Source of the DNA: a virus
Taxonomy: Duplodnaviria; Heunggongvirae; Uroviricota; Caudoviricetes
Length of the DNA stretch: 23,108 nt
Virus record (IMG/VR): IMGVR_UViG_2944808559_000001
Coordinates: 1 to 23,108 of that record
Reading direction: 5' to 3' (one strand)
Part shown: in pieces, positions 1-23,108 of the stretch
Numbering within the stretch: position 1 is the first letter of the stretch
Layout of the letters: each line of letters starts with the position of its first letter
Translations under genes and position numbers: made by a program
The notes under the pieces: model-generated
The model's input: the letters and a program-made list of their open reading frames with translations, nothing else
What the model was told of the DNA's origin: nothing
Database searches by the model: none

Positions 1-711
1 CTAGGGATACCAGCACTGCTCGTGCACGATCCGCTTCTTGATCCGCTCCCACAGGCTCTCGCTCGCGCGCCTGGCCTGTTCATTCTTGTCTTCACCCGTT
101 TGAATCCGCCGATGCAGGAACGCAACCAGATCGGCCGCTTGGATGAGGCGACTGGCATGCGAAGGGGCGAAATGCAGGGTGTCGACGATGCGCTCCAGCT
201 TGCGGTCCCGCCAGCCGCCTGTCCCCGTGGTCTGGTAGTCCCTCAGATCCTTGCGGTACTCCCCCTGCTGGCCACCCTCATCGGCGATGATCAGCGCATA
301 CTCATCACGCTCGGCGGCATGATCGTGGATTCTCTCCAAGAGGTGTGAGAGCACTACCTGGTGCGGCGGGTACGGTGTGGCATACCGAGCCCGCTGTCGC
401 TTCGAGTCCATGCCACGGATGATGATGGCAACGTCGTGTTCGGCAATCGCCTGAAAAGCGTCGTTGAAGACGCCGATCCGGGCCCGGACCAGTCCATGGA
501 GAGGCTCCCAGTCCTTCTTGCCATGAAGCAGATCCGTGCCATGAAGCTCGGCATCTCGCTGGATGCGCCCGTAAGAGTTCCACGCCTTGAGAACCACCTC
601 ATCGAGGGCACGGGTCAGAGGAATGGCCTGGTCGTCGGGAACCAGGAGGGCCGCCATGTAGTAGCGGTCCGACGAGTAGCTCTCGTCCACGTAGCTCAGC
701 AGCACGTTCAT
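1..711 (-). CDS. DUF3800 family protein (RNase H-like fold predicted)
   Basis: N-terminal (L)SYVDES motif, central IIADE and C-terminal SRLIQAADLVAF are the typical acidic motifs of DUF3800. The stop is TAG at 1-3. The start is probably ATG 711 or GTG 705, not 792. Confidence 0.8.
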   Translation of the reverse strand: MNVLLSYVDESYSSDRYYMAALLVPDDQAIPLTRALDEVVLKAWNSYGRIQRDAELHGTDLLHGKKDWEPLHGLVRARIGVFNDAFQAIAEHDVAIIIRGMDSKRQRARYATPYPPHQVVLSHLLERIHDHAAERDEYALIIADEGGQQGEYRKDLRDYQTTGTGGWRDRKLERIVDTLHFAPSHASRLIQAADLVAFLHRRIQTGEDKNEQARRASESLWERIKKRIVHEQCWYP

Positions 712-822
712 AGAGTGGCAGATTCGTGCGTTAGTGTCGCGCGGGACGAAAGCGACGAAACGCTTCCTACTACCTGTACCGGCGACGCTCACGCGAAACT
801 TGGGTCAACTTCTACCTCCGAC

Positions 823-925
823 TGCCCACCGGATGGCTGGGCATATGCTAGCGGCTGCTCGCTTGAGTGTGTCCTCCACTAGGACACGGAAACAGCCTCG
901 ACGTCCTCCAGCTAGCGGGGCTGTT
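823..925. ncRNA. Candidate structured RNA or cis element upstream of DUF3800 (three consecutive hairpins)
   Basis: Stems TGCCCA/TGGGCA (823-843), GTGTCCT/AGGACAC (869-887) and AACAGCCTCG/CGGGGCTGTT (891-925, one G-U). GTCCTCCA is repeated at 871 and 903. Confidence 0.35.
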
Positions 926-984
926 CGGCGACGAAGTCGACATCCTGACGTAACAGCGCCACGCCCTGTATTGATTGGCAGTAC

Positions 985-2421
985 ATGGGTGAGGTAGAGA
1001 AGCCAAGCCAGGATCGACAGGTAAACAGTCCTCCGCCAAACCGGGGGGTCTTGCCGAGCCTGCGACTGATGGGGATCGGGCGGGCGCTCTCGTTGGTGAC
1101 TGGGGCTTCAGTAGTGCTGCTGGCCGTGCTTGTCATCGGCGGGCTGACGTTGCTCGGAGTACGAGGCTTGAAGCCGGAGGCGCAGCTCAGCGCCGCAACG
1201 CTGTTCGACCTACTGAAGATCGCGTTCGCGGTGGTGGCCGGGTTGGGTGGCCTGGTGGCCTTGGTGGTGGCCTACCGGCGTCAAAAGGTCGCCGAAGCCG
1301 CCCAGCGGGTGAGCGAACGCAGCGAGGAACGCGCGCACTGGGCCGAACAGCGTGAGGCCACCAAGCTCCACAATGACCGCTTCGCCACCGCGGCCGGGCA
1401 ACTTGGTCATGACTCACCCGCAGTCCGCCTGGCGGGCGTGCACGCGCTGGCCGGGCTAGCCGACGACGCGCCCACCCGCGAGCTCCGCCAGACCTGCATC
1501 GACGTACTTTGCGCGTACCTGCGCATGCCGTACGCCCCTGACCCGGGCAGGGATGCCGCCGAGGACGACCGGCTGACCTTCGCCGGACTGCGTGAGGTCC
1601 GCCACACCATTATCCGGCTCATCACCGTCCATCTCCGCGAGAACGCCCCAGTTTCCTGGCAGGGGCACGACTTCGACTTCACTGGCACCGTCTTCGACGG
1701 CGGCGACTTCACCAGCGCAGTGTTCTCCAGCGGAGAAGTCTCCTTCCGGAATGCGACCTTCTGCGGGCGCGAGGTGATGTTCTGGGGTGCGAAGTTCTCC
1801 GGCGCCCGCGTCCTCTTCCATGAGGCAACTTTCTCCTATGGAGAGGTGTACTTCGCCGATGCTGCATTCGCCGGCGGACGCGTGTCCTTCAATCGCGCGA
1901 AATTCTCCGGTGGCGTGGTCTCCTTCGACGCCGCAGTGTTCTCCGACGGCGAGGTGAGCTTCCCCGCAGTGACGTTCTCCGGCGGCATCGTAGGTTTCGA
2001 GGCCGCGACATTCTCTGGCGGCCAAGTCTCCTTCGCGCCCGACACGCAGTTCTCAGGCGGCAGGGTGAGTTTCGACCACGCCATGTTCTCTGATGGCAGA
2101 ATTTTCTTCACCAGGGCAAACTTCTCCGATGGTCAGGTCTCCTTTCGCCATGCCAAGTTCACCGGCGGCCGATGCACCTTCAAGGACTCTACGTTCTCTG
2201 GCGGTGAGGTTTCCTTCGACAAGGCGACCTTCTCAGGCGGCCGGGTTGACTTGAGCGATGTGCGTCTCTCGATGGCGGCGCCGGTCGGGCTGCCGGTCCC
2301 CAGACCGCCCGGTCTGCTGTTGCCGCACGGGGACGCCGCGGCAATCGCTGCTGTTCCGAGCTCGAGGGATCAGGAGGCGGGAGAGGGCCTCGTCGAGGAC
2401 CGGGAAGAAAGATCGGAGTGA
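985..2421 (+). CDS. Membrane-anchored pentapeptide-repeat-like protein
   Basis: Two N-terminal hydrophobic segments, then the conserved actinobacterial block LG..SPAVRLAGVHALAGLADD..RQTCIDVLCAYLR, then 15 tandem AxFSGGxVSFxx repeats. The start could be downstream (e.g. MGIGRAL). Confidence 0.85.
   Translation: MGEVEKPSQDRQVNSPPPNRGVLPSLRLMGIGRALSLVTGASVVLLAVLVIGGLTLLGVRGLKPEAQLSAATLFDLLKIAFAVVAGLGGLVALVVAYRRQKVAEAAQRVSERSEERAHWAEQREATKLHNDRFATAAGQLGHDSPAVRLAGVHALAGLADDAPTRELRQTCIDVLCAYLRMPYAPDPGRDAAEDDRLTFAGLREVRHTIIRLITVHLRENAPVSWQGHDFDFTGTVFDGGDFTSAVFSSGEVSFRNATFCGREVMFWGAKFSGARVLFHEATFSYGEVYFADAAFAGGRVSFNRAKFSGGVVSFDAAVFSDGEVSFPAVTFSGGIVGFEAATFSGGQVSFAPDTQFSGGRVSFDHAMFSDGRIFFTRANFSDGQVSFRHAKFTGGRCTFKDSTFSGGEVSFDKATFSGGRVDLSDVRLSMAAPVGLPVPRPPGLLLPHGDAAAIAAVPSSRDQEAGEGLVEDREERSE
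1717..2259 (+). repeat. 15 tandem in-frame 36-nt (12-aa) repeats, consensus AxFSGGxVSFxx
   Basis: Units read directly from the translation, AVFSSGEVSFRN through ATFSGGRVDLSD. One unit has 13 residues. Confidence 0.9.
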
Positions 2422-2425
2422 CCAA

Positions 2426-2477
2426 ACACCAAAAGGGCCCTCACCGTCCGTGCAGACGGCGAGGGCCCTTTTGGTGT
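2426..2477. terminator. Probable bidirectional intrinsic terminator
   Basis: Perfect 17-bp inverted repeat ACACCAAAAGGGCCCTC/GAGGGCCCTTTTGGTGT with an inner CCGTC/GACGG stem, between the + strand repeat gene and the convergent holin relic. Confidence 0.8.
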
Positions 2478-2481
2478 CACG

Positions 2482-2690
2482 CTAACGCTGTCGAGCGGCA
2501 GGCCGGGCCTGGCGGTGTGCTTGGCCACGTACCCGGACACGTACGTGATCAGGCCGGGCAGCAGTGGGACCGTGAGCGTCTCCAGCCAGTCGGGCAGCCA
2601 GGCGATGAGATCGAGGTCGGCGGTGACGGTCTGCAGGACGGGCAGGACCGCGAGCAGGCCGAGGCACGCGGCGCCCGTGATCTCTCGCGG
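2482..2690 (-). pseudogene. 5'-truncated, frameshifted holin copy
   Basis: Translates to LGLLAVLPVLQTVTADLDLIAWLPDWLETLTVPLLPGLITYVSGYVAKHTARPGLPLD, clearly homologous to the holin at 5401-5658. There is no start codon before an in-frame TAG upstream, and a 1-nt deletion near the 3' end (CTCGA-CAGCGTTAG vs CTCGATCAGCGGTAG). Confidence 0.85.
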
Positions 2691-2731
2691 GCTGGATCGG
2701 TCGCCAACGCGAACGCCGGTACGGGGCGTAG

Positions 2732-2778
2732 AACCTAGCTAGGTTGAACTCTAACTAGGGCCTAGTTAGAGTTAGAGT
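2732..2778 (+). promoter_or_regulatory. Sigma70-type promoter with overlapping palindromic operator(s); probably a leaderless padR transcript
   Basis: TTGAAC (2744-2749), 17-nt spacer, TAGAGT (2767-2772), 6 nt, then ATG 2779. A 14-bp palindrome AACCTAGCTAGGTT lies at 2732-2745 and a 13-1-13 perfect inverted repeat at 2747-2773. Confidence 0.7.
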
Positions 2779-3108
2779 ATGGCCAAGACGCCACGCATGA
2801 CCATCCCTACACAGCTCGTGCTCCGCGCCCTGCTCGAAGACCCCACGCGCGAGATGTACGGGCTGGAAATTTGCCACATCGCCGGCCTCGCGCCCGGCAC
2901 AATCCATCCCATCCTTGCCCGCTTCGAGGGAATCGGCTGGCTGGAGTCCCGTTTCGAGGACGTGGACCCGCGCGAGGCGGGGAGGCCCAGACGTCGTTAC
3001 TACCGGCTCGCATCCAATGGCGCCGAGAAAGCACGCCTCGCGTTGGACAATGCTCAGGCTAAAGTGCCGAAGATGCGGCGCCTAGGCCTGGCGGGCGGTG
3101 CAGCATGA
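2779..3108 (+). CDS. PadR-family transcriptional regulator (short subfamily)
   Basis: YGLEI...GTIHPILARFE..GWLES......GRPRRRYYRL winged-helix signature; 109 aa. Confidence 0.92.
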   Translation: MAKTPRMTIPTQLVLRALLEDPTREMYGLEICHIAGLAPGTIHPILARFEGIGWLESRFEDVDPREAGRPRRRYYRLASNGAEKARLALDNAQAKVPKMRRLGLAGGAA

Positions 3109-3986
3109 GCGACCCAAACGCCGCCCTCGCCCATGTTGAGAAATGCGCGCGTTCCCTAAGCTTCTCCATCTGGAACATCCGCTTCGGGTTTGAGAATGAG
3201 GAGCTCATATCCGAAGAAATGTACGAGCAACACATGTGGAGTCTGCCCCACATCGAAGGTAAAGCTCGCTCCGTCATCGACAGCATCAAGTGCACCTCAC
3301 TTCCCGGAGATCCTCGCCTTAAAAGAGCGATGGCCCTCATGCGACTGCTGGCCGACGGGGGCTTCGACAACAAAAGTCTCGCCCGAAAGTACAGAAACTA
3401 CCGTGACGTCGAAGCGGACATAGGCGCTTTCGTCAAGTATCTGGCTGAGCTGCAGCCCGTGGCCTTAACCTCTCGCGAACACCAACAGGAATTGCCGCCC
3501 TCGGCAGTACAAGAACCGACCGAGCGGCCGTCCGTGGCAATCGCCCGTCCGGCGGCTCACCTCGTGAGACTTATTGCAAGATTACTGCCTGCACAGCATC
3601 GGACCCGATATCAAGAAGAGCTTCGTGCTGAGTTGTACGAGTTGGCTCAAGCAAAAGCCACAACACTACTTCTAGTGCTTTACTCCCTCCAGCAGTTGCG
3701 GCGGGTGTGGCAGCTTCGGGCGGCCCTCCAGACGCCCGACCGGCCGCGCTTCTTTCGGCTTCACCGTTTGGCGTGCCACATCCTTGCGACAGATACGCGG
3801 ACCTGGGGCGTCCTCGGACCGCTGATGGCCCTTGCGCTGGTGAACGTCTTCCAGGAGCAGGGTTGGGGCTCTGCGCTCTATACGATCCCCGGCGTCGTGT
3901 TGTTCTACGCGGGCGTGGAAGAACTGCGCAAGCGTTGGAATGTGAAGGTTAAACGCTGGGGCGGGTCACGCGAGGCACGTATGTGA
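3105..3986 (+). CDS. PadR-coupled membrane protein with an extra N-terminal domain
   Basis: ATGA overlap with padR. Contains a RLLPAQHRTRYQEELRAEL helix typical of PadR partners and two C-terminal hydrophobic segments. Confidence 0.7.
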   Translation: MSDPNAALAHVEKCARSLSFSIWNIRFGFENEELISEEMYEQHMWSLPHIEGKARSVIDSIKCTSLPGDPRLKRAMALMRLLADGGFDNKSLARKYRNYRDVEADIGAFVKYLAELQPVALTSREHQQELPPSAVQEPTERPSVAIARPAAHLVRLIARLLPAQHRTRYQEELRAELYELAQAKATTLLLVLYSLQQLRRVWQLRAALQTPDRPRFFRLHRLACHILATDTRTWGVLGPLMALALVNVFQEQGWGSALYTIPGVVLFYAGVEELRKRWNVKVKRWGGSREARM

Positions 3987-4017
3987 CCAAGCCGCGCGAA
4001 CCATCCGCCGGACATGA

Positions 4018-4056
4018 GGAAGCCCTGTACACCCTAATGAGGTGTACAGGGCCTCC
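4018..4056 (+). terminator. Hairpin after the padR operon (possible terminator without U-tract)
   Basis: Perfect 12-bp stem GCCCTGTACACC/GGTGTACAGGGC (4022-4052) with a 7-nt loop, extendable by GGA/TCC. Confidence 0.55.
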
Positions 4057-4149
4057 AGATGAGTAGGGACAAGTTGCTCGACCTTGGGTAAGGTGAGTTG
4101 TGGGGCCCAGCCTGTTCCCTGGACCGGACGTTCGGCCGAGGCCCACAAG

Positions 4150-4180
4150 GACGGCTCCCCTAGAGGGGGCCGTTCGTCTT
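4150..4180. terminator. GC-rich hairpin followed by GTCTTT on the + strand
   Basis: GACGGC-T-CCCC-TAGA-GGGG-GCCGTT stem-loop between convergent transcription units. Confidence 0.45.
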
Positions 4181-4240
4181 TACGAAGTCGATGATCAGCC
4201 GGATCATCTGGCCAACGGCGTGGATCGCGATGATGATCAT
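4160..4240 (-). CDS. Candidate 26-aa amphipathic peptide MIIIAIHAVGQMIRLIIDFVKTNGPL
   Basis: ATG 4240 to TAG 4160, below the length cutoff of the ORF track. The frame is open upstream to an ATC at 4300 that follows GGGGGTGA at Shine-Dalgarno distance. Confidence 0.35.
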   Translation of the reverse strand: MIIIAIHAVGQMIRLIIDFVKTNGPL

Positions 4241-4265
4241 GTTCGTGCGCTCATCGGACTTCCGC

Positions 4266-5111
4266 TTACGTGGCCTCCACGACCATTTCTTCTTCTTGAT
4301 CGTTTATCACCCCCTCTCCTGACGAGCCGGCCTGCAGCCGACGGGTGCCGGGGGCATGACGGAACGGGTCCGCCAGCTTGTAGGTATTCGCCAAGGTGTA
4401 CCCCATGGGGGCGTTCGGCGCCTTGATGTGCCGTTCTCGAACCTCTACCAGTCCGAGATTCCGTAGCTCCCGATAGCCTCGTTCTGCGGTATCGGGAGAC
4501 CAGCCGTACCACTCCGGGAATCTCTCGGAGGGGACCGAGGACCAGGCCGGGAGTGTCATGAGGACCAGCAGCATGACCAAGCCGGGCAGCTTCAGTCGAG
4601 CGTCCAGCTCTTCGGTCCAAAAGTCGTGGTGCAGCTGGAGGTAGCCATCCTTATTCCCGGCGCCAGGCCTGGTGTATGGCTCGCCACTTCCGTCTTCTTT
4701 CAGCAGAGTCGCAGCCACCTCCTTCCGGCCGGGTCTCTTCACCTCAATCAGCGCACGCCGTTCGAGCCGGTCGAAGACCTTGGCCGCCGAACCCAAAGCT
4801 GCCGCCCATGTGGATGTGCCTGACGTCGTCCCGAAGCAGCGCGCCCACACGTGCGGGTCCAACCTGGTGGTCCAGCCATCCGAGTTCTCCGCGCTGGTGA
4901 GGGCGAGGATGAACAAATAGCTCAATAGACCACGGTGATCGCCGTTGCGCGCGAAGGTGGCCAGCACGCTGGAGCGGGTCTCCGAACCTCTGGGCTTCTG
5001 CACGAAGCCCCAGCGCAAAGGCACTGCCCTGCGAGTGGCCCTCGCGAGGTAGTGGAGCCTCGTCTCATGGGGAGTGGCCGCGAACGACGGCTGCGGGTCG
5101 GTGCTGTGCAT
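4266..5111 (-). CDS. Hypothetical protein, putative tandem winged-helix DNA-binding protein
   Basis: Two helix-turn-helix-wing-like segments (AAKVFDRLERRALIEVKR and PDTAERGYRELRNLGLVEVR). The start is ambiguous (ATG 5111, ATG 5129 or 5147). The fold call is inference. Confidence 0.65.
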   Translation of the reverse strand: MHSTDPQPSFAATPHETRLHYLARATRRAVPLRWGFVQKPRGSETRSSVLATFARNGDHRGLLSYLFILALTSAENSDGWTTRLDPHVWARCFGTTSGTSTWAAALGSAAKVFDRLERRALIEVKRPGRKEVAATLLKEDGSGEPYTRPGAGNKDGYLQLHHDFWTEELDARLKLPGLVMLLVLMTLPAWSSVPSERFPEWYGWSPDTAERGYRELRNLGLVEVRERHIKAPNAPMGYTLANTYKLADPFRHAPGTRRLQAGSSGEGVINDQEEEMVVEAT

Positions 5112-5191
5112 GCCACAAGTAAACGGCATACCAAATGCCCGGAGCAACCGAAATGGTGATCCCTATGAAGGCGTTTCAGCGGGTGCTTTGA

Positions 5192-5251
5192 CAGACCTAT
5201 GCCATACCTAATGCAAGAACCCCTGGTAGAACCGGTGAGAGAACCAACCAG
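5192..5251 (+). repeat. Short direct repeats: AGAACC x3 at exact 12-bp spacing, preceded by ACCTA(A)TGC x2
   Basis: AGAACC at 5216, 5228 and 5240; CAGACCTATGC and CATACCTAATGC immediately before. Confidence 0.55.
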
Positions 5252-5347
5252 TACGCAATCGGGCGCGCACGTCTCACTGGACCAGCGCAACGAAACCGTC
5301 GCTACGGAGACAGCTGCGCCCAATGGCCCAACCCCGAGCGCGCGGAG

Positions 5348-5382
5348 AGCCCCCATCCCGCTGCAACACGGGGATGGGGGCT
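5348..5382 (-). terminator. Probable terminator of the late/lysis operon
   Basis: Perfect 12-bp stem AGCCCCCATCCC/GGGATGGGGGCT just downstream of the holin stop. Confidence 0.7.
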
Positions 5383-5400
5383 TCCACGCCGGCTTTGGAG

Positions 5401-5658
5401 CTACCGCTGATCGAGTGGCAGGTCATGTCGGGCGGTGTGCTTGGCCACGTACCCCGCCGCGTACGTGATCAGGCCGGGCAGCAGCGGAACCGCGAGCGAC
5501 TCCGCCCAGTCGGGCAGGAAGGAGATGAGGTCGAGGTCGGCGTTGACGGCCTGCAGGACGGTCAGGACCGCCAGCAGGCCCAGGTAGGAGCCCGCGGTGG
5601 CCGCGGTGACCTTCCGCTCGACCGGCGGCTTGCTGTAGCTGATGGGCTCTCCGTGCAT
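5401..5658 (-). CDS. Putative holin (85 aa)
   Basis: GGAGGAAGCC-ATG at 5658. Sequence PVERKVTAATAGSYLG..., two hydrophobic segments and C-terminal GYVAKHTAR, in the lysis cassette. The longer 173-aa call in the ORF track is probably an upstream artefact. Confidence 0.75.
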   Translation of the reverse strand: MHGEPISYSKPPVERKVTAATAGSYLGLLAVLTVLQAVNADLDLISFLPDWAESLAVPLLPGLITYAAGYVAKHTARHDLPLDQR

Positions 5659-5731
5659 GGCTTCCTCCAATAAGGGTCCGGACATGCGAAAGCGCCCACC
5701 CATCTGGGCGGACGCCGTGGTGTCGGTTCGA

Positions 5732-6229
5732 TCAGTTGCTCTCGTCAATCCACCCCGGCAGGCGGCCTTCCAGGCAGCCGGGGGCCTGCCACAGCGTGCG
5801 GCCCACCCGTTCGACGGCGTCGTTGGAACGCGGCCGGGAAGGACACGACCAGCCGCCGCGCGGCGCTCGCACCGCGACCGGCTCCCACCCGGACGCCCGC
5901 AGCGACGCACCATCCTCGTCATCGCGCGTATACGTGATCATCCGCTGGTAGCCAAGCGCCCGCCCGGCCCGCCAGGCCGCCCCGTATAACAGGCTGCAGG
6001 CGTTCGGGGTGCCGTCCGTGGCCAGCCTCGTCACCTCCAGCACGCGGCCGGTGTCGTAGTGGCGCGCGACCGGACGCCCAACGATCGCCACCCCGACCAG
6101 AACCCCCTCGATCGCGGCGCCGACCGAGAACTTGTGGCCGATCGGCGGCCGCAAGTGCCGGTGCACGCCGGCGACGAACGCACACGCCTGCCCGAAGCTC
6201 ACCGGCACGAGCTCCAGCCCGCCCCTCAC
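5732..6229 (-). CDS. XF1762-family protein (GNAT/Mom-like fold inferred)
   Basis: GTG start overlapping the endolysin stop (GTGA). Motifs AFV..HRH..P.GHKFS, GVAIVGRPVAR, LEVTRLATDGTPNACSLLYGAAWRA, GASLRASGW. Confidence 0.8.
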   Translation of the reverse strand: MRGGLELVPVSFGQACAFVAGVHRHLRPPIGHKFSVGAAIEGVLVGVAIVGRPVARHYDTGRVLEVTRLATDGTPNACSLLYGAAWRAGRALGYQRMITYTRDDEDGASLRASGWEPVAVRAPRGGWSCPSRPRSNDAVERVGRTLWQAPGCLEGRLPGWIDESN

Positions 6230-7029
6230 TTCGCGGGCGGCTTCCACGACCAGGTGATGTCCCACGTCTCCTCGTCGATGACGCCGGTCGGCTTCAGCCC
6301 GACCGCCTCCTGGTACCGCTTGCACACGGCCGTGGACTGGGGGCCGTAGATGCCGTCGACGTCGATCGTCCAGCCGCGCTTCTTCAGCTTGTACTGCCAG
6401 GCGTGGACGTCGTTGCCCTGCATGTACGGGTCGTCCAGCTTGATGACGCGGCCTGGCCAGACGGGGACGCTGTCCTTGTAGACGACCCGGATGGGCTTGT
6501 CCATCGGCTTGTCCGGGCGCGGAGCGCCCGCCTTCACCCACGCATACAGCGGCCCGCCGGGGCACGAAGTGGCGTAGCCGTCGCGGTGGCCCTTGATCTC
6601 GTTCCCGGCGTCGCCCTTGTCGCGCAGGTACTCGATCGCGTCCCGCAGGGCGTGCAGCATGGCGTCGTTCGGCTTGGTGAACCCGCTGGAGCCGACCAGC
6701 GCCAACACCGCGTAGTGCGCCGAATTCAGGCCGGCCCCATTCGCGGCCGGCAAGTGGTGCGCGCCGCGGCCGATGAACACGTACCCGTGCGCGCAGCAGA
6801 TCAGGTTGTAGCCGATGTCGATGTACTTCTCGCCCCGGCCGCCGTCCATGTGCATCTGCTGGACCTGGTGGACGAGCTGGACGCACGCCTTGTGCTTCTT
6901 CGACCCGGCGATGTCGGCGGGCACCGGCCCGCCGGTGTAGTGGATTTTCACGCCGCGCGTGGAGGAGACGCGGCTGTAGGGGCCGGTCGGAGACGCGGCG
7001 TTCCAGGTGGCACGCGAAACCTGCTTCAA
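6226..7029 (-). CDS. Endolysin: N-acetylmuramoyl-L-alanine amidase (Amidase_2/PGRP-like) with C-terminal peptidoglycan-binding domain
   Basis: IHYTG, DIGYN and GHRD..ATSCPG zinc-amidase motifs; C-terminal DGIYGPQST..V..YQ...L..TG.ID PG_binding_1 signature. TTG start at 7029 follows GAGGTGA and overlaps an upstream TGA. Confidence 0.92.
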   Translation of the reverse strand: MKQVSRATWNAASPTGPYSRVSSTRGVKIHYTGGPVPADIAGSKKHKACVQLVHQVQQMHMDGGRGEKYIDIGYNLICCAHGYVFIGRGAHHLPAANGAGLNSAHYAVLALVGSSGFTKPNDAMLHALRDAIEYLRDKGDAGNEIKGHRDGYATSCPGGPLYAWVKAGAPRPDKPMDKPIRVVYKDSVPVWPGRVIKLDDPYMQGNDVHAWQYKLKKRGWTIDVDGIYGPQSTAVCKRYQEAVGLKPTGVIDEETWDITWSWKPPAK

Positions 7030-7303
7030 GGAGTCACCTCTCGTGGGGGTTGGAGGTTGAGCCATTGGGCCACGGTCAGCGACAGCGCGGCCTCGGGCAC
7101 GTGGATCGGGAGGACGGCGGGCACGAGCAGCACGCCGTCCTGGCACGGGAACACCGTGCCGACGACGGGGTCAGACAAGGCAGCTCGTCAGCCCCGCGCG
7201 AGCTGGATGAGCGCGATCACCGCGCCGGCCACGGCGACCAGGACCGCGTGTAGGTGGCGGTAGCGAGCTTCGCGCCTCGCTGCCGCCTCGTGCTCAGGTT
7301 CAT
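7026..7303 (-). pseudogene. Small membrane-protein gene apparently broken by a frame switch and a TGA (or two very small genes)
   Basis: ATG 7303 (ATGA overlap) reads MNLSTRRQRGAKLATATYT. The hydrophobic AVLVAVAGAVIALIQLARG continues in the -1 frame to TGA 7188. The same frame reopens (TTG 7178, 50 codons) and its stop overlaps the endolysin start. Confidence 0.45.
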
Positions 7304-7650
7304 GGTTTCCCTTCTGCTGGCTGCTGCTCGGTGCCGGTACGGTGCTGCTCCAGGTGGGCGGCCAGGCCGTCCTCCACACGGCGTACACCGTCCTCGACGC
7401 GGGTGATCGCGTCCCGCAGGCTGGTGCCGTGGTTGGGGCGAAGCTCGGCCTCGATCGCGGCGACCCGCTCGGGGAACCCCGGCCGGTACGGCACGCCTGG
7501 CCGGGCCTCCTCGCCCAGCCAGTCGTCCAAGAAGTGGCTGAGGCGACGCAGCCTGCGCACCAGCAGCGACAGCGCCTTCCACACCAGCGCAACCCCGCCG
7601 CCGACGATCGTCACGACCACGAAGACGTCGACCCAGTAGATGCCGGTCAC
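7300..7650 (-). CDS. Phage membrane protein with one TM segment and a coiled coil (lysis-associated, 116 aa)
   Basis: GTGA overlap with the upstream gene. N-terminal TM segment, then FLDDWLGE..RPG..ERVAAIEAELRPNHGTSLRDAI, typical of actinophage lysis-cassette membrane proteins. Confidence 0.8.
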   Translation of the reverse strand: MTGIYWVDVFVVVTIVGGGVALVWKALSLLVRRLRRLSHFLDDWLGEEARPGVPYRPGFPERVAAIEAELRPNHGTSLRDAITRVEDGVRRVEDGLAAHLEQHRTGTEQQPAEGKP

Positions 7651-8327
7651 ACTGCCTCCTCGACGGGCGAGACGGCGGCGGCGCTCAGGAACGTCAGCGG
7701 CGGCTTCATCGAAAAATGCGGCTCCACGATGCGCGCGAGGTTCTCGCGCCCCCACTCGATCTGCATCCGCTTCGCCGCCACCCGCACAGGGTCGATGCGA
7801 GCAGCCCGGATGGGGTCTAACGGATCAGCCGGCGCGACACGGGCCGAGCCGACGAACTCGAGCGCGCCCTGCCGGTCGGGGAGCGGCGCGGGCTCCACCA
7901 CGAAGCGGTGCGCCTTGACCAGGCGGATGCGCTCCAGGTGGGCGGCCAGCCGGTCAGCGTCCGACACCCCAGGTGTCCAGCACGTTGGCAGGCCCCGGCA
8001 CGCCTCCAGGATCTTGGCCTCCCCTCGATCGGCGCTGGTCGGCGGGAGATCAGGGTTCGGGATGCCGAGCTCGTGCAGGACGACGTCGCACAAGGTGTCG
8101 AGGTCGTCGGGGTCGATGCCGTACGCGGCCGACCGCCACTCGAAAATCCCGTGCGGCATCACCATCACGCCGGAGCCACCTGCAGGATTCGTCATCCACA
8201 CGCCCCACATCGGCTCCGCGCCCGGCGTGCTGGCGTCGATCTCGACGAACCCACCGTCCGGACGCCTGGCGATCGCCGCGGCCGAGTAGCCGAGCTCGGC
8301 GTCCCACACCTGCATGACCTGCGGCAC
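7647..8327 (-). CDS. Tail-tip partner protein 2 (hypothetical, possible assembly chaperone; 226 aa)
   Basis: TAAGGAG-N7-GTG at 8327. Shares FExR..xG....D......L.E and ADPL..(I/L)R...RIDPVRVA motifs with 11288-11755. Confidence 0.7.
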   Translation of the reverse strand: MPQVMQVWDAELGYSAAAIARRPDGGFVEIDASTPGAEPMWGVWMTNPAGGSGVMVMPHGIFEWRSAAYGIDPDDLDTLCDVVLHELGIPNPDLPPTSADRGEAKILEACRGLPTCWTPGVSDADRLAAHLERIRLVKAHRFVVEPAPLPDRQGALEFVGSARVAPADPLDPIRAARIDPVRVAAKRMQIEWGRENLARIVEPHFSMKPPLTFLSAAAVSPVEEAV

Positions 8328-8338
8328 GTACGTTCTCC

Positions 8339-11107
8339 TTAGTGGCGGTGGGCCCAGAAGTAGATGGCGAAACTCGTCGCGTTGGCCAGGTTGACCTGGA
8401 AACCTTCCGTGGTGGACGCCGTCAGCGCCCACGCCTTGGGCGTGTAGGTGTTGCCGAAGGCGTCCGGGCCCCCGCTGCCGCCGTCGCGCAGGGTCACGAC
8501 GGGGCCCATGTTGGTGGCCATCGGCGTCAAGTTGCCGGGCGGCCCGTACCGGTAGCTGGCCCAATGCGGCGTCGAACCGCCGCCGATGCTGAAGCTGCCG
8601 GCGGCGAAGGCGTCGTACGGCGAGGTCTCGTTGGCGTCCCAGACGCGGCCGCGGATAAAGAACCGGCCGCTCGAGTTCAGGAAGATGTAGGTTTCGGAGT
8701 TCGATGAGCCGGTCGAGTAGCCGAACTGGGCGTAGTCGTCAGCGATGTCCAGGCCGCCACCCCGCTGGCTGCCGTTGCTGTTCTGCATGCCGAGCCGGAT
8801 CAGGGTGGAGTCCACCTGGAGCTCGGCGCGCTGCGAGCTGCTGGTGTTCGTGGTGATGTAGATGGCGGCCTCGCCGCCGGAGTCCTGCGAGTAGATGCGC
8901 GAGTAGTTGCTGCCGCCTGCGGGGTAGAACCGCAGGTCAAGCGTGCTGGAGTCCAGCACGAAGCGACGACCGGTCGGCGAGCTGCGCACGATGCTGCCGG
9001 TGATCGTCTTACCGTTGATCGCGTCCGCCGCGATCGTCTGTGCCGTGACGGAGCCTGCGGCCAGCTTGTCGGCCGTGATCGCCGCGGCGGCCAGGTGGCC
9101 GGTCTGGATGGCCCCGGCCTCGATCTTGTCGGCGGTGATGGAGTTGGCGTTCAGGTGGCCGGCGTTGATGGCGAGCGCCTGGATTAGGGTGCCGGTGATC
9201 GTGTTCGCGGTGATCTTGGCGTTGGCCGGGATGCTGCCGTCGATCACGTGCTCGGCCCCGTCGATCACCTGCCCGATCAGGTCGGTGTCGACCAGCGGCA
9301 CCACGGCCGCGACGACCCGAGCCGACTCCCCACTGACGTTGCCCGACCTGTCGAGCGCGACCAGCCAGAACTCCCTGTCGCTGTTGTACGGCAGGCCGGG
9401 CACCACGGCGGTCCCAGCCCGCTCCAGCCACTCCACCTGCGTGCCGTCGTCCTCGGCATCGAGCGGGTCGCGCATCATGACGAGCGCTCGGTGGAAGTCG
9501 GTCGGCATGCCGGTGCCCGAGCTGGTCAGGCCGTCCCAGGTGACGCGCACGATCCCGAGCCGGGAGTCGACGACCGGCGTGGACGGGCTCGGCGGCGGCC
9601 CCTCATCGTCCGGGATCGTCAGGACCGGCGACGTCGCGAGCAGTCCCTTGGTGCCCTGGTTGGTGGCCCGCACCCCGAACCGCCACTGCGTCTTCGGCTC
9701 CAGCGGACTGTAGGAGATGCTGGTGCCGTCGGTGTGGCCGAGCACCCGTTCCGCGCCCGTGCCCGGCGGCGTCTGCCCGATCAGCTCGTACCCGTCGACG
9801 GACAGGGCGACGCCGTTCTCGTCCGTCGAGACGGGCAGCCATGACACGGTGATCAGGCCGTGGGCGTAGCCCTCCGCGTCGAGGTACGCCTGCGGGTCCA
9901 CGATCAGGCCGGTCGGCGCGGCCGGTACCCGGTCCTTGCTGTCGGGAGCCGGTTCGCCGCCGTTACCGCCCTCGGTCACCCCGCCCGACAGGATGCCGTT
10001 GGCCCGGCGCGAGATCCTGATGTCGCGTTCGAGGAACCGGTCGTTCAACACCAGGTTGCCGCCGATCACGCCTTCGGCGTCCACCGTCAGCGTGATCTGC
10101 CGGATCCGCAGCCCCTGCATGACCGCCTGGTCACCAGGGGCGCGCACGGTGTCGCCCACCCGGTAGTCCCGCAGCGGCAGGAATCGGGCCGCGTAGGGCG
10201 TGATCTGCCGGGTGAGCTGCACCCGCTCCCCCGACGCCCGGTCGAGCGCGTACCGCGCGAGCATCCGCGCGGTGCCCTCGTCCTTCACCCCGCCCTGCGA
10301 TTGGTACGTCTCCCACCGCCCCCATGGCCGCACCGCCACTGGGTTGGTCACCTCGACGGACAGGCCGTCCTCGCCGGTGATGAGGATGGCCGAGGCCGCG
10401 TCCTCGAACGTCGCCTCGTCCGGAGCCTGTTCGATGTCCCGGCCGAGACGCAGCTCGACGGGCGCGGGCCCGGACCCGAACTGGCGGCCGAGGGTGGTGT
10501 TCTCGTTGAAGATTTGCAGCGTGCGGCCTTGTATCTGCCAGTCGCAGACGCCCTGCTCAGCGAGGTTGATCAGCACAGCGAGCAGGTCCGTGCCGGGGTC
10601 GAGGCCGAGTGTCAGCGTCGCCGCCCACGGCTGGCCCGCGGAGTCCTCGAACGCGTCGAAGTCGTAGTCGAGGCCGGGCAGCGTACCGCGGCTGCGCGCC
10701 TCGTCGATCATCTGCGACACGATGTCGCCGACAGTGGTGGCCGGGAACTGGCGCTTGCCGTCGATCATGCCGATCGACGGGTACAGCACGAGCTTGCGGA
10801 GCTGCCAGGCGTAGCCCGGCAGATCGTAGGAGCGGGTCAGCGCGTGGTCGGCGTTGTCGCCGGACCGCTTGATCCGCAGATACCGGCCGTTGGCGGGCTC
10901 CACCCAGGTGCCGCCGGCCGACCACTCCACCGCGACCTCGCACGGGGAGGCCAGCCAGGTCGCGCCGGCCGCGTGCCCGGAGTACGTCAGTCGGAGGCTC
11001 GGCGTGTCATTCAGCGGCATCGCCGCCTCGAATCCGAGGTGCTGCCCGAGCACGCCGAGACGCGCCCCGTTCGGGGCGTAGGCCACGAGCCGCAGGCCGT
11101 ACCGCAT
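8339..11107 (-). CDS. Tail-tip protein 2 (Tal/hub-like N-domain, FN3-like domains, fibre repeats, divergent C-terminus)
   Basis: Paralogue of 11755-14502. Contains PAAPTGL and PPPSPSTP FN3-like starts and ITADKIEAG/ITADKLAAG repeats. The start is 11107 (matches the paralogue N-terminus) or 11134. Confidence 0.88.
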   Translation of the reverse strand: MRYGLRLVAYAPNGARLGVLGQHLGFEAAMPLNDTPSLRLTYSGHAAGATWLASPCEVAVEWSAGGTWVEPANGRYLRIKRSGDNADHALTRSYDLPGYAWQLRKLVLYPSIGMIDGKRQFPATTVGDIVSQMIDEARSRGTLPGLDYDFDAFEDSAGQPWAATLTLGLDPGTDLLAVLINLAEQGVCDWQIQGRTLQIFNENTTLGRQFGSGPAPVELRLGRDIEQAPDEATFEDAASAILITGEDGLSVEVTNPVAVRPWGRWETYQSQGGVKDEGTARMLARYALDRASGERVQLTRQITPYAARFLPLRDYRVGDTVRAPGDQAVMQGLRIRQITLTVDAEGVIGGNLVLNDRFLERDIRISRRANGILSGGVTEGGNGGEPAPDSKDRVPAAPTGLIVDPQAYLDAEGYAHGLITVSWLPVSTDENGVALSVDGYELIGQTPPGTGAERVLGHTDGTSISYSPLEPKTQWRFGVRATNQGTKGLLATSPVLTIPDDEGPPPSPSTPVVDSRLGIVRVTWDGLTSSGTGMPTDFHRALVMMRDPLDAEDDGTQVEWLERAGTAVVPGLPYNSDREFWLVALDRSGNVSGESARVVAAVVPLVDTDLIGQVIDGAEHVIDGSIPANAKITANTITGTLIQALAINAGHLNANSITADKIEAGAIQTGHLAAAAITADKLAAGSVTAQTIAADAINGKTITGSIVRSSPTGRRFVLDSSTLDLRFYPAGGSNYSRIYSQDSGGEAAIYITTNTSSSQRAELQVDSTLIRLGMQNSNGSQRGGGLDIADDYAQFGYSTGSSNSETYIFLNSSGRFFIRGRVWDANETSPYDAFAAGSFSIGGGSTPHWASYRYGPPGNLTPMATNMGPVVTLRDGGSGGPDAFGNTYTPKAWALTASTTEGFQVNLANATSFAIYFWAHRH

Positions 11108-11111
11108 CGGC

Positions 11112-11291
11112 TCACCCGGAACGATCACCTGCATGCGCTGTCCCCTCTCGCTGCTTGAGCTGGGCCTGGAGCTGGTCGACCGCGACGGCCAGGACCGCGT
11201 TCTCGTACGTCAGCTCATCGATGCGTCTGCGCAGGAACGCCACCACGGCGTTCGGGTCCACGTGCAGGTCTTCATGCGAGTCGTCGGTCAT
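11112..11291 (-). CDS. Small coiled-coil phage protein (59 aa)
   Basis: ATGA overlap with the upstream gene; MTDDSHEDLHVDPNAVVAFLRRRIDELTYENAVLAVAVDQLQAQLKQ; GC-rich third codon positions. Confidence 0.7.
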   Translation of the reverse strand: MTDDSHEDLHVDPNAVVAFLRRRIDELTYENAVLAVAVDQLQAQLKQREGTAHAGDRSG

Positions 11292-11755
11292 GCGCTCCCC
11301 AGCAGATGCCGGTCGATCGCCAGCCGGATGGTGGCCACCCGCACCGGGTCGATACGCACGCGATCGCGCAGCGCCTGCAGCGGATCGGCCGCAGCTTGCG
11401 CCGACCGGCCGGAAGCGGCGGCGGGCGCATCGGTGAGGACCTGGCCGTACTGCTCCCGGCAGGCCGCGATCTGCCCCTGCAGCCGGGCCCGCGCCGAGGC
11501 CGCGTCCCCCTCCAGCCGGACCTGCGCATCCGGGTCGCCGTCGGCGTGCATCCACGACAGCAGCGGCTCGTACAGCAGCGCCTCGATCACCTCGTCGAGG
11601 GACGTCAGCCCGTGCTCGGCCATGCGGTGCTCGAAGGCTTCCTTCGGGAAGCTGGCGGCGACCGTGCCCCCGTCGCCGTCGACCGGCTCGTACAGGAACG
11701 TCCACGCGTCCGGTCCTTCTTCGACGTGGGTGATCCGCCAGGTACGCACGCCCAT
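11288..11755 (-). CDS. Tail-tip partner protein 1 (hypothetical, possible assembly chaperone; 155 aa)
   Basis: TGATG overlap with the tail-tip 1 stop (MGVRTWRITH...); paralogous to 7647-8327. Confidence 0.75.
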   Translation of the reverse strand: MGVRTWRITHVEEGPDAWTFLYEPVDGDGGTVAASFPKEAFEHRMAEHGLTSLDEVIEALLYEPLLSWMHADGDPDAQVRLEGDAASARARLQGQIAACREQYGQVLTDAPAAASGRSAQAAADPLQALRDRVRIDPVRVATIRLAIDRHLLGSA

Positions 11756-14502
11756 CACGCTCCATGTTGTCGCCAGGCCCACACGTACAGCAGCGTCGTG
11801 AAGTTGGTGGGCGTCGAGGTCTCGTGTGATCGCAGGGTGAACCCGGTCGTGCTGGGCGAGGTGACATGAAGCACCAGGCGAGCCGGGATCGGGTTGTCGG
11901 CGGTGATCAGCACGCGCGGCGCGGACTGGAGCGTCACGATGAACGAGACGAAGTGCGATGCCGCCGCCGTGGTGAGGTTGCGGGAGAACATGACCAGGCC
12001 CGCAGCGGACTCGTAGTTGAAGGTGCCCCGGAACGCCGTGTAGCCCGTGGCGCTTCCGGCGCCGCCGTTGTTGAACAGCCACCGGTTCAGGCGGCCCGCG
12101 GTGTCGTTGTAGCCGACCTCGAGCTGGTTCGGCTGCGCGAACATGTAGCCGCCGCCGGCGAGCCCATCCGCGGTCTGCACCATGTGCATGCGCCACTCGT
12201 CGCCGCGTTGGATCACCTCCGAGCGGCGCGTGCCGTCCGTGCTCGTGCCGGAGTACAGCCGGATCGCGGCCTCGGCGTCGGTCCAGATGCGCGCGTAGTT
12301 CGTGCCGGTCCCCGGCATGAACCTGATCTCCGGATCAGCCGCGCCCGCAGGGTTGACGATGATCCGGCGGCCGGTCACGCCCGTCGCGAGCTGCCCGACG
12401 ATGCTGACCGCGCCGGACGTCGACGAGATGGACACGGTCTGCACAGAGGAGGCGTTGTACGCCTCCAGACCGCTGGCGTTCAGCTCCACCCGGGCCCCGG
12501 CCGGAGTGCCAGCCACGATCCGGGTTGAGAGCGTCAGGACGGCTTCCAGCTTCGCCGCGGTGACCTGCTCGGCGGCGATGTGCCCGGCGAGGATCTGTCC
12601 GGCGGCGATCTTCGCTGACGTGATCGCGTTGGCCACGATCGCGCCCGTGGTGATCGACTCGTCGGCGGCGTCGCCCTGGACGAGCTGCACCGCGGCGATC
12701 GTCGCCGTCGCGCTCCGCGCCGAGGCATTCCCCGAGCGGTCGACGGCGGTGAACGAGAACTCCCTGTCGGCGCCGTACGGCAGGCCGGGCACGACGAGCG
12801 ACCCGGCCGCGTCGAGATACCCGATCTCGGTCCAGCCCGGCGCGAGCGGGTCCTGCATCCAGACCAGGACATGCAGCAGGTCGGACGGCATCGGTACCGC
12901 CCCGACGCCCAGCCCATCCCACGTCACGTGCACGACACCGAGCCGGGACTCCAGCGCCGGGGCGGTCGGCACCGGCGGCGCGTCCGTGTCGTCCGGGATG
13001 GTGACGGCCACGGACGACGAGAACGGCCCGCGCTGGCCGAGGTTCACCGCCCGGACCTTGAACTGGTACTGCTGCCCGACCACCAGCGGACTGAAGGTGG
13101 CGTTGGTGTCGGCGGCCTCCGTCGCCGTGATCAGGAACCACGGCGCGCCTTCCTCGTTGATGCGTGCGAACAGCTCGTAGCCGCCGATGACGAGCGCCAC
13201 GCCGGCCACGTCGGTGGTGACCGCGCCCCACGTGGCGGTCACCTGCCCGCGCGGCAGGCCGTGCTCGTCGAGGTAGGCGAGCGGGTTCACGATCAGACCG
13301 GCGGGTGAGGCCGGGGTGCGCGGAGCCGGTGACTCCGGCGCCGGTCTTGCTCCGGATCCGCCCTCGGCGGTGGAGCCGCCGACGATGCCGGCCGTACGGC
13401 GGGACAGCCGCAGGTCCCGCTCCAGCAGCCGATCGTTCAACACGACGTTGCCGCCGAGGACGCCGTTCTTGTCGCGGGTCACGGTGAGCTGCCGGACCCG
13501 CATGCTCTCCATCGCGCCGCCCGCAGAAGGGGCGAGGACGCGATCCCCTGGCCGGTAGTCGCGCCAGGGAAGCCAGCGCGCGGTGTACGGGGTGATCTGG
13601 CGGGTCCGCTGGATGCGCTCGCGCCCGGAGCGCAGCAGCACCGCTTCGGCGAGCAGCTGCGCGGTCCCCGGGTCGGAGACGCCGCCCTGCCCGATGTAGG
13701 TCTCCCACCGCCCCCACGGCGCGGATGCGCTGCCGTTCGTGTACGACGCGCGGAACCCGTCTTCGCCGATCACGAGGGCCGCGCTGGCGAGGTCCTCGAA
13801 CGTGCCCACGTCCGGGGCGGCGACGACGTCGCGGCCGAACCGCAGATCCACCGGCGCGTCCCCCGCCGCCAGGTCCCGCGCGAGCTCGGTGTCGGCGTTG
13901 AACACCTGCAGCGTCCGCCCCTGCATGCGGAAGTCGCAGACGCCCTGCTCGGCGAGGTTGATGAGCGTGGTGAGCGCGTCGAGGCCGGGACGGTAGTAGA
14001 TCGTCAAGATCTTCGCCCACGGCTCGCTAGCTGAATCGTGTGTCGGAGTGAAGTCCCAGTCGAGCGCGGGCAGCGCGCCGCGCGCCTGCCCCTCCTGCAG
14101 GAACGTCTGCAGGATCGCCCCCGGCATCGCGGACAGGAACGCCCGCTTGCCGTCGACCAGCGGAGCAGCGCCCGGGTAGAGGATCACCTTGCGCAGCATC
14201 CACACGTACCCGGGCAGCTCGTACATGGCCAGCCCGGTCTCGTCCACCTGGTCGGCCCGACGCCGGATCAGCAAGAACCGGCCGTCGCTCGGCTCCGTCC
14301 ACGCCTGTCCGTCTTCCGACCATTCGACGGCGACCTCGACCGGCCCGTCGAGGAGCTCCGCGTTCAGGGCCCGCGTACTGTAGGACAGCTTCAGCGCGGG
14401 CACGTCATTTAGCGGGCATGCGACGTCGACCATCAGTGGTTGAGGGACAACGCCAAGACGGACTCCGAACGGGGCATAGACCACTAAGCGTAGTTCAGTC
14501 AC
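11755..14502 (-). CDS. Tail-tip protein 1 (Tal/hub-like N-domain, FN3-like domains, fibre repeats, divergent C-terminus; 915 aa)
   Basis: Lies downstream of Dit. Shares LINLAEQGVCD, PWGRWETY, TRQITPY and LNDR.LERD with its paralogue. Contains ITSAKIAAG/VTAAKLEA repeats. Confidence 0.9.
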   Translation of the reverse strand: MTELRLVVYAPFGVRLGVVPQPLMVDVACPLNDVPALKLSYSTRALNAELLDGPVEVAVEWSEDGQAWTEPSDGRFLLIRRRADQVDETGLAMYELPGYVWMLRKVILYPGAAPLVDGKRAFLSAMPGAILQTFLQEGQARGALPALDWDFTPTHDSASEPWAKILTIYYRPGLDALTTLINLAEQGVCDFRMQGRTLQVFNADTELARDLAAGDAPVDLRFGRDVVAAPDVGTFEDLASAALVIGEDGFRASYTNGSASAPWGRWETYIGQGGVSDPGTAQLLAEAVLLRSGRERIQRTRQITPYTARWLPWRDYRPGDRVLAPSAGGAMESMRVRQLTVTRDKNGVLGGNVVLNDRLLERDLRLSRRTAGIVGGSTAEGGSGARPAPESPAPRTPASPAGLIVNPLAYLDEHGLPRGQVTATWGAVTTDVAGVALVIGGYELFARINEEGAPWFLITATEAADTNATFSPLVVGQQYQFKVRAVNLGQRGPFSSSVAVTIPDDTDAPPVPTAPALESRLGVVHVTWDGLGVGAVPMPSDLLHVLVWMQDPLAPGWTEIGYLDAAGSLVVPGLPYGADREFSFTAVDRSGNASARSATATIAAVQLVQGDAADESITTGAIVANAITSAKIAAGQILAGHIAAEQVTAAKLEAVLTLSTRIVAGTPAGARVELNASGLEAYNASSVQTVSISSTSGAVSIVGQLATGVTGRRIIVNPAGAADPEIRFMPGTGTNYARIWTDAEAAIRLYSGTSTDGTRRSEVIQRGDEWRMHMVQTADGLAGGGYMFAQPNQLEVGYNDTAGRLNRWLFNNGGAGSATGYTAFRGTFNYESAAGLVMFSRNLTTAAASHFVSFIVTLQSAPRVLITADNPIPARLVLHVTSPSTTGFTLRSHETSTPTNFTTLLYVWAWRQHGA

Positions 14503-14686
14503 ATCAAGCCCTGTTTTGTTGATTGGCCACTTTTGTCACAAAGGACTCGCTCGGGCGTCGCTACTGCGCACAGAACGTATCGCCGAAACCCCTCGCAAAG
14601 AAGTCTGATGCTGGCTATCTTGGCCGTCGTGCAGATCGACCAGAGGATGGCCTTGGCGGCACAAGAGATCAAGGTGACGAAGAGGT

Positions 14687-15091
14687 ATGAGCGTGCGAAT
14701 AAGGGAAAGCAATCGGGACTTGCCCAGTCCACTGCTGATTGCCGTATCGGAGCTCATGATTCTCCGCGCCCTAGAGCTTGCAGGGAAGCGAATACCACCA
14801 CGTCGAGGCAACCGCTCGCTGCGAGCGATCTACCAAGACGTCCCCCCATGGGAAATTCACACCATCTTTCCAGCACGGGCTGATGAGTTGGATAAGCTCC
14901 TAGCTAACGCCTGGACGCTTCCGCTTAATATCGGAGTTCCCGCATCGCTAGTGGAGACATTAGACGTGCACGCCAGGACGCTCTTGGTCGCGGGACTCGC
15001 ATTCGCCCGAGGCGACCTGTGCCTGACACTCTCGCAAATGTCTTTTGATGAAGCCGAACTGCCATGGCTCTTGCCTCGACCACTGGCCTAG
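14687..15091 (+). CDS. Hypothetical protein (134 aa) in an opposite-strand insert
   Basis: ATG preceded by purine-rich AAGGTGA..GAAGAGGT; protein-like helical sequence ELMILRALELAGKRI; AT-richer codons including TTA at 14960. Confidence 0.6.
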   Translation: MSVRIRESNRDLPSPLLIAVSELMILRALELAGKRIPPRRGNRSLRAIYQDVPPWEIHTIFPARADELDKLLANAWTLPLNIGVPASLVETLDVHARTLLVAGLAFARGDLCLTLSQMSFDEAELPWLLPRPLA

Positions 15092-15201
15092 TTGGCTGAT
15101 CAGAAGCTTCCCGCCCCATGACGCTACGGCTCTCCTCAACAAAAGTTAAGGCTCTCGCGAATGCCGCATAGGGCCTAAACGGCAGGACATAAGAGGGAAC
15201 T

Positions 15202-16164
15202 ATGATCGCACCCCACGCCCCCACCTGCGTTCTTTGTGGAGCCCCGCATGCTCGGGCAGAACACGTCTGGACTCGCCGACTTGCCCAGTATCAGCAGAGG
15301 CTCTCCCCGGGGGCCGGATTTACCGCTGACCTGATCATGGCGGACCTTGGGCGTCGACCACTCCGAAGCGCTAACGGACAGCGTTGGACACATCCAACAT
15401 TCCCACACGTGACCGTGCCCGCATGCGAGGACTGCAATAAATGGTTGAACGATAACTTCGAGCGCCCTGCACATGCGGCAATCACAAAAACACTCGACGA
15501 ATGTGACGTTCCTCTAACCTATGCTGAAACGACAGCGTTGGCGCGATGGCTAGGAAAAACATCCCTTTTGCTTCAACACCAAGAAGCCAAAGGCATTGTT
15601 CCCGGCGACGAGGATCGCCGCCAAAGAGACTGCTGGGAAGTGGCTACAAGACTTGTTCGAGAGCTACGGAGGGGAAGTGAACTGCCCGACGACCTTTCTA
15701 TCTGGATGGCGCGGGCCGATGACACGGACGGAAACGCCGAGCTTTCGACTTCGCCGCGAATCTACCTACCCACAACGAGCGGCACTGGTGGCCTCGGCGG
15801 AGAAAGTGTCGCCACCTCATTCGGCATAGGCATGCGCAGCGGGGCAATGCTATGCGTCCAGGTGGCTTACCACCCTCTCGTTGATATAGCGCATCCTTTT
15901 GAGGGTTCCCGCTTTGCGATACGCCTGTGGCCTGACCCTCCAGCGAAATTTAACATTCGGAATCTGCCCAGACTATCCACGGTGGGGCGGCGGCAATTCA
16001 ACAGCGTCTTTGTCCGTGGAGCTGGGCACATTACCCTTCCCCTTCCAGACGAACGTGTGACCTGCCGCCCGGATGTGGACCCTCTCATGGATTTCTGGAC
16101 TCATTGGGGCCGCTCCATGCCAGTAGATGAACAATCACCCGAGACTGGAAGCGATCATGAATGA
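15202..16164 (+). CDS. HNH-like zinc-finger protein with an uncharacterised C-terminal domain (320 aa)
   Basis: AAGAGGGAACT-ATG start. CxxC..AEHV and CxxCN..LN..FE motifs of the treble-clef HNH class; visibly lower GC than the flanking phage genes. Confidence 0.7.
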   Translation: MIAPHAPTCVLCGAPHARAEHVWTRRLAQYQQRLSPGAGFTADLIMADLGRRPLRSANGQRWTHPTFPHVTVPACEDCNKWLNDNFERPAHAAITKTLDECDVPLTYAETTALARWLGKTSLLLQHQEAKGIVPGDEDRRQRDCWEVATRLVRELRRGSELPDDLSIWMARADDTDGNAELSTSPRIYLPTTSGTGGLGGESVATSFGIGMRSGAMLCVQVAYHPLVDIAHPFEGSRFAIRLWPDPPAKFNIRNLPRLSTVGRRQFNSVFVRGAGHITLPLPDERVTCRPDVDPLMDFWTHWGRSMPVDEQSPETGSDHE

Positions 16165-16282
16165 CATGCGGTGAACACCCTACTTGGTGTTCGTGGCACT
16201 CACATGAAGCCGAGAAGATCGGACGACTGGCAAGTTCTCGTGAAGAAGCAACTCGCCTGCAGGCAATGCTAAGTCTGCGCTA

Positions 16283-17152
16283 TCACTGGAAAGAACGGCG
16301 GGCCCGGATCTCCAGCTTGGACGCCGCCGTGGTGGAGGTGGCCGCCGCGGTGACGAGCACCGCGCGGGAGTGCGGGTCGCCGACCGCCACGGACGGGGTG
16401 AGGTGCAGCCACCGGAACGCCGAGCCAGGGCCGGTTGCGGCAATCTGGCCAGTCACGTCCGTCCCTGCGGTCATGTCCCACGTGTCGGTCGTCACCAGGC
16501 GGGCCCGCATCTGCCCGCAGTCGATGAGCAGCCGCTGGCCAGCGGACAGCCCGGACGAGCGGGAGACGGTGCCTCCGGTGGCCACGTCGGTCACGGCCGG
16601 GTTCACAGCCGGGCCGGTGACGCGCACCACCGCGTCGGTGATCGGAGCGGTTGAGCCCGCGAGCGTGGTCACCAGCTGGTCGGCGGCGTTGACGGCCCCG
16701 GACCAGGTGGTGTCGAACAAGTCGCGCCAGTACACGCCCGGGATGCGCATCACGGCCGTCAGCCGGGCCATGGCCGCGTCGGTGTTGATCTCCGGCTCGC
16801 TGATCCCGTCGAGGATGACGTCGGCCTGCCGGACGACGGTCCCCGCGACGAAGGTGAGCTTCATCAGCCGGTGCTTGACGCCGAGCACCGCGCCGAGCGC
16901 TTCGAGGTTGTGCTCCATCTGCTCGTACCCGCCCGGCGCCCCCGAGGGGGTGCGGCCGTACACGGTCAGCACGAGCGGCATCGTCGTCGTCTCATGATCG
17001 AGCCCGAGGATGGGCAGCTCCCCCGCCCGGCCGGGCACCTTGACCTCGACCTGTCGCAGGCCCGGAAGAGGCCTGCGCTTGGTGCCCTTCTTGAGTCGCC
17101 AGCACCCGGCAGGATGGTCCAGGGCGACCCCGTCGAGCAGGTACGTCGGCAT
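16283..17152 (-). CDS. Distal tail protein (Dit)-like (289 aa)
   Basis: Directly after the TMP; size, beta-rich sequence, VPGRAG N-terminal motif and basic RARR C-terminus are typical of siphovirus Dit. Confidence 0.8.
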   Translation of the reverse strand: MPTYLLDGVALDHPAGCWRLKKGTKRRPLPGLRQVEVKVPGRAGELPILGLDHETTTMPLVLTVYGRTPSGAPGGYEQMEHNLEALGAVLGVKHRLMKLTFVAGTVVRQADVILDGISEPEINTDAAMARLTAVMRIPGVYWRDLFDTTWSGAVNAADQLVTTLAGSTAPITDAVVRVTGPAVNPAVTDVATGGTVSRSSGLSAGQRLLIDCGQMRARLVTTDTWDMTAGTDVTGQIAATGPGSAFRWLHLTPSVAVGDPHSRAVLVTAAATSTTAASKLEIRARRSFQ

Positions 17153-17317
17153 CTACAGAACCCCCATCAGATCTAGCGAGGGAACTGCCGGGTTTCTCCG
17201 GCAGGGGAATCGCTTCCTCGATATGGTTTCTTTGTTCGAAACGGGTAGGGCTTGTCCGTCGCCTACCTCAACCGAGGGAAGCGAGGAGCCGCTCCCTTCA
17301 GGGATCGGAGGAGTCAC
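17153..17317. other. 165-nt highly structured spacer between TMP-B and Dit
   Basis: Stems 17185-17204, 17210-17220/17273-17284, 17226-17242 and 17244-17267. It ends in CTGATGGGGGTTCTGTAG, which echoes the TMP-B 3' end. Confidence 0.55.
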
Positions 17318-19603
17318 CTACAGCACGCCCAGCATCCCGGCATAGGCGAGGCCGCGGTTGACGGTCTCGCTGGTGGTCTCGGCGGCCGGGTTGATCGTGG
17401 TGACGTGGATGTTGACCCCGGCCGTCCGGTTCGGGCCCACGCCGCCGGTGACGATGCGGCCGGTCGAGCCGATATGCGCGGCGAGCTCCGGCCGGAACGA
17501 CGCCTCCAAGTCCCCGGCGATGCGTGAGGCGGTAGCCAGCACCGTACGGGCCGAGGTTTGCATGCCCTGCGCCATGCCGAGCATCGTGAACTGGCCGATC
17601 TCGGCGAACACCGTCGACGGGGAAGCGATACCGAGGGCCTGCCGCACCCAGTCCGGCATGATCCCCTGGAAGAAGTTGTAGATCATGTCGCGGAACCACG
17701 CTCCGGCCGCGACGATCCCGTTCCACAGCCCGACCAGCAGCTGCCAGCCGAGGTTGTCGACGGCGACGAGGAAGTCGAGGATGCCGCGCCCGGCCGTGGC
17801 CAGCGCGCCGATGAAGTCGCCGGTCAGCAGCAACGCGACCGCCCGGACCAGCGTGATCAGCGGCGGCAGCAGCGCGGTGACGAGCTGCAGCAGCGGCGGC
17901 AGCACCGGCAGGATCGCCGGGAGCAGCTGAGCGAAGGAGCTGATCAGCGCGAGCAGCTGCGGCGACAGGTCCACCAGGGCCTGCAGGAGGACCTGGCCGA
18001 TCTGACCGGCGACCTGCGCGATCAGCGGCAGCAGCGGCCCGAGCACCGGGACCAGCCCGGTCACGAACTGCGCGACCAGCAACGCGAGCTGCGGCAGCAG
18101 CGGCGCGATGGCCGGGATGAGCGTGTTGACGACCAGGACGGCGAGCGCGCCCAGCAGCGGAAGAACCGGCTGGATGGCCAGCAACGCGAGCGAGAACGCG
18201 GAGACCAGCAGGTTCAGCGACGGCAGGACGGCTTGCACGCCGGCCGCGAGGACCTGCGCGACGAGGGAGGCCAGCTGCCCGATGACGGGCAGGAGCGGCG
18301 CCGCCGCGACCATGATGGCCGAGATGGCCTGCGCGATCGGCACCATCGCGGGCGCGACCGCCGCGGCGGCCACGCCCAGCGCGGCGAAGACTGCCGAGAT
18401 GCCGGGGAACAGCGCGGCCAGCGCGGGCACCACCGCCTGGATGGCGGCGGTGAGGATCGGGCCGAGCTGCACCGCCAGCGCCGCCACCAGCGGCGCGAGC
18501 ATGCCGACCCCTTCGGCGACGGCGACGAGAGCCGGAGCGAGCGCGGACGCCATCTGGCCGAGCGACGCGAACACCGACGTGAGGGCGCGCTGCCCGGCCA
18601 TGCTGTTCACCCAGGCGTTGACCCGGTCGAGGATCGTGCCGAGCACCCCGAGCGCGTCCCCTCCGGCGGCACGCACCGCGTCGAACACGCCGGAGAAGAT
18701 CTGCCACACGTCCGCAGCGAGTGAGCCGAGCTGACGCAGGACGAGGACGGCGTCCTGCATCCAGCCGAGCGCCCGGCCGGATTCGGCGGCCGCGGTGAGG
18801 AAGTCCCCGAACCGGACCGCGAGCAGCGCCAGCTCGGGGGCAAGCCCGGCCGCGAACTGGGCGCCTACGGTGGTGATGCGGGTCAGGCCGGTCAGCACCG
18901 GATCGATCGCGACCGCCAGGGCGTCGACGGCGAAGCGCAGCGACGCGAACACCGTGGCGATCGCCGCCACAGCGGTGTCGGAGCGAGCGAACTCGGCGAC
19001 CCGCGCCGCAGCTCGGCCGAGTGCGTCCGCGACCGAGCTCATGCCGATCGCGACGGGCCCCAGCAGCACGTCGGCCAGCGCGGTGAGCTGGCCGAGCAGG
19101 AGGGTGAACAAGCTGTCTTGGACGAGGTTCCGCAGGCCCAGCAGCACCGGCCGCAGGGCACGCAGCTCCCTAGCTGCGCTCTGAGCGGCCCCAGACAGGC
19201 CCTTGATCGCTTCCTCGAACTTCTGTTCGTCTTCCCCCAGCGCGGCCGTGAACGCGTCCTGGACCCCGTACAGGGCCACCGACAGGGTCGCGATTCCGGC
19301 TGCTCCGAGCGCGGCCACTCCGGGCAGAGCCGCGACGAGCCCGACAGCGGGAGCGAGCGCCGCCCCCAGCGAGACGACGCCGTTGGCCAGCGCGCCGGCC
19401 GCGGCCGACATCAGCGCCATCCGGGCGGCGGTGGTGACGATCGCGGCGCCCATCTGCACGACCGAGGCGGTGACCTGGTTGGTCGAGCCGCGGAAGGAGA
19501 TGGAGGCCCGCTGGGTGGTGTCGAGCGCCCGGGTGAGCCGCGTGGCGAACGACTGATCTCGCAGGTCCAGGGTGATGAACAGCTCGCCCACGTTGATCGC
19601 CAC
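17318..19603 (-). CDS. Tape measure protein B (761 aa)
   Basis: Start GTG 19603 after CAGGAGGT gives (M)AINVGELFITLDLR. Ala/Leu-rich helical Pro-periodic repeats, LGIASPSTVFAEIG motif, and position before Dit. Confidence 0.92.
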   Translation of the reverse strand: MAINVGELFITLDLRDQSFATRLTRALDTTQRASISFRGSTNQVTASVVQMGAAIVTTAARMALMSAAAGALANGVVSLGAALAPAVGLVAALPGVAALGAAGIATLSVALYGVQDAFTAALGEDEQKFEEAIKGLSGAAQSAARELRALRPVLLGLRNLVQDSLFTLLLGQLTALADVLLGPVAIGMSSVADALGRAAARVAEFARSDTAVAAIATVFASLRFAVDALAVAIDPVLTGLTRITTVGAQFAAGLAPELALLAVRFGDFLTAAAESGRALGWMQDAVLVLRQLGSLAADVWQIFSGVFDAVRAAGGDALGVLGTILDRVNAWVNSMAGQRALTSVFASLGQMASALAPALVAVAEGVGMLAPLVAALAVQLGPILTAAIQAVVPALAALFPGISAVFAALGVAAAAVAPAMVPIAQAISAIMVAAAPLLPVIGQLASLVAQVLAAGVQAVLPSLNLLVSAFSLALLAIQPVLPLLGALAVLVVNTLIPAIAPLLPQLALLVAQFVTGLVPVLGPLLPLIAQVAGQIGQVLLQALVDLSPQLLALISSFAQLLPAILPVLPPLLQLVTALLPPLITLVRAVALLLTGDFIGALATAGRGILDFLVAVDNLGWQLLVGLWNGIVAAGAWFRDMIYNFFQGIMPDWVRQALGIASPSTVFAEIGQFTMLGMAQGMQTSARTVLATASRIAGDLEASFRPELAAHIGSTGRIVTGGVGPNRTAGVNIHVTTINPAAETTSETVNRGLAYAGMLGVL

Positions 19604-19650
19604 CGTCTCCACCTCCTGTGGGGTCCCGAATGAGAGGTGGAGACGGCGAC
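19599..19650 (-). promoter_or_regulatory. Hairpin that sequesters the TMP-B ribosome-binding site and start codon
   Basis: Perfect 13-bp inverted repeat CCGTCTCCACCTC (19603-19615) / GAGGTGGAGACGG (19634-19646), extendable to 17 bp with two G-U pairs on the minus-strand RNA. Confidence 0.65.
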
Positions 19651-19677
19651 AACGACCAGGGGGCCCGGGGGCGGGCG

Positions 19678-22600
19678 TCAGACCAGGCCGAGCACCGAGG
19701 CGTACTGCAGCCCCTTGTTGACCGTCTTGCTGGTGGGTTCGGCCTGGGGGTAGTTGTTCGTCACGTTGACCACGGTCTGGTTACCGGCCCGGCCGCCGAC
19801 CATCCCGGGGGTGAGCGTCGCGGCCGGCTTCGGCGTGAACACCTTGGTCAACTGGCCCGCGACCCCAGCCGCCTTGGCGAGCATCTTCGGCGCGGCCTCG
19901 ACGATGCCGTTCTCCAGACCGGACATGGTGAACGCGCCGATCTCGGCGAAGATCTGCGATGGCGACTTGATCTTCAGTGACTTCTTGATCTGGTTGACGA
20001 GCGCGTTGGCGATGTCGCGCATCGCCGCTTCGATCTGCTTCTTCTGCGAGACGATTCCGGCCAGGAAGCCCTTGCCCGCGTTTTTCCCGGCGTCGAACAT
20101 CGCGTCGGCGGCGGCCTTCCCGGCATCCTTCGCAGCCTTCTCGATCATCCCGTAGGTGCTGTTGATCGACTTGAAGGTGGACGAGTCCGCCTGCAGGATC
20201 GCCTGCCCCAGCTCGTTACCGGCCTCAGGCCCGGCCTCGATGATCTGGCTCAGCAGGCCCTTCGACAGGCCGCGCGCGGCCAGCTTCTTGATCGTGTTGG
20301 CCCAGGACTTGATCAGCGCGAGCCGCGACTTCAGCCCTTCCTGGATGCCTTCCGCGCTGGCGGGGTTCTGCTCGTTGAACCCCATGTTCGACAGGTTCGC
20401 GAACTGGCGGGTCTGGTCGCCGATCTGCTTGGCGTACGCCATCGCGTCAGCGATCGTCTTGACGATCGCCTCTCGCTCCTTGGCGAGCTTGGCCAGCTCG
20501 GTGTTGCCGGACCGGATCGACTCGACCAGGTGGTCCTTCACCCCGGCCGTGATCCTGCCGGACTGGAAGGCGTTCACCACGGCGTCGACCATCCGGCCGG
20601 CCGTGTCCTTGATCTTGGACTCTTCTCCTTGAAGGCCGAGCACCCAGCCCTTGGCCGTGTCGGAGCCGACCGCCGCCATCACCTTCGACGGCGAGCTGAT
20701 GCCGAGGAGCCGCTTGATCCAGGAGATGAAGCCGGAGAACAGGTTGCCGACGGAGGAGGTGAAGGAGTTCCAGGCGTTGACGAACCCCTGCTTGATGCCG
20801 TTGACGAGGTCCGCGCCGAGAGTCCACAACTTTTTGAAGGCGGCGGTGATGGTGTTGCCGAACTGGGTGACCCCGTTCTTGATCGTCTCCCACGCGCCTT
20901 GGAAGTCGCCGGTGAGGACCTTGGCCAGGGCGGTGACGATGCTGATGACCAGCGGAATCACCGACGAGCCGAGCTGGATCAGCGGCGGCAGGACCGGCGT
21001 GATCGCTGAGACGATCTTGGTGAAGATGGTCGCGAGGTTGAGCAGGATCGGCGACAGCGCCGTCACGAGCTGCACCAGCGGCGGCAGCAGCGCCGTGGCG
21101 AGCTGCATGATCGGCGGCAGGATCGGCAGGATCGCCGTGATCAGCTGACCGAAGATCGTCGCGAGCTGCGTGAAGATCGGCGACAGCTGCATGATCGCCT
21201 GCTGGATGGCCTGTCCGAACAGGACGGCCATCTGCGAGATCGGCGGCAGCAGCGGCGTGATCGCGCCGACGAGGATCGTGATCGCCTGCACCAGGACGCC
21301 GCCGAGCGCGGCGGCGATCTGCCCCACCACGGGGATCAGCGGAGTGATCGCCGGGACGAGCCCGGTGATGAGCTGCGCGGCGAGCTGCGCGATCGGCGGG
21401 ACGAGCGGCAGCAGCGCGATGACGAGCTGCCCGAACGCCTGCGCGATCTGACCGATCACCGGCCGAAGCTGCGTCAGGACCGGAGCGAGCGACGTGGTGA
21501 CGGTCTGCCCGACGCGCACCAGGACCGGCGCCAGCGCGGTCGCGAAGGTCGCGACGAGCTGCAGAACCGGCGGCAGCAGCGGGATCAGCGCCGCCGCGAG
21601 CTGCGCGAACGACCCCATCAGGCTGCCGATGCTCGGGCCGAGCTGCGTCAGGACCGGCGCGAGCTGCGCGGACAGCGTCTGCGCGATCATCGTCAGCCCG
21701 GACATGAGCGGCCCCGCTAGCGATCCCGCTAGCCCGACAACCGCGCCGAGCAGCGGCCCCATCGCCTGCAGGAGACCACCGAGACCGGTCATCAGCGTGG
21801 CCAGCAGGCCGGAATTCTCCGACAGCGCGGCCGAGATCGGAGCCATGAATCCGGCGAGCTGCCCGCCGAACTGGCCCAGCGACCCGGCGACCTGCGACAG
21901 CATCGGCACCACGGCCGCGACGACACCCTGGATGGCGGGCAGCATCGGCCCGAGGAAATCGCCAAGACCGGCCGTGAACTGCCCGATCAGCGGCGCGATC
22001 TGAGCGAACATGCCCTGCAGGGCGGGCGCGATCTGCGTCGAGAACATCGTCTTCAGCGACCCGGCCGCCTGCGCGAGCGGCCCCTCCAGCACGGACGCGG
22101 CCTGCGCCAGGTCCGCCTGGACGGACTTCTTCAGGTCGGCGAAGGCGGCCTTGACCTTGGCCGACTCCATCGCGGCCTTGATGCCGATGACCGCGATCCC
22201 GGCCGTGATCCCGGCGAACACCCCGGCCAGCACACCGCCAGCTCCGACGCCGGCGGCGCCCATCCCGACGAGCGCTGTGCCGGCCTTGTTGGCCATGCCG
22301 AGGACCATCGGCGTGGAGGTGAGCGTCGCGGACCCGAACTGGGTCAGGCCAGTCGTCATGGTGGTGAGCGCGCCGCGCACGGTCAGCGACGAGATACGCA
22401 CCAGCCCGGACGTGGCCTGCCACGCAGTGGAGATGCGCCGCAGGTTCGTCACCACCTGCGACAGCTGGTTGTAGGCGGAGGTGACGCGGTTACGCATCTC
22501 CTCGCTGTCAGCCCACAGCCCGCGCATCCCGGCCGCGACGCCGGCGAACGCGGCCGCGGTGCGGGCGCGCATGGCGTCGACGCCCCGGCCGATCAGGCTC

Positions 22601-23108
22601 ATGGCCGCGCTGACGACGAGCCCGACAGGGGAGAACGCGAGCAGCGACGCCCGCGCGGCCGACATCTCCCCCGTGATGACCTTGCGTACGACGATCACGG
22701 CGGCGGCGAGCAGCGCCAGGACCGCGATCACCTTTAGGAACGAACTGGTGGAGCCGGACTCGAACAGGCGGGCCGCGAGTCCCATCGACCCCATCGCGGT
22801 GCCGAACACGCTGGAGACCGCGGACATCTTCGAGATCGCGCCGGACAGGCCGCCGAGACTGGTCAGCAGGCCGCGCACGACCTCGCCGAACCGGGTCCCG
22901 GACAGGACGGCGTTGAGCGCCATCTCCGCGAGATGCAGCGCCGCCTCCTTGGCCGCGGAGGCGATCGCCTGCCCCATCGCGGTCCCGGCGGCCCCCATCG
23001 CGTCCATGACGGCCGCGAACACCGGGCTCGCGGCGCGGGCCTTGGCGATCGCCGAAGACAGGCCGCTGGCCACCTGCTCCCGCAACTCCAGGCTGATGAA
23101 CAGCTCGC
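19678..23108 (-). CDS. Tape measure protein A (>1142 aa; 5' end just outside the window)
   Basis: The frame is open to the window edge and reads ELFISLELREQVA, matching the TMP-B N-terminus. Pro-periodic helical repeats, LGISSPSKV and LKIKSPSQIFAEIG motifs, and a C-terminus homologous to TMP-B. Confidence 0.92.
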   Translation of the reverse strand, partial: ELFISLELREQVASGLSSAIAKARAASPVFAAVMDAMGAAGTAMGQAIASAAKEAALHLAEMALNAVLSGTRFGEVVRGLLTSLGGLSGAISKMSAVSSVFGTAMGSMGLAARLFESGSTSSFLKVIAVLALLAAAVIVVRKVITGEMSAARASLLAFSPVGLVVSAAMSLIGRGVDAMRARTAAAFAGVAAGMRGLWADSEEMRNRVTSAYNQLSQVVTNLRRISTAWQATSGLVRISSLTVRGALTTMTTGLTQFGSATLTSTPMVLGMANKAGTALVGMGAAGVGAGGVLAGVFAGITAGIAVIGIKAAMESAKVKAAFADLKKSVQADLAQAASVLEGPLAQAAGSLKTMFSTQIAPALQGMFAQIAPLIGQFTAGLGDFLGPMLPAIQGVVAAVVPMLSQVAGSLGQFGGQLAGFMAPISAALSENSGLLATLMTGLGGLLQAMGPLLGAVVGLAGSLAGPLMSGLTMIAQTLSAQLAPVLTQLGPSIGSLMGSFAQLAAALIPLLPPVLQLVATFATALAPVLVRVGQTVTTSLAPVLTQLRPVIGQIAQAFGQLVIALLPLVPPIAQLAAQLITGLVPAITPLIPVVGQIAAALGGVLVQAITILVGAITPLLPPISQMAVLFGQAIQQAIMQLSPIFTQLATIFGQLITAILPILPPIMQLATALLPPLVQLVTALSPILLNLATIFTKIVSAITPVLPPLIQLGSSVIPLVISIVTALAKVLTGDFQGAWETIKNGVTQFGNTITAAFKKLWTLGADLVNGIKQGFVNAWNSFTSSVGNLFSGFISWIKRLLGISSPSKVMAAVGSDTAKGWVLGLQGEESKIKDTAGRMVDAVVNAFQSGRITAGVKDHLVESIRSGNTELAKLAKEREAIVKTIADAMAYAKQIGDQTRQFANLSNMGFNEQNPASAEGIQEGLKSRLALIKSWANTIKKLAARGLSKGLLSQIIEAGPEAGNELGQAILQADSSTFKSINSTYGMIEKAAKDAGKAAADAMFDAGKNAGKGFLAGIVSQKKQIEAAMRDIANALVNQIKKSLKIKSPSQIFAEIGAFTMSGLENGIVEAAPKMLAKAAGVAGQLTKVFTPKPAATLTPGMVGGRAGNQTVVNVTNNYPQAEPTSKTVNKGLQYASVLGLV

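Follow-up and report, generated by a model that had tools for sequence, protein, structure and literature searches.

The tape measure protein (TMP) and the tip hub (Tal) are textbook single-copy parts of the siphovirus tail. The canonical siphoviruses, e.g., lambda (gpH/gpJ), T5 (pb2/pb3), SPP1, and 80alpha, possess one TMP and one Tal. The TMP lies in the tail lumen, and its protein length sets the length of the tail. The Tal hub is a trimer that initiates assembly and seals the tube beneath the Dit hexamer; it holds the C terminus of the TMP and often binds the host. Some phages carry two receptor-binding proteins, such as K1-5/SP6 with dual tailspikes and the staphylococcal phage phiSA012, in which side fibers or spikes are held by adaptors; to our knowledge, no TMP duplication is known in these phages. 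Tropism switching is based on invertible fiber segments in Mu (Gin) and P1 (Cin) and on a DGR in Bordetella phage BPP-1. In TP901-1 and Tuc2009, one Tal gene yields two protein forms by proteolysis at a Gly-rich stretch behind a structural part, and the difference between the forms is a cell wall hydrolase domain (PMC11409707). This Tal dimorphism gives heterogeneous particles suited to different host states (Stockdale 2013, cited in PMC11409707). The TMP pieces of Vibrio phage ICP1 are halves of one protein that are joined by splicing (PMC10448857).

The locus analyzed here belongs to a temperate siphovirus, a prophage of Nonomuraea (Streptosporangiaceae), and constitutes its tail module. It resembles the canonical tail module in the order chaperone, TMP, Dit, Tal, in the PHROG matches of the TMPs, and in the gp27-like fold of the Tal hub. 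It differs in that TMP and Tal are each present twice, as full-length diverged paralogues, beside a single Dit, tube, and chaperone. We could not find a description of this double-TMP/double-Tal arrangement, and the open-access literature, in which absence is not proof, revealed no phage reported to carry two complete TMP genes. Stable doubling of TMP and Tal on one tube, chaperone, and Dit set represents a natural experiment on the mutual choice of ruler and initiator. It also bears on the formation of tails of two lengths by one cell and on wider host range or escape from entry-targeted defenses without switching machinery.

The locus shares with K1-5/SP6 and phiSA012 the adjacent genes for two binding proteins, which may widen recognition without switching machinery, but the duplication concerns the central hub itself, which has a single docking site under Dit. 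The outcome could resemble that of the Gin, Cin, and DGR systems, i.e., phages of different receptor specificity within one population; however, both Tal versions would be expressed at once and not switched. A reading of the window (the whole analyzed stretch of 23,108 nucleotides) made from the sequence alone had suggested host range bet-hedging without an invertase or DGR, and the absence of an invertase or DGR signature holds at the repeat level. Neither long inverted repeats nor a template/variable repeat pair was detected in positions 7000 to 23108, where the only repeats are paralogous stretches of 71 to 78% identity. No reverse transcriptase or invertase was present among the large open reading frames (ORFs) checked in the record; the other large ORFs encode RecT, RecE, integrase, sigma factor, and similar proteins. 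Two adjacent TMP-annotated frames are also a feature of TMP genes split by introns or homing endonucleases, as in ICP1 (PMC10448857). Here, in contrast, the N- and C-terminal motifs are complete in each TMP. The reading frame of one TMP relative to the other changes from locus to locus, and the gap between TMP-A and TMP-B lacks an endonuclease gene. In common with TP901-1 and Tuc2009, two Tal forms are encoded per phage and a Gly-rich linker follows the hub, where a hub-only Tal1 ends. Unlike in those phages, the two forms are encoded by two separate genes, which form two old clades; they have different putative receptor-binding heads and separate partners, and no lysin domain was found by Pfam/PHROG-type family searches.

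Organization of the tail module

The genes are arranged on the minus strand in the order TMP-A, TMP-B, one Dit, Tal1-P1-small ORF-Tal2-P2 (Table 1). All genes of the sequence-only reading (two TMPs, Dit, and two tips with partners) exist on this strand; the boundaries of P1 and P2 were amended, and a 59-aa ORF and a 1.8-kb insert between Dit and Tal1 were added.

Table 1. Features of the doubled tail module, with positions in the window
Feature	Position	Strand	Description
TMP-A, first-position tape measure	19678..23108	-	1148 aa; start codon at 23124 of the record, 16 nt past the window
RNA hairpin, TMP-A/TMP-B gap	19597..19652	-	3' arm holds the TMP-B Shine-Dalgarno (SD) sequence and GTG start (predicted fold)
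TMP-B, second-position tape measure	17318..19612	-	764 aa; GTG start
Dit, distal tail protein	16283..17152	-	289 aa, single copy; PHROG_33
Low-GC insert between Dit and Tal1	14503..16282	.	1.8 kb; 58-62% GC vs about 70%; opposite-strand ORFs
Insert ORFs	14687-15091 and 15202-16164	opposite to tail genes	
Tal1, first tip protein	11755..14502	-	915 aa; FN3 and PHROG tail protein matches
P1, Tal1 partner	11288..11755	-	155 aa; ATG overlaps the Tal1 TGA
Small ORF between P1 and Tal2	11112..11291	-	59 aa; ATGA overlap with P1, runs into the Tal2 start
Tal2, second tip protein	8339..11134	-	931 aa; start by homology maybe the in-frame ATG at 11107
P2, Tal2 partner	7647..8327	-	226 aa; GTG 8 nt after AAGGAG, right after the Tal2 stop

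Both TMPs are positioned between Dit and the tail assembly chaperone (23315-23782; phrog_3860), which has an overlapping extension ORF (23148-23477; putative frameshift). Across the whole 88.7-kb provirus, duplication is limited to TMP and Tal. A single copy each of TerL, portal, capsid, tube, chaperone, and Dit was found, which rules out a second prophage or a second structural module in the record. The upstream region, proposed earlier as a check, contains a full head and packaging module and one set of tube and chaperone genes, not two. The suggestion that the element supplies tails to satellites or acts as a tailocin found no pointer in the record.

The Dit protein matches phrog_33 over residues 3 to 223 (E 5e-7), and its gene directly follows a TMP gene in all related loci. 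The 320-aa ORF of the insert behind it had no Pfam, PHROG, or PADLOC family match. In the relatives, the Dit-Tal1 slot ranges from 16 nt to 8.8 kb with differing contents, and the insert represents a variable cargo slot.

Related loci and selection on both copies

Dit was used as the anchor for related loci (27 + 70). The census comprised 65 Dit-anchored loci from species-representative actinobacterial genomes and the window. It revealed two TMPs with two Tals in 14 loci, one TMP with two Tals in 24, and one of each in 9. Two rulers and two tip proteins around a single head, tube, chaperone, and Dit set are present in the window prophage and in at least 15 related prophages. The double synteny, for which a search of other genomes had been advised, was thus encountered in many independent genomes, among them the complete chromosomes L036 (Nonomuraea sp. 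CA-141351) and L040 (Streptosporangium sp. CA-135522).

First-position and second-position TMPs form separate clades (support 100 and 93, respectively) with congruent subclades, which indicates one old TMP duplication followed by co-inheritance. Tal1-type and Tal2-type proteins also form separate clades, and the Tal2 clade contains the sole Tal of the single-Tal relatives. The trees showed that the Tal duplication (with the partner gene) is older and widespread in the family and that the TMP duplication occurred later, in one sub-lineage. The two doublings are separate events. Two Tals with one TMP are commoner than the fully doubled form (24 versus 14 loci), so that the doublings are not mechanistically tied and two tips need no second ruler.

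The NG86 dN/dS values between the window and L008, which are rough at such divergences and subject to GC3 bias, were 0.31 for TMP-A, 0.35 for TMP-B, 0.27 for Dit, and 0.34 for the tube protein. In closer pairs, the values for Tal1 and Tal2 were 0.12 to 0.21, and hub-only Tal1 had a value of 0.28. By this measure, all TMP and Tal copies were shown to be under purifying selection. Relaxed selection on one set, named earlier as a point that would count against the proposal, was absent, as both copies match Dit and the tube protein.

These results bear on the possibility that one TMP and one Tal are unused leftovers of recombination carried neutrally, or an assembly artifact. Phage tail modules are mosaic, a contiguous TMP-B-Dit-Tal1-hub block was exchanged between two subclades, and the frameshifted TMPs of locus L010 would fit such an origin. 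However, all 16 double-TMP loci, which come from species-representative genomes and include two complete chromosomes, encode both TMPs in intact ORFs. In dN/dS, the two copies are on a par with the essential Dit and tube genes; their end motifs have been preserved, and the first- and second-position clades are congruent. Relics or passengers are therefore already disfavored and very unlikely. Since the layout recurs, also in complete chromosomes, and selection acts on both copies, neither a one-off mosaic, nor a misassembly, nor decay of one set accounts for the locus. Both TMP copies and both Tal copies are probably functional parts of the virion.

The exchanged block also explains an apparent co-variation. 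Partial Mantel analysis linked the TMP-A C terminus to the Tal2 hub (r 0.67) and the TMP-B C terminus to the Tal1 hub (r 0.53), correlations that were lost or reversed without L040 and L011. The pattern, for which the single block exchange accounts, was not used as evidence for cognate TMP-Tal pairs. Locus L012/L042, which has a first-position-type TMP and Tal2 only, was considered as a paired loss; a single block replacement fits this one case equally well. A 229-aa ORF ahead of the TMP in single-TMP relatives is not a relic of TMP-A and encodes a DNA methyltransferase. Among cultured phages, 19 records contain a Tal1 homologue, each a single time, and 216 records contain TMP-B-like sequence, essentially once each. 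Mischief19, with two TMP-B-like places in its record, has a single TMP gene.

Tape measure proteins and the hairpin ahead of TMP-B

The best PHROG matches of TMP-A (phrog_5493; E 1e-49) and TMP-B (phrog_6090; E 3e-63) are tape measure families, and many further tape measure PHROGs were matched by both proteins. Their cores are 30% identical with many indels, and the last 111 residues are 42% identical. The N-terminal family motif VALNVGELF... and the C-terminal motif ...NNYPQAEPTSKTVNKGLQYASVLGLV are present in TMP-A, and both end motifs of the family's single TMPs are kept in TMP-A and TMP-B. The earlier observation of internal divergence with shared termini was thereby confirmed for the TMPs. 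The TMP bodies diverge rapidly between fixed ends. Because both proteins retain both end motifs, the TMPs are expected to act in parallel, and serial, end-to-end use is unlikely. Fusion of TMP-A and TMP-B by frameshifting or stop codon readthrough was ruled out: the frame offset is 0, 1, or 2 depending on the locus, and stops usually intervene. The TMP reading frames of L010 are frameshifted.

At 0.15 nm of tail length per TMP residue, tails of ~172 nm (TMP-A) and ~115 nm (TMP-B) are predicted. In the subclade of the window, TMP-A alone grew to 1148 aa and TMP-B remained at ~760 aa, so that the rulers (1148 versus 761 to 764 aa) are ~390 residues apart. The two tail lengths suggested from the sequence can accordingly be predicted for the window phage as two length classes, but they are not conserved: in 11 of the 16 double-TMP loci, the rulers are nearly equal, with a predicted difference of merely ~3 to 12 nm. 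Two clearly different lengths are predicted only in the window's subclade, and the length difference is therefore not the trait under selection.

The hairpin ahead of TMP-B has a minimum free energy of -54 kcal/mol (z -3.6 versus shuffles). Predicted folds revealed a hairpin sequestering the ribosome-binding site of the second TMP in nearly all loci; hairpins of other double-TMP loci follow the same principle, although their arms differ in sequence. Over the SD sequence, the helix has a median of 7.5 bp, compared to 5 to 6 bp at other TMP starts. The pairing probability was 0.80 versus 0.67 to 0.74 in controls, a comparison of phylogenetically non-independent loci in which GC-rich leaders fold readily.

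From the shared tube, chaperone, and Dit, two tail populations could well be formed, and this is our preferred reading. Two essential tail genes, TMP and Tal, have been duplicated and both copies retained. During lytic growth, the single tube, chaperone, and Dit set would serve two rulers, each tail would receive one homotrimeric ruler, and two kinds of tail would arise per cell. Tails with TMP-B would be the minority, since the proposed role of the hairpin over the ribosome-binding site is to limit TMP-B translation or to tie it to TMP-A translation.

It is possible, though somewhat less likely, that the copies are instead co-assembled into one type of tail. Beneath the one Dit, the Tal1 and Tal2 hubs would then combine into a mixed trimer or lie as stacked rings, and the tip would bear two kinds of fiber (one where Tal1 is hub only). 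Both TMPs would occupy the lumen of the same tube, and the hairpin would set their ratio. The similar length of the two TMPs in most loci and the unchanged length of Dit (289 to 293 aa across single and double forms) are consistent with co-assembly. The 30% identity and many indels of the TMP cores speak against it, and the difference of ~390 aa in the window subclade would be awkward for an in-register bundle of three chains. Expansion of TMP-A alone in this subclade thus disfavors an in-register TMP heterotrimer.

The divergence of the TMP bodies between fixed ends would also be expected if a second TMP, perhaps with a second Tal, allows some particles to escape blocks that target the TMP or the tip. 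Such blocks could come from hosts or from resident prophages, and tail length and receptor range would be side effects. The host defense SNIPE directly targets TMPs (bioRxiv 10.1101/2025.11.03.685801). Nonomuraea genomes carry several related prophages (four loci in N. basaltis and at least one other in N. maritima), which makes exclusion between related prophages plausible. No exclusion or defense gene is linked to these TMPs, however, and escape of this kind is compatible with two tail populations and not an alternative to them. As the explanation of the doubling, it is improbable.

Tip proteins and their partners

Tal1 consists of a gp27-like hub (residues 1 to 375), a Gly-rich linker, FN3 repeats, a fiber, and a C-terminal head. 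Foldseek analysis of an AlphaFold model of residues 1 to 385 (pLDDT 80) revealed hubs of contractile injection systems, T4 gp27, Mu gp44, 80alpha Tal, and the tips of Bxb1 and Douge as structural matches (E 3.5e-14 to 1e-8). This four-domain gp27/VgrG-type predicted fold of the N terminus indicates that the Tals are true tip proteins. Tal2 has the same domain plan with an unrelated C-terminal head, and its hub reached an HMM score of 618 bits. A complete gp27-type hub was thus shown to be kept in both proteins, as modeled for Tal1 and as deduced from the HMM match for Tal2.

Tal1 and Tal2 are 45% identical over 824 residues, with 55% identity in the hubs and 16 to 33% in the heads. P1 and P2 share 28% identity (E 5e-6) and can be aligned as a single family. 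The junctions from Tal1 to P2 overlap or are adjacent, and all five genes of this run, Tal1, P1, the small ORF, Tal2, and P2, are coupled in translation; the paralogy and coupling of the tips reported earlier were thus corroborated. The 59-aa ORF matches PHROG_9321 and PHROG_1399 (unknown function; E 1e-5) and is 43 to 94% identical among relatives.

Twelve loci encode a Tal1 that retains only the hub, ends at the Gly-rich linker, and stands next to a full Tal2; P1 is missing in these cases. The hub-only form is under purifying selection, which favors mixed tips, because a fiberless tip on its own particle seems useless. The hub identity of 55% and the coupling of the five genes likewise agree with co-assembly, and a precedent is offered by the tips of TP901-1 and Tuc2009, in which Tal occurs both in full and in a form lacking the C-terminal domain (Stockdale 2013, cited in PMC11409707). 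Conversely, the single-Tal relatives indicate that the Tal2 type alone can build a tip, and the Tal1 and Tal2 clades are without sign of concerted evolution.

In the reading with two tail populations, the C-terminal heads, which differ between Tal1 and Tal2 and are each accompanied by a separate partner protein, are proposed to confer two receptor-binding specificities. It is rather doubtful that each ruler is also matched to one hub-fiber protein, so that a majority tail with ruler A and a minority tail with ruler B, in a ratio set by the hairpin, would differ in both length and receptor. If true, the locus would represent hard-wired bet-hedging on host range and entry, long maintained in a lineage of Streptosporangiaceae prophages.

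The P2 model is confident (pLDDT 86); it revealed no fold match in the PDB and only unnamed relatives in AFDB. Searches of P1 and P2 against Pfam, PHROG, and PDB sequences gave no match, and their Atlas matches were below the trust level. The partners represent an uncharacterized family with a confident predicted fold that lacks a solved-structure match and appears to track the variable Tal heads. An Atlas search with the Tal2 head yielded weak tail fiber/lectin-like leads (score 0.89). Among close relatives, the Tal2 head and P2 change quickly: the C-terminal ~180 aa of Tal2 are 30 to 54% identical between relatives that are otherwise 75 to 92% identical. Between the window and L036, P2 is 49% identical and P1 is 86% identical, which indicates that P2 varies together with the Tal2 head.

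Gene organization of the tail region

The window covers positions 1-23108 of a provirus record (88.7 kb; rated 97% complete in IMG/VR). Mapping by GC3-guided ORF calling and PHROG searches revealed a siphovirus late operon of standard layout, encoded on the minus strand. The sequence-only reading had described two tape measure proteins (TMP-A and TMP-B) and two tip proteins (Tal1 and Tal2) around a single distal tail protein (Dit). This arrangement was borne out: a self-search of the whole record revealed doubling of TMP and Tal only. Upstream, where that reading had proposed looking for head genes and for one or two tube and chaperone sets, a full head module, one tube (major tail protein) gene, and one chaperone gene were found. 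The remaining large ORFs serve recombination, integration, and regulation.

Features of the record (GC3-guided ORF calling and PHROG searches)
Feature	Position	Strand	Remark
Large terminase	35481-37010	-
Portal	30057-31637	-
MuF-like head protein		-
Major capsid protein	27056-27970	-
Connector proteins		-
Major tail protein	23786-24253	-	one copy
Tail assembly chaperone	23315-23782	-	one copy, with overlapping extension ORF
TMP-A	19678-23124	-	1148 aa
Lower-GC block of TMP-A	19950-20700		~240 aa, Lys/Glu-rich
Hairpin	19597-19652		TMP-A/TMP-B gap
TMP-B	17318-19612	-	764 aa
Dit	16283-17152	-
Low-GC insert	14503-16282		1.8 kb, between Dit and Tal1
ORF in insert	15202-16164		opposite strand, 320 aa
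ORF in insert	14687-15091		opposite strand
Tal1	11755-14502	-
P1 (partner of Tal1)	11288-11755	-
59-aa ORF	11112-11291	-
Tal2	8339-11134	-
P2 (partner of Tal2)	7647-8327	-
Amidase-type endolysin	6226-7146		after P2
Membrane-anchored protein	985-2421	+	beyond lysis genes
DUF3800 protein	1-792	-	beyond lysis genes

Stop and start codons overlap or nearly abut at the junctions from Tal1 to P2. The 59-aa ORF between the two tip modules is conserved and helical, has an ATGA overlap with P1, and matches two families of unknown function, PHROG_9321 and PHROG_1399. The insert between Dit and Tal1 has a GC content of 58 to 62%; its 320-aa ORF carries CxxC motifs at the N terminus and has no family match in Pfam, PHROG, or PADLOC. 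The cargo of this slot differs among relatives, with sizes from 16 nt to 8.8 kb (locus L085). The DUF3800 protein and the membrane-anchored protein, the C-terminal half of which consists of pentapeptide-like repeats, may belong either to the prophage, as cargo, or to the host DNA next to it.

Recurrence, history, and selection of the doubled genes

An IMG/VR scan anchored on Dit revealed 27 related loci, and a scan with a Dit profile, in which each prokaryotic species was represented by one genome, revealed 70. Most hosts are Nonomuraea; the others include Streptosporangium, Sphaerisporangium, and Planomonospora, with more distant relatives in Pseudonocardiaceae and Nocardiopsis. Loci were scored with HMMs for the TMP N-end, TMP C-end, Dit, and Tal hub. 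Among the species-genome loci and the window, 24 have one TMP and two Tal hubs, 14 have two of each, 9 have one of each, and 2 have two TMPs and one hub, the hub count of the latter being incomplete because of a contig end (L051) or the 8.8-kb insert (L085); loci outside these four classes are incomplete. The double-TMP/double-Tal synteny, which the sequence-only reading had suggested seeking elsewhere, thus recurs in 14 loci including the window. Its presence in the complete chromosomes of Nonomuraea sp. CA-141351 (L036) and Streptosporangium sp. CA-135522 (L040) excludes misassembly. Both TMP frames are intact in 16 of 16 double-TMP loci. L036, the nearest relative, shares with the window 95% identity in the tube protein, 81% in TMP-A, 85% in TMP-B, 90% in Dit, 88% in Tal1, 86% in P1, 75% in Tal2, and 49% in P2. 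In two single-TMP relatives, a DNA methyltransferase gene is inserted between the tail chaperone and TMP (L013:6929-7618 and L014:6929-7636).

The Tal tree splits cleanly into two clades. The Tal1-type clade comprises first-position genes, including hub-only forms of 379 to 407 aa. The Tal2-type clade also contains the sole Tal of single-Tal relatives, which indicates that Tal2 represents the ancestral tip and Tal1 a copy added long ago. In the tree of TMP end regions, all first-position TMPs form one clade (support, 100), joined by the only TMP that L042 has, and the second-position TMPs all fall into another (support, 93). Both clades contain the same subclades and lie jointly apart from most single TMPs. 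This topology fits a single TMP duplication in a lineage already carrying two Tals, followed by co-inheritance.

Comparison of the window with L008 gave NG86 dN/dS values, rough given divergence and GC3 bias, of 0.31 for TMP-A, 0.35 for TMP-B, 0.27 for Dit, 0.34 for the tube protein, and 0.33 for the chaperone. In closer pairs, Tal1 and Tal2 each gave 0.12 to 0.21, and the hub-only Tal1 gave 0.28 (L019 versus L021). Neither copy shows relaxed selection relative to its essential neighbors, Dit, tube, and chaperone, which answers the question raised earlier about selection on each paralogue. Ruler and tip are genuinely doubled around shared parts that occur once each, and the doubling is conserved and selected. 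The interpretation offered in the sequence-only reading is supported in part.

A contiguous block of TMP-B, Dit, and the Tal1 hub is 79 to 85% identical between L040/L011 and L041, L043, L048, L049, L053, L082, and L022; the flanks (TMP-A C-end, 32%; Tal2 hub, 62%) diverge as between any subclades. The block looks like a unit exchanged between two subclades. A striking co-variation pattern that would have paired TMPs with Tals was discarded because it hinges on two loci and reflects this exchange. L012/L042 is a single case in which the sole TMP is of the first-position type and the sole Tal is Tal2; one block replacement could also explain it.

The two tape measure proteins

TMP-A and TMP-B have an N-terminal motif in common; they are ~30% identical across the repetitive core and 42% identical across the final 111 residues. 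Each looks competent as a complete ruler, since both retain the N- and C-terminal end motifs of the family; the same motifs argue against end-to-end use of the two proteins. Fusion of TMP-A and TMP-B was ruled out, as the frame relation between the genes is not conserved among loci.

First-position rulers range from 638 to 1148 aa and second-position rulers from 675 to 808 aa (16 double-TMP loci), the two being nearly equal in 11 of the 16. In the window's subclade only TMP-A is expanded, by an N-terminal block and by the lower-GC block, which lies between two copies of the C-motif I-x-SPS...AE-x-G and is missing from TMP-A of L023. TMP-A appears to have lengthened through an insertion or a partial duplication. 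That one ruler grew independently of the other speaks against an in-register TMP-A/TMP-B heterotrimer. For this phage, the ruler lengths predict tails of ~172 nm (TMP-A) and ~115 nm (TMP-B), taking 0.15 nm per residue.

The TMP-A/TMP-B gap contains a 20-bp hairpin (-54 kcal/mol; z, -3.6) with the SD and GTG of TMP-B in its 3' arm. Hairpins built on the same principle, but from different arm sequences, are found ahead of the second TMP at other double-TMP loci. The SD-covering helix has a median of 7.5 bp at the second TMP versus 5 to 6 bp at other TMP starts (Mann-Whitney P = 0.00045, treating loci as independent despite their relatedness). Judging from this hairpin, TMP-B is probably made in a lower amount or only upon TMP-A translation. 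The hairpin could also be a U-less terminator or attenuator.

Tip proteins and possible roles of the doubling

Tal1 and Tal2 are 45% identical over 824 residues, with 44 to 60% in the hub, FN3, and stalk and only 16 to 33% in the C-terminal ~250 residues. Residues 1 to 385 of Tal1 were modeled with AlphaFold (pLDDT, 80), and the model matches hubs of the gp27/VgrG/Mu gp44 type, among them Tal from the staphylococcal phage 80alpha and the tips of two mycobacteriophages, Bxb1 and Douge. The modeled fold indicates that the Tals are true tip hubs, not side fibres.

Two Tals accompany one TMP in 24 loci, which shows that doubling of the tip does not require a second ruler. Mixed or stacked tips, with Tal1 and Tal2 in the same tip, are favored by the hub-only Tal1, which stands beside a full Tal2 in 12 loci and is hard to square with separate Tal1 particles. 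Host defence offers another possible reason for keeping two versions of the TMP, as TMPs are known to be targeted by one such defence, SNIPE (bioRxiv 10.1101/2025.11.03.685801). In line with the proposal of a system without an invertase or DGR, no invertase-type or DGR-type repeats were found in 7000-23108.

No description of a phage with two complete TMP genes was found in the open-access literature, and cultured phages with homologues have one copy each. The pieces of the split TMP of ICP1 (PMC10448857) are, in contrast, halves of one protein. The closest documented parallel comes from TP901-1/Tuc2009, whose Tal is dimorphic: proteolysis at a glycine-rich site yields a mixed phage population (Stockdale et al. 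2013, as summarized in PMC11409707). The two Tals of the window are instead separate, old genes.

P1 and P2 are distant homologues. Among close relatives, the Tal2 head (C-terminal part) and P2 are hypervariable, whereas the Tal1 head, like P1, is stable across an equal distance, and P1 is absent wherever Tal1 is hub-only. The partners thus go with the Tal heads, as would a chaperone or distal adaptor. The P2 model is confident (pLDDT, 86) and has no relative among solved structures; its relatives among predicted structures are all unnamed. The uncharacterized P1/P2 family has a predicted fold of an N-terminal beta-sheet and a helical bundle, and its gene always lies directly after a Tal.

Follow-up and report, generated by a model that had tools for sequence, protein, structure and literature searches.

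The window, defined here as the whole 23,108-nucleotide stretch of prophage DNA that was analysed, contained two real and intact genes encoding Tal proteins of the hub plus central-fibre class, and the host of the prophage is a Nonomuraea-type soil actinomycete. Tal-1 (P0002; 11755..14502, minus strand; 915 aa, GTG start) occupies the first position and belongs to clade A, and Tal-2 (P0001; 8339..11134, minus strand; 931 aa, ATG start) occupies the second position and belongs to clade B. Both proteins are built to one plan: a hub of the gp27/lambda-gpJ type, then two FN3 domains, then a shaft made of 11-residue repeats, and finally a distal domain rich in beta structure. The phage most likely presents two distinct binding heads to its host. 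As the best explanation, we tentatively favor separate homotrimers that compete for the single Dit site, with one burst holding two tip types.

Tal-1 and Tal-2 were 45% identical (BLASTP; 60% positives over 824 aa, E = 0), and their hubs were approximately 55% identical. As described in the first-pass annotation, which was made from the sequence alone, the two are colinear paralogues without frame breaks, and the motifs LINLAEQGVCD, PWGRWETY, TRQITPY, and LNDRxLERD, the FN3 motifs, and RFxPxxGxNYxRI were all found in both. Pairwise alignment and phylogeny with homologues confirmed the paralogy and yielded well-supported clades (SH-aLRT of 97-98 for A and 94-95 for B). The length previously given for Tal-1 (915 aa) was correct, whereas that of Tal-2 (approximately 922 aa) had to be extended to 931 aa, counted from an ATG at 11134, because the 9-12 residues ahead of the internal Met are conserved at the protein level across all the second-position orthologues, and most of these lack a Met at that internal position. 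The divergence had been regarded as largely synonymous, but dN between the paralogues ranged from 0.44 (hub) to 1.08 (distal domain), with a dS of 0.64-1.05. AT-rich 5' ends were common among the Tal-1 orthologues and are not specific.

The hub domain of Tal-1 (residues 1-372; 13387..14502, minus strand) has a gp27/gp44/gpJ-type fold. Its AF2 model, with a pLDDT mostly >90 over residues 1-370, contained the four subdomains of this fold and matched lambda gpJ in Foldseek (8k35_A, E = 3.9e-18). VIA aligned the hub with the monocin tip (9j1k_L, Z 20.6), 3cdd (Z 19.1), Mu gp44 (1wru, Z 18.6), 80alpha Tal (6v8i, Z 18.0), and the Bxb1 tip (9d93, Z 17.7); sequence identity to any solved hub was 8-14%. 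The predicted model of Tal-2 followed the same secondary-structure plan. In both proteins, a Gly-rich linker is conserved at the hub boundary, ahead of the FN3 domains (Tal-1 residues 395-606; 12685..13320, minus strand), which were detected in Tal-1 as a weak Pfam fn3 match, a PDB profile match to titin FN3 (E = 8e-16), and a domain pair similar to known FN3 tandems (VIA, Z 13-15). After the hub come FN3 domains and then a fibre extension, as in a central fibre of the lambda gpJ/T5 pb3 type, with PHROG tail-fibre matches at residues ~610-760. Apart from the weak fn3 match in Pfam, family searches with the Tals returned the generic names 'tail protein' and 'tail fiber' (PHROGs) or no match (NCBIfam). 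No hydrolase (lysin) family was detected in these three collections, and the name 'Tal' carries only its structural meaning here.

The shafts and distal domains differ between the two proteins. The shaft of Tal-1 (12328..12684, minus strand) contains ~4 eleven-residue repeats followed by a beta insert of ~45 residues that is absent from Tal-2, whereas Tal-2 has ~7 repeats. Residues 609-659 of Tal-1 had low pLDDT in the AF2 monomer, in line with a shaft that depends on trimerisation. The C-termini had been thought to retain only short matches; however, the profiles of the two orthologue groups aligned end to end over the distal ~190 residues (hhalign; probability 99.2%, E = 6.5e-20, 178 columns, 24% identity). 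This alignment indicates that the distal domains of Tal-1 (residues 726-915; 11758..12327, minus strand) and Tal-2 (residues 734-931; 8342..8935, minus strand) are one domain that has strongly diverged, and it is the most variable region within each orthologue group. PDB profile searches with the distal domains gave no match. The fold searches were run on the full-length model of Tal-1, and their match lists were taken up by the hub and FN3 domains. Distal-domain look-alikes in the Atlas belonged to 'tail fiber' clusters (0.88-0.90) and serve as leads only.

Each Tal gene is followed by a partner gene. X1 (11288..11755, minus strand; 155 aa) begins with an ATG that overlaps the stop codon of Tal-1 by one base (TGATG), and X2 (7647..8327, minus strand; 226 aa) begins with a GTG located 11 nt past the Tal-2 stop, with AAGGAG as the upstream Shine-Dalgarno site. 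A third small gene, Y (11112..11291, minus strand; 59 aa, coiled-coil-like by eye), overlaps X1 through ATGA and the start of Tal-2 by 23 nt. X1 had no match in Pfam, PHROGs, or NCBIfam, X2 had none in Pfam or NCBIfam, and Y had a sub-threshold Pfam match only. X1 and X2 are weak paralogues (E = 1e-5), and X2 was also found after single-copy B-type Tals; the indicated unit of duplication is a Tal gene plus its partner. No inverted repeats or clear terminator were found between Tal-1, X1, Y, Tal-2, and X2, and these five genes are predicted to form one translationally coupled late operon. The gene order in the window is TMP-A, TMP-B, Dit, (insert), Tal-1, X1, Y, Tal-2, X2, and endolysin (6226-7146), the last being a separate gene further downstream. 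This is the position of a Tal, directly downstream of TMP and Dit; in the relative L007, 22 nt separate Dit from the start of Tal-1. Dit (16283..17152, minus strand; 289 aa, phrog_33) is present in a single copy as the only putative docking ring for hubs. Its orthologues in relatives are 52-72% identical and lie directly upstream of Tal, and their size is equal in one-Tal and two-Tal loci. The low-GC insert (14503..16282, no strand assigned; GC 0.58-0.62) carries antisense ORFs between Dit and Tal-1 and lies outside the tip module.

Several simple genetic explanations were rejected. An inversion switch of the Mu G-segment type, or another DNA switch, would not apply, as the two genes have the same orientation and no flanking inverted repeats; the only inverted pair (38 nt, 74% complementary) lies within coding sequence. 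Recent gene conversion was dismissed for the two copies in the window, as the longest shared DNA spans just 70-130 nt at 71-76% identity. TTA (bldA-type) control of Tal-1 was also discarded, as codon 6 is TTA only in the window and L010 among ~37 orthologues.

The arrangement is not confined to the window. In approximately 35 prophage loci from nine Streptosporangiaceae genera, an A-type copy lies ahead of a B-type one, in constant order. In both genes, omega was 0.1-0.3 in the hub, FN3, and shaft regions and 0.2-0.7 in the distal domain, and these comparisons indicate that the pair is old and has been kept under purifying selection. In cultured phages, all records with a homologue (19/19 and 39/39) had one place per record, with the gene order TMP, Dit-sized gene, and Tal homologue. 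Single-copy relatives, as well as L071, have a B-type Tal alone beside Dit, whereas an A-type Tal alone was never found among the surveyed loci. The first-pass annotation had named, as an observation that would count against its reading, related phages that routinely carry both genes as obligatory subunits of one tip; relatives do carry both routinely, but one lineage (L071) has retained Tal-2 after losing Tal-1, which shows that the two copies are not strictly required together. An implied link of each Tal to its own tape measure did not hold. Two tape-measure ends were found in ~19 loci, every one a two-Tal locus, but at least 13 two-Tal loci and all loci with a hub-only first copy had one tape measure, which excludes matched TMP-Tal pairs ('dual tail') as a requirement. 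Two Tals do not require two tape measures. Searches of open-access text for duplicated hubs, for two Tals or a heterotrimeric Tal, and for two tape measures yielded no account of a siphophage with paralogous full-length hubs.

Two further features bear on how the pair may work. Eight prophages from eight species combined a full-length second copy with a hub-only first copy, which stops cleanly at the hub boundary and is under purifying selection (omega 0.18-0.39); X1 and Y have been lost from these loci. In an LG+G4 tree with a very long outgroup the hub-only copies fell in clade B, whereas a mixture-model tree without that outgroup placed them inside clade A (98 SH-aLRT). An AU test did not reject the clade-B placement (delta lnL 11.8, p = 0.197), and thus the trees favor an origin of the hub-only copies from clade A without settling it. 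The second feature is an N-terminal arm of 11-12 residues with the motif QVI(I/V)PGxPx(R/K)(Y/F)(G/A), which forms residues 1-12 of Tal-2 in the window (11099..11134, minus strand; low confidence in the monomer model). It was conserved in every second-position Tal-2 (~45 of 45) and missing from single-copy proteins except L071, a secondary loss of Tal-1 with the arm retained, and L038, whose arm-bearing copy is the second-position copy on a wrapped contig. The conserved arm and the selected hub-only first copies, like the lack of any lone Tal-1 and the independence of two Tals from two tape measures, are new observations of this analysis.

Under the explanation that we tentatively favor, Tal-1 and Tal-2 would both be functional virion proteins, co-expressed as products of the late tail operon through joint transcription and translation. 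Each would form a homotrimer, which its partner protein (X1 for Tal-1, X2 for Tal-2) probably assists or completes, and the differing shafts argue for such separate trimers. Because each tail has a single Dit ring and a single hub site, the two homotrimers would compete, and a burst would contain two kinds of tails with different distal domains, which would bind the receptors. This hard-wired heterogeneity of the population may widen or hedge adsorption. Tal-2 with X2 would be the ancestral, indispensable module, to which Tal-1, X1, and Y were added. The established parts of this explanation are the paralogy, the fold, the conservation of the pair, purifying selection, the coupled junctions, the variable distal domains, and the asymmetric loss. 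The alternative receptor-binding tips of the first-pass annotation are retained in this form, since intact tail-tip genes with fast-evolving distal domains make two receptor-binding specificities a reasonable reading. On the other hand, pure competition predicts many fibre-less tips wherever a hub-only copy is kept under selection, and these would be costly unless useful, as is the short Tal in TP901-1. Furthermore, simple competition leaves unexplained why the arm of Tal-2 was gained only where a first-position copy exists.

These two observations are accommodated by a close and only somewhat less probable rival, in which both trimers are present on every tail, Tal-1 as the Dit-proximal hub and Tal-2 below or inside it via the arm, with the hubs in series or side by side. 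Tal-1 would keep the ancestral N-terminus and be reducible to an open adaptor ring, which agrees with the clean-ended, selected hub-only copies without X1 and Y; Tal-2 would carry the obligatory central fibre, and a full-length Tal-1 would contribute another set of binding heads, carried on long, flexible linkers. The restriction of the arm to second-position copies, the gene order Dit, Tal-1, Tal-2, which parallels proximal to distal, and the lack of any locus with Tal-1 alone are consistent with this arrangement, and translational coupling is compatible with a fixed stoichiometry. Actinophages offer partial precedents: the open Tal trimer of Jabs holds the N-terminal segments of a distinct spike trimer, and in Douge the hub is accompanied by a central-fibre protein with an N-arm. 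However, two stacked complete hubs are not known from any solved tail, and we know of no two stacked paralogous hubs in solved phage tails, tailocins, or injection systems. In single-copy relatives, hubs of the Tal-2 type would dock to Dit directly, and in L071 the arm persists although Tal-1 is gone. The arm originated on a short branch (0.03), along which the hub of Tal-2 shows no visible remodelling, and the arm arose once, which makes its association with Tal-1 a single evolutionary event. The axial fibre of Tal-1 itself would also need to move aside. If this arrangement is true, a single particle would display two different binding heads, which would be novel.

It is improbable that Tal-1 is not a receptor-binding part of the virion at all but an assembly initiator or chaperone, or a prophage-expressed decoy against related incoming phages. 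The hub-only forms in eight species and the dispensability of Tal-1 in L071 would fit such a role, but Tal-1 sits within the late structural operon, and ~35 loci keep under selection its FN3 domains, shaft, fast-evolving distal domain, and partner gene, which is the signature of an exposed adhesin. Slightly less probable still is the heterotrimeric tip of the first-pass annotation, in which Tal-1 and Tal-2 subunits would co-assemble in one VgrG-like hub trimer. The similarity of the hubs, their production from one operon, and a hub fold common to VgrG are in its favor; nevertheless, the shafts differ in repeat number and in the extra beta segment of Tal-1, each copy has a separate partner gene, the two genes recombine independently among relatives (window/L013 versus window/L010), and a mixture of hub-only and full-length subunits cannot form a three-chain fibre. 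Least credible is a decaying or silent Tal-1, cut off from late transcription and from its native ribosome-binding site by the 1.8-kb insert immediately upstream, because, although just a weak Shine-Dalgarno-like sequence precedes its GTG and codon 6 is TTA, its ORF is intact with a GC3 of 91%, omega against the closest orthologues is 0.1-0.3, and several relatives with inserts at the same junction keep both genes.

The hub of long-tailed phages is regarded as a single-copy, single-site part, with three subunits beneath each Dit hexamer. When a lineage keeps two hubs, either the particle offers a second hub place or two particle kinds are deliberately made, and here both complete, diverged hub-fibre genes were kept through the radiation of a bacterial family. 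This bears on how siphophages may broaden host recognition, or hedge it, when they use neither switches nor diversity-generating elements nor additional side fibres; the hosts here are filamentous, differentiating actinomycetes whose surface may vary by growth stage. The system is testable, as it is present in many cultured strains of Nonomuraea and Streptosporangium, and natural variants (hub-only first copy, loss of Tal-1, one or two tape measures) serve as controls.

Lambda gpJ, the T1 tip protein, T5 pb3, and the hubs of Bxb1 and Douge resemble the Tals in their gp27/gp44-like hub, FN3 domains, and fibre, in the gene position after TMP and Dit, and in structural similarity (Foldseek E = 4e-18 for gpJ; VIA Z 17-20 for hubs), but each is one gene, whereas here two complete paralogues with partner genes accompany a single Dit. 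80alpha Tal likewise has the hub fold plus FN3. TP901-1 and Tuc2009 produce long and short tip forms from one tail module, and the hub-only and full-length pairs in eight relatives resemble a genetic version of these forms, with the conserved Gly-rich linker at the hub boundary as a putative cleavage site; in those phages, however, proteolysis removes a lysin domain from the product of one gene, whereas here two genes encode lysin-free proteins that are usually both fibre-bearing. VgrG paralogues are reported to co-assemble as mixed trimers in type VI secretion; they share the hub fold and the several paralogues with different C-terminal extensions but belong to another machine. Mu S/U and S'/U', lambda stf/tfa, and T4 gp37/gp38 are pairs of a fibre and its cognate assembly or adhesin partner. 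Here, too, a small partner gene follows each variable fibre gene and is lost together with the fibre part (hub-only loci lack X1), although there is no inversion switch and neither X1 nor X2 matches a known family of chaperones. The virion of the lactococcal 936-group phage Phi4.2, an example of a dual receptor-binding-protein system, contains both of these proteins, and each of them binds the host (PMC6315561). Its second, diverged adhesin gene upstream of the classical one is similar to the present arrangement, but its receptor-binding proteins are peripheral baseplate components with many attachment sites, whereas the protein duplicated here is the hub, with one site per tail.

The late operon of the window encodes two complete hub-fibre paralogues that are conserved as a pair and have a partner gene each, behind a single hub-docking ring protein (Dit); no description of such an arrangement was found in the open-access literature searched. 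The window covers the opening 23.1 kb of a provirus record of 88.7 kb and ~70% GC, and GC3-guided ORF calling and family scans identified one minus-strand late operon, including Tal-1 (915 aa, 11755-14502), its partner X1 (155 aa, 11288-11755), the 59-aa protein Y (11112-11291), Tal-2 (931 aa, 8339-11134), its partner X2 (226 aa, 7647-8327), and an endolysin (6226-7146). The TGA of Tal-1 and the ATG of X1 have one base in common, X1 and Y overlap by ATGA, the start of Tal-2 overlaps Y by 23 nt with a GAGAGGGGA site ahead, and X2 starts 11 nt 3' of the Tal-2 stop, preceded by AAGGAG. Judged from sequence, these junctions are of the type found in a translationally coupled operon. No promoter-like site and no convincing terminator-like site was detected between the operon genes, and no inverted repeats suggested a switch. 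Given the coupled junctions and the lack of an intervening promoter, terminator, or switch, Tal-1 and Tal-2 should be made together. A TTA codon (14485-14487) forms codon 6 of Tal-1, the first ~34 codons of which are AT-rich; lineage-wide control through this codon was rejected because, among ~37 orthologues, only L010 shares it with the window. Past the lysis genes, at the end of the record, the minus strand encodes a DUF3800 protein (1-792) and the plus strand a PadR-type regulator (2779-3108).

Upstream of the pair, Dit (16283-17152, minus strand) is separated from Tal-1 by a 1.8-kb low-GC insert (14503-16282), whose antisense ORFs (320 and 134 aa) had no match in Pfam, PHROG, or NCBIfam. 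This junction is a cargo hot spot (L004-L039), with a gap of 22 nt in L007 and of ~0.2 kb to 8.8 kb (L010) elsewhere. The region 17318-23108 contains two complete minus-strand tape-measure paralogues, TMP-A (19678-23157, 1159 codons stop-to-stop) and TMP-B (17318-19612, 764 aa), with common N- and C-terminal motifs at 30-42% identity. Two tape measures were present in only a subset of the two-Tal loci, so the Tal pair is independent of them, and the shared motif of their C-terminal tails means that either tail could fit either hub. Dit was of equal size in one-Tal and two-Tal loci and thus has no extra docking domain.

Tal-1 and Tal-2 are colinear paralogues (45% identity over 824 residues, E = 0) that align free of frame breaks and contain all of the motifs listed by the first-pass annotation. 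Its length of ~922 residues for Tal-2 was revised to 931, from the ATG at 11134, because the residues ahead of the internal Met are kept as protein in all orthologues. The distal ends, said to share short matches only, proved homologous over the last ~190 residues, with profiles of the two orthologue groups aligning along their whole length (hhalign 99.2%, E = 6.5e-20, 24% identity), and the divergence, placed largely at synonymous sites and variable residues, proved not to be mainly synonymous (dN of 0.44-1.08 between the paralogues). Recent conversion between the genes was rejected, as no long near-identical DNA was found. The shafts are unlike each other, with about seven 11-residue repeats in Tal-2 and, in Tal-1, about four and then a beta segment missing from Tal-2. 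X1 is a weak paralogue of X2 (28% identity, E = 1e-5); therefore, the duplicated unit comprised Tal and its partner.

Relatives at 69 loci, collected from IMG/VR and one-genome-per-species scans, were grouped by the number of hub domains per locus. A full-length A-type copy (first position, as Tal-1) followed by a full-length B-type copy (second position, as Tal-2) occurred in about 35 distinct loci, one being a contig wrapped between both genes, and in nine Streptosporangiaceae genera (Nonomuraea, Spongiactinospora, Planomonospora, Thermocatellispora, Sphaerimonospora, Sphaerisporangium, Planotetraspora, Streptosporangium, and Bailinhaonella). Eight Nonomuraea loci carried a first copy reduced to the hub (378-382 aa) ahead of a full-length B-type copy, and about 19 loci had a single copy (Pseudonocardiaceae, Nocardiopsis, Allonocardiopsis, and a few Streptosporangiaceae). 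Nonomuraea prophages were closest to the window (86-88% for Tal-1, 81-85% for Tal-2). Cultured phages with a homologue had one copy in every record, at ≤37% identity, and none had the pair. Many relatives reside on stand-alone contigs close in size to the 88.7-kb record (83-108 kb; L004, L006, L007, L011, L017, L018, L023, L031, L034-L036, L067, and L069), that of L034 being labelled a plasmid, and one Planomonospora contig (L016 and L038) carries Tal-1 and Tal-2 at opposite ends, as a circular or permuted molecule would; these features may reflect a phage-plasmid lifestyle. Others (L008, L024, and L032) lie within chromosomes. In an Allonocardiopsis prophage (L003, 8786-12742), the single Tal frame is open for ~400 codons upstream of the hub, to just after Dit, owing either to an N-terminal extension or to a frame kept open by high GC.

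In hub-domain trees, the A clade (SH-aLRT 97-98) was sister to the B clade (94-95), and the single copies of Pseudonocardiaceae, Nocardiopsis, and Allonocardiopsis fell outside both. The duplication is an old one, both copies having co-diverged with their prophages. Which genomes are nearest can differ between the copies (L013 is close for Tal-1, L010 for Tal-2), indicating recombination of the modules. Basal B-type singles (Herbidospora, Acrocarpospora, and Microbispora) lie directly 3' of Dit with X2 next, and another single, L071, from which Tal-1 has been lost, is nested within the second-position copies (99); no locus had an A-type copy without a B-type copy. Hub-only copies fell inside clade A under a mixture model (98), and their placement with clade B was not rejected by the AU test (p = 0.197). 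The first FN3 domain of Tal-2 orthologues was of two very different types (alignment A1, columns 455-500), one (L006, L007) resembling that of Tal-1 and of single-copy proteins and one (window, L004, L005) unlike it. Together with a dN between the window and L013 of 0.46 in the Tal-2 FN3 vs. 0.23 in the hub, this suggests exchange at the level of domains.

Against close orthologues, omega was 0.09-0.32 across the hub, FN3, and shaft of Tal-1 and mostly 0.17-0.39 in Tal-2 (except 0.59 for FN3 in the L013 pair), and was higher in the distal domains (0.22-0.42 and 0.45-0.71, respectively). Pairwise identity within each clade fell from ~0.65-0.72 to 0.30-0.47 across the last ~170 residues, a pattern that would be typical of an exposed, host-facing domain in both proteins. 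The hub-only copies end cleanly past the last hub helix, exactly at the position of a Gly-rich linker, and are under purifying selection (omega 0.18-0.39 at dS 0.57-0.85) resembling that on the hubs of their companion Tal-2. These loci have lost X1 and Y and kept X2, which links X1 with the fibre or distal portion of Tal-1. Three loci (L027, L052, and L054) have Y and no detectable X1 between two full-length Tal genes, so that full-length Tal-1 does not universally need X1.

Two readings of the pair remain close. The one we tentatively prefer, at somewhat below an even chance, is that the Tal-1 and Tal-2 homotrimers would compete for the single Dit site, giving a burst with two tip types. Such alternative tips need no new structural principle and agree with Tal-2-type proteins working alone and with the one-sided pattern of loss. 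Somewhat less probable is a two-tier tip with both trimers on one particle, which accounts more naturally for the selected hub-only copy and for an 11-12-residue N-terminal arm, (V/M)QVI(I/V)PGxPx(R/K)(Y/F)(G/A), ahead of the first hub strand in all second-position proteins; first-position, hub-only, and primary single-copy proteins begin 2-3 residues before that strand. The arm, of low confidence in the Tal-2 monomer model, has a single origin, so that its perfect association with first-position copies counts as one event. However, two complete hubs per tip would be required, as seen in no solved structure, and no remodelling of the Tal-2 hub is visible on the branch where the arm arose. Partial actinophage precedents are the open Jabs Tal, in which the N-terminal stretches of a spike trimer, a separate protein, are held, and the Douge hub and its central-fibre protein with an N-arm. 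Mixed Tal-1/Tal-2 trimers, the heterotrimeric tip of the first-pass annotation, are unlikely in view of the different shafts, the separate partner genes, and the inability of a hub-only partner to contribute to a three-chain fibre. Two minor possibilities are that the Tal-1 hub acts outside the virion and that the upstream insert silences Tal-1 in this prophage.

AlphaFold2 models built from alignments of 85-91 relatives were confident (mean pLDDT 83 for Tal-1 and 81 for Tal-2) and have a common plan of a ~370-residue hub, a conserved Gly-rich linker, two FN3 domains, a shaft of low confidence, as expected for a trimer-dependent part, and a beta-rich distal domain. The best Foldseek match of the Tal-1 model was lambda gpJ (8k35_A, E = 3.9e-18), and others were the T1, T5 pb3, and DT57C tips and VgrG. 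VIA-align matched the Tal-1 hub to the monocin tip (Z 20.6), MuSo2 (Z 19.1), the Douge hub (Z 19.0), Mu gp44 (Z 18.6), 80alpha Tal (Z 18.0), and the Bxb1 tip (Z 17.7), and a family profile matched titin FN3 (E = 8e-16). In the closest cultured relatives (Streptomyces BE-type phages and oral-sample phages), the homologue lies 3' of the TMP and a Dit-sized gene, which together with the fold matches indicates hub-plus-central-fibre proteins. Family searches found no lysin domain in either protein, and both are Tal in the structural sense, a class already known. The linker joining hub to FN3 (13330-13390 in Tal-1, 9935-9995 in Tal-2), GGxxxxGGxGxxPAP, is invariant at several positions (Gly, Gly, Pro) in 91 sequences and appears similar in character to the Gly-rich motif at which TP901-1 Tal is processed.

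Follow-up and report, generated by a model that had tools for sequence, protein, structure and literature searches.

Two diverged tape measure paralogues in tandem in siphovirus-type prophages of Streptosporangiaceae

Introduction

Two diverged tape measure protein (TMP) genes, here called TMP-A and TMP-B, lie in tandem on the minus strand of a siphovirus-type prophage of a Nonomuraea-type actinobacterium, between a single tail chaperone gene and Dit. They are probably functional paralogues going back to an old duplication of a single TMP gene in siphovirus prophages of the Streptosporangiaceae, with TMP-B as the ancestral ruler, its start throttled or coupled, and with both proteins entering tails. 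The tape measure, represented in siphophages by lambda gpH, is the standard textbook case of a protein ruler present in one copy, and it also opens the path of the DNA through the host envelope. The pair is unusual because the sister prophages and the nearest cultured relative have one TMP. A full-text literature search for duplicated or additional tape measure genes, incomplete in its coverage, returned only unrelated uses of such phrases, and within that coverage no published description of such a tandem pair was found.

Organization of the tandem locus

The window, that is the whole 23,108-nt stretch of DNA analysed, is part of a source record of 88,665 bp, which was used to see beyond its end. 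The minus-strand genes follow the order MTP, TAC, TMP-A, TMP-B, Dit, two Tal-like genes, holin and endolysin. The only TAC gene, coding for the G/GT chaperone, is located upstream of TMP-A at 23315-23782, beyond the window end (PHROG 3860, E 3e-36); it has a -1 frame T extension, with a candidate slippery sequence G_GGC_CCG at codon 112. Dit is present in single copy directly downstream of TMP-B (16283..17152, minus strand; PHROG 33, E 5e-7), and in most relatives 289-aa Dit orthologues follow the TMP gene or genes, directly or past a short gap. The interval between TAC and the Dit and baseplate-hub genes is filled by TMP-A and TMP-B, in a locus where the chaperone, Dit and tube genes are each single.

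The two tandem tape measure genes reported in a preliminary description of this DNA are both borne out as minus-strand ORFs. TMP-A, a diverged tape measure paralogue by its ORF and its PHROG and PDB matches, occupies 19678..23108 in the window and 19678-23124 as a whole gene. Its GTG start codon lies at 23122-23124 in the 88,665-bp record, 16 nt outside the window end, preceded by a GGAGG (9 nt upstream) and, at 23158-23160, by an in-frame stop; the protein is therefore 1148 aa long, as against the earlier estimate of about 1150, and the gene is not broken upstream, a possibility that had been raised. TMP-B (17318..19603, minus strand) starts with the GTG at 19603, while the start at 19612 given in the ORF list overlaps the Shine-Dalgarno sequence (SD). 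The resulting length of 761 aa is the one first proposed and agrees with the gene call of the source itself (P0123) and with the orthologues, all of which start M/V-A-I-N-V-G-E-L-F.

Identity of the two proteins

Both proteins are long and mostly alpha-helical, with a hydrophobic core. TMP annotation is carried by 13 PHROG families that match TMP-A (best E 1e-49) and by 11 that match TMP-B (best E 3e-63). In the PDB, gp57 of 80alpha is matched by both, gp16 of 8ZDO (a TMP) by TMP-B and FtbJ by TMP-A, and a tblastn search with TMP-A hit 887 phage records, all of the best 25 of which fall under annotated TMP genes. The likeness to 80alpha gp57 (PDB 6V8I/9MU2) extends to the gene slot between G/GT chaperone and Dit and to the long, helical, hydrophobic character. 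The SPS-containing C-terminal region aligns within residues ~919-1111 of the 1154 of gp57 (E 9e-6 for TMP-A, 6.5e-6 for TMP-B), the match of TMP-A spanning its first SPS motif, and the C-terminal module of about 110 residues has its homologue in that end of the 80alpha TMP which is embedded in the tip. Unlike the canonical single TMP, the locus has two diverged tandem paralogues, with no Pfam TMP model reached and no muralytic domain: the Pfam search gave no family for TMP-B and only PF04513 (Baculo_PEP_C) for TMP-A, with no TMP domain such as PF10145 or PF20155, and no muralytic or other enzyme domain is present in either protein. The PF04513 match is not regarded as meaningful, as it sits on the low-complexity hydrophobic repeat core.

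The matching ends noted at the outset are real, with 13/17 of the first residues and 14/23 of the last residues identical, and the last 111 residues share 42% identity (E 2e-19). The different bodies claimed for the two proteins hold for the N-terminal ~350-470 residues and for the inserts of TMP-A, which are unrelated, but not for the cores, which are homologous: in a profile comparison residues 472-843 of TMP-A align with residues 391-713 of TMP-B (E 5e-73, 34% identity). What is common to both proteins is thus a 17-residue N-terminal motif, half of the hydrophobic core and the ~110-residue C-terminal module. The C-terminal motif exists in two variants, each conserved within one family (A, YPQAEPTS..GLQYA; B, NP.AE.TSETVNRGLAYAGMLGVL). 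The uncharged cores, with 0-4% charged residues, cover residues 351-700 in TMP-A and 351-600 in TMP-B. Autocorrelation gives repeat lags of 29 and 43 common to both cores, a weak hint of compatible helical packing of the two proteins.

Each gene is a complete TMP, as had been proposed, with its own SD and start, N-terminal motif and C-terminal module. The two are not halves of a split gene, because both ORFs hold both end motifs and, in the sister prophages, the single TMP matches only TMP-B, from one end to the other; moreover, the regions of homology between TMP-A and TMP-B overlap.

Modular variation of TMP-A

TMP-A orthologues range from 653 to 1283 aa across 12 loci and gain or lose whole modules: one at the N-terminus, a repeat block of 94 residues in the core and an insert that is helical and charged. 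The optional N-terminal module (approximately residues 18-260, with a hydrophobic segment; 22345..23073, minus strand) was delimited by alignment of the orthologues: it is present in the locus described here, L011, L047 and L048, and absent from L046 and L049-L053. Outside this missing module, the TMP-A of L046 is 84% identical to the one described here.

The SPS motif, as first noticed, occurs twice in TMP-A around a charged helical domain, at residues 811 and 1054 (codons 20686-20694 and 19957-19965), and once in TMP-B, at residue 661 (codons 17615-17623). The 243 residues between the two motifs of TMP-A are 20-28% charged and are predicted to be almost entirely helical by AF2 (mean pLDDT 69.5; above 90 over about 80 residues), in a model that was made for TMP-A only and gives helices over residues 796-1148. 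The charged insert itself, delimited by charge and AF2, corresponds to approximately residues 850-1040 (20005..20577, minus strand) and is absent from the TMP-A orthologues of L049-L052.

The C-terminal anchor module of TMP-A runs from the second SPS motif to the end (residues 1038-1148; 19681..20013, minus strand), and its assignment follows from the 42% identity to the TMP-B C-terminus. Its end motif YPQAEPTS.TVN.GLQYA is kept in all TMP-A orthologues and in single TMPs, and the whole module is common among actinophage TMPs (222 matches), and its homologues do carry PF10145 or PF20155. When the AF2 model of this module was compared with the PDB by Foldseek, nothing was retrieved at E <= 0.001, only generic helices.

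Distribution, phylogeny and selection

Twelve further assemblies, from five genera of Streptosporangiaceae (Nonomuraea, Spongiactinospora, Streptosporangium, Microbispora and Sphaerisporangium), contain the pair, and two more genomes have it by the evidence of adjacent locus tags. Close relatives of the prophage reside in Nonomuraea sp. CA-141351, N. wenchangensis and N. longicatena JCM 11136, with a TMP-A of 653 aa in N. longicatena. The tandem arrangement, for which support had been wanted, is upheld by these 12 independent assemblies, among them a complete chromosome; it is intact in 11/12 of the further loci, down to about 45% identity, that of the complete chromosome included. No related locus was found in viral contigs with TMP-B as query, and the region gave no megablast match to cultured phages. 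By MCP (64% identity, full length) the nearest cultured relatives are Streptomyces phage Hiyaa and its Hiyaavirus kin (Galactica, Keanu, Spocter), which are alike in genome size (81-83 kb) and in structural gene order but differ in having a single annotated TMP (gp21, 941 aa) and another set of tail-tip genes. A further comparison is offered by the sister prophages L060-L063, L058, L059 (Planomonospora alba), with orthologous MCP (61-73%), tube, chaperone and Dit. The one TMP that they carry measures 746-791 aa in L060-L063 and 972 aa in L058 and L059; it bears the same end motifs and can be aligned over its full length to TMP-B, with 39-40% identity over 746-791 aa.

Both genes are under purifying selection. 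In close pairs dN/dS is 0.10-0.37 for TMP-A and TMP-B, similar to MTP and Dit, the values being approximate because dS is compressed by a GC3 of ~0.93.

Phylogeny, which had been suggested for each TMP, resolves them into two families. In the TMP tree the single TMPs are basal, and the next split (support 98) separates the A family (99-100) from the B family, which includes the single TMPs of L058 and L059. In the backbone tree (MCP, Dit and MTP) the tandem clade has a support of 100, and the A and B clades each mirror this phage backbone. From the alignments and trees, TMP-B is the orthologue of the single ruler of the sister prophages (its family keeps to a length class of 675-835 aa), and TMP-A is a fast-diverged paralogue. 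The stem branch of TMP-A is long (0.9-1.4 changes per site), which makes its placement, and with it the choice between duplication in situ and horizontal acquisition, uncertain; acquisition of a second copy whose ends were matched to the lineage is a possible alternative origin.

Some relatives depart from the tandem arrangement. L058 and L059 have only the B-type TMP of 972 aa and most likely lost TMP-A, since they are nested inside the tandem clade; a chimeric origin of this 972-aa protein is unsupported, since both of its ends are B-like. In L079 there are two A-type copies and no B-type. Given the B-only and A-only loci, neither type is indispensable, and their roles may overlap or differ from the model proposed below. 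In L053 both copies are damaged, with A cut to 464 aa and B frameshifted, so that decay can happen. It is nonetheless very improbable, and largely refuted, that one copy is redundant and decaying or that the pair stems from an error of assembly or annotation such as a split gene. Against it stand ORFs of 2.0-3.9 kb intact in 11 other independent assemblies, on which assembly artefact was rejected, the complete chromosome among them; the dN/dS values well below 1 for both genes; the mirroring of the backbone by each clade; a spacer of variable length and frame; and single TMPs that align to B alone. The A-B spacer measures 33-137 nt across loci and its frame varies, and fusion of the two products by read-through or frameshift was rejected on this ground.

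The start hairpin of TMP-B

The spacer between the two genes is predicted to fold into a hairpin (19601..19648, minus strand) of 16 bp and -32.5 kcal/mol, with a z of -5.2 and 0/200 shuffles as stable, whose 3' arm holds both the SD (AGGAGG, 19612-19617) and the start codon (GTG, 19601-19603) of TMP-B. The start regions of TMP-A and of five neighbouring tail genes, folded as controls, have z values of -0.8 to +1.3 and no such hairpin. In the relatives a hairpin is found at the same place with different arm sequences; among the 12 loci folded, the TMP-B SD lies in a stem of the MFE structure in most, most weakly in L051 and L079. Seven loci have z values between -2.3 and -5.2, while those of L011 (-1.4), L080 (-0.9) and L079 (-0.4) are weaker. 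Some single-TMP orthologues have a similar start hairpin (L063, z -3.7; L061, z -2.1). RNAalifold on five spacers gave, by a strict covariation count, one compensatory pair, as the stem register shifts among relatives; support for the hairpin comes from single-sequence folds with shuffles and neighbouring-gene controls.

Hairpins that sequester the SD are known as a device of translational coupling in polycistronic phage and bacterial operons, for example in control of the MS2 coat-replicase type. The likeness lies in a downstream SD and start codon paired in a stable stem, here known from the predicted fold. Because its start region is locked in such a hairpin, TMP-B translation may be throttled or coupled to that of TMP-A. 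In L050-L052 the 5' arm begins at the TMP-A stop codon, whereas in the present locus the stem begins about 26 nt past this stop, so that a ribosome terminating there would not necessarily unwind it directly.

A model for the two tape measures

In the proposed model, an old duplication of a single TMP gene would have given rise to TMP-A and TMP-B in a siphovirus prophage lineage of the Streptosporangiaceae. TMP-B would have kept the ancestral body and length class together with the SD-occluding start hairpin, by which its synthesis would be throttled or tied to that of TMP-A. For its part TMP-A, which holds the canonical slot after the G/GT chaperone gene and has an open start region, would have evolved fast, gaining or losing modules. 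Since both proteins keep the N-terminal motif and the C-terminal module, one chaperone would handle both, and both would dock in the same Dit-Tal initiator and enter tails. Incorporation into the virion, stoichiometry and the copy that sets tail length are matters that we infer.

Within this model, a single tail type containing mixed TMP bundles, in which TMP-B would be the minority subunit, is tentatively preferred. The unequal lengths of 1148 and 761 aa sit awkwardly with a simple parallel trimer. By eye, without a statistic and on too few points to carry weight, the A and B lengths (distance from N-terminus to SPS, in seven lineages) co-vary positively. A broader formulation, possible if somewhat doubtful, is a two-component ruler made either of A/B hetero-oligomers at a ratio set by the hairpin or of alternative homotrimeric rulers giving two tail lengths per genome.

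At about 0.15 nm of tail per TMP residue, the common rule of thumb, the two proteins would correspond, by arithmetic only, to 114 nm (TMP-B) and 172 nm (TMP-A), and the two tail lengths of 110 vs 170 nm foreseen in the preliminary description would be what such protein lengths suggest. Residue count alone may not give tail length, because TMP-A length varies by modules between near-identical phages. It is unlikely, in our judgement, that tails are dimorphic, each TMP homotrimer nucleating its own tail so that a lysate holds two lengths (about 114 and 172 nm), which could be a bet-hedge against differences in envelope thickness or against TMP-directed entry or exclusion factors. The complete end motifs and separate starts of both genes speak for dimorphism, the family-specific variants of the C-terminal motif fit self-recognition, and proteins of unequal length are easier to place in separate tails than in one mixed trimer. 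The chaperone, Dit and tube genes, however, are each present once, and the throttled start region of TMP-B suggests unequal amounts rather than two balanced products; furthermore, the nearly equal A and B proteins of L049-L052 (653-660 vs 675-694 aa) would give no dimorphism, yet the pair is kept. A matching of each TMP to its own Tal paralogue was rejected: the two are not co-inherited, as the Tal duplication is found in single-TMP relatives. Both Tal-like paralogues occur in L059 and L061-L063, one was seen in L058 within the fetched stretch and those of L060 are in pieces, so that the Tal pair is older than and independent of the TMP pair, and the reading of two matched tails is weakened.

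Doubtful, too, is a division of labour in which TMP-B is the sole ruler and TMP-A a co-loaded or ejected accessory, for instance a membrane-channel or pilot protein with swappable modules, that does not set length. TMP-B is orthologous to the single ruler and stable in length, and it stayed in L058 and L059 where TMP-A was lost; the size of TMP-A changes by whole modules even between the present prophage and L046, with 96% identical tube proteins (TMP-A 1148 vs 928 aa, TMP-B 761 vs 760 aa). On the other hand, it is TMP-A that has the canonical slot, the open start region and the standard C-terminal module of actinophage TMPs, L079 has two A-type genes but none of the B-type, and, if TMP-A is tip-anchored and longer, one would expect tube growth to follow it.

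Biological significance

A lineage with two diverged rulers kept under selection next to one chaperone and one Dit prompts direct questions: which copy sets the length, and can trimers mix? It may also be asked whether a second TMP broadens or protects the entry step. The system is testable, since Nonomuraea and Streptosporangium hosts are culturable, and it comes with natural controls in the single-TMP sisters, the relatives whose TMP-A is missing whole modules and the one sub-lineage without TMP-A; the SD-occluding hairpin provides a handle on the setting of TMP dosage. If true, a two-component ruler would be a previously undescribed way for a siphophage to diversify tail length, or the device for membrane entry, with no second copy of the other tail parts.

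Gene order around the tandem tape measure genes

The source of the window is an 88,665-bp IMG/VR provirus (CheckV 97% complete, 68.5% G+C) of which it represents the first 23,108 bases, and third-position G+C assigns nearly all of the real genes to the minus strand. In the 5' to 3' order of that strand, the portal and minor head protein come first, then a scaffold-like gene, the major capsid protein (MCP) and four connector genes; these are followed by the major tail protein, or tube (23786-24253), and then by the tail assembly chaperone (23315-23782), the two tape measure protein genes TMP-A and TMP-B, the distal tail protein Dit (16283-17152) and, beyond a low-G+C gap, a pair of paralogous tail-tip proteins, a holin and an endolysin. 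Capsid, portal, tube, chaperone and Dit genes are present in one copy each. Three relevant paralogue pairs were recovered from the record by all-against-all BLAST, two being the TMP and tail-tip pairs; the third, also in tandem, is located upstream of the portal region (32759-33490 and 33507-34232, minus strand; 243 and 241 aa, 52% identical).

In the gap that separates Dit from the first tail-tip gene (14503-16282), G+C content is 58-62% and the plus strand carries ORFs for which Pfam and PHROG gave no match (e.g., 15202-16164, 320 aa). The equivalent slot of the relative locus L048 is occupied by about 8.8 kb of different genes, and the gap looks like a hot spot for cargo insertion within the tail operon. 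The left end of the record (1-6000) is also lower in G+C (60-66%), with plus-strand ORFs that probably represent accessory or border genes of the prophage; one encodes a PadR-like regulator (2779-3108) and another a 478-aa protein (985-2421) whose sole match is an uncharacterised PHROG.

Anatomy and identity of TMP-A and TMP-B

TMP-A (19678-23124, minus strand) encodes 1148 aa, the first 16 nt of the gene falling outside the window. In the full record it starts at a GTG that follows a GGAGG, and an in-frame stop lies 11 codons before this start. TMP-B (17318-19603, minus strand) encodes 761 aa, in agreement with the preliminary description (761 and about 1150 aa). Its start is the second GTG, used in every orthologue and in the source's own gene call, the ORF finder's first GTG (19612) overlapping the Shine-Dalgarno sequence. 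The proposed conservation of both ends holds: the two proteins have in common 13 of the first 17 and 14 of the last 23 residues, and their C-terminal 111 residues are 42% identical. The SPS motif occurs once in TMP-B (residue 661) and, as described, twice in TMP-A (residues 811 and 1054), flanking 243 residues that are 20-28% charged (0-4% in the hydrophobic cores) and nearly all helical in an AlphaFold2 prediction built on 31 homologues. The claim that the bodies differ is valid for the N-terminal 350-470 residues and for the additional modules of TMP-A, but not for TMP-A 472-843, which in profile comparison aligns with TMP-B 391-713 (E 5e-73).

Both proteins have matches in many PHROG tape-measure families (best E 1e-49 for TMP-A and 3e-63 for TMP-B), while neither reaches any Pfam TMP model. 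Tblastn matches of TMP-A lie under TMP genes annotated in actinophages, the N-terminal domain of TMP-B aligns to the TMP gp16 of PDB entry 8ZDO, and in both proteins the SPS-containing region matches a C-terminal stretch of Staphylococcus phage 80alpha gp57. Moreover, the C-terminal module of TMP-A (SPS, helical insert, SPS, end) has an architecture often seen at TMP C-termini: of the candidates scored, 222 are homologous at E <= 1e-5, mostly from Streptomyces and Streptosporangiaceae and many with PF10145 or muralytic domains.

Conservation of the pair

Twelve further loci, namely one IMG/VR provirus, seven Nonomuraea genomes (one a complete chromosome) and representatives of Spongiactinospora, Streptosporangium, Microbispora and Sphaerisporangium, all carry two tandem TMP genes between chaperone and Dit, with identity down to about 45%. 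As adjacent locus tags show, N. wenchangensis and Nonomuraea sp. NPDC049421 have the pair as well. The first gene encodes 653-1283 aa and the second 675-835 aa. That one copy is decaying, or that the pair is an artefact, is very unlikely: degradation is visible in only one of the twelve (L053), and pairwise dN/dS among close pairs, approximate because strong codon bias compresses dS, is 0.18-0.37 for TMP-A and 0.10-0.37 for TMP-B, similar to the tube and Dit genes. A fused product was ruled out, since the spacer ranges from 33 to 137 nt and the relative frame of the two genes differs between loci. No published description of tandem TMP genes in siphophages was found in an incomplete coverage of the literature.

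Origin of the second gene

TMP-B was used to screen 251 genomes of the family, from which 20 loci were retrieved. Six of these prophages have a single TMP and, like the window's prophage, possess this MCP, tube, chaperone and Dit. The TMP of four, L060-L063 (746-791 aa), has the same end motifs and aligns end to end with TMP-B which, together with the retention of both ends in each gene, favours two complete TMPs over halves of a split gene, as first proposed. In the TMP tree these four are basal, and the remainder divides (support 98) into a long-stemmed A family and a B family that takes in the single TMPs of L058 and L059 (Planomonospora alba). In the backbone tree (MCP, Dit and MTP) the tandem prophages form a clade (support 100) with L058 and L059 nested within; a single gain of a second TMP gene and a later single loss of TMP-A make up the simplest history. 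In Microbispora amethystogenes (L079, 8001-14095) both tandem TMPs belong to the A family (1283 and 733 aa, the first, as called, devoid of the N-terminal NVGELF motif) and there is no B-family gene, which may reflect either a replacement or a separate path to two TMPs. Among cultured phages the closest are Streptomyces phage Hiyaa and relatives, with an MCP that is 64% identical and one 941-aa TMP instead of two. TMP-A evolution proceeds by modules: an N-terminal block (about residues 18-260) present in the window is absent from the otherwise 84% identical gene of L046, and a 94-residue core block and the helical insert are absent in L049-L052.

Translational signals

The 74-nt spacer between the two genes contains a 16-bp hairpin whose 3' arm comprises the AGGAGG and GTG of TMP-B (-32.5 kcal/mol; z-score -5.2, no shuffled sequence being equally stable). 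Most of the folded loci likewise have the Shine-Dalgarno sequence within a stem at this position, with different arm sequences; in L050-L052 the stem starts at the TMP-A stop codon, the classical translational-coupling arrangement. The start regions of TMP-A, tube, chaperone, Dit and both tail-tip genes are unremarkable (z -0.8 to +1.3). Similar hairpins in some single-TMP orthologues, L063 (10635-10689, minus strand; z -3.7) and L061 (8406-8460, minus strand; z -2.1), suggest that throttled or coupled TMP translation is ancestral in the lineage, and the hairpin is probably a throttle on TMP synthesis that TMP-B retained from the ancestor and that TMP-A lacks.

The chaperone has a -1 frame T extension of about 100 codons (99) ending just before the TMP-A start, and a candidate slippery heptamer, G_GGC_CCG, occurs in the correct phase at codon 112 (record 23441-23447, just outside the window). 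The heptamer is conserved in three relatives (L046, L047 and L078), a strict XXXYYYZ being absent at this site in the others. Extension and heptamer together indicate that one G/GT chaperone serves the TMP locus.

How two TMPs may share a tail

From their common N-terminal motif and C-terminal module, whose homologue in 80alpha sits inside the tail tip, TMP-A and TMP-B probably rely on one shared chaperone and one shared Dit-Tal initiator, and both are likely to enter tails. Two separate tail populations are rather unlikely. The tail-tip paralogues (8339-11134, 931 aa; 11755-14502, 915 aa; both minus strand), 45% identical over 824 residues, could suggest two matched tails, an idea weakened by their retention in relatives, single-TMP prophages included (both visible in four of six), which makes this duplication older than, and independent of, that of the TMP. 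Neither TMP type is strictly indispensable, L058 and L059 having B only and L079 A-type only, which argues that both are competent TMPs. That TMP-B would be the ruler, with TMP-A a co-loaded accessory, is rather doubtful; we tentatively favour mixed bundles, in which TMP-B would be the minority subunit. The window carries two intact, selected and anciently diverged TMP paralogues, TMP-B being the orthologue of the ancestral ruler, with a locked start region, and TMP-A a modular and fast-evolving protein.
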